From Schmidtea polychroa (taxonomy: Eukaryota): DNA of 64,000 nt. The DNA lies in NCBI GenBank assembly GCA_044892525.1, contig CM097888.1, positions 58,714,001 through 58,778,000 on the forward strand, given 5' to 3'. Under the pieces are notes generated by a model, which made no database searches, was not told the origin of the DNA, and saw only the letters and a list, made by a program, of their open reading frames with translations. Position numbers and translations under genes: made by a program. Positions within the stretch are counted from its first letter, which is position 1; each line of letters starts with the position of its first letter. Of this stretch, positions 1-64,000 are shown piece by piece.

Positions 1-297
1 TTAAAAAATGAAGAAAACATGAAAATCATTAAATTATATATTAAATTAAACTGTTTCTCTTTTTTTGTCACTTTAGTTTTTCGTTTTAAACATTGATTGA
101 AAAAATATTTCAGGAGTATTTTTATGGTATTTAATAAAATTGTAAACAAACACGATTTTCGTTACAATTGAATGTTTAAAAATCTTCAGTAATATACTAC
201 CAGTCTTGATCAACGGTACCCGATTTGTGATTTACCGTAACATGCTGCTTCCAGGGAAATTAATTTTTATTTTGCAGTTTTGGCGGGTTACAGAATA

Positions 298-1100
298 AAA
301 TGGTATGTGGACAAGGATATGGAAACAGGGCGAGCATATGGACAAAATGGCATACGGTCACATGATATACAGTAAAATTATATGCAAGCTAAATGGAATG
401 TAGATAATGATATGCAGACAAAATGGTAAACTGATAAAAATGGTTTAAGTACAAGATGGTAGGTGGAATAAATGGAACGCAGATAATGTTATATAGACAA
501 AATGGCATACGGTCACATGATATACAGTAAAATTATATGCAAGCTAAATGGAATGTAGATATGCGAACAAAGTGTTATACTGACAAAATAGTTTGAGGAT
601 AAGATGGTATGTGGAATAAATGGGCCGTAGATAATGGTATATGGACAAGATGGAACATGGTCAAATGATATACGGCAAATTACACAAGGGCTAAATGTAA
701 TGCAGATAATTATATGTGGACAAAATGGAATGCAGACTAAATGGTATGTGGTGATTTTGTGAGAAAAGTTCTCAACTATATTTTCATTGCACCCTTAACT
801 ATGAAACTTAGATTAAAATTTGATAACGAACCCAAAGTGTTGGTTAAAGGTCTTTATTAATTGAATACCGATTTTGAACTCTACAGCATTAACATTGATT
901 GTAATTTTCTAATGAATTAGTTAATATTATCACGATTGTGGGTATTCCTAACCCATAGATTTATGTATGTTTATTATAGCATCGTTTTTTGCCGACTTTA
1001 TCCTTACCATTTAATGTACAATTCTCTTTTCATATCATTTTCTCTTCTCATTTTCCCCTTGAATCATTAAATATACGACCATGTCCTTCACATACCAACA
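298..1100. repeat. Foldback-like element with arrays of short AAATGG/GGACAAAATGG subrepeats
   Basis: 300-760 is built from repeated (g)acaaaatgg/aaatggta units with a longer duplicated block (gacaaaatggcatacggtcacatgatatacagtaaaattatatgcaagctaaatggaatgtagat, twice). 1000-1100 carries reverse-oriented units; left tggtatgtggacaaggatatgg resembles the reverse complement of ccatgtccttcacatacca. Confidence 0.45.
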
Positions 1101-1819
1101 AATCATGATTGAGACAATAGAATTTGATCTAAATAAATTCATTTTATAGGTATCACCCGATTATTCTGACTCTAACAGGGTAGCAAAACATATACATCAA
1201 TTTGGAGAGTTTAAGTGGATATCGTAGGAATTTTCTCAATTTATGACAGATGAGCGAGGAAATAATTCTTTGAAAATGCTATGCTTGAAGACAGATGATT
1301 GTTATAAATGAAAAAAAAAGATTTATTTGCGAAATCTTGACAAATGTAAACAGAAGTGACAGAATAGAATTAGCGGTGATATGTTGAACAATTTGAAGGA
1401 AAAAATTATGTTGGCAATTATTTTAAATTATGAAGATTCCCGCAAACATTTTGATTTAGTGCCAAATTTGGTAAACTGTTATATTTAAATAATCCCAAAT
1501 AAACCGAATTAAAAAAGATTTTAAGGAATTGTATTTATCCAAAAAGCTCACTATGATACTTTAAAAACAGTACTTTTCGATCTGTGCCGCAAGAAGTTTA
1601 GAAAATATTTACAATTAGGACTTTTAAGGAAACCTATAACCGATACAAACTTCTAATTTTCTAATTTTTTTCACCACTTTTCTTGATAAATGTTTTACAA
1701 TAGAGAATTTGTTTTCTTACTATTTTTGGAAAGGAAAATACAACAATAAGAAATTAATATGAATTACGTTGCATACAATCTCTACCAAGTCTACTTCAAA
1801 CTATAAAAACGTAGGGAAT

Positions 1820-2125
1820 TGTTATTATATTCCTATGTTATTATTATTATTATTATTAATAATGTTTATGTTTATTTTTGCTTGTTGTTTTTGTATATTT
1901 GTACTCGACGATGAGGAGATTTGTATAACCCAGTCGAATCTCCTTTAAAAAATATACTATCTTGGGACAGCTGGGGTGATTGTATGTTAATTAAACATTA
2001 TGTGTAGACAACAACAATAAAAATTGAATTATAGTAAAATACTTATAAAACTAATTTCTTTACGAAACAGAGAATACACTTTTGGTTAGAATTAATTTAT
2101 GATGTTCCTCGAGAATTAAATTACA
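1820..2125 (+). repeat. LTR-like dispersed repeat, copy 1 (boundaries approximate)
   Basis: Shares tctcctttaaaaa...tct(t/c)gggacagctggg..ttgtatgt with 7090-7400 and gacag(c/t)tggggtg with 30060-30262; TG start and ...TTACA end. Confidence 0.35.
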
Positions 2126-2330
2126 AGAAAGTTTCTTTTGAAATCAGATTATGTTTGGTTGGGTTTAAGGTTGAGAATGAACGATTCTTATTATTTTCTT
2201 GGTTAGTTTTCTGCTTTCTTATTTTCGGATAGTTGAAGTTTTCATATTTTGTTCGTTTCGTACGATAGTTATTTTTCAATTGATATTTAAAAATTTAATT
2301 ATTGATGATTTTTTTTAAAATTTTCTATAG

Positions 2331-4413
<2,083 letters not shown>

Positions 4414-4699
4414 CTCTATAGTAATAATTTAGTTTTAATATATAATTTTATTATATTTTTTTAACATAGTCAACAATAGTAACAAAAACAATTATAGATC
4501 CTAATTACAAATGAAAAATTAACACCACACTACAAGAATCATTGTTTTAAAATTAAATAAAAGATTATCATTGTAGTCGTTTTCAAAAACTAATTATTTT
4601 GTTTTATGGCGCATTTTCTAGAGTACAAATTCAACTTATTATAATTATTAATTAATTCTAAAAGTATTGTTGCATATATATTTCCAATTTAATAGGTAT

Positions 4700-5650
4700 G
4701 CTGAAAAGTTTTGAACAATTTTTAATGTTTTTTATAATTTTGATTAATATTTAATTTACGATATAATTCAATTGTTATCAATAAATTTCTCCCATCTTAA
4801 TATCTGGGATAAAAGGATTCAACTTTGGAAGATAAAAATGTATCCACTGTCTTTTTGATATCTTTATTTTAATGAAATTTCTTTCTAATTAACAAATTTT
4901 TCAGAGCCAAAAACAATTGATTATCGGAAGGCGCCAAATCAGGAGAATATGATGGGTGTCTTAGAAATTCCCAACCAATCTCCGTTATTTTTTCTGCGTC
5001 GTTAAAGAAACGGGCGATCTTGTATTGTCGTGAGGGGGGAAAACTTTCTATTAAAAAGAGCTAGTCGATTTTTTTGAAAGTTCTGTTTAATTTTTCTATT
5101 GTTGGCAATATTTTTCGGAAATTATCGTTTTTCTTGGTTATAGTACATCACTGGTTTCAATTTTGACGGAATAGGTTGTCCGGGTTTGCAATATTTTTTC
5201 TTCCTCACAACATTTTCATATTTGATCCACTTTTCATCACCAGTATCAACCCCGATCCAAAAATATTCCATTCATCTGTTTTAAAAACAAAGATGAACGA
5301 GTATTTATTGAATCAATTAAGTTTTTTCACCTTCAAATTATTGAGTCGTTATACAAAAATCCAAGTTATCAGGAAAGGTTTGGCAAGCTACATTAATCTT
5401 TTCCACTTTCTCAGATAATGTCTAAGATGGATATTCTACCAAAATATTGTTCAAATATCTTCATCGATAGCGGAATATCTCCCAGACCTTAGTTCGTCTT
5501 CAAGGGTTAAATCTCCATTTTTAAAATATTCAAACCATCTTTTACATGTTCTCTGAAAAACAATATTTGTTCCAAAAGTTTTTGTCAAATTTAGAAATGC
5601 CTCTACAACATTTCCTCTCTGTTCGTATTCATAAAAAATGCAATGTCATA
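4700..5650 (-). mobile_element. Mariner transposase relic
   Basis: Minus-strand translation with frameshifts gives RWFEYFKNGDLTLED, FLDRVDTGDEKWIKYEN, HDNTRS and HPSYSPDLAPSDN (mariner DD34D motifs). Ends approximate. Confidence 0.85.
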
Positions 5651-7089
5651 AATGAATGTTATCTACAGATTGAATATCTCGGCGAGAACTGACGATAAGA
5701 CCGTATTTTTGGTACATTTAATAAGCGTATACTCATAAAATGAAAGATTGATCGTTATGATCGTTATATTTGCGTAGTATAAAATTCATTTAATTAAAAA
5801 ACATGTACTAAACGGACTTAACTTTTCTGCATATCTACTATAATTAAAAATATGAAAATTGTTTGAACGATTTCCAGTATGAATGACAATAGATCAAGAA
5901 CATCCCGCTGAATACCTGACATGCATATTAATTATTTTTTGATCGCTTTTCAACTGTTTTTGATGATATTTCATTTATTTTCTATTTTGACAAAAAATCA
6001 AATATATTTAATTTTAACAAAAAATAACACTAGATAAAAGCAAAGCCGAAAATTTGGATTGAATATACTTTTTGTAATGAAATAAATGAAATTTTATTAA
6101 TATTTTGATTTTTAACAACAAAATATTTTATTTTCGATCAATCTGGCAAATTATAATTACAAATTCACTTATATAGCAGTGCAAAATATTTATTATTTAT
6201 TGAATTTGATACCAACTCAATTCTCACAAAATTCCAATTAATTGAATTAAACGTTGTTGATTTTCAATAGTTTCATTATAAAACTAAAAATAACTAAAAT
6301 CGCCCGAGCTTAATTTATTCAAATCAGTATCAGGAAACAAAATAAAGCTAGCAGTTAATTTTTTTTCTTTTTTCTTTTTCATTTCTAAAACTCAAAATAT
6401 TGAACTCATTGAATTTCCTTTGAATTTCACAGTCGTAATGAAATGCTGATTTTAAATAATTGTCGTTTTTGTTATCTTTTAATTGCTATCTCCCATTTTG
6501 GCTTTATATTTTCAGTGATTTTATTTATGAAAATTATTTTTCTTTTAATCAATTGAAAATAAACATAAAAGTTTTAAAAACTTTCGTTATTGTTAAAATA
6601 AAACTAAGATAAATTAAGATTTCCGTATATAGAAAATTTCTAAGAGTTGGTAGAAAATGAAATTATTCATCAATTGAAAAGGTATTGTTCATAGTCCAAT
6701 TTAAACACGGTAGATTGTATTTTCAATAAAAAATTTTTTACAGAAAACAAGTGAAAGGAAAATCTGCGGATCAGTGAAAAATAGCTAAAATTGAAATTTT
6801 ACAAGTGACGTCAGCATCAACGTTTCACTGTAAATCGTGAAAACTGTTTATTTTTTAGGATCAACTTTGAAATTTATCTATAAATTTTGCAGAAACGAAA
6901 ATTGTGCAATTTCACTCACTAAGGGTATCCTAATTTATTTGTCGATATTTTTAAGTGAAGCAATTGTAAAAGTATCAGGAATTATTTGACTGAGTGTACA
7001 TCTTCCCACGAAAATGATAGTTTAGAATTGTTGAAGCTCAGGGACAAAAAAGATACGGAATTATGAGTCTTACATTGTTCAATTATGTT

Positions 7090-7400
7090 TGTTGTGGTAT
7101 AGTTTGGGTCTATGTTGATAGTATGGTAATACTAGTTAAATTGTTATTGTTATATTATAGTTGTGGTATAGTTTGTGGGAGAGTTTGTTAGAGCCCAACC
7201 GAGTCTCCTTTAAAAAGAACTGTCTCGGGACAGCTGGGATGTTTGTATGTAGGTTATTATATAAATATAACGACTAAAATAAATACGAAATATGTAGAAT
7301 TCAACAAAAACAATGTTAAACTTTCAAAACGTTTATTTAACAATAAATCAAAGACCTTTGTGAAATTCACGGGAGTCCTCGGATCAGAAGGAATTGCTAC
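7090..7400 (+). repeat. LTR-like dispersed repeat, copy 2 (boundaries approximate)
   Basis: Diverged match to 1820-2125: gagtctcctttaaaaagaactgtctcgggacagctgggatgtttgtatgt. Confidence 0.35.
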
Positions 7401-8176
7401 TTTGTACTTAGATATTCGGCATAAATTTCGACGTTTTTTTATTATTCCCGATATTATTTGAATCTTTCTATTTCAATAATTCGCTTAGTTACTTTATCGT
7501 ATTTTTTCTTGATTTAATTTTCAAAATTTTATTTATTATTTTACAAATAAAATTTATAATAATAAATAATAAAAATATCATAAACTGGTGGGGTAGGAAC
7601 TAAAATTGATAAAAATGTTTACAATTATAACGAAATTGACAACACATTGTTAAAATATTATTTGTTTAACTTCATTCCTTGATAGGTTGATAGATGACTC
7701 AATATCAGCGTTACGCAAAGGGGTGATAGAAACCTTGTAAATCTCAAATCTGAATTATACTTCGATTCCTTCATTTATTTCATGTAATTGTTAAAAATTC
7801 TATTAAAAATGTTTGAAAAAAAATTATTAAAACTTTTTGGGGGACCTGAAAATGGCTTGGTTAGTTTATATATCATGTTACCCGGGTTCATGTTCACACT
7901 CATTGACAAACTGGTTCGATCATTAAATGGAATAACTACTGGGATAGTTGGAATATTTGAACAGATAAGTTGATAAATTGTGAATATAATTGATGTCTGA
8001 TATTAAATGTAATAAAAAAGTGATATTTTCTCAAACAATATTGAGTTAATTTTGCAAAATATGTAATCTAAATAACTACCTTATAAACTTTTTATGTTAC
8101 AATAGCTTTTTGTTTGCTAATTATTGTTATTCTCTTAATCAAACAACGCATTTTAATTATTCATTTTCGTTTACAG

Positions 8177-8233
8177 GTCAGGGAATTTCTGAATAATGAT
8201 TTAATATCCATTCTGCTTTCACAGGAGAATGTG
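8177..8233 (+). CDS. DNM: Dynamin, GED exon (first recognisable exon in window; upstream exons not found)
   Basis: ttacag|exon|gttagt, 57 nt, VREFLNNDLISILLSQENV; aligns by eye to dynamin GED TKEFIFSELLANLYSCGDQ; phase 0 joins the next exon. Confidence 0.75.
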
Positions 8234-8262
8234 GTTAGTAAAATTATATGTTTCTATTATTA

Positions 8263-8309
<47 letters not shown>
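8263..8309. repeat. (ATT)n microsatellite
   Basis: Direct reading. Confidence 0.95.
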
Positions 8310-8380
8310 GTATTTAATTCTAGATTTATTTATTAATATTATTTTTGCTAACATTTCACATGTGGTTAGTAAATTTATAT

Positions 8381-8531
8381 NNNNNNNNNNNNNNNNNNNN
8401 NNNNNNNNNNNNNNNNNNNNNNNNNNNNNNNNNNNNNNNNNNNNNNNNNNNNNNNNNNNNNNNNNNNNNNNNNNNNNNNNNNNNNNNNNNNNNNNNNNNN
8501 NNNNNNNNNNNNNNNNNNNNNNNNNNNNNNN
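8381..8531. other. Assembly gap (151 N)
   Basis: Run of n. Confidence 1.
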
Positions 8532-9011
8532 TTTTATATGAAATCAACTTTTCTGTAATTTGCAGATTCGTGTTTGTTTCCGGTATTAAAATAGAAAAAA
8601 ACGATAAATTTCTTATGTTATTGATGTAAGAATGTTATACTTGCGTAATGTGGATAAAAACTCCTTAGACTCGTCCAGAAATGAAATTAAGAAATCCATG
8701 AAATTTTAAACATAAAACAATGAATATTTATACGTAAATATTATTATATAATTTTTAGCTAGTAAGCGTCTATTGACATTGTTTACAGTGTTTTTAAAAA
8801 TTGTACCTGTCAAATTTCGCAGTTTTCTGTTTTTGGCTTTTGATAAAGACAGAAAAGAAGGACTTCGTTTGTTGGCTGCACGAAATATATTGAAATGAAG
8901 CGCCATGCAGCCACTAATTATAATTGTATTTGAGAGTTTTCCTTTAACAGTAACACTGTGTTTGTTGAAGAAAGAATTGAACGACCCAAAAAATATTTAA
9001 AATAACTAAAC

Positions 9012-10343
9012 CAGGGGTTTCCAACCCGTTTGACCCTATGGGTCATATCAAATTTTGCCAAAAAAATTGGGCCACATAAACACGATTATTTTTTGGCAAT
9101 CTTTATTACCATTATTTTGTAACTGTGATTACAACCGATAAATTTTGAATAATAAAAAACACCATAATAATTAATAATTGCAAATTTAATTGTTAAAAAA
9201 ATACAAAATTGCGTACTTAAATGAAATTTTTTATTAAAAAAATATTAATTCGTTTTTAATGAGAACTTTGACAGACTTTTGAAATCAATAAATCAATGTC
9301 GAGTATGATGGAACTTGTAGCAATTCTTAAATAATTTTCGAAATATTCATTGAATAGGCTTATTCTTAATTTTCCCTTCATAAATTTCATTCTCGAAAAA
9401 GGTGGTTCACAAATCTAGGTACTTCCAAAAAGCGATTTTAGGAATAAGGCGTGATTATGAAGCAAGGGATATTTAGTTTTCGTAGATACATTTTGTAAAA
9501 ATCTAATAAGGAGACACGATCGAATTTCTCTTTAAGTTGCATGTCAGATTGCAATTCGATGCACTCAATTTAGAAATGTTCTAGTAACTGATCTATTTTG
9601 ATGGAAAAGGGTGTTGCGAATATATAAAATAGTTGTTTTTATTTTCGGAAATCTTGAAATCTTTTTTCAAATTCTTTGATCAATTCTGAAAGCAGTGTAG
9701 CATATTTTTCGTTATTCTTTCGTTTGTGCTTTTCGAGATATTTTTTCAAAATGTACATAATTTTTTGCTGCAATTTGCGCTTGCAATAACTTCAATTTCG
9801 TTTCAAATGCTATTATATTTTGAAACATTGTATTAATTAACTGATTTTCGCCTTGTAGGTGGAGGTTCAAAACATTCCACTAAGAAAGCTAAATCTGCTA
9901 ACCACAATTCATCATCAAATTCAGATATAGATTTTGTTTTTGAATTCATAAATAATTTGATTTTGTCCAATAATTCATAAAATTATTTTAACATTTTGTC
10001 CCGGCTTAGCCACCTTTCTTCAGAAAAATAGATAACATTACCGTGATCAGCTTCCATGCTTTTGAGAAATTCTTGAAACTTCCGGCGTTTTAATCCCTTA
10101 GCTTTAATGAAATTTACAGTTTCCACTACAATTTGCATTATATTTTACATTTTTAAAGACCTTGCACATAAACAATACAATGATATTTCATTAGATTTAA
10201 ATTCTTAATAGCAATCGCACCATTTTCTATTAGATTTCACAAGATCTTGTAAAATTTTCGGATTTTTATGAAAAATATTACTTTTTTAATTTTACTTTGG
10301 GCCAAAGAGGAAAGTATTTTGGGCCGAGTGTTTGACACCCAAG
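9012..10343 (-). mobile_element. hAT (SPIN/GTF2IRD2-like) transposon, degenerate, in dynamin intron
   Basis: Imperfect TIRs CAGGGGTTTCCAAC / CTTGGGTGTCAAAC; perfect 8-bp TSD aactaaac. Minus translation includes VVETVNFIKAKGLKRRKFQEFLKSMEADHGNVIYFSEERWLSRDKML and WLADLAFLV. Confidence 0.88.
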
Positions 10344-10640
10344 AACTAAACTATAGAGTTTTTAAATTATATTACCTACATAAATTTTAGCCTTGATCTC
10401 CTTAATTTAAATAAATTAAATGTTGTTTTTAAGATATATGACCTCCTTAATTTTAACTTGATTTCCCTAATCTAATTAAACATGTATACTCTTTAGAATT
10501 ATATGACATACTTAAATGTTGACCTTAAAATGACCTTGGCTTAATTTTATAAAATTACCTTACCATTAATTCTAGAATTTTTTGATGAATATTATAACAG
10601 AGGAAGAAACTCCATTGAGTCCTTATATTCCAGATAGTAA

Positions 10641-10780
10641 ATGTGTAAATCAGGAAGACCTCATCGAAAATGTCTCATTCTCAATGTGTTTTGGGATGTA
10701 AAAGATGTGACCAATATTAGCTTTACTCCGAAAATCATCGACTCTCACTACTCACTCGCAATGGTTAGTGATGTAATAAA
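10641..10780 (+). mobile_element. Short mariner-like relic
   Basis: RKCLILNVFWDVKDV...IIDSHY resembles mariner KVMATVFWD...TINSEYY. Confidence 0.4.
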
Positions 10781-12925
10781 GTTGCTACGCAAGCCCAGAA
10801 TCAAGACCTCTATCTTTTGCATTACAATGCACCAGTTCATATAGCTCATCGAACTATGTATATGATCTCCATAAACAGCTTCTTTCTGGTTTTATACTCA
10901 TCGTATTGTCCTGATTTGGCTCCCAGTGATTTTTTACGTTGAAACGTTTGTAAGGGCAGATAATTGAGTCAAAATGAGTTTAGTGCAAGATTACCACTTT
11001 CAAATCGATAATATATTCTGCATATTCTCTAACGTGAGCTCTTACAACGGCAATATTGTCTTCGCTTCTTGGATTTCGATGCATTATGATTCGATGGTTT
11101 AGTATCATCAAAGTAAATATGGTTGATAAGAAATTGAAAATAAATCAGTATGCTTTTGTCTGTTACAAAAACTCTGCTCAAATGGTTAACAGTAGCGACA
11201 TGGCTGCCATTTATAAGTCAATTCCTCAATATTGTTCATCATATAGTCAAATATTGAAATAAATTTGAAATAACAGGATGAATAAATTTGATTATAATGA
11301 ATAAGGAAAGAGTTTGAATCTACTTATTATAGTCAGTAGAATATTAATTTATCGATAATAATACCGTTACATCCAGAAAGATATATTATGAAAATGTATG
11401 TTTTAAAACTTTCAAATATAAGATTTAGGAAAGGCCTGTAAATTATGTCACTCGCTTAATAATATATTCGGCTAATTAAATATGGTTTTGAGTATTTAAT
11501 TCTAATAAACTCTAATATTACAGCGATCGCTTGATTATTTATAACACATTTGATGCAATCATCTCATGGAAATAATTACATTTATCCACAGGAATGGATT
11601 CACAGACCGCCATTATTGCCATTATTCATGAATCCGCTGAATCAATATTTTAATCAAACATTTATTAATTTTTCCTCTAAGAATACTTGAAAATTTCCTG
11701 TCAAGGATTATTTAAATTAATAAATAATAATAATAGTATATACAATAAGTATTATGTGTTATTTGAGGTCAAATTTGTTCTCTGCTAAATATTGTTTTGT
11801 TAATTTCATTCTTTAATTGTATATGTGTGTATTTCATAAAATCTACAATTTTGTATGCCAAAAAATTTTTAATCGTGGAGAATTTCATTTTAATGTTTAA
11901 ATTTAATTATAAATTTGTGACAAAATAATTCCAATTTAATTATTCCTTGAATCGTTCAAAAAATATATTTCCATCAATACTTTGTTTTTGTAATTTTTAT
12001 TAAAATTTTATATTATTATAATCATTCTTGTTCTTAAACTATTAACTGTGCCGGAATTGAATAATTTTAAAATTTAATTAGCTGACCGAGGCTGAATTAC
12101 AATATAAATTTTATAAAATAATTTATAAATTATATAAAAAACGAGAACTATTTAATAGTCGAAAATTTTCATTTTTGTTTTAATGAATTTGAAATTTGCA
12201 ATAATTACTTTATATTTAATTGATACTACAATAAAACCACATAGTTTTATAATATGAATTTTTGTGAATCATTTAATTTCTTTTATTTTCATTTTTTGTC
12301 AGATATATTTTGGCTTAATATTTATTTCTTAGGGTATTTGTTGATTCTGGTCATCATCAACACACATTGAATTGAAACAATAAACAACAAAAAATGTTTT
12401 TCGTCCAAAGTAGGAACTGAATTGTAATAAAATAATATTTTTCAACTTTTTATAATTGACTCAAACTATCACTGGAGACATTTATTGGGACCAATAGACC
12501 AGGTTACATTTGGCATAAATATTAAGAAACAGATGTTGGTTAACCGGAAAGGAATGATTATACAGCTTGACTTCATTAAGCAAAAGCACCCCCCCCATTT
12601 GAAGACCAGATAACTGCGCTGGGAAATTCTGTTATACCCTCCTTATAACATTTGTATTTTTTACCGACCCTGGTGAATTGAGAATTCAAAATTTCTGATT
12701 ATAACAATTCTAGCTTAACGAATTTCTTTGCATCAAGAATAAAATCGAGAAATTAAATTGTTAGTAATTATGAATAATGATGAGGAATATGTAATATATT
12801 AATGTGTAATTTGGTCTTTTTTGTTATTTAATGTGATGTTTATCTTGGTTATTAGGTAATTATTTCATTACAGTTTTATTGCAGTAAAATGCATTGTTAT
12901 CTGTTGTTAACAGAATTCATATTAG

Positions 12926-13087
12926 GATCATTTAATGGAAGAATCAATGGAAGTAATTCAACGTAGAGAAGATTTACTCAGAATTTATGAAGCTTTAAGG
13001 GCTGGTTTGCAAATTATCAGCAATGTTGTAACAGCTACTATTAGTGAACCTGCCCCACCTCCAGTTGTAAATGAATGGCCGAAGGCA
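12926..13087 (+). CDS. DNM: Dynamin, GED C-terminal exon
   Basis: tattag|exon|gtaaat, 162 nt, DHLMEESMEVIQRREDLLRIYEALRAGLQIISNVVTATISEPAPPPVVNEWPKA; matches dynamin [49 protein letters not shown]. Confidence 0.92.
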
Positions 13088-13139
13088 GTAAATTTAATAT
13101 AATATCTTTCTACAGATATTATAACGTTATAAATGTTAG

Positions 13140-13258
13140 AATGGTTTTACCGAAACAAGAGTAAACCCTAGAAGAATTAGTGCAGCATCTAATCGAGCGC
13201 CACCAGCTGTTCCAGGTAGCAAACCTAGTAATATGCTTCCTCAACCCTTAATTCCACT
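13140..13258 (+). CDS. DNM: Dynamin, proline-rich domain exon
   Basis: Follows a 52-nt GT-AG intron; NGFTETRVNPRRISAASNRAPPAVPGSKPSNMLPQPLIP+CT, donor gtaagt. Confidence 0.85.
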
Positions 13259-13843
13259 GTAAGTTAAGAATTATATTTTAAATTTCACTTTTATCGCTAT
13301 ATTCATATTCCAATCTGTCACAAGCACACAGTGAATAGGGTTAATATTATTTAATATTATTTTATTTGCTAAAGTTTCATAATTTATTAACACATTCGAT
13401 ATTCTGAACATAAAATATCAATCAACAATTTACACAATCATTATTTGATTTTTACACTTGTAATGCTACCGGGAATAATAATAATAAAATTTCATGTGAT
13501 GAAGTATTTATTAAACACATTTTTAATTATCAATAAAATCTTTTATCATTAAGAACTTATTAAGGAATTTTTGCGGCGTTCAAAGTTCAATATAAAAGTT
13601 ATTTGTTTAAGATTTTTGGTTCTAAGCCTCATGTAAAAATTATCATGTCAACTTCTCTATTGTGCTTTGGTAATAAAATAAAAGTGACAAATTAAAAAAA
13701 CGCAATATATCAATATGTAAAATGTGAGGTTTAATATTTTTTCAAAATATTTTCTGATGATTTTAATTACGACGACTACGGCTGCAATGTAGCATATTCA
13801 TGAACAGTGAGTTTCAATAGCCTGATAATATTGTAATATTTAA

Positions 13844-14340
13844 CCCCCTTTATTAAAGGACAAATTAATTATTTTGGAATTTGAATTCTAACTAATATAT
13901 TTTAAAATAATTATTGCTTAGATAAAATTAATTTGATAAATTGAATAAAAAGATATTTCTTAGTCCATCAGAAAAATCAAAGATTTCATCAATTAATATA
14001 TTGACCAAAGAAAATAAATTTATGTAATAAAAAAGAGATATTTTTTACAAAATTTTATTACAAAAAATATAAACATTTCAAACAAGTATTAATTATATTT
14101 TTTTACAATCATACTTATGAAATGGTTCAAAACACACAACGGCACATTACACTGTTTACATACATATACTCGTTCTTTTTGGATCTTTCACAGTGCTCCA
14201 AAAGGTACAACGATGACAAGTTCTCTGTCCAATATAATGTTGGACTTCTTCATTGAAACGCAAACTTTATGTAGTTAAAACAATAAATTAACCAAAAAGC
14301 GTTCTCGGCAAAGTATTGACATATTAAAGTTGATCTTTAT
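13844..14340 (-). mobile_element. piggyBac 3' relic (Cys-rich C-terminal domain)
   Basis: Minus strand about 14117-14215 gives RTCHRC...(frameshift)VYVCKQCNVPLCV; TTAA-CCCCCTT possible terminus near 13840. Confidence 0.5.
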
Positions 14341-14371
14341 ATAGGCGTTATTAGAAATATATACCTTACAG

Positions 14372-14594
14372 CAGTGTTTTCCAAACTTTTTTGAGCCACG
14401 GCACACTTGGCTGAATTAACAATTTTCGCGGCTCACCTAAATTTTTTTTGCTTTATTTGCAATTTTTTATTGCACTTTTACTAATCTTTTAATAAGAAAT
14501 GAAAAACTTATTTACTTGAAATAAATTTAATGTAAAATATTTAAATTTAGAAAAATTAGTGAATGACAGACGATACACAGTTCGGACAACACTG
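14372..14594. mobile_element. hAT-type MITE
   Basis: TIRs CAGTGTTTTCCAAACT / CAGTGTTGTCCGAACT; flanks ccttacag / ttgtaaac both have central TA but do not match as a TSD. Confidence 0.6.
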
Positions 14595-15061
14595 TTGTAA
14601 ACAAATAAATTTCGCACTTAACTGACTGATTAACATTTAAATTTGAAATAACTGTTAAAATATCCACAATTCAATTTCCTTTTATTAAGTTGTTTGGAAA
14701 AACAGGGAAAACAGGACAACACTGCCTTACAGTCACCAATTTCAGGATTAAATCGTTTTCGATGGTAAAAGCAAAACATACTCAGATTCGTCACCTCAAT
14801 CAAATATATCGTCAAAACAATATTTAAATTATACAAATGTATTGGTTCAAATTTTACATAAAATAACACTTAATTGTCTAAAATATCATGAATTTTGTTC
14901 ATTTTTTAAGTGACGTTACTGCTATTGGTTCTTCTCACTAAAATTACTTAATTTTATGATGCAACTGAACTTTTTAAAATTTTGTAAATTTATATATAAT
15001 AATTATTTTTAATTCGCATATATAATTTAAACCACGGACTTTAATAATTTATTTTAATTAA

Positions 15062-15147
15062 TCAAAACATTTAATCATTATGTCAAAACATTTAATCATT
15101 ATGTCAAAACATTTAATCATTATGTCAAATTATTTAATCATTATGTT
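15062..15147. repeat. 21-bp tandem repeat, about 4 copies
   Basis: tcaaaacatttaatcattatg repeated. Confidence 0.9.
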
Positions 15148-15234
15148 AATTTTTGTAAAATATATTGTCTTTATAATAATATTATAAGAACTTTTTTTCT
15201 TCCAATTTCACCACTGATTATTTTTTCCATTGAA

Positions 15235-15328
15235 TTTATTAAAAAGAGAGTTTGAAGACTAAATCAGTAATGTATCAACAAATCGATATATTACTGATTT
15301 ATAGTCTTCAAGCTCTCTTTTTAATAAA
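15235..15328. repeat. 94-bp foldback made of two inverted copies of a dispersed repeat end
   Basis: tttattaaaaagagagtttgaagactaaatcagtaat ... attactgatttatagtcttcaagctctctttttaataaa; single arms recur at about 32385-32420 and 47531-47587. Confidence 0.75.
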
Positions 15329-16659
15329 TTCTTTATAATAAATCAAAACAGGAGCATTTCTTGGATAATAGGGTTTTTTATTTAAAAATTTATCTGTTTA
15401 AGAACTTGTAATTAATTCTAAAGTAGCTCTAGTTATCAGCTGATGGAAACAAATACAGTGATTTTATACTTATTTACACAAATATAAATATTTCCGTTAT
15501 CAACTCAGCGAAATGTTTAAAATATGTTTTAATTATCAGCTTATTATTTCCTCTAAATCTGCATCTCTTTATAGCACTATACTCCTCAATCTTAACATAG
15601 TAACAGTCTGAAACTGATGGCCCTTTGGTCACATTCAGCCTCCAGAGCAATTTTATGTGGCTTGTAGATATAAATAAAATATGATTAAAATAAAGTTGTT
15701 TATCTTAACTATTTTATTTAAATAATTTTAATGAGAAAGGAATATTATTTTCTTCATTCATTTTTATTTTACAAATAGAATTTATTATTAAACAAAAATA
15801 TGAATTTGCAAAACTGTGAGCAATTTCAAGTTGTAGTGTAAAAAATTAAGGTTTTGTATTATTGCATATAAATAAGTGTTTTTTGTGTATATATAACGGA
15901 AATTTTATGAAGTTCGATTGAAGGAGCAGTGTGGTAGTTTTTATATTGGTCTATTACTCAGTAATACTGAGTCAGTATGTGCCGTAATAAGTCCTGAGTT
16001 CAGAGTATTTAGTGCTGAATCTTTCGTGTAATTGTGATAGACAATAAACAGAGAAGTTATCATTCTTGTTGATATTTCAAGACACGTTTGGAGTCAGATC
16101 ATGAATTTTTAATTTCACATTTTGCCGAATAGTATTAAAACAAATTAGCAGATAGGCTGAAATATTGATCAAAGCATGAATAGAGAAAACTTGGTAAAAT
16201 ATACTAGGCGATAGCGTTACTAGAGAAGAGATATATTGTCAGCAGTTTTTCAGCTGTCAGCTGTTCACATTTAAGTTGCGCACTTTTTTCGGGTCTCAGT
16301 TTTTTATATTTATAAATATTTAATCAAAAATTACGACGTAAGAAAATGTTCTATGAATTTTTAAAAATGCATTACGTGAACGGTTAGATTAATTAAAATT
16401 TTAATATTTTGTCTGATTTTTGTAAATTGATAACGATGAGTGAAAATGAATTGTCAAGAGTAAAATAATTAGAACACTTAATTGCAAATAACATGGAAAA
16501 AGACAGTTCAGTCATTAAATAGTTATAATAGTGAAAAACTATAGCCTATACAATGAATAAATTAAATTTGCGACAAAACTTGTCTTTGTCTGTTCCGAAT
16601 TTGTTTATTGTGTTGCGAATACTTGTGATTCTTTGTGTGCGTAAATTTTTCAAAACTTA

Positions 16660-16890
16660 ATTTAATTAAAACGTATTTGAGAACTACAGTGACACAGGAT
16701 AGGTTAGGCAGTTTAGCAAGAATTTCAATCGAACAAAGTTTGTTAACATGAATTAATGTGACCCATTTAATAGAATCATTCTCTCAAGTAAAAGCCTGAA
16801 AAGTTAAATTTTTGTAATTTTTTATACGCATCAATAAAACAAATATTTCTTTTAAGTTTAAGAATTTATAACAACCTTGAGTCGGCCCGG
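16660..16890 (+). mobile_element. hAT (ZMYM1-like) transposase C-terminal relic and right end
   Basis: LIKTYLRTTVTQDRLGSLARISIE (hAT dimerisation motif); terminal ccttgagtcggcccgg resembles a CAGGGCCG-type TIR. Confidence 0.65.
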
Positions 16891-18015
16891 GTTCAAATTA
16901 TGGTGAATAATATGGATCAAGATGTTTCTAAGAATTAATATATACTTTTCCAAATAGCAATATTAAAATGAACAATAATTTGAAATCGGTTTTCTCATTT
17001 TTAGCCATACTTAAATTTCTGAATTATTATTTTGTGATAAAATCTAATTGTTTCTAATCCTAATCGTTCTGTTTCCCTGGGATCTTTGAATAATTTATTT
17101 TTATAGCGATTATATGCCATTCGATAAAATTTATTTTCTGATGAAACTTGAAATAAAAAAAACTGATTGAGAAATTATTTTTATTTCCCATTAATTACGT
17201 AAGGAATGAGGAAAAATTAATTTTTATTGAATTTCTTTTATGAAAAATTGAAGGCTGGAAAGATTTTGGTTAAATTTTCTTTTTCTTCAGATAAAATTTA
17301 GTAGCTAAGGGAATTTATTGAAAAAAATGATGAATAAAGTGTCACATTGACAGCATAGGAATACTTTATCGTTTAATTCTTATACGCCAATACTTCACTT
17401 TGTGTCTATAATTAGTTCTGCAAACATTTTATGCAAATTTAAGTTGTATTTTTCATGTGAAATGATATTTGGATTTTCATTCTGACAATTTTATTTTTAT
17501 TTTCTACAATCTTATTTTTTCAATATTTCAATAAAATTACTGAGAATTATAAAATAAATGCAAAATTAGAAATAAAAACGCCATGCAATGTGAAACAATT
17601 TAAACGCAAACTGAAAATTGAGTGTCAAAAACATGATGTGCAAACGAAAGCAGCACAACCCCCGAATCAATGGAAAGTGAAGTATTGGTGTATTGACGTA
17701 CATTATGTCGCTTATAAAAATGGCGCAATTGCACAAGTAAATTCTTTTCAGTTTTGTTCTATCTATAATTAAAGATTGAAGGAGAATGCATATATAAAGT
17801 TGTAATACAATTACATATCCTTTCGGCATGTTTTCCCCTTTCCCACTATCGACAGAACGGCTTAGTGTTAATGTTAGATTATTTAAAACTATTTTCATTA
17901 CTTAAATAGAATTCTTTTACAATTTTACAATTTTGATGGGTTTTCAGAAGCCACATAAAAACCATCATTTTTTATTTTAATAAAAGCACAAGTAATTGTA
18001 AATTTATGATTTCAG

Positions 18016-18085
18016 GCGTCCTAACACTTCAAATCCAAATTTATTAAGTAATAATGCTCCTCCAGTTCCCCCGAGACCAAATTGA
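18016..18085 (+). CDS. DNM: Dynamin, terminal coding exon
   Basis: tttcag|G CGT CCT...; completes CT+G=Leu across a 4757-nt intron: (L)RPNTSNPNLLSNNAPPVPPRPN*, typical dynamin PRD PPVPxRP. Confidence 0.82.
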
Positions 18086-18281
18086 AACCAGAAGGATTAT
18101 TTTATTGAAAATTTCTTAAATTCAGATGATAACTAAATTACTTACAATATTAACTTTATTTATTTTGACTTCTTTACTTGTTAATTATGATTATATATAT
18201 ATATAAATATATAAATATAAATTTTCTGGTGTATTATGGAGTGTTTTGATAATTTAATAACTAGTATATATAGAAATATAA

Positions 18282-18590
18282 ATAGAGAGGAGATATAAAT
18301 AGAGTGAGATATAGATAGGTGGAGAGATAGATAAGGGAGAGATAGATAAGGGAAAGATAGATAGGTGGAGAGGTAGGTAGATGGAGAGAGAGATAAGTTG
18401 AGAGAGAGAGAGAGAGAGATGGTTAGATAAATAGTTAGATAAATAGGTGGAGATATAGATAAGGGAGATGAAGATAGGTGGATATATAGTTAGATGGAGA
18501 TATAGATAGGTGGAGAGATAGATAAGGGAGAGATAGATAGATGGAAATATAGAGAGATAGATATAGGTGGAAAGAGGGAGAGAGAGAGGT
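18282..18590. repeat. Purine-rich low-complexity tract (GAGATAGATAGGTG-like units, (GA)n)
   Basis: Direct reading. Confidence 0.9.
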
Positions 18591-19131
18591 CTAAAGATAA
18601 TTGATCCAAAGTAGAATTGAAGGTTGGTTCACTGGAAATCTTTATTACAAACAAATATATTTATTGAGCTATTTTACCTATCATTAGTTCGAAAATCCTG
18701 TTTGCATATCCTTCTCATTTTATCGCTTTAATTATTTCTTAACTCAAATCTCCTTTCAATGTCGGTATTGGAAACATTTTTCAGAGGTAATCAATTTTGT
18801 CTATTACTTTCCAAATTATTGAAAGCAGCAATTATTAACACACACACACATATATACACACCTACAAGAATGGGGTTAGATATTTATGTACAATTTATGT
18901 ACTTATAGAAAATTGTCTTTTTCTGAGTGGTTAAGTTGTGTTTTAAAAATGAAATAGGAATAGGAAATTGTCATTGCTTTCAATCCTCAGAGTCAGGGCT
19001 TGCCTCGATTCTGATTGGTCGATTTCGGTTCAATAGTAATCATTGTGAGTCAGTTTTCTGTAATGTATTTTTAAACGCCTTGTTGAGTTAGTTAGCAGAA
19101 TTGATAAAAGCGAATAAAAAATTAATTATAA

Positions 19132-20913
19132 ATGTCCCAATCTGTTCTCTATAATAAATCTATTAATTCTGACATTCCGATTTTAGAAATCAAAGTCTTC
19201 AAACGAAAACTCAGGATTTTTATTGGAATATCTTTGTTATTATTTTTTGTGTTGATTGTAATTTGTATTGTTCTTATTTTACTTTGGCTTGGAATCATTA
19301 ATAAGAAACCGATTGATTTTGTCAAACAAAAAGTTGAAATTAAATGTGGCTCAATTGAAGGAAACGTAAATGATGGCATTGTGGAATTTCTCGGAATACC
19401 TTATGCATTTCCTCCAATTGATCGTCGCAGATTTACACATGCTCATGAAATTGTTGATGAAAAAGGCTGTAAAGAAGTTTATGGAAATTTAAACCACCCC
19501 TATCCGGCAAAGTCATACAAGTCTTTATGTGTCCAATACGAAAAGGATAACAATAAAATAATCGGAAGTGAAAATTGCCTTTATTTAAATGTCTATGTGC
19601 CATCAATAGCGACTAATAAAAAGCTTCCTGTAATCTTTATAATTAGTGGACTTTTCTTTACATACGGCAGTGGAAATATGGAAGGCTTCACAGTTACTCC
19701 AGAAGTTGTTAAATTTACTCAATCTATACATGTAACTTCTAATTACCGATTAGGGCCCATGAATTCTATTGTTAATCCGCAAACTAATGAAACCAATCAT
19801 GGTCTTTCTGATCAGTTGTTGGCGTTGACTTGGATTCATAAAAATATCGCAGCTTTCGGTGGAGATCAGTCAAATATAGTTTTGTATGGAGTTGGATCCG
19901 GTTCGACTGTAGCTTTAGCCCTGTCTAATTCCATTAAGGCAATTCGTTTGTTTTCAAAAATTTGGATATCCAACCCCATGACAATGGTCACAAAGACTAT
20001 GAAAGATGCTTTGAAAGTCCAAAAAACATATCTTGGTGACATTAAAAAATTGGAAGTATTTCAAGACACAGTAAAATTGGAAGCGATTTTCAAACCGTGG
20101 AATTGGACGGATATTGAAACTATAATTGTCAACCAATATTTTAATTTCCCAACTTCAAACAAGGAAATATTCACTAATAGTGGTTCCATTTATTTTTTGT
20201 TGATTGATGATGATTTCATCCATGATGGTAACATTTTGAAACGGCTACGAGTGAACCACAACATTCCTATAGTAATCGGTAATTGCGCAAATGAGGTCGA
20301 TATTTTCCCATCTCCGAGCAGTGTCCGATTTTGGCAAGCTGACTATTTCTATGACTTTATCAAACTGAAAATGAAACCATTTGGAAGAGTAGTCAATGAT
20401 GTATTTCTTGATACATTTAAAAAGAATTATGCCACAGATTCGATTCTGACAATCGAAGAAGGCTACACGAGAGCGGTGACAGATATTAGGATAACTTGCC
20501 CATTGAATTCTATTCTGAAAAAATTAATGGACATGTCAAACCGGCATAAGATTTATAGGTATATTCTGGAAGACAAACACAAACCGATAGATTATTTTAA
20601 CATAAAATATTTCAACGAATTTGCAGCATATGGATGGGACAATATCCTCTATTTTCATGGCTATAAAAGCCATCGGGTTTATGGGGCTTATGGAGAGAAA
20701 GAAATCAGTATGAGTAAAGTTTTGAATAAAGCTATGAAAGAGTTCGCATGGAACGGTGAACTAAAGGATTTTTCAGCGAGCAAAGACGGACATGTATTGA
20801 TGAGTCTTATTAAAAATGGAAAAGTTTATCGAGAATGTTTTTTGAAAACTAACGAATGCAATTTTTGGGAAAAAGAATTGGGAAATATTGAAAAATTTTC
20901 ATGGATAATTTAA
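19132..20913 (+). CDS. Type II membrane carboxyl/cholinesterase-fold protein, predicted non-catalytic (neurotactin-like), 593 aa, intronless
   Basis: Hydrophobic segment at about aa 29-55; COesterase motifs FLGIPYAFPP, SENCLYLNVY, NYRLG, DQLLALTWIHKNIAAFGGD. The GESAG elbow reads GVGSG and the catalytic His region reads AAYGWD. Confidence 0.88.
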   Translation: MSQSVLYNKSINSDIPILEIKVFKRKLRIFIGISLLLFFVLIVICIVLILLWLGIINKKPIDFVKQKVEIKCGSIEGNVNDGIVEFLGIPYAFPPIDRRRFTHAHEIVDEKGCKEVYGNLNHPYPAKSYKSLCVQYEKDNNKIIGSENCLYLNVYVPSIATNKKLPVIFIISGLFFTYGSGNMEGFTVTPEVVKFTQSIHVTSNYRLGPMNSIVNPQTNETNHGLSDQLLALTWIHKNIAAFGGDQSNIVLYGVGSGSTVALALSNSIKAIRLFSKIWISNPMTMVTKTMKDALKVQKTYLGDIKKLEVFQDTVKLEAIFKPWNWTDIETIIVNQYFNFPTSNKEIFTNSGSIYFLLIDDDFIHDGNILKRLRVNHNIPIVIGNCANEVDIFPSPSSVRFWQADYFYDFIKLKMKPFGRVVNDVFLDTFKKNYATDSILTIEEGYTRAVTDIRITCPLNSILKKLMDMSNRHKIYRYILEDKHKPIDYFNIKYFNEFAAYGWDNILYFHGYKSHRVYGAYGEKEISMSKVLNKAMKEFAWNGELKDFSASKDGHVLMSLIKNGKVYRECFLKTNECNFWEKELGNIEKFSWII

Positions 20914-21333
20914 TTTAATTCTGAAAAGATTCCATTTATAGTTTCTTGAAGTTAATTGTACTAAGATTTATGTAGCTAACAATTTTTATTCTTTATTTAC
21001 ATATATTTTGTTTTATTACTTTGAGCATTTGAAATGTTGTTATAGAGAATATAAATAATTTTATAAAGCTCATTTCATTGTTTGAATGATTATAATTAGA
21101 CTAATCAATTCTTTATTGTATCGTATTTGTTAAATCATATTTGATAATATTTGTTAAAGTTAATGCTGAAAATTTCTGTTAAATTAAACATATTGATTTA
21201 TAGTTTGAATGAATGAAGATAGACAAATTAATAAAAATAATTTTTATTATTTAAGCATTTTTTTCAGTGGTAATACGAACAACTCAATATTATTCTCGAT
21301 AAAACATAAAATTTTAAAGGTGTATGGTATAAC

Positions 21334-21620
21334 CAGGGCTATCGAGAGCCAGGCCGGGCCCCCGATGTAATTCGTCAGTACGGGCCCTCTTTGCAATTAC
21401 AAACTGATATTTTTTAAAAACATTTGTTTTAGTTATTTTAGTTGTTTTAGTAAGATATTTTAGTAAAACTTAAAAGATGAAAATGAACATGAATTTAAAA
21501 ACTTGTAAAAAAGTATTTATCTGAAATTGAAATTTTAAACCCAAATATGATTATATCATGGGCGCCTTTGGGGCCCGGGTCACGATGATTTTCATCGCCT
21601 GCATCGCCCTCTTATCAGTA
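21334..21620. mobile_element. Probable hAT MITE (CAGGGC-type end)
   Basis: Starts CAGGGCTATCGAGAGCC; GC-rich gggccc motifs near both ends; right TIR degenerate. Confidence 0.4.
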
Positions 21621-22899
21621 AATCATTCCAATGCTGATGTTGCGTTTCACCATTTTTCTAATCCTAATGCAAGATTATAATATTATATTTTTGTATTTTT
21701 CATTTTCATATTAAAACTAAACTTGTAAATGTAATTGCCTTCAAAAATTTACCATGTGACTCAGATGCTGCAAAAGGTTAAACATCCCTGATGTAAATAA
21801 TATTATTTTTGTTTGAATTATTTTCTATATTTTTAATTTGATCCGATTGGTTATGCAGTCACGCATTTGTAAACAATGGAAATAATTGTTTTTGGGATTT
21901 TTTCTCAAATATTGCGTGTCATTTATTATTAATTAATCAATTATGAAGCTGGTTATAATAATAATTATATTAATTTTCTATGTTTCGTGTTTGGAAATGG
22001 CCACCTTCCGGCGAATTAATTTTAAATTATTGCGACCGCATATTGTAAATAATTCCTTCAAATTCCATCATTGTTGTGAAAATAAAACTGAATATGAAAT
22101 CATTGTTCACCATGCCGGTAGTCGGTGGTCGTTTTTCAATAATTTATCCATAGATTACTTCATTCTAATATGACAAGCTGTGGTAACAATAATTAATAGA
22201 TTGGAAATTAAATATAAATATTTAAACAAAAAGATGTAGAAAAATATTATTAGAAAAGAGTAATTAGTTTCACCTGATTAGTTCTGATAAATGACTCTTG
22301 AAGATAGAAAATAGTTCGTCCCATCAAATAGGTTGATGGAACTTTGAATTTGTTGATAAAAAATAGCAATTAGATCATGTTTACTGCTACATGGTTTGTG
22401 AACTAGGTAATTGTCTAATTTATCTAAATGGAAGCACCGGGTCTTCTTAGACTAAAATTCAAAATTATTTATAGGAAAAAGTACCCCATGTTTTTTAAGT
22501 GATTTCACTTTGATTAATAAAAGAAGTCAAAATGTTTTTAATATCTTTCCAGGAAGAAAAATGCATTAACAAAATTTATAGTTCCTAAGATTCTAAGAGA
22601 AAATCGAAACTGTGTCTTATTTATTATATTATTCTGACAGAAAAAAAATTTCATTTCGTTACAGTATTCCCTTTACGCTACTAGGACACACCTAACTTGC
22701 AAATATGGATTGAACGAATATGGCTTTATTTTCACATTCCAAAATTACATTTATAAAAAGAGAAAACTTAATAATAACATTAACACTCGGTAATTTTAAT
22801 TTTTTATTAGATATATTTAAAAAACGATCATTTTTATCACAATCACTTACGAATATATAGTTATTCACATTTTGTTGAGTACTACAATTATTAATTAAA

Positions 22900-24075
22900 T
22901 AAAAATCAGAATCAAATTTTTGATTGGGGAAAAATCTACATTAAGATTATCAAACAAACAATCAGCCAAACATTCATTACATTCAGCATTTAGGGTCCTC
23001 AAAAAATTATCATTGCTTATATGTGATTTATCGCTCCTAACACAATGTCTGTGTGAAGCTTTGAAGCTAACGATATGTCTGATTATCCATCATAGTCGTT
23101 CGGTTCATCATCATATACTGCAGCTATGTTTTCTACATTGTTTCGATCATTTTCTTGATTAGAATTTCTATTATATCGATTGAAATTCCCATGGTTTTGA
23201 TTAGAAGTTCTTTGCAATCTCATCTCGTAGTGATTCTGTTTTTGAAAACACTGAAAACTTAAATGACCTTCTTTACCAAAACACGAACATCGAATATTTG
23301 GGCATTCCCGACGAATATGACCAATTTCACGGCATGCGTAACATTGCACTTTTTAATATTGATCTGAACTTCGACTTTGATACCAGTTTCCATTTAGAGG
23401 TCTTCCACTGAAATTTCTACTGAAATTTCTTTGAAAATCTTCTCGTCCTTCTTGAAATTGATTTCTTTGTAATTTTGAAAATTAATTTTTTTATCACTTT
23501 GATTTCGTTGATTTCCATAATTATTTCTTTTCTCATTGTTATTGTAAGATGTATTTCCAACGACTTAAACTTGTTGTATCTTGGATTTATCTTCATCCAT
23601 TTTCTGCAAAATTCTTTTAATATATTTGCCATTGGACCTTTTTGGCTATCCATCATTTCTTAAATCTTCTTTCGATAATTTTACTTTCAGCAAATCTTCG
23701 TAATTTTATATCTTTTTATTTCACGTTTTTCTTCTTCATTATCAAAACAATGTTTAGGAAGAACGTTGTCAAATTTGACATTGTTAGCAAGTGCTTCAAG
23801 ATTTTCTGAAAATCTTTTTCAATTTTACTGATGTAAGTTTCTAAATTATCTTCTTTTTTTCGATAATTTAGCAACTTTTGCAAATCCTTAGCTAAATCCA
23901 AGTTGTCTTCGAATGCTAATCTAAGCCTTTTCGCATGGTCTTCTTCATCTGGAATTTTGTCATATTTGTTGCGGCAATTTTCGTCCCAATAAGCTCGAAC
24001 AATTACATTTCTTTGACTATTGTTGTTTAATTGTCCTTGGAAGCTTGGTTCTTAGTATAATCGTCCGCGTTTCTC
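22900..24075 (-). mobile_element. Ty3/Gypsy-type gag (two CCHC knuckles) and start of protease, degenerate
   Basis: VIVRAYWDENCRNKYDKI...LRLAFEDNLDLAKDLQKLL; CYACREIGHIRREC and CSCFGKEGHLSFQC (23083-23349); CLADCLFD protease-like relic. Confidence 0.75.
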
Positions 24076-24079
24076 GACG

Positions 24080-24553
24080 GAGCAACTCGTACACTTCATC
24101 GGCCACCTCATAATCTGACAGACAACTGAAACCTGTATCATTAGCTGCGGTGATTTTCTTGACTTGTAATTTCTCAATATCTGCCTCATTTGCTAGTGGA
24201 GAACCACTTTGTTCAAATTGATTCCTAATACTCGTTACACACTTGTCAAAACTTTGATCTGAAAACATGTAATCTGACGAATCGGATCTAAATTCCTGCG
24301 GCAGCAATCCACCAAATAAATTTGATATTAGTTGGCCAAAAACACTATTAAAGTTATCAGGATCTCTTGGAGTCATAAAAAAGGAACCATCAGTTTCGTT
24401 TGTAGTATTTCGAACAGGAACATGACGAATAATATGAGAAACATTCAAGGCATCATCATTATTTTCCATTGAGTTATAACGACAGATATGAAAAGCATTC
24501 AAGGCATCATCATTATTTTCCATTGAGTTATAACAAATAATATGAAAAATCAT
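24080..24553 (-). pseudogene. Intronless RNF115/RNF126-like E3 ligase fragment inside an LTR element
   Basis: RSDSSDYMFSDQSFDKCVTSIRNQFEQSGSPLANEADIEKL...SCLSDYEVADEVYEL matches RNF126 [41 protein letters not shown]...CPVCKDDYALGERVRQL. RING-H2 is cut off before its His/Cys ligands. Confidence 0.78.
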
Positions 24554-24790
24554 ATATTTTCCCAACAGGACAGGAATTCAAAAAATTCCAACAATCAAAA
24601 GCAAATTCAAATCCATTCCAAAAAATCTAACTCGAAAACAACTCACAATTCGAAAACATCCAACAAAAACTCTGAGTCGAAATCGATCCAAACTCTGACA
24701 ATCTTCACAATTGTACGCGTCTGTGTGCGCACACCAAAACCTCCAAAAACCAGTACAACGCACACAGACGCGAGCATCGACAATTAATCA
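24554..24790 (-). promoter_or_regulatory. Structured 5' leader of LTR element (PBS-like start, hairpin)
   Basis: Perfect 14-bp stem 24716-24729 / 24759-24772; 12-nt palindrome GTGTGCGCACAC at 24723-24734; homologous to the 59915-60070 leader (ctcgcgtctgtg). Confidence 0.55.
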
Positions 24791-25153
24791 ATTGTCTAGA
24801 TGAATAATTGAAAAGTATGTTTCAATCTTCTCAATAAATTCTTCCAAATCGTCTCCAATTGAATAGATTTTCGGCTATGGGAGAATCCGTAATAATTCCT
24901 GGGTTGAAAGGTGGTTATGTAGAATAAAAATAATTTGATAAATTCCAAAAAACTTTATTTAAGAAATTGTGGTACTATTTATAGTACCCGGTGTGCCAAC
25001 ACCAACACAATCAGCAATAGCTTATTGGGAAATAATAATCAGTGACATAATTTGAGGACCCAGACAATCAAAAATAATAAATCACCATGCAGGCATTACA
25101 TAATATAAGGTAAAGGTTAGGGAAATCAAATATCCTATTATAATTACATCACA
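24788..25153 (-). mobile_element. Second LTR element: LTR (about 25153-24918) and gag N-terminus, truncated
   Basis: Minus strand TGTGATG...TATAAAT...AATAAA...TTCTACA; then PKIYSIGDDLEEFIEKIETYFSII (gag-type N-terminus). Confidence 0.55.
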
Positions 25154-25270
25154 ATAAACAAATATTCTTTGAGTGTTTTTTATAAGTATTACGTCAAACA
25201 TTTAGTTTTTATATTTACTTTTTTTTGTTGTTTTAAGACACTAATATTTTATCTAATATATTGTTTAATA

Positions 25271-25768
25271 CAGGAATACCTCGCATAGTACGGTTTCGAT
25301 CAGTACGGTTTCTCTATAGTACGGTTTTGAAATTTTCAAAATATGATTGTATTATTATTGGAATTTAAGTGAATTGCTTTTGTTGATCTTTTTTAAATTA
25401 AATTGTTGTGTTTATTTAATTTTATTTACTTTTTTTTCATCAGCTATTTTTAATATTTTTAAAATGAAATAAATTCTTTTTTTGATTTAGTGGCAATGAA
25501 TTGGTATTGCCGGCTTATAAATTTCAATAAATATATACTTAAACGTACAACTGTGTTAAATATGCTTGTTTTGCTCTTGAACATCAGAAAAATAAAAATA
25601 TATAACAAAATATTTTTTGTTTACTAGATTATAATCACGATTTTTAAATTTCTTAATAGGGGTACTAAGCCGTAAATTTATTAGCGCCAGAATGCCTCGA
25701 ATAGTCCGGTTTCAAATAGTACGGCTAAATTTCAGAACCGATTAACCGTACTGTTCGAGGTATTCCTG
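25271..25768. mobile_element. Tc1/mariner-pogo-type MITE
   Basis: TIR CAGGAATACCTCG at both ends, TA on both flanks, subterminal TAGTACGGTTT repeats. Confidence 0.88.
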
Positions 25769-26249
25769 TATATCGTTTGTATATATCAACATTTCTAAGA
25801 GGAAGTAGCCGGCCAGTTTTATGTTGCTTTCCTATCTTAAGAATTTCTTGTTATTTTTTAGAAATAATTTTTCTTGTATTTTCCAAAAAAAAATTAATAT
25901 TCATAAGTTTTTCAACATTATGAAAGGCACATTCGATTTCATCATTCAATGAGATGAATAAAAATTGCGACAGAAAATTATTGAATATTAATTTATGGTA
26001 ATTTCAAAATTAACAATGAATATAAATTATAACAAACAATAGGCATTTGATAAAACACTGATCAATTAAAACAAAAAGACTACTTTATCTCTTGATTCAC
26101 AATGGGACCTAACAGTATATGATGTGTATTTAAAATTCCGTTTAAAACTATTTCTACATTATTTCACTTCTAACTTTTTCTCTTATTGAATAAGTCTGGA
26201 ATTCGTTGACAAAAAATATGAATAGAAAAGATTTATTCAAGAATTGTCC

Positions 26250-26720
26250 ATGTGAAATTTTAATTACTTTAAAACTATTCAGACAATTCTGTTTAATGAA
26301 AAATAATTAGATTTTTCTATAAAGGATTTTCTTAGAAATGATCGACTAATTTGGATTGGTAATTAACGGCTTTAATGAATTCGTATCGTTGAATAAATAT
26401 TGGTAACTTTTGGGATTAGGCCAATAATTAAAATTTATAGCAAATGGTATAAAAGCGAAGATGAAAATTTAACCAGAATCAAAAACGTGAAAGAGGCCAG
26501 AAACTATAGAGAATTTAGACAAATTCTAAAGAAGCCATAAACAGTAGAGTAACGAGAAAACTATGGAAAAGTCAGAAATCATAATGAGATTCGATTATAG
26601 ATTTTTGGCAATATACTCGCAACTCTATAAACTAAAATATAGTAATTTGAGAAATTATTATTATCTTTTTAAAAGATTGTTTCAAAGACATTTAGTTAAT
26701 TTTTATCATCATAAATTGAT
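26250..26720 (+). mobile_element. Gypsy reverse-transcriptase relic
   Basis: GIKAKM...KRPETIENL resembles the RT C-terminal GI..DP.K...I..W..P.T...LR motif; heavily decayed. Confidence 0.3.
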
Positions 26721-28227
26721 CATTAAATCTCCAAAATATCTTAAAATATTTATGTTAAATAAAAAAGAGAAAAGTCATTTAATTACATAGAATTTAGCAT
26801 TAAAAATTAATCTTAATTTTAAAATTCAAACAAATTACAAGTAACTGGATTTTGTTTACACCAAAGTGCATAAATTACGTTATTTTATAAAACATAATTA
26901 ATTTATATATAGAAAAAATAAACACAAAAATAAAAAAATTATGGGAATTTACTAGAGAAAAATAGAAAAATAATTCTGATAAGAAAAATTAAATACTAAT
27001 ACACATATACTATACACAACGACGCTTTGATAAATAAGCGGCTCTGAGAGACAAAAATTATGGACATCAATCATTTTTTCCAAATCATACCTTCCAAATA
27101 TGGAATAACTAAAACATGAGATTTCAAATTTTCACCGACATTAAATGAACTGTAATTTTTCATTTTTCATCAAGTGATATTAAAAGGTGATTAATGTTTT
27201 TCTTAACTTTTCTTTTATAAAACCTTTTGAAAATACATTTTTATTCAAAAGAGAAACGAGGTTTTGTATAATTTTTGCTCTTGTTATTTAAGGTTATATT
27301 CAAAAGATTTGAGCAGGGATCTGCTCTTATTTTTCATTTTGACTTATGCGGAACCTAAATACTAACTCTCCGAGACAGTCTTTAACCTATATGTCGTATA
27401 AAATCTGCCACTGGCCTAAAAATATCCTGTTTCGACCCAATATTAATAATATTTCAAATATTCTAGCTTTCAATAAAATATCAACTAATGGTGTTGAAAA
27501 ATATAACAAAACTCAAAAAAAAATTTTTATATCATGAAATAAAAATTCAATAAAATGAAACAGTGTTATTTTTTAAATTTTATCTAAATTTATTTAAAAT
27601 AAATTTAACAATCTCCATTCAAACTTAATAAGATGTTCTATTAAAAAATCAATATCTGTTTTTGAAAATACGAGTAATAAAATTTTATTAATCAGAAAAT
27701 ATTAAACTTAAATGTAACAATTACCCATTTTGTTTTCATACGTATTTTAATTTAATTTAAAATTTGAAATATTAAGAATAATGAAAATTGATCGAATAAT
27801 TATTTTAGCTTATATTTTCGACGAATATTCAAATTCTGTGAAATGAAATTGGTCATTATATTATTTTAGAGCTACTTTCAAGACTATTTTCTTAAATAAA
27901 TAGCTCAACAACACAAAAGAATTTCAAAAATTTGTTAACATTACAGGTTTTAAGTGAAACGATGCTCAAAAGTACTAAATTATTATATAGTTATTTGGGT
28001 CATGATTATTGTAATAACATTTCTTTTGGATATGAAAGGCTATATTAACTATTGTCAAATATCAAGTAATAATTTTTGTATATACTTTATAGAAAATAAT
28101 ACATTAATTATACATTTTTAAATATATTCATTTTATCTTCCAGCAATTATTTTGATTTTACGAACGTAAGATAAATCATGGAATTTATAATTTTTAAAAT
28201 TTTAATATTTTTAAGTTTTAGTGATAT

Positions 28228-28231
<4 letters not shown>

Positions 28232-28266
<35 letters not shown>
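28232..28266. repeat. (TA)n microsatellite
   Basis: Direct reading. Confidence 0.95.
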
Positions 28267-28267
<1 letters not shown>

Positions 28268-29244
28268 CCGATTTTATTATTGGCAATTAGATCATCTATT
28301 GTGCTGCTCTAAGAAGTGTTTGATTTTCAATAACAAATCAATGAAGTCGGTTTCCTTCTGACTTGTGCCTTTTAAATTGAACAAACAATAGCACTTCTAA
28401 TGTATATTTATATTCAGTTTTATATTATAATTCAATCGTTTTCAAATAATAAGAGATTTTTGGTTGGTACATCTTTGTGTTTTAAACATTCGGTGTAATT
28501 TTCTATAATTTAATTTTCATCCTGATATTTATCAATAATATTGCGTGTTGTATGTGCCGGGTATCTAGAATTATGGCTGATCTTAACCTCAATAACACCA
28601 CATGACTTTACTAACTGATCATCGCTTCGCCCATTGTTATCCCTTTTGACGACCATGTTGGAACTCTTAAACGTGGCTGTAAAAATGGGTAAATGAGCTT
28701 TGTTTCCATAATCGAATCCCGTACTCACACACTGAATTTATGATTTAAATCAAAGTTGTTACAGGTCATTTTAATAATGAGTCTAGTAAGTGCTTATTAT
28801 GTAGTCTGTGTGTGTTTTAAAGATCTTGTAAAGCCTAACAAAATCCCCGTTAAAAATAGGTGTGTTTAAACCTAATTATTTCAAATTTAAATTCATAGCA
28901 ATAAGTCATAGTTTTACCCTACATTTGTTAGTTAGGTTTATAAGCTATGTAAATAAATAAATTACTCATTATCTAACTGAATGTTAATAAGTAACTAAAA
29001 TTGTTGCTAACAGATAACTTACAAATATAAATAACAGTTACTATGGCAACCATACAAAAATAATTTAATTTTTGCGTTTTCAATGATGGAATTTTGAGTT
29101 GTGTCGAAATTAGATAAGTTCTATTTTATTTCGTTTACCAACCAATTAACTAATTTTAGTAAAAGTGTTATTATAGTAATTGAATTGTTAAATATTTACA
29201 AATTCATGGCTTGAACTTGAGTTTCTTGGAACTCCTTGAAAAAT

Positions 29245-29790
29245 CTCTTTTTAAGGTCCAGCAGTAATCTGCCATCATTACTGCATCCCAACACCCTTGA
29301 TACCTTGTCCTCATCTCTTTCAAGTCTTGATGGAACCTTTATCCATGTTCGTCAGTCATTGATTCAAGATCCCCAAGAAACCAACTCTAATGAGAGAACA
29401 GGTAGTGCATTTTGATGCTCATGTTGCATCAAAGGTTTCTAAAAGCAGTCAGCATCTTGGTAACAAGTTCTTTATAGTTCCTGGCTTTGTTATTGCCAAG
29501 AAAGTTGTTGAGAACCTGAACAAAAGCCTTCCACGTTTTAATCTCCACTGATTTCATTGAGTTCTCAAAATGTGAATCTCTCAAGAGCTGCCAAATTTGA
29601 GGACCGTCAAAAATCCCAGCTTTCAACTTTTCAATAGTTAAACATGGAAAAGCTTGGCACATGTATGCAAAGCAGTCCCCAGCCTTGTCCAAAGCTCTGG
29701 TGAATTGCTTGATCAAGCTAAGCTTAATATGAAGCGGTGGGAATAAGATCCTATTTCTGTTCACCAGCGGCTTGTTGATGTTCCTTACTG
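29245..29790 (-). mobile_element. DNA transposase C-terminal fragment, Chapaev3-like (CMC group)
   Basis: LHIKLSLIKQF...GIFDGPQI...NNFLGNNKARNY...CNMSIKMHYLFSH...DEHG*RFHQD...RYQG.W...MADYCWTLKRD. A widespread metazoan transposase signature; the superfamily name is from memory. Confidence 0.6.
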
Positions 29791-30059
29791 ATTATTATTA
29801 TTAATCATTTTCTGAGGAAAGCAGACATACTAAAAGAAAAACAACATAATAGATTCGATAAGGATGCTGAGAGATTTCCATAATCCAAATATTATTTTAT
29901 TAATAATAACGGACAAAAATTTGTCTTATCAAAATTAAATTATTAATTACTAAAATTTTATAAATTTATTTGTAATTATCAACAATCTGTTAACGGCCGC
30001 AGGTTAATGGATTCTTAAGTATTATTATTAAATGTTTTTATTACGTTATGTCTTTACTA

Positions 30060-30262
30060 TGTTACTATTTTGTACTATTATAGTAGCGAGGTAGAGTACA
30101 GAGTATCCAATAAAAAAATGCGGCGAGACAGTTGGGGTGTTGTGTTTACAACTATCTAATATTAAGAACAATAATAATTAATAACGATTATTAACAAAAC
30201 TTTTATTATTCTATAAAGAATTCGTAATACCTCTAATAGTCTATGATTTTCTTTTGAAATAA
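30060..30262 (+). repeat. LTR-like dispersed repeat, copy 3 (boundaries approximate)
   Basis: TGTTACT start, gagacagttggggtgttgtgttt core shared with copies 1 and 2, ...AATAACA end. Confidence 0.3.
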
Positions 30263-30517
30263 CAGTGAATTCTTTCTAGTATAAAAATATCATTTTGTTT
30301 CTTCTAAGCGAGAGGGGGAATAAAAATAAAATTTAACAAGAACCGCAAGTTAAATCTTTGTCAAGGGGAGTCGCAAAATCAAAAAATAGAGTAGTATGAG
30401 GATAGACTATATGTTTGTGATATACTCATTATACCTAGCAAGGCAGCATGAACTCATTTGCAAAAGAAAGTGAAGTCAAGCTAAAGAATATTATTTATAC
30501 AATAATCTAACATCCCA

Positions 30518-31969
30518 TCAGTTTTTAAATATAAAGTTTTTCACAAATGAGCTCGTTCCTTGGGACGAATTTCCGAATTTCTGTTGCGGTACAAACCCTA
30601 AATATGCTGGTTTGGCGTTGGCTCCATCCACACCAAGCTCACTAATAAAATTATCATATTCTCCCTCTAACTTTGCGTGCTGAGGCGGGAGCTGCATCAT
30701 TGGAATTTGGTTACTATTTACCATACAATCTCTAGGCAAATGTCCAGTGCCTCCGCACAAACTACATATTATTGTATTTGTGACAACGGACTGAGCCTCT
30801 CCAAGAATTTTCAATTTGTTTAATCCTTCCGTTTCTCGATATGTCCCATTAAAAATAGCCAATTGCTTCATTTGATTTTTACGTAATTCATTTTGTAGTT
30901 CTGGAAATTCAATTCCATCTTGGATTATCTTTCTTATTTTCTCAGCTGCTTTATCGACACTTTCTCTTGATATCGAAGTAACATAAGCATGAAGAGGTTC
31001 ATCTTCCCCGGGAAGGGGAGCTCCGTCTCCGTTAAACTGTCCAGGTCTTGCACTTCCTTTACCTCGGATTAGAATTTTTGTACCAGTTTCTTTTTCAAGT
31101 TCTTTCTGCGTCATTCCACGTGGTCCTATAATCAATCCCGCAAAGTTAATATCTGGATAGTCTTCCTGTGGGATGAATATCTTTTCTTCTATTCTTGATC
31201 CGATCATTTTGTCAGGGTAGGGAACAAGTTCTGGTCTTAATGCATGAAGCCTGAGAATCAAATTTCGTTTGCGATCATCTAAGCGTTCTCGCGCTCTATA
31301 TTCTTTTGTGTTGACACGTTTACCATCGTGATTATAAATTGGATCGGGCGATGGTTCACGGCACATTGCTTCGATTTCTTCCGCGTAATTCTTTTGTTTT
31401 AATTTGGTTGTGACGCTGTTCAATTGAATTTGGATCGAATAGACTTCTGCATCCTCTGAGTTTAAATACATTGGGACATTAGCTTGACCAGTTCCCCATT
31501 TACTTTGGCGTTTTCTTTTTTTCGGCTGTTCAGAATTGTTGGTCAAGTTTGAATAATTTTCATTGAAATCTTGATTAACTTGACTTTGAAATATATGGTG
31601 GACATTAGAATCTCTATTCGTATCACAATCTGTCATTTCTGAACGTTTATGTTTCGAGTATCCATCCTTAGTTGGACTTAAATTGGATCTTTCATGTCTT
31701 CGGTGCTTCCTACGATCAGAAGATTTATGAGAATTATCTCTTGAATGGTCACGACGTTTATGGTCACGACGTTTATGGTCACGCTGATAGTCACTTTCTA
31801 CCTCTTTTATTTTACGAGAAGATCGATCTCTTCTTGAAGACTTATTTCTTATTTGTTCTCTAGGAGATCTTTCTCTCTTATGGCGGTAATCCTTATCTTT
31901 CTTTCTCTTTGTATCCCTTGATGAATTTCTCTTGTCTTTACGCGAAGGAGAACTTTCTTTTCTATTCAT
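30518..31969 (-). CDS. SF1: Splicing factor 1 / branchpoint-binding protein, 483-aa ORF
   Basis: N-terminal RS/RD-rich region; U2AF-binding KKRKRQSKWG; REPSPDPIYNHDGKRVNTKEYRARERL; KH domain GLIIGPRGMTQKELEKETGTKILIRGKGS; QUA2 NELRKNQMKQLAIFNGT; CCHC CSLCGGTGHLPRDC. Confidence 0.95.
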   Translation of the reverse strand: MNRKESSPSRKDKRNSSRDTKRKKDKDYRHKRERSPREQIRNKSSRRDRSSRKIKEVESDYQRDHKRRDHKRRDHSRDNSHKSSDRRKHRRHERSNLSPTKDGYSKHKRSEMTDCDTNRDSNVHHIFQSQVNQDFNENYSNLTNNSEQPKKRKRQSKWGTGQANVPMYLNSEDAEVYSIQIQLNSVTTKLKQKNYAEEIEAMCREPSPDPIYNHDGKRVNTKEYRARERLDDRKRNLILRLHALRPELVPYPDKMIGSRIEEKIFIPQEDYPDINFAGLIIGPRGMTQKELEKETGTKILIRGKGSARPGQFNGDGAPLPGEDEPLHAYVTSISRESVDKAAEKIRKIIQDGIEFPELQNELRKNQMKQLAIFNGTYRETEGLNKLKILGEAQSVVTNTIICSLCGGTGHLPRDCMVNSNQIPMMQLPPQHAKLEGEYDNFISELGVDGANAKPAYLGFVPQQKFGNSSQGTSSFVKNFIFKN

Positions 31970-32779
31970 TTTAAATTTATCAATTGAATTTTCTGTATAT
32001 TAATTGTTTCAAATATTATTCAATTTAATTTTGTTTATTTAAACAATTTTTAAATTTTTTCGTTAGTATTTTTAATTAATTTAAAAAAATTAATTATTAT
32101 AAAAAATTCATAAAATTTATTTATAAAATTAAGTTAAACTATTTGTGTTAAAATAATTATTATAAAACAATTACATGCTATTAAAATTTTCTTCTATTGA
32201 AATCTTTCTACTAATTCAGTTTTACTAAAATATATTGAAATTTATGAATATCAAAATTTAAAATAATTTTATTTACATTAAAAGTTAATTTAGATATATT
32301 ATAAGAACTATTTTCAATTTTCATCACTAATTTCTTTTCAATTAGCATTGTATTTATTGCCGAAAATTCGTGAACATCAAAATATATTTTTACTGATTCA
32401 TAGTCAAGTTTTTTAATAAATATAATTTATCTTGTGAATAATCCATTATCTTTGCTGGATTTTCTAAAATGAATATACAAATTAATTTCAAAATAAATTA
32501 TATTTAGACATTTTAAATAAACCTAAAATAAAAAATTAAATATTTAAAACAAAACACTTTATAAATAATTTGATATTTATTAAAAACTTTAGAATTAAAA
32601 TTTAATTTAAGGATAAACTTAGGAATATAGTTAAGAATTAAAATTAAAATTTATAATTTAGGCTAAAAATTTAAAATAAAATTTATAATTAACTTTGGAT
32701 ACCCATTTATAAAACAAATAAATAAGAAAAAACTGTAAAAGGATTTATTAAATAAAATATCTAAAATCATAGAGAATTT

Positions 32780-35700
32780 CTTGCACTGCTAACTTTCCAA
32801 ACTTGGGTTATAACATTATTCGAATCAATCTTGTACGCTTGAATAACTTGAACAGCTTTTATTATTTCTTAATTGAATATCTTCAAATGCGTCGAAGAAT
32901 CTTACTTGGTGGTTGTTGATAATTATATTTTCACTGCAATGAGGCAATCATAATAACCTTTCTACTTCTCTCGATATGTTACTCCAATGAAATTGGATAA
33001 ATATAAATATGCCATGAAACCTTGGGTGTATTTGAATTTTGAAAAAAAACATTTCAACTGAATTTTTGCATAATCGAAATGACTGCACTCACTATTTGAT
33101 AGAGTAATTATTTTTGATTAATCTAACATGACTATAAAGAATTTACGACAAGAATCAAACGAGAAAGGTTTGACTTGCTTTGGAAATGACTTAATTCTTT
33201 TCGAGAATTTTTTTTATTTTATACAATTTATACTGAAAACGATTTAATTTATAGTGTTTTCTCAATAAATTAAAACAAAAAACAAATGAAACTGTTATAA
33301 TAATATTAATGTTATAATAAAAATAGCCTGCATATGCACTTGACCTGTTTATGAACTTACTCTACTACAACTTAATTGTAAACGTCGTTCCAAATACCTT
33401 GAACAGCTGAAATTTTTAATTTCTTTCTTCGGTTCACTGTCCCGTTGATCACTGTAAATATTCTTTCGACTTGGGCATTTTGAACTGATATTGCAAATAA
33501 AAATTCACACATTTTTAAAAATTCCATTTGATATTTGACATTATTTTCTTTAAAATATTCTCTCTACTAGTAATCAGATTTTTAAAATTTTCAACATTAA
33601 GGTTTTCTATAACAAATATTATATAAGATTATAATGAAATATTATATTTTTAATTATAAAATTGATCTTGTATCATTTACAACGATATTTTTGGTTTCAA
33701 GAAATATTAGTGACTTTTCAACTTTATCCCATGTTGCAAGTCTACTTAATTTCTTTCAAAAAAAGTTATTAAATTTGATAATTGATTAGTCCACAATTGT
33801 TTATATTCCAAAGATTTTATAGCAATTCATGTAATTTAAATTGAATTTATTTATTTCACTTAACAAAATAGATTTCACTTTGATTGGTAAAAACATATTT
33901 GTCATATCTATGAATCAATGTTTCTGTTAATGAATTTTTTTTAATTTTTCCAATGAAAAAATTCATTTTTTGGTAATCTTGTATTTTTTTAAACAGGTAT
34001 TGCTGTTTCATTTGACAAAAAATATAAATCGATCATTTTTGTTCCCGGATCCTTGTAAGGAGATGATTCTATTAAAAATTTTTTTAAAGACTTAATGACG
34101 ACTGGAAACATTTTAATTGCACCATAATTTCTTCCGTCGGTTGAAATTGATAATATTTTATATTTGGATAAATAGCATAAATTTAACCAATCAATGGAAA
34201 ATATTCTCCGGCGGAATTTCCGTTCAACATTGTTCTCGAATTGTTAAGTTTTATGCATTTGCTTCGGTAGATTTTTGTTTATGTGTAAAAGCCAATATAA
34301 TACTATAAAATTGACATAAAACCTTGTCTGCATAAAGTTTTGTGTAAAACCTAAACTTAAAATAATTAAAAATTGGCGAAATTAATAAATAGAACAATTT
34401 GAATTTTTATATAAAAAATTGTGTTTATAAAGAAAACATGTTCTTTTTAAGAGTCCTATTGGAAAGATTGTACATGTAAAAACTTGTGATATTCTTAGAT
34501 AAATGTGTTTCTTACTTTATCTGGTATCCAAATCTTTCGATAGTTCTAATAATACTATTTTAGACTTTTTGAATTTCTTGAGAAGCTAGATTTGATTATT
34601 TTTATTTCTTTACTATCTTTTTGCCATTTAACAAACAAATTCTTTGTAATAGTCGCAATTAATTGTTTTCAGTTTTTCAGTTTCCAAATCTTCGCTTCCA
34701 GATTATTTTTTTGACATTGAATGCAAGTTATATAATAACTTCTCAATAATGAATCTGCATTTACGTTAAGTTCACATTTTCTGTATTCAAATTTAATATT
34801 TAGAGTAGTGAAATGTCTCATCAAAGTTTGAAAATGTGTGTTTATGGGTTTCTTTTTTTATCATGAACGTAAACGCTTCATGGTCTGTTCTAAGTATAAA
34901 TAGTTTCCTATAAATTATTAGGTTTATAATCTACTAATAGACGATAAAGCTTGAAGTAGACTATAAAGTGATTTGTACTTAGGAACTCTTTTCTCTATCC
35001 AATATCCTAATTAATGTTTAAACTGGCATCAGTATCCAAAATGGAACTTATTAAAATTTCGATATATTAGAATTGGAGCCATTAGTGTTTCTCTTTTAGT
35101 TCTTCGAACGCTTTCTGGCACTTTTGTAACCATCTTAATTTTTTACTTGGAATACTTGTTAATTCTTCTAAGTGGTTCGATTAACTTTTATAAATGTCTC
35201 ATAATAATTTGTAATTTGTAACTTCTAAATTTATTCAACGCATTGGGGTGTTTCGAAATTCTTAAACGACTCTTCTTTATAAAGTATAAACTTTAAATGG
35301 TTACTTTTCAATTCAACCTTATCTATTTTTATGAGAACTTGGTCTATGTCTCTCATGTCGTCCAAGTATACCATAAAATTTCTCAATAGTATGTTCATCA
35401 GTCGCTGAAAAGTTGCTCATGCCTCGGCTATATCAAAGGATACTAAGTTAAAACAAGAATCCCGGTAAAAAAAGTGCTTGAGTTGTATGGTACATCTGAA
35501 ATTGTCTGAAAAAATTGGTGCATGGTATACAAAAGGTTGGCCACCTCTGACTTATAGTAACCAGTTGCGGTTTTAACTTATTGGATTCTTTCTCCTCGAA
35601 TTATGAACATTTTTTTGTTATTTATGAACAACACGTTTAAGTTTTGAAGCGTTTAGAAGGGAATATCATTAAACAAAATAATTAAATTTTCTAACACCTC

Positions 35701-35900
35701 ATTCATTCGACACTTCATCGTGAATACGTATCCACAATCATTCTTGAGCAACGTGTTCTTTGTTGGAATAAATATATGTTTATATTTAATTCTTTCAAAA
35801 TTGAGATATTTTGTTTACACAATAATTAATTCTCCTTTTCAAAGTGGTTGAGCAATTCTCAGACACTCTGTATCAGGAGTTATTGTTCCATTGCGTATGG
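32780..35900 (-). mobile_element. Gypsy pol relic (RT, RNase H, integrase), heavily decayed
   Basis: Fragmentary motifs in minus frames: GYHQF-like near 35500, AFTHKQ..TE and WTEIP..I near 34250, HWSNISREVER..CPHC near 32960. Confidence 0.5.
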
Positions 35901-36020
35901 TTGGTGTGTCTATTTACTTGCTTACTCACCCGATTGTGATATTTATGAGAGATTTGAAAATTATCATTGGTGGTCAACTATATAATCGGAGAGGGTTAAT
36001 AATAATATTAATTAACTTAA

Positions 36021-36492
36021 GTAGATGGTTAGGAGCCCGCTAACTCACATACCCCCCCCCCCGGGGGAAAATTTTTTTTTTGAAAAAAGTTGGTCGACTC
36101 AAAATTTTTAATTTTTTCTAAGTATTTTGACTTGACCTACATAAAAACTGAAAAATTTCATGTAAAATGATTGAAAAATGTAAATAAATTATAAAATTTG
36201 AGTTGACCTACTTATTTTTCAAAAAAATTTCAAAGTATTTTGAGTTGGCCTACATAAAAACTCTGAAAATATTTATGTAGATACCTTGAAAATTGTAAAA
36301 ATTTATTAAATTTCTGAGAAAAACCATAGAAAAATATAAAATTTCTGAGAGAAATATAAAATTTTCGAGAAAAACTCTTGAAAATCTTAAAAAATTATAA
36401 AAAATTAAAAATTTTTGAGTTGACCTACATTTTTCAAAAAAAAAAAATTTCCCTCGGGGGGTATGTGAGTTAGCGGGTTCCTAACCATCTAC
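36021..36492. mobile_element. Foldback element with long TIRs (Mutator-like, non-autonomous)
   Basis: TIR GTAGATGGTTAGGA(G/A)CCCGCTAACTCACATACCCCCC at both ends; 8-bp TSD taacttaa; internal GAGTTGACCTAC repeats in both orientations. Confidence 0.85.
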
Positions 36493-36999
36493 TAACTTAA
36501 TAACTTAATTAATTTTAAAAATGTATATTGAATAATTTTGCATTTTGTATCTTATGTAAATTATATATTAACAAATATAATGTAATTTAAAATAATAGAA
36601 TGTTTATAAAATTAAGTATTTGATGTTTCTTTGCTCAAAATAATGTTGGTGTAAAATAATCCTCATGTTGTCAATTTTAGTGTTAAATTAATGAATACTA
36701 TCGACACTTGGGCCACGCTGTTTGACACGGTGACCATGCTCTCGAGTAACTTTGTGAAATCTCCATATACTTTTGACATTAGAGATGATGTTTTTAAGTT
36801 CATTAAAGAGATCAAGCGCTTTTTCTCGTTGCTGTAAGTAGTATGATGTAAGCCCGTAACACCAAAGGGAAAATATTTTTTTTATTTAAATTAAGCAATA
36901 GATATAAATTAATAGATGTATCACCTACTAATGGGCGATAATCATTTTACGATATAATAATATTACAGTGATGTAATAGATTAGCAGTCTCAATTACAA

Positions 37000-37916
37000 A
37001 TTAATAGAATTATGTCAAACCATATAATCGAAAAATATGCTGATAAAATTTTGAACCATAAATTTAATAAAAAATTTAACACAATTTCTATTATTTATTG
37101 GTCTTGCTCAAGTTTAAATGGATTTCAAAATGTTGGAGTTAAATACGTTTGAAGAAATGAAAAATAGAATGACAAAGCACAAGAAATTTGCTAAAGAAAA
37201 AAAAAGAAGAATTCAATAATCGAAACACAATGAATCTTTCATTACGAAAAAAAATTCAAATTATTATCTAAGAAAAGAGCACAAGTAAATATTTTAATCC
37301 AAATAATGATTAGAGAACCAAAATTTGGTTGAATAATGGTGGTCATAATGAAAAAACGTTTTTTAATGCTGACGTTAGAAAAATCGGAACATTGGAGAGT
37401 TGAATGCCAAAATGTGAATTTTCTAAATATTATAAGCAAGGACACCTTCGATAACAATTGTGGGATTTGTGAAAAGATTGAAGGGGGAGTAGACCTAGCA
37501 TCGAATTTAATATTTCTAATTAATTACAAAAATAACTACAATAATAATTACAAAATTTTACTCGATACTGGAACAAAGATAAGTGTGATCCAACAAGATT
37601 TATTAAATAGGTGCCAGTTATTAGAATTAAGAAAAAGCAGTTTAAAGTTAAATATGCGAATGATAGCCCACTAAGAATATAAGGGAATAATTCAGTAACA
37701 ATATGCCATTTATGTTTTTGAAGAAATTTTTCCCAGATTAATTGATGAAATGGACTTTTCAGAAGAATGTTGGATTTAATTAAAAATTGATTTTAAGAAT
37801 GTAGATGGTCCAAAGGATGAATATATAAATTTAAAAGACAAAATTGTGAAATTTGAAAACAGTGGTAAAAATAGCCAACTTAGTTATGAGGCATAAATGA
37901 TATAAAGGGAAAACTG
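37000..37916 (+). mobile_element. Gypsy gag-protease relic
   Basis: YKILLDTGTKISVI aspartic-protease motif in ORF 37336-37674. Confidence 0.6.
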
Positions 37917-38012
37917 ATAATGTCAAAGCTGTATTGTTAAATATTGACAATTAGTTACCACCCGTACCTGTAGGGAATACAATCGCAAGTATCGAGTACC
38001 CGGGTATTTCTA
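37917..38012 (+). repeat. 96-bp exact copy of 48279-48374 (flank, TSD and left end of the Ac-like hAT)
   Basis: Base-by-base identity at offset 10362. Confidence 0.9.
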
Positions 38013-40638
38013 AATTTTGTTTTAATCAAATTCATCATGCTAAAACCTCTTTCACAATCAGCACTCGACGCTTGAAAGTTTCCACAAATATTTTATATTT
38101 TGAAAACCGTCTTCACGAAGAACCAATTGAAGTAGATCATTGAAATTACGACCGTTATTTTTGAATTTTTCCGTAAATAAATATTTTAAATCTTTATACT
38201 CATCCATTATTATTTTATTATCCATATTTGGGATGAGATCTCCATATTTCAATATTATTTTTTTAAAATTTTCATTCCCATAATTAAAATCTGATGTATT
38301 GACAATGCCGTTTTGATCAAAAGCATTCCAAAGATCCATGTCACTATCAGGAAATCTTTTATCCAAATGGTGGCATAACTTCTCAATAAATAGAATTATC
38401 CCAGAAAATTTATGCATATCATTATTACCTTCATCTTCGAGAATTTTTTTCACATCCTCACTCCAATAAACTATATCACCAAGGTACTGACTTTTTAATT
38501 TTGTGATGATCGATTTACAATATTGATGCGCTTCCATATGTGATAAAACACTTTTTTGTAAATATTTTGATAACTTTGTCCCTTCTTTAAAAACATCATT
38601 TAATGCGACCAAGGTTACACGATTAACATTATTTTTTAAAGCTGCAAAGCAATATTTCGCGATTGGATCAACTGAGTTTGAATTATCAAACTTTTCTTTG
38701 AAATATTCTACCAAGACGTCATAATTCCGAATGAACGGAATAATCGCAAAATGGCGAGAAAGCCAGCGTATTTCATTAAGAGGTCGGAACATCAAAACTT
38801 CACAATCCATTAGATTTGCCATTTCTTCAAAGTGATGTTTTTAACAGATGAACGATGGAACATGGTATAAACCAGGGGTGCCCATAAGGTCGATCGCGAT
38901 CTACCGGTAGATCGCGAAGGATTTTTTAGTAGATCTTCATAAAAAATATTTTTTATATAAATTTAGATTTTATATAAAATTTCTGTTTTATGCTTAAATT
39001 TTTTGCCAATTTTCATGTTCTGTGTTCCATTTCTATGGTAATACTAAATAACATTTTTTAATTTTGATTTCGCCATTTCCAAAATGTTATTTAGTTTAAT
39101 TTAGTTTAATTTAATTTTGTTTATTTAGTTTAAATATTATGTAAGTATTAAAAAAGTAGATCGCATACACATTTTGGATGTGAATGTAGCTCTCCTAGAA
39201 AAATTAGTGGGCACCCCTGGTATAAACAGTTCAAAATAACGTTTCTACTTGGGAAATAAGAGGTATACCCTTCCAAGAATCATCGATTCCCAAATCTTCT
39301 CTATGAGCAACACAATGCTGAACTGTCAAGTGGTAAATTTCTCGCGTTAATAGTGCTGCAACTCCATTATAGGCTCCCAACATTACTGCAGCTCCATCGG
39401 ATGTTAACATTACCATCTTTTGCATATCCAGATAAAGTTTTTTATAAAAACATTTTATAGACTCCACAATTGATTTTGCGTCACATGCATTTAACTGTAT
39501 TATGCCAGCAAAAACAGTTTTGTAATTAAATTCAAACCGGTATTTTATATAAATTATTAACATTTCGTTAACTGAAACATCAGTGCTTTCAAATTGTGCC
39601 ATTCAAATTTCATTAAAAGTTTCTTGTTGGATAACGTGATTGATACATTCAACGAATTCAAAAGCATAATTTTTGCTGCGCCAATTTTCTGGAATCTCTA
39701 CATATTTTGCAAAATGATTGTTTATATCTTGAACAGAGTTCATTGAAGCATTCATTTTTATCGCCAGAATAACATTATCTATTAATATTTTAATTTTATC
39801 AACACTAGTTTTTACTCTTGAAACAGCTTCGGTACGATTTTTGCGATCTTGCTGCGTTTCTGTAAATAGTTGCAGAACTCCACCTGATAATCGTGCACGT
39901 AGTATATTGACAGCTTCTATGTGGGATTTGTGATTAATATGTCGCTTTAAATAATCAAGTTTCCAGTCGTTCCACTTTTTTCCCATTGAAAATTCTCCAT
40001 CGACTTTAGCCTCAGCACAAAATTTACATTTAACGGCAGAAGTTTCAAGGAGTACAAAAATCTCACCCAATTTTATATTTTGCTTGCTACAAGAACTTGG
40101 TATTGTTGTTTCAACATAGATAGAAAGCCATTCCGGTTTTAACCCGCCTCACTTTATTCCCCAATTCGCCACTAGCTAAATTTTTCCTTTTCGACATTAC
40201 TTTTGGGAATATCTGAGCTATATTGAGATTTATAGATTATTACAAAACATTAGTATACTACATATATATTAAAAATTATAAAACATACCGTTGTCTAAAA
40301 ACACAATAACTATTGGAAATTGTAACAAATTGATATACACTATTCACTGAAACAAATAACAACCGCTGTGGGCAGATTATATGTAACGAATGAAATGAGA
40401 ATAATTATCTTTAATATTTAAATCTCTAACGAGTTCATAGCCTACTAAGTAACTAATTATTTTTAAATAAGTATTTGAATTTTTAAAGTGGTAACTTTAA
40501 AAACTATAACTTTAGTTCCTAAAAAGAAAATAATTTTTTTTCAAGAAGAAATTTGTTTTTTTAAGAAGAAATTTGTTATGCGCCACTTAAAAAATTCCTG
40601 TGCGCAATTGCGCACGTGCGCACTTAGAGGGAACGTTG
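38013..40638 (-). mobile_element. hAT transposon (ZNF862/C17orf113-like transposase), degenerate, 3'-truncated
   Basis: ORFs 39603-40070, 39231-39602 (LTSDGAAVMLG, QHCVAHRE) and 38058-38822 (IRWLSR, SSVEC-ERGFS). 5' terminus CAACGTTCCCTCTAAGTGCGCAC at 40638. Confidence 0.85.
38873..39219. mobile_element. hAT MITE inserted in the ZNF862-like transposase
   Basis: TIR CAGGGGTGCCCA; perfect 8-bp TSD gtataaac. Confidence 0.92.
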
Positions 40639-41025
40639 ATTACGATTATTTAATAAAATTTTGGATTCTTGGTTCATTTTCTCTGATTTTGCACATATTC
40701 TTTTGGGTTCTTTTGATTTTCTAATTTTCTGATTGGATAATAATTGTTTTTATTAAATTTATTTAAATTATCATTACAATTATTTAATAAAACTTTGGAT
40801 TCTTGGCTCATTTTCTCTGATTTCGCACAGATTCTTTTGGGTTCTTTTGATTTTCTGATTGGATAATAATTGTTTTTATTAAATTTATTTAAATTTTATA
40901 AATTATCATTACGATTTTCAATAAAATTATGGATTCTTCGTTCATTTTCTCTGATTTTGCACAGATTCTTTTGATTTTCTAATTTTCTGATTGGATAATA
41001 ATATTTTTTGTTAAATTTATTAATC
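40639..41025. repeat. Tandem repeat, about 134-bp unit, about 3 copies
   Basis: ggattctt(g/c)g(t/c)tcattttctctgattt..gcaca.attctttt...ttttctgattggataata recurs three times. Confidence 0.85.
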
Positions 41026-42559
41026 AGGTCTTGATTTTGAAAATGTTCAAATTTTTGGCGGTATCATAAAGTTACCCTTAATTCAAATATTCATTCTTAC
41101 CTTTCGGTTATTTTATTACTTGACGGATGACGTAAATTTACTTTCAAATGTGTCATGTCGAGTTGCCTCTCATGTTAAGATCAAAGGCAAACATTAAGCC
41201 GTTACTCAATTCTTCTCCAGACATGTGACATGTATATTTTTGTTTGTCTGATTGCTTTCAGAAAATGAGTCTCAATTTTTGAATATCGTTTGAATTTATA
41301 ATTTGTTTTAGTTTGTCATTTATTTGATATAAATTCATCTGTTATTTTAAACCAATACAAGACTAGCTCCTTCCAGAGTTTATTTTTAAAAAATTTTCTA
41401 AAATCCGATATTTTAAACAAAATCTGTTAATATAAATTAATTCAAAGCAGCAATTCGACAAAAAGCAGTTTATATTAGACATTGACGCTAATTTTGATCG
41501 AATCGCGGTGGTTTTTCGCATTAATTAATGTGGTAATGAAAGATTTATTTCTTACATTTTAAGAGCATGAAATTGGATGCTGCATTACACGTAAAGGAGT
41601 ATGACAGCCCTAACTTCTTCAACTGCCTTAGTCATTCCGGGTCACATTGAGAACTGGCTCCATTTTTAATAAAACCATCAGTGTTGCCTGGTCTTCTGTT
41701 TGCTGACTAGTACTGGTTGCTCTCGTTCGTTGGCCTGAGGGCTCCGTTCTATACCCCTGGTTTCACGCTCTGATCCGGGTGGTCTCCCAGTCACGGACCT
41801 TAACCCAGATATTGCGTCTCTCCGCTTTTCTCTCACCACGTCCTGAATTTAAAAAAATACTTTAACGCGGGTTTAGATTTCTACTCACCCACCCCATTAT
41901 TAACCCTGTTTCACATATTTCGCACTCGCCTTCACACTATGCTTTTACCATCCTACCCAGACATACCTTTACTGTTCTCATCCATTCCTCTATTCTCATA
42001 GGTAGATATTGCAACTTTCGGCCATTAAATAATGTCAATTTTTACTTTTCGATATTATTTTTATCTATTTAACCCAGATCAGCGAAGAGCCTTGATCAAT
42101 GTTTGGAAAACATTCAAACAATGATTTTGAAATATTAAATAATTTCATTGGCATATTTGAACGTATAAAATAAAAATTAATTTCGATTGAAATCCTAATT
42201 GACTAATTATTTTGTGACTTTGAGTGAAATCTAAAAAAAGCGCAGTGCAAGTAAAAAATTGCCAATTTGTCCGTTTATAATTATATTAAATGAATTATGT
42301 ATATATACATATATATGTATACCTAATTATCACTGGATCATGATTCGCTTCAAAAACATTTTACATGAGAAAAAGGTATCATTTTTAACGCGAAATGATA
42401 ACAATTTCTGCCAAAACATAAATTAAATAAGTCTTAAAATTATTAAATATATATATTATTAATAAATTGATTAATGGACTTTTGTCACAATTTCATGACA
42501 AGAAAGTCAATAATCTTTTTTTGTTGATGATAAGTTTTACATATGCCAAGTGACCAAAA

Positions 42560-43457
42560 ATAGTAAGGTGTGTCAATATCAATGGATATTCTGGAGAAGG
42601 TACTAGTCCCCCGACCCTAATATCGAATTTAAAGCGACATCTACAACTTTATTATCGAAATGTTTTCAAAAACTGTTAATGAAAAGGATAAGCAGGCCAG
42701 TGAACGTGAAGTTGAAGGTACACCAAGTTCTTCATGTCAAGCAGCTGTAACCAAATTTTTTTAAGTCTGAATATGTTACTGTGGCTATGACTGCAGAAAA
42801 ATTCAAGAACTACATCATCGAAATGGCGGTTTCAAATTCTTTACTGTTAGCATTTTTCTCTTCGGCTTTTTTCTCTTTAAATGGCGGACTGACTCGCAAA
42901 TTTGGCATTTCTTTACAAAGAAGTAATATTAAAAATTTGGTACTACAAGAGGCAAAACAGCAGAAGGATATGCTCACAGATTTTTTATGTGGCCGGTTTC
43001 TTTTTTTGAAGATGGACGGATGTACCCGTCACAGAGTTAATTATTTTGCAATTAACGTCCATTTCCTTGATGACAAAAAAAGGTTGTTACACGAACTTTG
43101 GCGGTACGGGATACTGAAGCGCATCATACAAGCAGCTATTTGCAAGAACTAGTTATGAATTTTCTTACAGAATTTTGTATTAATAAGGCACAAATATTAT
43201 GCATTGTGACCGATAATGCCACCAATATGCTCAGCACTCTAAAGAAGCTTAATGGATATGTAGCAGCATTTAATTTGGATGAAAATGAAGATTCAGAAAA
43301 AGAAATTAATGGTATTTTTAATTTAGATGGATTTGTGCTTGATGCTTTAGATTTTTCCCAGATACATTTTAGCTCTGTAGTCGGAGTCGTATTCTGAAAA
43401 TTTCAACGGTTGTACTTGGAGTCGGAGTTGGAACTTTTTTTCTACTCCACACCCCTG
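42560..43457 (+). mobile_element. hAT (Ac/hobo-like) transposase relic and right end
   Basis: LKMDGCTRHRVNYFAINVHF, CIVTDNATNM; GGAGTCGG subterminal repeats; terminus actccacacccctg (CAGGGGTG TIR). Confidence 0.75.
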
Positions 43458-43459
43458 GT

Positions 43460-44419
43460 GTTGGCCCTAAACTGTCTCTACTATGAAGGGTCTAGTGAAA
43501 TCACCGAGGCTTCTTTCTCCCTTATCCCTGGACGAATTGGAATTCCGAACGCGCACCCCCTCGTATTTCATTGATTTCGTTTCATCTTAAGGAAAGTATT
43601 CTGCTCTCGTGGAAAATTTTTGGCGGGAAACCGCTATTCCTTGCTCAAAGGATTACATTAATCCTGAAAATTTTGAACAAGGGTCTGGCCTCATTCATAT
43701 ACTTCCTTAATTTAAAATTAAGATTGACCTTTGAAATTTTTGTCTGGAATTTGAGTCCAAATTATTTTAAATACTCATTATCCATCGCCCACTGGACGTT
43801 AGTGTCCTAAGACAAAATAGTGTATTTTGGATGTTGATTTTATGTGTCATCTTGATGCACTGTCAGTCTGTTAAAATTACCATGAAATAAAAGTGTGCGT
43901 CCCACACGGTTCACTGGACTCTAGTGTGACTCTTGTGTGATAAGATCTTTAGAGTCACGACCGAACTAAAAACCTCGACCTAATTCCTTGTCTTCTATAT
44001 AAAATTGATCTTGCCGTTTGACATTCCGTAAGTACTGGTCTTCCCAATTGCCAGCAGAGCAAGTAATGCGCGGGCTTTAAAGTTGTAGGCAATGGGGCGT
44101 CATTTGTGCAAATGTGTCTTCATTTTGCTAACTTGTAACTTGGTGTGCAGGCTGTGGGCTGAAATAAAGAAAATTATAACTCAGGTTATTTGCTGCCGAA
44201 AGTGATTTCGCTTTGAAATAAGATCAAAAAAGACAAAATCCCTTCAACAATATATTAACCTACAATAACCCAACAAACTACTTGCTTAGATACAATAAGT
44301 TACAAACTCTGATAACACAGAGGTATTGGCATAAGTTAAATTTTTTGCCCAAAATCGTCGGTATATATATCCTGATTTTGACGTGCGAGTATGTGTGCAT
44401 GTGTTGATTCAGTATAACA
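43460..44419 (-). mobile_element. Possible LTR element 5' part (LTR plus decayed coding)
   Basis: Minus strand starts TGTTATAC at 44419 with a TATA-like tatatata; GC-richer decayed coding-like sequence follows; no diagnostic motif recognised. Confidence 0.25.
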
Positions 44420-44734
44420 AATTTTATTTATTTTAATTCTACTTAATTTTGAATTTTTATTTTTATTAACTGGTGGCAATTTTTTATAAATTATGATAAA
44501 TTTTATTTTCGATATTTTATATTTTATCTATTTTTAATTTATTTCAACGCCAACGTAGATATATTTCATTATTTTAATAATAAAATCGATTATTTGTTTC
44601 ATTTTAGTCAAAACATCATTGAAAATGTATAGTGAAATGATTCTAAATAATTGCATGTTAGGCAAAGAAATTCTCCGAAATCGAATGGCGAGGGCGGTTA
44701 CAAATCCCAACTTGGTACCACCTATGTTAATAAA

Positions 44735-46389
44735 ATAAGCGGTGTGTTTGCGAGAATTTTAGGATAAGCGTTATAAATGCAAAGAAGTCATAATGAAAAT
44801 TGCTAAATATGAAAAATGTACGAACGAACTACCGGTAAGCTTTGGCCTGAAAATACGATTTATCGAATCAATAACGCAAATATAAGTCGATGAATAAGCT
44901 AAACTAAAGATTTATTACGAAACGTGGGATTTGTATTAAATGAGTCTGAGCAGCAGACAGTTATTTTCACCCATAAAATACTATTTGGTCAGCCTATTTG
45001 TAGAAAATGAATGGGAAACGAAAAATCGGATGTGAAAAATTATGGTTCAAACAATCAATAAGCGGTGTGTTTGCGACAATTTTAGGATAAGCGTTATAAA
45101 TGCAAAGAAGTCATAATGAAAATTGCTAAATATGAAAAATGTACGAACGAACTACCGGTAAGCTTTGGCGGGAAAATACGATTTATCGAATCAATAACGC
45201 AAATATAAGTCGATGAACAAGCTAAACTAAAGATTTTACAATGTAATATATTATTAGCTCCGTTATATCGGTTAGTGTCAGATTCTTGGATAGCCTTACC
45301 AAACTATCGTTGATTCAAAAATTCTTTAAAAATTGAAATTAACAAGTTTTGAGTATCTAATAAACTTAAATATTAAATAAGATGGCACAAGTGAGTTTCA
45401 TAGACCTATAGTAAAATTATTAACAATATCCGAATCGACATTTTCTATCAACTCATTAACTTTGGATAAAATATTGTGTCGAGGTTCCCAGAATCTCAAC
45501 TTGGTATCTTATATAAATAAACACGTCAACACTGGTTAGTAAGTTTTATTCTGATTTTACAATTACAAAGTAATTGCCTGATAAAAATATCACAACCTCC
45601 TTTAGTTTTATTTGTTGTAATGTGTATATATGTATTGAATGCCTTGTATTGTTATTTGTCAAATGCTTTTTCCTGAGCTCGATATGCTGTATGCTTTAAT
45701 TTATTCTTTCAAAAGTTGATATCAACTATGAAATTCTTCTTGAGCATTTAATTTTTTGACCGATTTGACTAAACATTCCCTATTCTTATACTCTCATCTT
45801 AAACTTTTGTTGCTTTGATTTTAAGGGATTAAGAAACGATTTCCTATTTGTCAAGTGCAATTGCTATTTTCGGGTCATCGTGGTTTCCAGCATTCTGAGG
45901 TTAGAAATGTAAAGGTCTATTATCTAGACATCATAATAGTTTTATCATATAATTTGTCATAATATTATCATATAATTTGTATTTTATTTATTACCATAAT
46001 TTTCTAATCATTATTGTAATTATTACAACCATTATTACTTTAGCACTTTAAGTGCTTTTTTATATTTACATAAAATCGTTTGCATTTTAGGTGCTTTTTT
46101 TAAATGATTTTTTATGACGCTCTTTTATGTTTATTGACAAAAATTATTATTATTAAAGTTAATGGTTGAGAGATAATTTAAAACTTTAATCGATCCAATT
46201 GCAATTATTTTAAATAACAAACGGTACAGAAATTGGATAGAAATATTACGAAACGTGGGATTTGTATTAAATGAGTCTGAGCAGCAGACAGTTATTTTCA
46301 CCCATAAAATACTATTTGGTCAGCCTATTTGTAGAAAATGAATGGGAAACGAAAAATCGGATGTGAAAAATTATGGTTCAAACAATCAA
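44735..46389. repeat. Segmental near-identical duplications A-B-A ... B
   Basis: A about 44735-44913 repeated at about 45057-45236; B about 44914-45058 repeated at about 46244-46389. Confidence 0.85.
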
Positions 46390-46422
46390 AAGAGAATTAA
46401 TCTGTTTATTTTATATATTTAA

Positions 46423-46643
46423 CCGCTTAAGAGCTACGCACGAGTATACTCGGGTGATTATTATATGCAAAAATTCCCACGCCAAAGAATAACTCTGGCA
46501 AGCATTACCCAACAAACATCGTATAAGCATTTTATAGGAAATAATACGAAAATTCAAATGACGAATTACGTGATTTAATTTTGGTTGACATTATCAATAC
46601 TATATTTTTTCCATTTTTCTATTTTTTAATGATTACTGAAGGG
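46423..46643. mobile_element. piggyBac-like terminus / possible MITE
   Basis: TTAA|CCGCTTAAGAGCTACGCACGAGTATACTCGGG; weak opposite end gaaggg|TTAA. Confidence 0.4.
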
Positions 46644-46899
46644 TTAATAAATTACAAATTTATGATTTTGAATTTATTAGCGTAAAGTTAAATTTATACA
46701 TTTTATTAAATTTGAAGCTTAAGGAAAAAATTTATTTTACAAAATATTTCTTTACATGGGTTTAATTTTATTTGTTGAAACTTTACATTGCTAATAATAA
46801 TAATAATAATGAAAATATAAATGTACTATTTTGTTAAGAATAATGAGGCGAATAACTTTAGAGAACCACTAGTAATCGGAGGGAAAGTTCATAGATGAA

Positions 46900-47484
46900 A
46901 ATTATATTGATAAATATGAGAATTTGTAAATTGTATAAGTAGTGTGTCTATCGCGTTCATTGTGCATTGTTGAAGTCTAGCAAAGTGATTTGAAACATCT
47001 AAGCATGTAATTGGTACGTATCCCTAGTAACGAGACGGAAATTATTTCAACGCAGTGTCTGATCTTGTCAGGATGCAGTAGCGAATTTATCATTTCTCCA
47101 ATGAAAGATTGTGAACACGAATATCTCCCTTTCGTGTGATTCGTTGAGCCATGTCCCGTATGTACTTGAAATTTCCCTCAGGCATGACAGTACAGTTATT
47201 TAACTCTGACCAGAACCATTGTTGAATATATCTGATACTGTTGAATATATTATCTGATATTATTAGATATTTTCAGGATGCTACAGACAATTTGATAAGC
47301 TTGGTCCGATAAAATCGACCACCAAAGAGGCGCCAGGACACTGTAAAAGAATCCAGCAGAACGACACAAAATCTGCTCATACAAACACAAGCTCGCGATG
47401 CCTCCAAATAAGCAATTTTGAAAAGAATTCCTTCAAGCTGATAATAAACATTTAAAAGAAATAATAACAATATTAATAACAATT

Positions 47485-47530
<46 letters not shown>
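46900..47530 (+). mobile_element. RTE-type non-LTR retrotransposon 3' fragment with (AAT)n tail
   Basis: RPPKRRQDTVKE...QARDASK resembles RTE GRPxxRWxDxVKE...AxDRxxW; followed by (AAT)n at about 47487-47530. Confidence 0.55.
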
Positions 47531-47531
<1 letters not shown>

Positions 47532-47847
47532 TTATTAAAGAGAGTTTGAAAACTATAAATCAGTAATATATTGATGTTTGTTGATACTCACGAATTTTCG
47601 GCACTGCTTTTTTCAAGTGAATTTGATCATTATTACATTTAATAACTATTGTTAGAAAAAATTAATTATTTCGTATTTTATAATAAATTTATTGGTTTAA
47701 TTATATTTTATTTTAAATACCCAAATAATATTTCCTATTTTTTAAATTTTAAATTCTATAATTTAATTTAATTTTTTAATATTTTATTTTATAAAAAAAA
47801 ATTTTTTATATTTTAAATATTTTTTTAATTTTAAATCTAATTAAATA

Positions 47848-48072
47848 TTAGTTGAATGTTGATAGACGGTTTAAGTTTTTTGATATAAAGAGTCTCCGCG
47901 GCTAATCTTTGCAATGAATTTTTGAACGCATCTTGTAACATTTTGCATTTTGTTTCGTGTAAGAGTGGTGCTGATTTATGCACTTTTTCCCAGTGTTCGT
48001 GATAATTGCTTTTTTTGCTCTTGATGTGTTCGTTGAGTCTTGTTTGGAACGTTCTATGTGTTTCGATTATGT
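47848..48072 (-). mobile_element. Penelope-like element GIY-YIG endonuclease C-terminal fragment
   Basis: YIIETHRTFQTRLNEHIKS...HWEKVH...LQRLAAETLYIKKLKPSINIQL*. Confidence 0.8.
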
Positions 48073-50812
48073 ACCTGAAGCTGGCTAAAGTTTAGTGAAT
48101 TGCTAATATCAAAATTAAAAGAGAGACTTGTTAAAGAAAGATGTTAGAATATCAATTTTTATCGTAATCGATCACAGAACGTAATTTTATTTTTTCTAAG
48201 AAAAATGAACTCTGTTATTGCTGTAACATTGACGGGTTATTTCAATTTTTTGAACAGGAACATAATTATGCCTCAAATATAATGTCAAAGCTGTATTGTT
48301 AAATATTGACAATTAGTTACCACCCGTACCTGTAGGGAATACAATCGCAAGTATCGAGTACCCGGGTATTTCTAGTAATAAGTAAATTTTCGAGTAACTC
48401 GATACCCGGGTACCTTAAAAAATACCCGATAAACATTATTCACACATTTTATAATTAAAGTTAAAAAAATAAAAAAAATTATCAGCGCAATCTGGATTTA
48501 AATAGGAAAAAACTGTCTTTTGAGTTAAAATTCACAATTGCATATAAGCTGCAATAATTTTTTCTGTGATGTAGTTTGTAGTTTCTACATTTAACAGCTA
48601 ATTGACACCAAAGAAAGTGACATTTGACATAATTTATTATTACACAAAGATTTTTCATCGTACTAATATTGCTTTTTCATCGAGATTTTTAATTTTTATT
48701 GATTTTCCAGATTTTAATCGTTATTTTCTTAATAAATTGTTAATTCTACTAACTATTACTTATACTATATCTATATCTATATCTACAATACATTTTCTAT
48801 TTCTACACGTTAGTTTTTTTTTTAATATTATGATGAACTATAAATTATTTGTTCTTTATACATATACCCATTTTATACATAGAATGCCAAAGAGATCACA
48901 GACTTGGGATTATTTCACAAAAATGTCTGACCAAACTACAGCTAAATGTAATAAATGTGGAAGTTTAATACAAACAAAGGGAGGAAATACCAAAGCAATG
49001 ATTAATCATTTACGCAGTAGGCATGAAATATCAATTAATAAATGCCTAGAACCAGATGCCCCAATTTCGATCGAATCTGGTGATTTCGTGTCAGCTTTTT
49101 GTGCTAAACGCCCAAAACATGATGATGTAAATATTTTAAAATTTATAAAACGAGCATCTAGAAATGAATTATTGGCAAAATGTGCCGCGAAAGATGGATT
49201 TTCTTTTAGAGCGATAACACATTCTGAAGCTATCCGAAGTTTCATCTTATCCAAAAATTATGATATGCCAAAATCTGAAGTCACTATTAAAAATTGTATC
49301 ATGAAGTTCTGCGAGGAAAAACAAGTAGAATTAAAACAAAAATTAATAAAAAAAGGAAGTAATGTTAAACTTAGCATTACTGTCGACGAATGGACAAATA
49401 ATGCTTGCATCCGTTTCATTAATGTTACGCTGCATTCTCCAACAGAGAAACATAACCTTGGATTGACCAAATTGATGGGTCATGCAACGCAACAGAAACA
49501 ATTCGTTTGGTAGAATTAACATTAAATAAATATGGTTTGAATTTAAAAACTGATATTGTTGCATCAACACATGACGGTGCGTCTGTGATGGTGAAATATG
49601 GTGATGAAATAGACGCAATTAGCTAGCTATGTTACAACCACGCTATTCATTTGGCAGTGGTAAGTATATTTTATTCAGTAAAATCTTCTCAGTCAAATAA
49701 CCAAATAGAAGAATTTTCTGAATATGACGATGAAGAAGACAACGAATCTTTGAATGGCACCGATTATTTGTCTAGTGTTGCAAATATGAATTTTGTTGTG
49801 GATTATCAAGAAGAAATATTTGAATTATCAGTAGATATAAGCAATATAGTCAATGAAACAAGAAGAATTTGTAAATTTTTTAAAAAGTCATCAGTAAGAA
49901 ACAGTATTTTGCAAAAACATGTTGTTGAACAGCATGGAAAAAAATTGAAACTATTGTTAGACTGTCGAACACGCTGGAACTCCCTAATAGTTATGATAAA
50001 TCGCTTCATATTATTATCGGGTTCTATATATAAGAAATTGGATGAACTAGGTGCAATGGTTCCATCTGATGACCATATTTCGTTTCTTAAGGAAATAGCT
50101 CAAATATTAGAACCTTTGGGAGAGGCAGTGAGAGAATTAAGTAAAAGAGAAGCCAATTTGTTAATTGCTGAAGGAACTTTGATGTTCGTGTTCAACAAGC
50201 TAAAGAAAATTGGTACACCTTTGGCTATCAGAATGTTAGACGAACTTCTAATTAAAATTAAACACCGTAGAAATACTAGCATAGTCTCTTTATTAATGTT
50301 TCTACATAATGGAAAACATCCCCAGTGAAACGAGTTTTTTTCATATTCCACCAAGCACAATATCAAAATAACTGCAAAACAAATATATGAAAAATTATTT
50401 GTTGAACCGGATCCGGATCCTGAATCACCTGAAGTAATCCTACAAGCTCGAAGTGAAATTTGTGAAGTAGGCGAAGACGACCAAGACTCTTTGAGCAAGA
50501 CATTGATGACATTTCTAGCTTCACCAATTTTAGAATCAACGCAACAACTTGAGAAAGAATTGAAGATAATGGAGGGAAATGGTAAGAGAACACCAAATTT
50601 AGAACAACTTTATAAAGCACTTATTACCATAAAACCAACATCCGTTGATTGTGAAAGAACTTTTTCCATTGCCGGAAATTTTTGCACAAAAATTCGTTCC
50701 AAATTAATGCCGGAAACCTTAAGTAATTTAGTATTTTTAAAATACTATTTCAATGAAACTAAATAAAAAATAACATTATCATTGTCTAATAAAATAACAT
50801 TATCATTTAATG

Positions 50813-53800
50813 CAGTGTTCTTCAACCTGGGTTCCGCGGAACCCTTGGGTTCCGTATAAAAAATTATGGGTTCCGCGAACAAATTTTATGATTTCTTATA
50901 AAAAAAGTTTTCAATATAAATAAACATATAATAATTTATATTTTATACATTGAAAATTTTCTGTTGTAAAATTTTACGCCTTGAAAATTTATGAAATGCT
51001 ACAATGACATTGAAATTTTTTTTATTTACTAAAAATGTAAGAAAAGTATAAATTATCAAAAATATTTGAGAATAATTCGATTTTTTCTTTAAATTTCAAT
51101 ATATAATCCTTTGAAATTTGAATATAGTTTCTAAAAATAAATTTATAATCATAGGATGCGGGAGTTACCTTGGTTTTGTGATACGTATGTGAAATTTGAC
51201 GTGTATTTAATTTAGTTTCTAACTGGTGGATGTGTTTTATTTTAATCTTTAACTAAAAGTTAATATTTAATTAAAAAGTGTTTATTAAAATAAATTTGTT
51301 TATCTGCCTTTATTGCAAAAAGTACAATTATTTAAAAAAAATAACTTTGAGTTTTAATTTATTTCATTTAGTGTAAATACAGGTATGTTATTTTTTATTA
51401 AATATTAAAAAGGGTTAAAAATGTATTAAACTTAAAATGTAAACATTTTTTCTAAATTTAATCTTTTATATTTAAACATTCAACTTTTATATATTTAAAC
51501 ATTTCATTTATAACTTTATATTAAAATATGTATGAATTTTTTTTCTATTTATTAAGTTTTTCATAATTTTAATTAATTTTCGAAATTTCCCAACATTTTT
51601 AACCTCTTTTGGAGGTTTTTTGATAAGTTTAGTTTTGTCATAAAATCGATTTTATTTAAATTTAAATTAAATTAGGATACCATACCGTTATATAATGGAT
51701 ACTTGGTTAAAAACTGGAAAGCTTCCTGCTAAGGTCAAGGAAGTTAATTTAGAAACTGAAACAGCATCGAAAGACAATGCAGTTAGTTCTAGGCTTGATA
51801 CAGAAACATCATCGAAAAATCTGCCTTCTAAAAACAAAATAGCTAATGATTCAGATAAATCCACTAAAAAAAGAAAGTATGATGACGAATATTTAAAATT
51901 TGGATTCGCCTGGATTGGTAATGAAAAAGAACCAAATGGATTATGCGTAGAGTGTGAAAAAGTAATGCATAACAGTAGTTTAAATCCAGCAAAAATGAAA
52001 AGACATTTGGAAACTAATCACCCGACTTTAAAAAATAAGAGTATTGAGTATTTCCAGAAAAAGTGTAATGAGCTTAAACAGAAAAATCAGCAATTTAAGA
52101 AATTCATACATGATGATAATATAAATGCTTTGAAAGCATCTTATTTGGTCAGTTATCGTGTTGCTCAACAAGGTGAAGCTTACACTATTGCTGAAAAATT
52201 AGTGAAACCATGTACCAAAGATATAGTTTCTTGCATGATAGGAGAGAAACATGTTAAAATGGTTGATTACGTGCCACTCTCTGATACTACTGTATCCAGG
52301 CGGATTATGGACATGGCAAATTATTGTGAAGTACAACTCATAAAACGTTTGAAAAATTGTATCCATGGATTTTCTCTTCAGTTGGATGAATCTACAGATG
52401 TATCTGGGTTAGCAATTTTACTGGTATTTGTACGATACATTCATGAAATGGCTGCTGAAGAAGATATGCTTTTTTGTAAAGCTCTACCCAGCAAAACAAC
52501 AGGTGAAGAAATATTTAAAATAATTGATTCATATTTTATACAGCATGATATATCTTGGGATTTATGTCACCATGTATGCACCGATGGTGCAAAAGCAATG
52601 CTTGGGAGTTTGAAAGGTGTAGTTGCGCGTATAAAACAGAAAAATCCTTACATTAAAAATAATCATTGCTGTCTTCATCGACAGGCTCTTGCAGTAAAAA
52701 GAATGCCAGAAGAACTAAAAACTGTTCTTAATGATTGTGTCAAAATTGTAAATTTTATCAAATCAAGGCCGTTGAATTCGAGAATATTCACCTTATTATG
52801 TGAAGATATGGGAAGTAAACATAAAACATTATTACTTCACACAGAAGTTCGTTGGTTATCTCGTGGTAAAGTATTGACAAGATTTTTTCACTTACGAGAT
52901 GAAATCAGATTGTTTTTTGCTAAACATCCACATGAACTATCTCACAAATTAAATGATGTGAAATGGGTTCAACAAATTTCTTATCTTTCAGATATTTTTT
53001 CATATTTTAATGAAGTAAATCTTTCTCTTCAAGGCCCAAATACGAACATTTTCCAAGTTCAAAATAAAATAAATGCAACTATAATGAAATTAAAATTTTG
53101 GGCGGATTGTATTTTGAAATCAAATACTGAATGTTTTTTTAATTTAAATGATTTTTTACTCTCCAATAATGCTGAAATTAATGAAAATGTTAAAATATAT
53201 GTATTGCAACATTTATCTGATTTACAAGATACTTTTGTGGAATATCTTCCTGCTCAGATAGAAAATTTTGATTGGGTTCAAAATCCATTTGTTGAATACT
53301 GCAATAACTATCATTTAACAATAAAAGAAAGGGAGCAATACATTGATATTTCAACTGATTCTACATTAAAAATAAAATTTTTTGAAGAAGAGATTTTGAA
53401 TTTTTGGCTTGAAATGTTTTGCCAATTTCCTGACCTCGCAAAAAAAGCTATTAAAATTTTGATGCCATTTGTGACCACTTATATGTGTGAAAGATCTTTC
53501 TCGCTATATATTGCCACAAAAACAAAATACAGAAATAAATTAGATGCTGAAAATGAAATGAGGCTACAAATTACAAGAATTGTACCAGATTTCAATGTAA
53601 TTTGTAGCAAAAAACAGGCTCAACCTAGTCATTGAGTACCATTTAATATCAAATTTCTATTTTTTTTATGTTAAACTTTATATTTTTGCCATTAATTATT
53701 TAAATAAAATAATTTTATATTATAAAGTGCATTATTTTTTTATAAATTACCACATCGACAACCCCAATTGAATACATATATACATGCCCACATATACATG

Positions 53801-53853
53801 GGGAAATTTTTATTGGAAGGGTTCCGACGACTGCGAAAGGTTGAAGAGCACTG
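50813..53853 (+). mobile_element. Full-length Buster-clade hAT transposon
   Basis: TIRs CAGTGTTCTTCAACCT / CAGTGCTCTTCAACCT; perfect TSD atttaatg with central TA; uninterrupted transposase ORF. Confidence 0.96.
51695..53635 (+). CDS. Buster/ZBED5-8-like hAT transposase, 646 aa, intact
   Basis: BED-like CVEC...MKRHLETNHP; [40 protein letters not shown] (all DDE residues present). Confidence 0.95.
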   Translation: MDTWLKTGKLPAKVKEVNLETETASKDNAVSSRLDTETSSKNLPSKNKIANDSDKSTKKRKYDDEYLKFGFAWIGNEKEPNGLCVECEKVMHNSSLNPAKMKRHLETNHPTLKNKSIEYFQKKCNELKQKNQQFKKFIHDDNINALKASYLVSYRVAQQGEAYTIAEKLVKPCTKDIVSCMIGEKHVKMVDYVPLSDTTVSRRIMDMANYCEVQLIKRLKNCIHGFSLQLDESTDVSGLAILLVFVRYIHEMAAEEDMLFCKALPSKTTGEEIFKIIDSYFIQHDISWDLCHHVCTDGAKAMLGSLKGVVARIKQKNPYIKNNHCCLHRQALAVKRMPEELKTVLNDCVKIVNFIKSRPLNSRIFTLLCEDMGSKHKTLLLHTEVRWLSRGKVLTRFFHLRDEIRLFFAKHPHELSHKLNDVKWVQQISYLSDIFSYFNEVNLSLQGPNTNIFQVQNKINATIMKLKFWADCILKSNTECFFNLNDFLLSNNAEINENVKIYVLQHLSDLQDTFVEYLPAQIENFDWVQNPFVEYCNNYHLTIKEREQYIDISTDSTLKIKFFEEEILNFWLEMFCQFPDLAKKAIKILMPFVTTYMCERSFSLYIATKTKYRNKLDAENEMRLQITRIVPDFNVICSKKQAQPSH

Positions 53854-56800
53854 ATTTAATGTATATTATATAAAAATATGAATTAATAGAGACTTATATT
53901 TATTATAAACATATATTTTTTAAATATCCGAGTAACCCGGGTAACCCGGGTAGGTAAAAATTGAAACTCGAAAAACCCGGGTAGTATAATTCTCGAGTAA
54001 TTGTATTCTCTACGTACCTGTTCATATTCAATGACATGTGGGAAACTTACAAAAAACCTACATAGGAGTCATTACATAATTACATCACGCTCGATTTCCT
54101 TGAAAATGTGATGTGGCCTAGTTGAGCTGAACATTACGTCATTTTATAATGTGCCAGTTCAAAGTACATGCTTCAAATGTATCGTGTTGCAAACAATTTC
54201 GCCATCCTCAATTTCGAAAAATATCACCAAACAGGTTTCTGCTAAATCGTCATGCTTTTGAGCACACTGAATTTGGGATTATTGAATTACCTCCGAAGGA
54301 TCCAATACCAACAGGTCATCATTTTGCCATCTGTCGGTGCTCCTTCTTGTTCAAGATATACACCCGGATGTTACGAATCAACCAAACTCAGACAACCATA
54401 CCAATTTGATTTGTATTGTCCATTAATATCCATTGAGGTATGAATTCTCCAATTGTTATTGCCAAGACAAATTATTACCACATCTGTCGTAGTCAAAGTC
54501 GCAGACACATGCGAAAATTCAGATAAACATTTTTTACTTCGGAACAACGTGGCAATTCCCCGTGAATTCCTAACCTCGAAGAAGCTGTTCATTAAAGTAA
54601 TTTTACTTGATCCACCGTTACGATTTTTAAAAATCCTTAATTTCATTTTATTATTTGTTTGAAGCATTGATTTGTTCCTAGACTGACTGTAAATTTGTAA
54701 TTGGCATTGCATAATGGTAACACTAGGCTGCCCCCATTTCATGAGCAATTTGATGACATCACAATGAATGGGTCCAGGTGACTGTGATCAAGAGTGATGA
54801 GATGGGTGGGTTTCCAAAAATGTCTTCTTATGGATTATCACCTTTCTTTTTACGTGATATTTTTAATTATTTAAACTATCTCTAACGCGCTATACAAATA
54901 CCAGAAAATAAATAATTTATCTCATATTCCTTTTTAAGACCTATTTGAAATAAACAGTACCTATAGATAATTTTATTTAAACTAAGTTTAAAAAACTAAT
55001 GACAATTGGCATTTGCTAAAACTTTCCAAGTGATAATTGATGTCTGGATATCAAATTTCAAAGAATCATTTAAAAATAAAAACAGTTGTATTATAAGAAA
55101 TAATCTTATATTAGACTTTTTAGACTGTCTCGTTTGAAATATTATCGTTTGTAATGTTTTAAACGAAAAACTAATTTACATTCAAAAGATTGATCATTAT
55201 TTTACAAACATTATTATTCGCAGTTTAATAAATCTAGAAATTTATTTAATAAAAAATTATATAAATCTTATAAACAAAAAATAAAAAGAAAAACACGAAC
55301 ATCTCATTCTGATACTACTTCAATAATATTCATATAAATCTCATTGTTATATCCAGGTAAAAAACTGAAATCCGATCGTAATACCGAATGTACAAATGGT
55401 AAAATACTTGACAAGATTCAAATAATGAAATTTGAAATATAGTATTGAAAGTAAAAACAATTGATACAATTAAACAATCTTTTCATTTAATTTGTTTTAT
55501 GAAATTTATTTACTGATTTATTTAAATTATTTAATAATTTTTATGTTTTAATATGGTAATTATGCTAATTATCATTTAATTCAATGACTTATAACATAAT
55601 CATTTTTTTAAGTGAACAATTTTAAAAACACAGTAATTTACAAATCATAAAATGTGAAAATAATATAAGTTGAGTATTATAAATATATCAAGATTACAAA
55701 TTAATCATATATATTTGATGAATTCGTGAATATCTAAAAACATCGATAACTTAACTGATTCATAGTCATATTGTTATGATTAATATTCATAATATTTTGT
55801 TAAATTACTAGTTGTTAGGCATCTAAATATCCTTTTTAATAATTTTTTAATTTAAACGATTGTAAATAATGCTGAATGTGACCGTAAGACAAATGATATA
55901 TAATAATTTTGATGTTTAAATAGGAAAGACTATTTTTACAGTTCTTTTTCAATGAATTCCTTAATATGTACAGCAAAGTTAAAACCATTAACGCAGCCGG
56001 CCAGTAATGCTAGTATATAATAAAAATAACATGCTAAGCTTTTTTTAAGTTAACTTAATTTAAATAAACTAATGACATAAATAAATATAATATTTTGCAG
56101 AGTAATGGAATGTATGTTAAAAAAATCTTTTAAAAAAATATATATAAAAAGATAAATCAGCAGGATTTCTTAGAGTCATATTTGACTTTTTAGAATTGTT
56201 GGGTTTATGATAAATTTCAGTAGTATAAAATTTATATTCGAGTCTTGGTATAATATCAAGTTATTGAAAGACATCATCATAGACTCTTTTTTGGACAATA
56301 CGAAGATACAACTTTACCGCGATTATCGAATTACAATTTCATAATTAGTACTTAATGAAAATGCAATAAAGATGTTTTCTATCGTAGGAATCCCATGACT
56401 TTTTCATGTCTTTAACATCGGAGAAGCGCAAAACTCAAATATATTTGACAAAAATTTAACGAAGCTTATAAATCATCGATCCTATCAATCATCACAGGTG
56501 ATTTCTTTTCTTTAAATGTTTCCTGGAAAGACAATATCTCTTAACTGAATATGTTAATCATTGAAATTGAAATTTCTGTTTTCTACCTTGCGATGATTGA
56601 TGAGATAAACAAAATTTTCACTAACTAATTAATATGTTGCTTTGGATTTGCATTTGTTGGAATTTGTAGTTGTCTAATCCATTTTTTCTATGTTGCCAAC
56701 TCTTTATATTCTATTTAAATTGAATTTAATTTCCAATAATAAACAAATAATAATTTAACTGTCTCTTAATTCTGAATCTTGATTGTAATTCTGAAACCTC

Positions 56801-56894
56801 CTAAACATTGTAAATTGATATTAAAAGAAAACAAGGATAATTTTATTTATTTCAATATATTTTTTATTTAAAAGTTTACGAAAGATTAAACACT

Positions 56895-57045
56895 CAATAG
56901 TCCATCAATTGTCGGAAGGAGCAATGTCTGGTAAATACGGCGGGTGGGGTAAAACATTCCGATGAAGCACCTCCTAGGTTTTTCTGACAACTTTTGCAAC
57001 ATGCGGCCTAGTGTTGTCGTGCAAAAAAATCACTGTCATGTTTTT
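56895..57045 (-). mobile_element. Mariner relic
   Basis: LHDNTRPHVAK...LPHPPYLPDIAPSDN. Confidence 0.8.
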
Positions 57046-57550
57046 GGTATATTGTTTTGTTGGCACAAAAGTTGACATAGTTGACACAAAAACTATGTTG
57101 TTTACACTTCAGTAAAATGACACATACTCATTTTTAAGTGTAAAATGATGATATGTTAACACTAATAGGGTTACCAGATGGTACGATCCTATTCAATACT
57201 AGTTGCGTCATCTTTGCATTCGTAAGTCATTGTAATTTGTAAATGTATCCCATAGTTGAAAAACGTTGGGCAATACTGACTTGTTTTAGCAAAACCATTT
57301 ATTATTTGTTCACTTTTTACCTGCTTTCGTTTGATATTTCATATATTTTCATTATGACTTTAGATCAGAAATAAAATTGTGCAGAATGAGCGTATGAATA
57401 TTGCTTACATAATTTTTAATGTAATCGTTATGTTGAGTGCTCATAATTAAGTGCTAGTAACCAGATCTGAGATCTTAAATTATTAGAAACCAGATCAATT
57501 TTACAAACAATGATTTTAAATCTTATAACATTAAATTTTTGGTGCATTTA

Positions 57551-57930
57551 GTAGGGTAGAATGAGGAGCCGGAAACAAAGGCATATACCCCCCCCCCCCG
57601 GAAGGGGAGGGGGGTTTTTTAATTAAAAAAAATTTTTTTTAAGGTCAACTTAAAGTCATAAAAAATTTTAAGGTCACGATTAGGTCAAATTAAAGGTCAA
57701 AGTCGATTTTAGGCAATTTTAAGGTCTAATTTTAAACAAAGACATTTACGGAACAAAGATATATGACTCATCATTTTATACAAAGACATATGACTCATCA
57801 TTTTATACAAAGACATATGACTCATCAAATTTTTAATTTTCAAAGGTCAGAGCTTCAAGCAAGTGTGTTATTAGAAAGATCTTGTAGATATCTATGCAAA
57901 GGTTTCACCCGGCTCCTTATTCTACCCTAC
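57551..57930. mobile_element. Foldback element related to 36021-36492
   Basis: TIR GTAGGGTAGAAT(G/A)AGGAGCCGG; CATATACCCCCC tract; AAGGTCA repeats; 27-bp tandem atgactcatcattttatacaaagacat; no TSD seen. Confidence 0.7.
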
Positions 57931-59259
57931 TCTACTGTTTTTTTCTCTTTTTAGCCCATTTTCACCGGTCTGATTGGGATTTAAGTGTAACCATGTACAG
58001 GCAAAATTTAATTCTCTACAAAATGACACAATTACAATTTGAGATTGTCGCTTTGTTTGTAATACACACATGTTTTTACGATAAATTTGTATTTTTCCCG
58101 CAGTTAACGTAATTTTCATGGATTACACCAAAACAAACCTTTGTCTAACTCCTTAATCCGACCCTAGGTATAGTACCCATGCTTTTATTGCTAATCCAAA
58201 GGAATAAAAAATACGAGACATTTATTCCAGTTTAAATGATTCATTTTCAAATTTACGAAATCCTTTTTGACATGATTATAAGCAACAAAAGTAAATTCAT
58301 AAAAAGTGCCAATAAAATCGCACAAATCAGCTAATTTGTTGCATATTTTTTGCATAATTTCTTACTAATTTTAAACATTTCTTGAAATAGTCAAAAAATC
58401 AAAATGACATTTAAAATAATGTTTTAATTAAAATATTAAAATTAAATTGATAAAAAAATGACCCCCCTCCTCAATCAAACCGAAGTAAAATTTTTCAATA
58501 AAATAAAGCAACAATTTATTTTAATTGCACCACAGCAATGGAATCAAAAGAATTCAAATATTACTTTCCCCACTTCCTGTTCATCCCAACGTCACAAACT
58601 GTAGAATTTGCGCGCAATTACTAAATAAATTAATTGTCTTAAACGTGATTTTAAATATCCTAGGAAATTTCTGTTAATTTTGTTCCAATACCGCAAATTT
58701 ATTATTCAACTTTTGATTTTGTCATTGGGAAATTTTTCTTTTTTTTTCAAAATAGAACACGATTTATATTTTCCGAATCAGTTCATTAATATTTATGAAT
58801 TGCTGCAATAATCTTGACATTGAATAACTGGAGTTGAATACTACTTACTAAATATATTAACCAAGATTAATAGCTTATTTGTTATGTTATTTTTGCAAAT
58901 GTTGTCATTTCTTCTTTGATTGACTAACTATTCCGGATTTCGAATGTCATTTAATATTTTGGATGAAATTGAATTTCTTGATAAATAATATTTATTTTCA
59001 TTAGGCTCTGATTTGAAGCATTCAAAAAAAGACAAATTCAAACAATAAATAATTAATTTAAACAAAAATAATGATTAATTTAAACAAAAAAGATTATTCA
59101 ATAAAAATAACGCCAATGTTAAATTTCGAATGGATCTTTTCTACATCAATTAAAATTATTATTTTCTCTTTCTTTTAGTATCATATTTGGTTTAACATCA
59201 GAATAAAACAATATAAATCACATAAAAGTTCTGAAAAGCAAATAAAAATATCGACCTTT

Positions 59260-59336
59260 GGAATGGCGAGACTGGATCATATTGGAGAGCCCCCTCACCT
59301 GTGCCATCATTAGTTTTATGGATACATGCGCCCCTG
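59260..59336 (-). mobile_element. Probable hAT terminus (CAGGGGCGCATG) truncating the chimeric element
   Basis: GC-rich end typical of hAT TIRs; partner end not found. Confidence 0.35.
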
Positions 59337-59370
59337 AAGGGAACCACGCTTTACTACGATGATTATTTGT

Positions 59371-59728
59371 CATAATCAAGACGTCTGTTGAAGCTCTTCC
59401 ATGAAAATCGATTCCTCAAATAGCATAAGGTAACACATAACTTTCATAACTTGTCATAGTGCGAGATACAGGATCACTAGAGTTCAGAACGATACCTGAG
59501 GTACGACCTGAAATGTACAAAGAAAGAACTGCTTGAATTTCAACATACATCATTGTTACAATAAATGTCTCCAACATGATTGAACTGGAAGCTCTACTGA
59601 CGAAATTCCCATTTCACTGTGAAGCATATGATGCCTAATCCGTTCATATCATCCAAATTTGTTTCAATGGTGTGTTCAAACTTGTATTTCAAAGTTAAAT
59701 TACCTTTCATAGAATGAACATTATCATC
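59371..59728 (-). pseudogene. ACT: Intronless actin fragment (approx. residues 55-190), decayed, with internal deletion
   Basis: MKGNLTLKYKFEHTIETNLDDM / [21 protein letters not shown] / [69 protein letters not shown] vs actin [28 protein letters not shown]...[31 protein letters not shown]. Confidence 0.92.
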
Positions 59729-59734
59729 AAAATC

Positions 59735-59904
59735 GCCTCCATTTGGACCAGTAACATTTCTTGATTCAAGATCCTTAGCACCTTCAAAAATATCAAAAAT
59801 AACTTCTCCATCGGTTATTAAGTTGCATTTGAAGCAGCAATTGATTTAAAATGCACAAACACCTTTTTATCATCACTTTTATTGTCAACACTAAGTAATC
59901 GGTA
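59735..59904 (-). pseudogene. Y-box/cold-shock-domain fragment, decayed
   Basis: YRLLSVDNKSDDKKVFVHFKSIAASNA / ITDGEVIFDIFEGAKDLESRNVTGPNGG vs YBX GFINRNDTKEDVFVHQTAI...[27 protein letters not shown]. Confidence 0.82.
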
Positions 59905-59914
59905 TCAATTCTTT

Positions 59915-60070
59915 GAGAAATCGAAAATTCCAGAAAAAACCAGACTATAAATAACTACCAAAATTCCAGAAGCAATCAAAGAATTCCAATAACCAAAGCT
60001 AGTCCACTCGCGCCTGCACTCAGACAAGAAGAAGTGTGCACTCACAGACGCGAGTAGTCAGAAATTACCA
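59915..60070 (-). promoter_or_regulatory. PBS-like site and structured 5' leader of LTR element
   Basis: TGGTAATTTCTGAC then ACTCGCGTCTG...CAGGCGCGAGT stem (11 bp, one G-U) enclosing the GTGCAC palindrome; homologous to 24554-24790. Confidence 0.55.
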
Positions 60071-60144
60071 CTAAGAAAAATTGTTTAATGAATTTTATTT
60101 CACGAGACTTTTATTCGAACACGAGTTTTATAGTATCCGTCACA
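60071..60144 (-). mobile_element. Putative very short LTR (about 74 bp)
   Basis: Minus strand TGTGACGGATAC TATAAAA ... AATAAA ... AATAAA ... directly upstream of TGG; partner LTR not found. Confidence 0.45.
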
Positions 60145-60645
60145 ATCTGAAAAAAAATCATTTTTCATCACTAAAATACCATTTGTGGATAAATTTACTT
60201 AATTTTCGGATCTGGCATAAATCATCCAATTCTTTTCCAATTCTAGCATTTTTGGAAGTTCGCTAGACTCGTCCAATATATTGTTGCAGACCTTTTATTA
60301 GTTTCCGAGACTTGATTTTGACATCTAGCAATTTACTTATTATTTCGAAAAACTCTCGCATCAAGTTTTCTTCGTTAGGTTTTCACTAAAAGTAATTTCT
60401 CTTTAAAAATATGTCTATCAGTCCTCTTATATTGAATTCACTCGCCAGTAGAAATTATTAGGTTGGTAAATAAGGAATGTAATTTTCTGCACTATTTGAA
60501 CTGTAATGTATAATATTTGTTTAGATGCTTCACTATTTATTGCCATATTGTATATCAATTTAAACCTTGAGTCCAGCTAAGTAATTTGATACTAATCTTT
60601 CATGTTTATATTGGTAATGTTTATATTATTTAACGTAATTAATCA

Positions 60646-61480
60646 ATGATGAAAAGTAATGAAATCCAAGCGATTTACCTTTATGAATATAAACGAGGTC
60701 TGAAAGCATGAGATACAATTCGCAATATTTGGCCCGAATACAACTAATGAACGTATGATTCACACGGTTTAGAAATGGAAACTAGAACCTTGAAGAATTA
60801 GTGAATTGTAACTGACCATCAGCTCTTGACAACAACAAATTGAAGGCATTAGTTGAAGTTGATCTATGTACAACACCCAAGAAGCTTGATAAAAGATTGG
60901 CTGTAACACATCCAACAGTTCTGAAACATCTCAAAGCAACGAGAAAACCCAAAAAACTAAACAAATGAATCACGCACGAATTCCAAGAAAAACAAATTCC
61001 CGTTATGACCGTTATGACGATGATTGATGATTTGATCAAAATGAAGCACCGAAACAAAACAGAAATTGCACCAAAAAAGGTAATGATGACTGTTTTGTGG
61101 TCACAAGCGGGACTGATTCATCACAGTTTTCTAATGGCGGCTCGTCCATATGAGCAAGGCATTTATTGCTTGCACTTCAATTTTGAGAAATTCTATATTT
61201 TAAAATTTTAATATCTTTTTAAAAGAACTTTTGGCTACTGAAGACAATTTTTATGATTTAGTAATTAAAGAATTTTGTAGAAAAACAAGAAGAATTTTAT
61301 TTTTGAATTTTTTTTATTGCTTTTACAAATTTTTTGAGTACGAGCCGCCACTGCAGTTTTCTGAATTCGGCAAGACGATTACCGCGGAAATATACTTTCG
61401 TTAAATCGATGAAATTCCTAATTAACTTCAACGTATGTGACCAGGTTTAGTCTTCAGAAAGGCCTTTGTTTTAATTAATA
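60646..61480 (+). mobile_element. Mariner relic
   Basis: IYLYEYKRG, RFRNGN..LEE, PKKVMMTVLWSQAGLIHHSFL, TITAEIY. Confidence 0.85.
61132..61353. mobile_element. hAT MITE inserted in the mariner relic
   Basis: TIR (C/T)A(G/A)TGGCGGCTCGT; perfect TSD cagttttc; removal restores HHSFLNS..TIT. Confidence 0.9.
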
Positions 61481-63396
61481 AAGTTTTTTTACCAACCTAA
61501 TGGCAATTCCTTAATCATTTAAACTACTTAATATATTTTATTAATATCGTAACTAAACATATATTTTAACAGAAAGTGTATAAATTATATAAAAAAATAT
61601 TAAATAAAATTTGTTCAATCAATAATAGAAGAAATATAATTAGTTCTCGTTAAATTCTTTTTATAATTCATTAATTAATAAATAATTAAACTGTAATTAA
61701 GATCACATTTTCATTTTTTTCAGATTATTTCCAGCTGAAATTGTTTTTCTTCTGGAAAACACAATCTTTACAAAACAGCTCTTGGACAGTATGTTATAAG
61801 GGTATCCAAAATATGCCACAGGTGGACCTTTTTCAAATTAATTGAAACTAATTAAATGCCAATAATATAATTCTGGTAGAATTATTAATAATATAAAAAC
61901 AATCAGGGGAAAACATCATTTTATCAAAGCTTTTGAAAAAGTTGGAATTGAATTATTTTTTCCTTAGATATATTTTATTTTTAAATTACATATTTTCAAT
62001 AATATTTTTTTTCTATTTCAACAATTTATAATAATAATAATAATTATTATAATAATAATAATAATAATAATTATTATTATTATTATTATTATTTTGATAT
62101 TACAATTAAAGTTGATTGGCCTAGAATAAAAATTCCTAAAAAATAACAGTAAAAGAACAAGCTGAAATATTGAAACAGAACGTGACATAGAAATAAGAAA
62201 TAAATGTCAGGAGAACTGAGCCATCAAGCCAACAAGACCACCGAAAGAAATGTCATCATTGAAACCTATATGTGATGAGTTTGCGATTAAATAAGTAACG
62301 TATGCTTCATTAATTTTTTGCGATGAATTTGAAATTCAGAAACGAAATCCCATTTCGATATCAGCCTAGGAAAAAAAGTAATTAACTAGTATAATTTCTA
62401 TCTGCGGATATAATTTTCAAATCGAGTAAAGTTGTATTCAATATCTCGGGAGATTGTCAAAGAAAATTTGTGATCCTTAGAGACATAATGTTCCATACTA
62501 TGGAAGAAAACTAGAAGTGTATGCATATTATCGTCCACTCTACAGTTTATCTCCTCATTAAATCGACCTTGTTGGAAAATAATCTGCAGAAATCTTTCTC
62601 ATTAACTTTGAATAAACTATACAATATGAATCGGGAATATTTTTAATGTATTTTTAAGCTTTGATTTTAATTAAAGAATTTGGGAATTCCAATCGGAGTT
62701 TAGCGTTTGAATGCACTGTGATGTGTGAACTCAGTGTTTTTCCTCGTTTTGTTTTCTCTGGTGTCAGTATTGAGAGGATTTATAATTTGTATTATTGTCT
62801 ATTTTGTACAAATATCGATACGCTTTTATTTTATTGAAACAATAATTATGGGAAACTTATGATTAAATGGATTTACATTCATATCCGTGACTAGCATCTA
62901 TGGTGACTGGAAATTCTTTACTAATTTCTTCGTATACCAAAGACTTTCTTTATTCATGTGAAGGTTCTTCTAAAAGATCACTAGTGTTTCCTGTGAAAAG
63001 AGTTGGAATTGTTTTATTTTATTAAAGATGAAACAATAAGTGAAATTCAGTCTTGGTTGTGATATTCTTTCCATTATATTTTGTCTGCTATAATTTACAT
63101 TCATAGTGTATATTCATCCCAACCTTTCAAGGGATAGAGGCACAAAGATTTAAGGTTTACTGAATGACAGCATAGTTCTTAGTCTTCAATGTACTTAGCA
63201 AATATAGTTATATACTTAAAAAGAAAAAGACAAGTTAATATCTTTTCGTTTATTTGATCATCAGTTAGATATATTAAGTTGATATTTCACTTTTCCGTTC
63301 GTTTTATAGGAATTTCAGATAATAAATTATCAAATTATGAGCAAAAATAAATAAATTCACTGTTAAACAATTAAAGGATAATATAAGCCTTTTGCT

Positions 63397-63798
63397 GTGG
63401 TGGATGGTGGCGCATCGCCGTTCTTGGTGGAGCGATTCATCTGGTTAATTCCGTTAACGAACGAGACTCTAACCTGCTAAATTGTACATTTGTGTTCTAA
63501 CGCAAATGTTGATTTCTTAGAGGAATAAATAGCTTTTACCTTAATGAAATTTAGCAATAACAAGTCTGTGATCCCCTTATATGACCGGAACTGCAAGTGC
63601 GCTACAGTGCGCTACAACAGCGATTTTAATTCCTTGCTAGAAATGGCTGGGTAACCTGGTAAATCACTGTCGTATCAGAAATAGTGGATTGAAATTGTTC
63701 CACTTGGACGAGGAATTCATAGTAAGCACAAGTCACTAGCTTGCGTTGATTACGTCCCTGTCCTTTGTACACATTGTCCATTGCTACTACCGATTGAA
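63397..63798 (+). pseudogene. Decayed 18S rDNA fragment (V7-V8 / 3' region)
   Basis: ggttaattccgttaacgaacgagac, gcaataacaagtctgtgat, gaggaattc, ttgattacgtccctgtcctttgtacac. Has a 4-nt deletion in CTTAGTTGGTGGAG, a 10-nt duplication and many substitutions at invariant positions. Confidence 0.92.
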
Positions 63799-64000
63799 AA
63801 AGCTTTGTATTATCATTTAATTGTTATAAAATGTATTAATGTTGCTACCAAGAAATCATCACTTTATACTTTAAAACGGCCTTAGCCGGTCGTAAAATAG
63901 TTTGAACTTCGCTTCAAAAGACTCATATTATCATTTATTGATTAAAAAAATATTCTTGAACACTAAAATAAATAAAATAGCTTTGTGTGAAACTCCTGCC

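What the first reader, a model, noticed from the sequence alone, without database searches (positions are those of the whole stretch)
24554..60070. Both gene-capture loci share one conserved, structured leader: a candidate recurrent mRNA-capture retroelement family
Seen: 24790-24554 and 60070-59915 (both minus) align at their starts (TGATTAATTGTCGATGCTCGCGTCTGTG vs TGGTAATTTCTGACTACTCGCGTCTGTG). Each folds immediately into a hairpin whose 5' arm begins with CGCGTCTG: a perfect 14-bp stem in one, an 11-bp stem with one G-U in the other, with different loops. Each carries a self-complementary GTG..CAC palindrome (GTGTGCGCACAC; GTGCAC), followed by an A-poor tract rich in GGAATT/TTTTGG. In both cases host-mRNA sequence begins directly after this leader, where gag would normally start. 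Established: leaders 3' of the PBS hold dimerisation and packaging signals, and GUGCAC is a known retroviral kissing-loop palindrome. Inference: the leader is a psi/dimerisation module, and the leader-gag boundary is a hotspot for capture of host mRNAs. Finding two independent captures (three host genes) in 64 kb suggests the genome may hold many such cargo elements. The coordinates span two separate loci.
Basis: partly seen in the sequence, partly recalled or inferred. Interest (0 to 1): 0.85.

Follow-up and report, generated by a model that had tools for sequence, protein, structure and literature searches.

The report
Cargo-carrying insertion, not retroviral leader
The shared "leader" is the conserved end of a small mobile insertion that carries pieces of host genes, and one copy sits inside the gag gene of a decayed gypsy-type retrotransposon; this is ordinary transposon nesting and gene-fragment pickup, not a retroviral packaging leader.

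Summary
The sequence features are real. A GC-rich 12-mer occurs only at the two loci, each time opening a 14-15 bp stem, and a conserved 22-mer lies further in.

At locus A, gag codons 1-44 of a Ty3/gypsy-type element lie directly upstream of the "leader" (24922-24791). Gag resumes at codon 43/45 at 24024. Three uninterrupted relatives show no insert at that point.

"Leader" plus RING fragment plus 59 nt is therefore one 767-bp insertion (24790-24024). It has TG...CA ends, a 13/16 terminal inverted repeat and a 5-bp target duplication.

In this gypsy family the LTR ends ...ACA and the primer-binding site overlaps the gag start codon, so the family has no leader at all.

Locus B shares the 5' module and carries cold-shock-domain and actin fragments. 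No 3' end, LTR, PBS or gag could be shown there.

Best reading: the conserved end of an integrase-type, non-autonomous cargo element, either a Pack-like transposon or a solo LTR. There is no covariation, no third copy in the window and no usable outside copy. This is a known kind of thing and of modest interest.

The parts
24024..24790 (-). Insertion A: whole 767-bp cargo element (5' module + RING fragment + 3' module), nested in gag
   Evidence: Gag homology lies on both sides. Relatives L122, L121 and L123 are uninterrupted at this point. A scan of 12 kb ranks this 3' end first, with 13/16 TIR plus 5/5 TSD.
24775..24790 (-). 5' terminal inverted repeat of insertion A (starts TG)
   Evidence: 13/16 match to the reverse complement of 24024-24039. 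P is about 2.5e-5 per random window 16-mer. The repeat finder pair I3 sees it too.
24024..24039 (-). 3' terminal inverted repeat of insertion A (ends CA)
24791..24795 (-). Target-site duplication ACAAT, upstream copy (part of gag codons 43-44)
   Evidence: The same five bases recur at 24019-24023. Relatives carry these codons once. A longer duplication was rejected.
24019..24023 (-). Target-site duplication ACAAT, downstream copy
24554..24790 (-).
   Evidence: The rare motif ACGCG/CGCGT occurs 14 times in the window, 4 of them in this insertion, including one in the 3' module.
24083..24553 (-). Cargo A: internal fragment of a RING-type E3 ligase gene (residues about 41-172 of P0001), with a 54-nt unit repeated 2.2 times at its start
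   Evidence: 74% identity over 146 aa to P0001, which has zinc-ribbon and RING Pfam domains. Tandem repeat.
24024..24082 (-). 3' module of insertion A (59 nt, non-coding, holds one ACGCG motif and the 3' TIR)
   Evidence: RING homology ends at about 24083. Motif count.
23020..24922 (-). Host element: gag of a decayed Ty3/gypsy-type retrotransposon. It is broken by one nested insertion, three frameshifts and five in-frame stops, and the start codon is not recognisable. No pol follows.
   Evidence: tblastn with P0002-P0032; profile hits; zf-CCHC. Relatives carry PR-RT-RNaseH-IN.
24918..25100 (-). 5' LTR of the host gypsy element (approximate start; ends ...ACA just before the decayed PBS/gag start)
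   Evidence: Aligns with the LTR of L122. The LTR|PBS junction in relatives reads ACA|TGGCGAC(A/C)AC.
59976..60070 (-). Locus B 5' module: 16-nt terminus starting TG (60055-60070), 12-mer (60043-60054), hairpin (about 60006-60055), 22-mer (59976-59997). A TATA-like run lies just inside at 59946-59953.
59735..59818 (-). Cargo B1: fragment of a cold-shock-domain (Y-box) gene
   Evidence: PDB match to Y-box protein cold-shock domains, residues about 54-82, E = 0.006.
59419..59731 (-). Cargo B2: actin fragment (about residues 54-169), joined in frame to B1
   Evidence: PDB actin matches. Pfam Actin, profile positions 115-169, E = 5e-7. No support beyond 59419.

Best explanation
The shared 'leader' is the conserved cis-acting end of a small non-autonomous mobile element that carries host-gene fragments as internal cargo.

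Shown:
- Copy A is a 767-bp unit with TG...CA termini, a 16-nt imperfect terminal inverted repeat and a 5-bp target duplication.
- It sits inside the gag ORF of a decayed gypsy-type retrotransposon.

Inferred:
- An integrase-like DDE enzyme supplied in trans, making 5-bp staggered cuts, inserted the unit.
- The terminal repeat, the CGCG-motif inverted repeat (the 'hairpin') and the short GGAATT-type repeats are protein-binding sites on DNA. They are not an RNA packaging or dimerisation signal.
- Host fragments (RING in A; cold-shock domain plus actin in B) replaced the interior by template switching during repair or copying, as in Pack-type elements.
- Copy B is a second, older or truncated member with the same 5' module.

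I weight the Pack-like TIR-element form slightly above the solo-LTR form of the same integrase-type reading.
For: - Gag residues 1-44 map to 24922-24791 and residues 43/45-366 to 24024-23020 (profile).
- Relatives L122, L121 and L123 are continuous across that point.
- The inverted repeat matches 13/16, P about 2.5e-5; the duplication matches 5/5; this is the top candidate in a 12-kb scan.
- A 5-bp duplication with TG...CA ends fits integrase-type enzymes: 3-6 bp for LTR elements and 4-5 bp for Ginger2 (PMC10045372; PMC2836005).
- The cargo is an internal CDS fragment of a host RING gene, at 74% identity.
- B carries two fused gene fragments.
- The 12-mer sits at the same 16-nt offset from the TG terminus in both copies.
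- The rare ACGCG motif occurs in both ends of A, facing inward.
- Short subterminal direct repeats are present.
- Animal Pack-TIR elements and gene-fragment capture by transposons are documented (PMC8277862, PMC2774510).
Against: - There are only two copies, and none elsewhere in the window.
- B has no demonstrable 3' end or duplication; its best candidate is at chance level.
- The 16-nt termini of A and B match only 8/16.
- No known cut-and-paste superfamily combines a 5-bp duplication with such short inverted repeats. Ginger elements have repeats of 40 bp or more and TGTNR ends (PMC2836005).
- No autonomous partner was seen.
- The same termini and duplication fit a solo LTR equally well.
- Whether the cargo was taken from DNA or RNA is unknown.
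Confidence: 0.45

Rival explanations
1. Solo LTRs. Insertion A, and locus B as a truncated copy, are solitary LTRs of another LTR-retrotransposon family whose U3 region took up host-gene fragments. Read on the + strand, the module would be TATA box, then a start-site region (the 22-mer), then R/U5 with a terminal hairpin, then the CA end.
For: - TG...CA ends, a 5-bp duplication, a short imperfect inverted repeat, a 767-bp length and nesting inside another LTR element are all typical (PMC10045372).
- On the + strand a TATA-like run lies 27 nt (A: 24553-24560) and 32 nt (B: 59946-59953) before the conserved 22-mer. This is read directly.
Against: - There is no second copy of either sequence, no internal region, and no PBS or PPT beside B.
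- A and B share only about 90 nt, and both 'U3' regions would consist of different host CDS fragments.
- In maize no LTR element held fragments of more than one gene (PMC2774510), whereas B holds two.
- TATA-like runs are common in 28% GC DNA and read on either strand.
Confidence: 0.3
2. The module is the PBS-proximal leader (packaging/dimerisation signals) of an LTR retroelement, and host mRNAs are captured at the leader-gag boundary.
For: - The stable hairpins fold better than shuffles.
- All one-sided stem changes are G-U in the sense strand.
- The cargo is in the sense orientation in both loci.
- Locus A does lie in an LTR retroelement.
Against: - At A the module is flanked by gag on both sides.
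- The family's LTR|PBS junction overlaps the gag start codon about 130 nt upstream, and relatives have no leader.
- A starts TGA, not TGG.
- B's upstream flank does not end in CA and shows no LTR or gag similarity.
- There are zero compensatory pairs.
Confidence: 0.05
3. No family. Insertion A is a one-off and its resemblance to B is coincidental, or a short shared motif of other origin.
For: - Overall alignment of the loci is not significant.
- The termini match only 8/16.
- B lacks a second end.
Against: - A GC-rich 12-mer is unique to the two sites in a 28% GC window.
- It sits at an identical offset from a TG terminus whose position at A is fixed independently by the gag break.
- In both it is the 5' arm of a long stem.
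- In both it is followed, collinearly, by a 19/22 match (p about 0.01) and then by host-gene fragments.
Confidence: 0.12
4. Reverse-transcriptase template-switch chimera: a small structured RNA joined to mRNA pieces and inserted by a LINE or inside a virus-like particle. It would have no mobility of its own.
For: - The fragments are internal CDS pieces joined at arbitrary points.
- A 54-nt slippage-like tandem repeat lies at the cargo edge.
- The cold-shock and actin fragments are fused in frame.
Against: - There is no poly(A) tail or long duplication; instead there is a terminal inverted repeat and a 5-bp duplication.
- The module matches no Rfam family.
Confidence: 0.05

Closest known systems
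Pack-TIR / Pack-MULE elements (non-autonomous TIR transposons carrying host gene fragments; PMC8277862)
   Same: Conserved ends with inverted repeats and a target duplication. The interior is replaced by fragments of one or several host genes, and the fragments are internal CDS pieces.
   Different: The 5-bp duplication and TG...CA ends point to an integrase-type enzyme rather than Mutator, hAT or others. The inverted repeat is only 16 nt. Only one complete copy was seen.
LTR retrotransposons with captured gene fragments, and solo LTRs nested in other elements (PMC2774510)
   Same: TG...CA ends, 5-bp duplication, nesting in a gypsy element, host fragments inside a retroelement-type unit.
   Different: No paired LTR, PBS, PPT or internal region. 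Two unrelated cargo sets sit behind one short shared module. B holds fragments of two genes.
Ginger2/TDD DNA transposons (gypsy-integrase-related cut-and-paste elements; PMC2836005)
   Same: Integrase-like signature: ends starting TG and a 4-5 bp duplication.
   Different: Ginger inverted repeats are about 40-270 bp and the ends follow TGTNR. Here the repeat is 16 nt and the ends read TGATT/TGTTT. No transposase is present.
Retroviral/LTR-element 5' leader with packaging and dimerisation hairpins
   Same: A stable stem-loop and palindromic runs in a non-coding stretch of a retroelement locus.
   Different: The position is wrong: it lies inside gag, not between PBS and gag. This gypsy family has no leader. 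There is no covariation.

Membership tests
LTR-retroelement 5' leader (PBS + packaging/dimerisation region) | Begins directly after the 5' LTR end (...CA) with a primer-binding site | tested here: not met
   At A it is preceded by gag codons 1-44. The family junction ACA|TGGCGAC.. lies about 130 nt upstream. At B the flank ends ...TTAG and has no LTR similarity.
LTR-retroelement 5' leader (PBS + packaging/dimerisation region) | PBS complementary to a host tRNA 3' end | not testable with these tools
   There are no tRNA genes in the window and no genome of the organism is available.
LTR-retroelement 5' leader (PBS + packaging/dimerisation region) | Followed by the gag start | tested here: not met
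   At A the gag start is upstream at 24922. At B no gag was found.
LTR-retroelement 5' leader (PBS + packaging/dimerisation region) | RNA structure supported by compensatory changes | tested here: inconclusive
   With two sequences there are 0 pairs changed on both sides, 7 invariant pairs and 5 one-sided G-U changes.
LTR-retroelement 5' leader (PBS + packaging/dimerisation region) | Loop palindrome acting as a dimerisation site | not tested
   The letters the finding quotes for retroviruses come from memory and were not used. Function cannot be read from sequence.
Integrase-type insertion (LTR / solo LTR) | TG...CA termini with a short inverted repeat | tested here: met
Integrase-type insertion (LTR / solo LTR) | Target duplication of 4-6 bp | tested here: met
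   ACAAT on both sides, with the empty site seen in relatives.
Integrase-type insertion (LTR / solo LTR) | Homologous paired LTRs on full-length elements | tested here: not met
   No direct repeat of either locus occurs in the window.
Pack-type TIR transposon | Inverted repeats + duplication enclosing host-gene fragments | tested here: met
   Met at A. B has the 5' end and cargo only.
Pack-type TIR transposon | Several copies with the same ends, and an autonomous partner | tested here: inconclusive
   Two copies share the 5' module. There is no third copy and no partner seen.
Ginger1/Ginger2 | Inverted repeats of about 40-270 bp and TGTNR ends | tested here: not met
   The repeat is 16 nt and the ends read TGATT/TGTTT (PMC2836005).
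Helitron | No inverted repeat, no duplication, 3' hairpin close to the end | tested here: not met
   An inverted repeat and a duplication are present. The hairpin loops are 20-29 nt.
LINE-mediated chimeric retrocopy | Poly(A) end, long duplication, known small RNA as the 5' part | tested here: not met
   No Rfam match. A long duplication was rejected. No A-tail is seen.
Ty3/gypsy retrotransposon (the host element at A) | Gag with CCHC knuckles; relatives with PR-RT-RNaseH-IN | tested here: met
   Pol is absent from the window copy.

The most novel reading that the evidence does not exclude
The two loci are members of an undescribed animal family of integrase-mobilised 'Pack' elements (TG...CA ends, 5-bp duplication). 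These would repeatedly pick up host coding fragments beside a fixed hairpin and promoter-like module, so that cargo is transcribed from the element. They may prefer to insert into gypsy gag sequences.
Probability: 0.15. Interest if true: 0.6.

Novelty: new member of a known kind. Interest (0 to 1): 0.33.

Why it matters
It corrects an attractive but wrong reading, in which a retroviral-style leader acts as a hotspot for mRNA capture. The result shows how nested insertions can mimic 'LTR-PBS-leader-cargo' anatomy.

If the family proves multi-copy, it would add an integrase-type lineage to the few gene-fragment-carrying transposons known in animals. Such elements can create chimeric transcripts and new genes.

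The host gypsy family, whose primer-binding site overlaps the gag start codon, is a useful annotation landmark.

Tried and rejected
- **LTR pairs, inverted repeats or shared 3' regions around both loci:** self-BLAST, short-word BLAST and Smith-Waterman with shuffles found none, apart from A's own terminal repeat.
- **Known RNA families:** no Rfam match at gathering or E-value thresholds. No tRNAs.
- **Outside copies of the hairpin:** a metagenome scan gave at least 120 hits, all in contigs of at least 38% GC (median 64%), taken as prokaryotic, so chance matches.
- **Third copy in the window:** a covariance model of the 5' module found none.
- **B's 3' end:**
  - The best candidate (55031) is at chance level.
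  - No CTTAG site follows a matching end.
  - The sequence there gives no support.
- **B's upstream flank as gag:** a tblastn hint (E = 0.11) was not upheld by the family profile or by nucleotide alignment.
- **B's upstream flank as an LTR:** the TATA-to-TGG spacing resembles the family LTR, but no alignment was significant.
- **A long target duplication at A:** rejected.
- **Extending the cold-shock-domain homology into the 'leader' of B:** no tool support.
- **Actin beyond 59419:** no support.
- **Chimeric gag proteins (P450, coiled-coil, kinase fusions):**
  - They join gag at different residues, about 46, 50, 30 and 78.
  - They look like merged gene models.
  - No DNA is on record for the two that were looked up, P0001 and P0002.
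- **Other copies of the cold-shock/actin chimera:** none.
- **Helitron, piggyBac, hAT and Ginger readings of the termini:** rejected on termini and duplication.
Full report
**The window.** It is AT-rich DNA (about 28% GC) from a eukaryote.
- It holds hAT-type transposase fragments, a carboxylesterase ORF, an intron-less SF1-like ORF, a mariner fragment and an 18S rRNA fragment.
- No genome of the organism is searchable with the tools at hand. An exact look-up of a window ORF found nothing.

**Check of the observation.**
- The 12-mer CTCGCGTCTGTG occurs exactly twice in the window, at 24763-24774 and 60043-60054, both on the minus strand. With up to one mismatch, 0.03 matches are expected.
- At A it opens a perfect 14-bp stem.
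- At B it opens an 11-bp stem with one G-U, which the folding program extends to about 15 pairs with more G-U.
- Both regions fold better than shuffles (z = -3.8 and -3.0).
- Further in, a 22-mer is shared 19/22 (24578-24599 and 59976-59997).
- Elsewhere the two loci do not align significantly.
- I judge the homology real but short. The argument is the 12-mer, its identical offset from a TG terminus, its role as a stem arm, and the collinear 22-mer.

**What follows the module.**
- *Locus A.* The open frame 24020-24577 is 74% identical over 146 residues to P0001. P0001 is a 220-aa protein with an N-terminal zinc ribbon and a RING finger.
  - Only residues about 41-172 are present, so this is an internal CDS fragment.
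  - It starts with a 54-nt unit repeated 2.2 times.
- *Locus B.* One frame runs from a cold-shock-domain fragment (Y-box proteins, E = 0.006) straight into actin from about residue 54. The next piece matches actin profile positions 115-169.

**The turning point.** The piece after the RING fragment (23719-24051) found a family of gag proteins of about 360-390 aa with CCHC knuckles.
- Contigs carrying three of them (L121, L122, L123) show the gag ORF preceded by a pol C-terminal ORF and followed by a pol N-terminal ORF. In L121 and L122 these carry RNaseH-integrase and protease-RT domains, so this is a compact Ty3/gypsy-type element.
- tblastn of these proteins against the window placed gag residues 1-44/46 at 24922-24791. 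That is immediately upstream of the 'leader'. Residues 43/45-366 map to 24024-23020 (profile search, built only for searching).
- The relatives are continuous across this point.
- 'Leader' + RING fragment + 59 nt is therefore a single 767-bp insertion inside gag.
- Its ends are TG...CA.
- Its first 16 nt match the reverse complement of its last 16 nt at 13 positions (P about 2.5e-5 per random 16-mer). The repeat finder also reports the pair.
- The five bases ACAAT, part of gag codons 43-44, flank it on both sides.
- An unbiased scan of 12 kb ranks exactly this end first.
- A longer duplication is not supported.

**The true LTR and PBS of the host family.**
- In L121, L122 and L123 a purine run precedes TGTGA..., which marks the LTR start.
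- The LTR ends ...ACA (...ATA in L121).
- The next bases, TGGCGAC(A/C)AC, are conserved at nucleotide level between relatives. They overlap the gag start codon, giving the conserved N-terminus MATT.
- I infer that this is the primer-binding site and that the family has no leader.
- The window copy aligns with this LTR up to about 24918.
- The window gag is decayed: one nested insertion, three frameshifts, five in-frame stops and no recognisable start codon. No pol follows.

**Locus B.**
- By analogy its element starts at 60070. The 12-mer sits 16 nt from the TG in both copies.
- I could not find its other end. The best candidate (55031; 11/16 plus 4/5) is what chance gives in 12 kb. No exact copy of the flank CTTAG follows a suitable end.
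- The upstream flank is not detectably gag or an LTR, and it does not end in CA.
- B is either truncated or rearranged.

**What it is.** TG...CA ends with a 5-bp duplication are the signature of retroviral-type integrases: 3-6 bp for LTR elements and 4-5 bp for Ginger2 (PMC10045372, PMC2836005). Two forms fit.
- *(a) A non-autonomous, TIR-bounded cargo element of the Pack type (PMC8277862).* In its favour:
  - The rare ACGCG motif occurs 14 times in 64 kb and 4 times in insertion A, inward-facing near both ends.
  - Short subterminal direct repeats are present.
  - Both copies carry cargo.
  - B carries fragments of two genes.
- *(b) A solo LTR with host fragments in U3.* In its favour:
  - Its size and its nesting are typical.
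  - On the + strand, a TATA-like run lies 27 and 32 nt before the conserved 22-mer.
- I weight (a) slightly above (b).
- Ginger membership fails on repeat length and end pattern.
- Helitron, piggyBac and hAT readings fail on termini and duplication.
- A LINE-type chimera fails on the absence of an A-tail and the absence of any Rfam match.

**Structure and function of the stem.**
- With two sequences there is no compensatory change. Seven pairs are invariant and five vary on one side, all as G-U in the minus sense.
- This is a weak hint of a single-strand role, not evidence.
- I did not use the palindrome that the finding attributes to retroviruses.

**Recurrence.**
- No third copy lies in the window.
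- A metagenome scan gave only chance hits in GC-rich, apparently prokaryotic contigs.
- Several database proteins fuse foreign N-terminal parts to this gag: P450, a coiled coil and a Vps15-like kinase. They join at different gag residues, look like merged gene models, and no DNA is on record for the two that were looked up, P0001 and P0002.
- They are not good evidence for capture.

- I used them as leads.
- I also reasoned about where some breaks in gag lie.
- The identifications rest on tool hits. Only counts of breaks are reported.
Profiles were used for searching only.

Noticed in passing
L121:1660-1860, L122:3505-3780, L123:590-1000; window 24905-25100(-): In this gypsy family the LTR ends ...ACA and the next bases TGGCGAC(A/C)AC overlap the gag start codon (conserved N-terminus MATT). 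The presumed primer-binding site therefore lies in the coding sequence and there is no leader. LTRs are only about 180-390 bp and whole elements about 4.5-5.5 kb.
   Followed up: partly
window 21029-21067 (-): A 39-nt second copy (33/39) of the LTR-end/PBS/first-gag-codons segment of locus A lies 3.9 kb downstream on the same strand (0 of 300 shuffles reach the score). Neither the rest of the LTR nor gag follows.
   Followed up: partly
window 24431-24549: A 54-nt unit of the RING cargo is tandemly repeated 2.2 times exactly at the cargo/module boundary. This is slippage-like.
   Followed up: no
window 63309-63766 (+): An isolated, diverged fragment of eukaryotic 18S rRNA (model positions 1158-1661, 169 bits) lies outside any rDNA unit.
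   Followed up: no
window 34477-35455 (-), 36691-36843 (+), 46165-46323 (+): Further fragments of gypsy-type RT/RNaseH, a gag N-terminus of a more distant family, and integrase.
   Followed up: no
window 37917-38012 and 48279-48374: Two 96-nt stretches are 100% identical and lie 10.4 kb apart, next to hAT-like ORFs. Repeats of 146-180 nt at 98-100% identity lie at 44734-46389.
   Followed up: no
window 60816-61400 (+) and about 56900-57040 (-): Two mariner-type transposase fragments flank locus B. One may interrupt the B element.
   Followed up: no
window 30518-31969 (-) and 19132-20913 (+): Long intron-less ORFs for an SF1-like splicing factor (KH domain plus one zinc knuckle) and a carboxylesterase with an N-terminal membrane anchor. 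They may be retrogenes or reflect an intron-poor genome.
   Followed up: no
proteins P0002, P0008, P0017, P0034: Database proteins join a P450, coiled-coil sequences or a Vps15-like kinase to the N-terminally truncated gag of this family. They are probably merged gene models in a related, transposon-rich genome.
   Followed up: partly

Follow-up and report, generated by a model that had tools for sequence, protein, structure and literature searches.

How did fragments of two unrelated host genes, one encoding a Y-box-type cold-shock domain (CSD) and the other actin, come to lie side by side in the genome of the flatworm Schmidtea polychroa, and does a retroelement promoter stand in front of them? 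The locus is found near one end of the 64-kb stretch of contig CM097888.1 that was analyzed here as a whole (hereafter, the window). The original prediction described an LTR-like start site driving a chimera of the two genes, which it attributed to multi-template capture by a Gypsy-like particle. All of the sequence features that it listed are present on the minus strand at the positions given for them. What they belong to is a mosaic pseudogene of about 800 bp (approximately 59255-60057, minus strand) with at least four parts, which follow one another along the minus strand as a GC-rich leader, the CSD fragment, the actin fragment, and a GC-rich tail. The mosaic belongs to a known kind of sequence, namely, mosaic or chimeric pseudogenes, and it is old, dead, and decayed: both gene fragments are broken by frameshifts and stops, and there is one internal deletion.

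The CSD fragment (59735-59880, minus strand) covers the Pfam CSD profile from approximately position 20 to the end and has suffered one frameshift and two stops. The first of its two pieces aligns with positions 20-37 of the profile (PF00313) with an E-value of 0.025 and a score of 14.9 bits, which is below the Pfam gathering cut-off of 27. The second piece matches only Y-box proteins in the PDB (zebrafish YB-1, YBX1, and YBX2; E = 0.006-0.014), and the PDB alignment ends at the NVTGPNGG motif. Given that the two adjacent pieces occur in the correct order, homology to a decayed CSD is supported.

The actin fragment (59374-59734, minus strand) corresponds to residues ~50-191 of the approximately 375 residues of actin. 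Compared with actins in the PDB, its first part aligns from residues ~46-54 to residue 84 (E = 0.009-0.018), and the second piece aligns with residues 120-176 with an E-value of 1e-16; in addition, a 65-aa piece scores 29.1 bits against the Pfam Actin profile (PF00022), above the cut-off of 27. Mapping by local tblastn, with the actin P0235 as the reference, yielded outer bounds of 59374-59725 and covered residues 57-191 in two frames, with one in-frame stop and a net loss of about 18 codons, in good agreement with the deletion of about 17 codons, the frameshifts, and the stop that had been noticed from the sequence alone. In total, this fragment has at least one frameshift and one internal deletion, and its matches are interrupted by one in-frame stop. 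It shares 59% identity with P0235, an ordinary actin, and in a search of 1.84 billion representatives the best matches of the actin piece are likewise ordinary actins (60-67% identity); the three top-scoring proteins contain actin segments repeated in tandem and are not closer relatives. Because of this level of identity and because nothing closer than ordinary actins was found, we regard the fragment as an old dead copy of canonical actin rather than as a distinct protein family.

The 352 nt mapped by tblastn span 135 actin residues without any intron-sized interruption, and the copied span crosses positions 85 and 122, two intron sites with wide conservation among actin genes (PMC12146513). 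Here, such uninterrupted coding is weak evidence, because the coding sequences of two neighboring genes in the window run on for 483 and 593 codons without a break. Exon boundaries were also considered as the cause of the fragment ends and of the internal deletion, and were rejected: the bounds do not fit the actin intron positions 85, 122, and 204 (PMC12146513).

The two fragments abut without any spacer and share both their orientation and an open frame. As had been predicted, the CSD fragment ends at NVTGPNGG and the similarity to actin begins right after it, 0-3 residues past the end of the CSD in the same frame. The junction is located inside a single open frame of 83 codons, and only one open segment in the interval of 55-64 kb is longer. 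Overall, the coding-like part is made up of pieces in two frames. Thus, the chimera of two host genes stands as originally described, with CSD and actin fused in one orientation, and the juxtaposition is far beyond chance. Both pieces are internal and partial, that is, the Y-box gene is represented by its CSD only and actin by residues ~50-191 only. Searches of public protein collections, which are word-indexed and apparently do not include the source genome, returned no candidates for either the junction piece or the actin piece, and JGI metagenomes, among which the source genome is apparently not included either, contain neither of two exact 29-mers, one derived from the junction and one from the leader. 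Exact look-ups of the proteins of four ORFs of the window gave no record either.

On either side of the gene fragments lie sequences that stand out by composition. The window is very AT-rich, with 28% GC overall and GC fractions of 0.21-0.35 per 2 kb. The leader (59881-60070, minus strand) starts with TGG; its hairpin part (59990-60059) has 53% GC, which puts it in the top 0.4% of the 70-nt tiles of the window. The tail (59255-59373, minus strand), which adjoins the actin fragment, has 47% GC, a value reached by no more than 0.5% of 119-nt tiles. Since both the leader and the tail fall within the top 0.5% for GC, we consider the whole as a unit of at least four parts that is foreign to its AT-rich surroundings. 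The hairpin in the leader, which was part of the original prediction, is real: it occupies 60006-60055 and consists of a GC-rich 13-bp stem and a 24-nt loop, and the fold of the 171-nt leader has a z-score of -2.4, with folds at least as stable in 2 of 200 shuffled sequences. Neither the leader nor the tail has a match in Pfam, the PDB, or Rfam on either strand, including permissive E-value scans; no similarity between the two GC-rich flanks, direct or inverted, was found. The tail is probably a further captured piece. Within the leader, a 19-nt motif occurs twice (59924-59942 and 59960-59978), and the leader's 18-nt core has a single occurrence in the window. The minus-strand segment 59905-60070 also contains a GUGAGU donor-like site within the GC-rich stem and, downstream of the stem, a AAUUUUGG motif similar to an Sm site; together with the 19-nt repeat, these motifs give the leader, judged by its letters, a loose resemblance to a spliced-leader or snRNA-like gene.

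Upstream of the leader is the AT-rich stretch of 74 nt (60071-60144, minus strand) that had been taken for the LTR-like start site. It begins with TG, contains TATAAA and AATAAA, and is directly followed by TGG at 60068-60070. The length of 74 nt was chosen after the fact, and Gypsy LTRs are usually far longer. Immediately before the TGG, the stretch ends in TTAG, so that the CA expected at an LTR terminus is absent. The motifs themselves are abundant: over the two strands of the window (128 kb), there are 256 occurrences of TATAAA, 373 of AATAAA, and 1228 of TGG, the last corresponding to approximately one per 100 nt per strand. In 27 of the 1228 TGG sites, TATAAA and then AATAAA are found no more than 100 nt before the TGG, and 5.8% of 400-nt stretches of the window hold the complete pattern. 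TATA, AATAAA, and TGG thus carry no weight in DNA with 28% GC. An LTR primer-binding site comprises ~8-18 nt complementary to the 3′ end of a tRNA, whereas the proposed site consists of three bases, and the AT-rich sequence after them does not resemble what would pair with a tRNA acceptor end; given that TGG is encountered about every 100 nt on each strand, a three-base site carries no information, and the reading of TGG as a primer-binding site is not supported. No tRNA gene was detected in the window.

Nor does the 74-nt stretch have a partner. With a repeat finder and sensitive blastn, neither 60071-60144 nor any other part of 59150-60250 matched elsewhere in the 64-kb window; specifically, no second LTR copy is present in the 59 kb downstream or in the 4 kb upstream, and the matching 3′ LTR and further copies of 59915-60144 that the original prediction proposed to look for are lacking throughout the window. 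Present once in the window, without a CA end, and with motifs at chance level, the 74-nt stretch is read here as ordinary AT-rich spacer and not as a start site, and its interpretation as an LTR or promoter is not supported. Pfam searches with the 76 open segments of the window that are at least 70 aa long recovered hAT, BED, mariner, and host-gene domains and zinc knuckles only, and no reverse transcriptase, integrase, protease, gag core, or Helitron domains; the same retroelement and Helitron domains were also absent from open segments of at least 45 aa between 55 and 64 kb. The involvement of a Gypsy-like element is accordingly not borne out. The sole retroelement-like trace in the window, 36 kb away, is a pair of CCHC zinc knuckles on the minus strand (23086-23352; Pfam zf-CCHC, E = 1.7e-9), one of which occupies 23302-23343. 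The pair lies among successive open segments of this strand (22695-24577) that contain no other domain, and it may represent what is left of a gag-like or ORF1-like sequence.

There is no poly(A) 3′ of the mosaic, and no target-site duplication (TSD) was found, words shared between the flanks being no more frequent than expected by chance; no terminal inverted repeats (TIRs) flanking the region were found.

To account for this arrangement, we tentatively favor, at slightly below even confidence, a single ancient chimeric retrocopy produced by template switching of a reverse transcriptase among abundant RNAs. The mRNAs for Y-box proteins and actin are among the most abundant cellular mRNAs. In a single reverse-transcription event, the enzyme would have switched templates among abundant cellular RNAs and generated a patchwork cDNA, which would then have been integrated and left to neutral decay; an RNA intermediate, one event only, and the kind of reverse transcriptase are what we infer from the make-up of the mosaic. 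Internal pieces that are cut short on both sides and have no poly(A) after them favor an LTR retroelement, acting in a virus-like particle, over a LINE. In the LINE route, template switching takes place during target-primed reverse transcription, and the resulting copies have a 3′ piece that reaches the 3′ end of its template, a poly(A), and a flanking TSD. The mosaic is similar to LINE-mediated chimeric retrotranscripts and processed pseudogenes in its presumed assembly as cDNA from multiple abundant RNAs and in its intron-free look. Unlike LINE-type copies, it has neither poly(A) nor TSD, and its 3′-most identifiable piece, that of actin, stops at about residue 191.

LTR-mediated retroposition is known to proceed by microsimilarity-dependent template switching, which yields two-gene as well as multi-gene chimeras, and its signature consists of partial mRNAs, chimeras of several genes, 3′ truncation, and the lack of poly(A) and TSD (PMC5131818). 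Chimeric retrocopies of this type include CG4799_CG11924_r of Drosophila, which combines two genes, and Bs1 of maize (Tan et al. 2016, PMC5131818). Like Bs1 and the retrocopies that Tan et al. (2016) describe, the mosaic consists of partial internal pieces of unrelated host mRNAs in one orientation, is truncated at the 3′ side, and has no poly(A) or L1-type TSD. Unlike those retrocopies, it is old and heavily broken, and within the window it is accompanied by neither flanking LTR-retrotransposon sequence nor an LTR pair nor secondary copies. Because flanking LTR-retroelement sequence is absent, we do not file the mosaic as a proven LTR-mediated retrocopy. Decay could hide such flanking sequence, in which case the retroelement sequence around the mosaic would simply no longer be recognizable. 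It also speaks against the favored retrocopy that LTR-retrotransposon flanks, a second LTR, and a reverse transcriptase or integrase domain are absent from the window, and that the locus is filled with the debris of DNA transposons (mariner, hAT, and a MITE-like element).

As regards the original prediction, template switching by a reverse transcriptase is supported by internal, truncated pieces in the same orientation, without an intron-sized gap or poly(A), and the Gypsy-like particle is not supported. That the locus is a relic of multi-template capture in the particle of a flatworm LTR retroelement, with the hairpin leader as the last remaining retroelement piece, appears quite improbable. 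The stricter version, in which 60071-60144 is the 5′ LTR of a Gypsy-like element, the TGG is the start of its primer-binding site, and the hairpin lies in the retroelement leader, can point to motifs in the stated order, to a hairpin that is real, and to a capture mechanism documented in animals (PMC5131818). We nevertheless consider it highly improbable, given that about 6% of 400-nt stretches carry the same motifs, that there is neither a second LTR nor a CA end, and that no gag-pol remnant is found nearby.

If reverse transcription was not involved, the pieces could have been captured at the DNA level, as genomic fragments of the Y-box and actin genes carried by a non-autonomous Helitron-like or Pack-type transposon that has since decayed. 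Mosaics of short gene fragments in the same orientation are typical of such elements, and the locus resembles them in having unrelated gene fragments side by side in one orientation and a GC-rich hairpin near an end. On the minus strand, CTAG stands a few bases past the hairpin, and on the plus strand CTAA comes about 17 nt past it, a pattern that loosely recalls the 3′ end of a Helitron but is no proof of one in a unit with a single copy in the window. Neither tetranucleotide is followed by a T, and the usual Helitron hairpins are smaller than one with a 13-bp stem and a 24-nt loop. DNA capture would also be in keeping with the surroundings, which include mariner (60816-61401), hAT (48602-53635), and MITE-like (57550-57931) sequences, and with the intron-poor genes of the window, from which captured DNA could look intronless as well. 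Yet, in contrast to Helitron and Pack-type elements, the mosaic has no confirmed termini, TIRs, TSD, or retained intron; its flanks are dissimilar in either orientation, it is present in a single copy in 64 kb, and the window encodes no Helitron Rep/helicase or other matching transposase. We therefore consider DNA-level capture unlikely, although it is the alternative to which we give the most weight. Repair of a double-strand break, into which unrelated snippets of DNA or cDNA, Y-box and actin cDNA among them, were end-joined as filler without any integration by a retroelement, would explain why at least four short unrelated pieces meet at abrupt junctions, with no TSD, poly(A), or element termini, and it would be in keeping with the presence, 3.2 kb away, of a decayed fragment of another abundant RNA, the 18S rRNA. 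Random ligation, on the other hand, would bring two pieces together in a shared orientation and frame in only about one case in six, and the sequence bears no positive mark of this route, which we judge to be distinctly unlikely. An assembly chimera or chance similarity is hardly credible: the actin match reaches an E-value of 1e-16 and exceeds the Pfam cut-off, two independent CSD pieces occur in the right order, the junction falls inside a rare open frame of 83 codons, and such heavy decay is unlike what would result from misjoined reads of live genes.

If the chimeric retrocopy that we favor is indeed RNA-derived, it would be a further case in which reverse transcriptases have joined parts of abundant host mRNAs in new combinations, a known route of exon shuffling; retrocopies have been little described in flatworms. 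Should capture in an LTR-retroelement particle prove true, LTR-mediated exon shuffling would thereby be recorded for the first time in Platyhelminthes, and the in-frame junction of CSD and actin would hint at a fusion ORF that was once expressed. The practical value of the analysis lies mainly in annotation: the locus is to be recorded as a mosaic actin/Y-box pseudogene, and as neither a gene nor an LTR.

The remainder of the window contains a mixture of mobile element remnants, repeats, and host genes. Closest to the mosaic, at a distance of ~700 bp and not part of it, is a mariner-type transposase remnant that extends over several frames of the plus strand (60816-61401; Transposase_1, PF01359, E = 2e-7; helix-turn-helix match, E = 0.007). 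The decayed 18S rRNA fragment (63309-63766, plus strand) matches positions 1158-1661 of the Rfam model SSU_rRNA_eukarya with 169 bits and lies outside any rDNA unit. The MITE-like unit at 57550-57931 is bounded by GC-rich TIRs of 23 nt, which are 96% complementary and 336 nt apart, and encloses three tandem repeats of 27 nt (57753-57833). Two hAT-type transposase regions are located on the plus strand between 48602 and 53635. The first is split into a BED finger (48602-49510) and a dimerization domain (50329-50763), and the second consists of an intact ORF of 646 aa (51695-53635). A perfect direct repeat of 96 nt is found at 37917-38012 and, 10.4 kb away, at 48279-48374, just upstream of the split hAT region; the former copy adjoins ORFs on the minus strand that carry a zinc finger of the C17orf113 type (39603-40070).

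Two host genes appear to be intact, and both are represented by uninterrupted ORFs: one for a carboxylesterase of 593 aa (19132-20913, plus strand) and one of 483 aa for splicing factor 1 (SF1)/branchpoint-binding protein (30518-31969, minus strand). The relatives of the latter ORF include one sequence at 77% identity and are otherwise from molluscs and flatworms, at no more than 53%. Several local repeats and one run of Ns complete the picture, namely, blocks of 180 and 151 nt that are duplicated with 98-99% identity within 1.7 kb (44734-46389), a unit of ~134 nt in three tandem repeats (40639-41021), a GA-rich array of degenerate ~60-nt repeats (18289-18596), and a run of 151 Ns flanked by an (ATT)n microsatellite (8381-8531).
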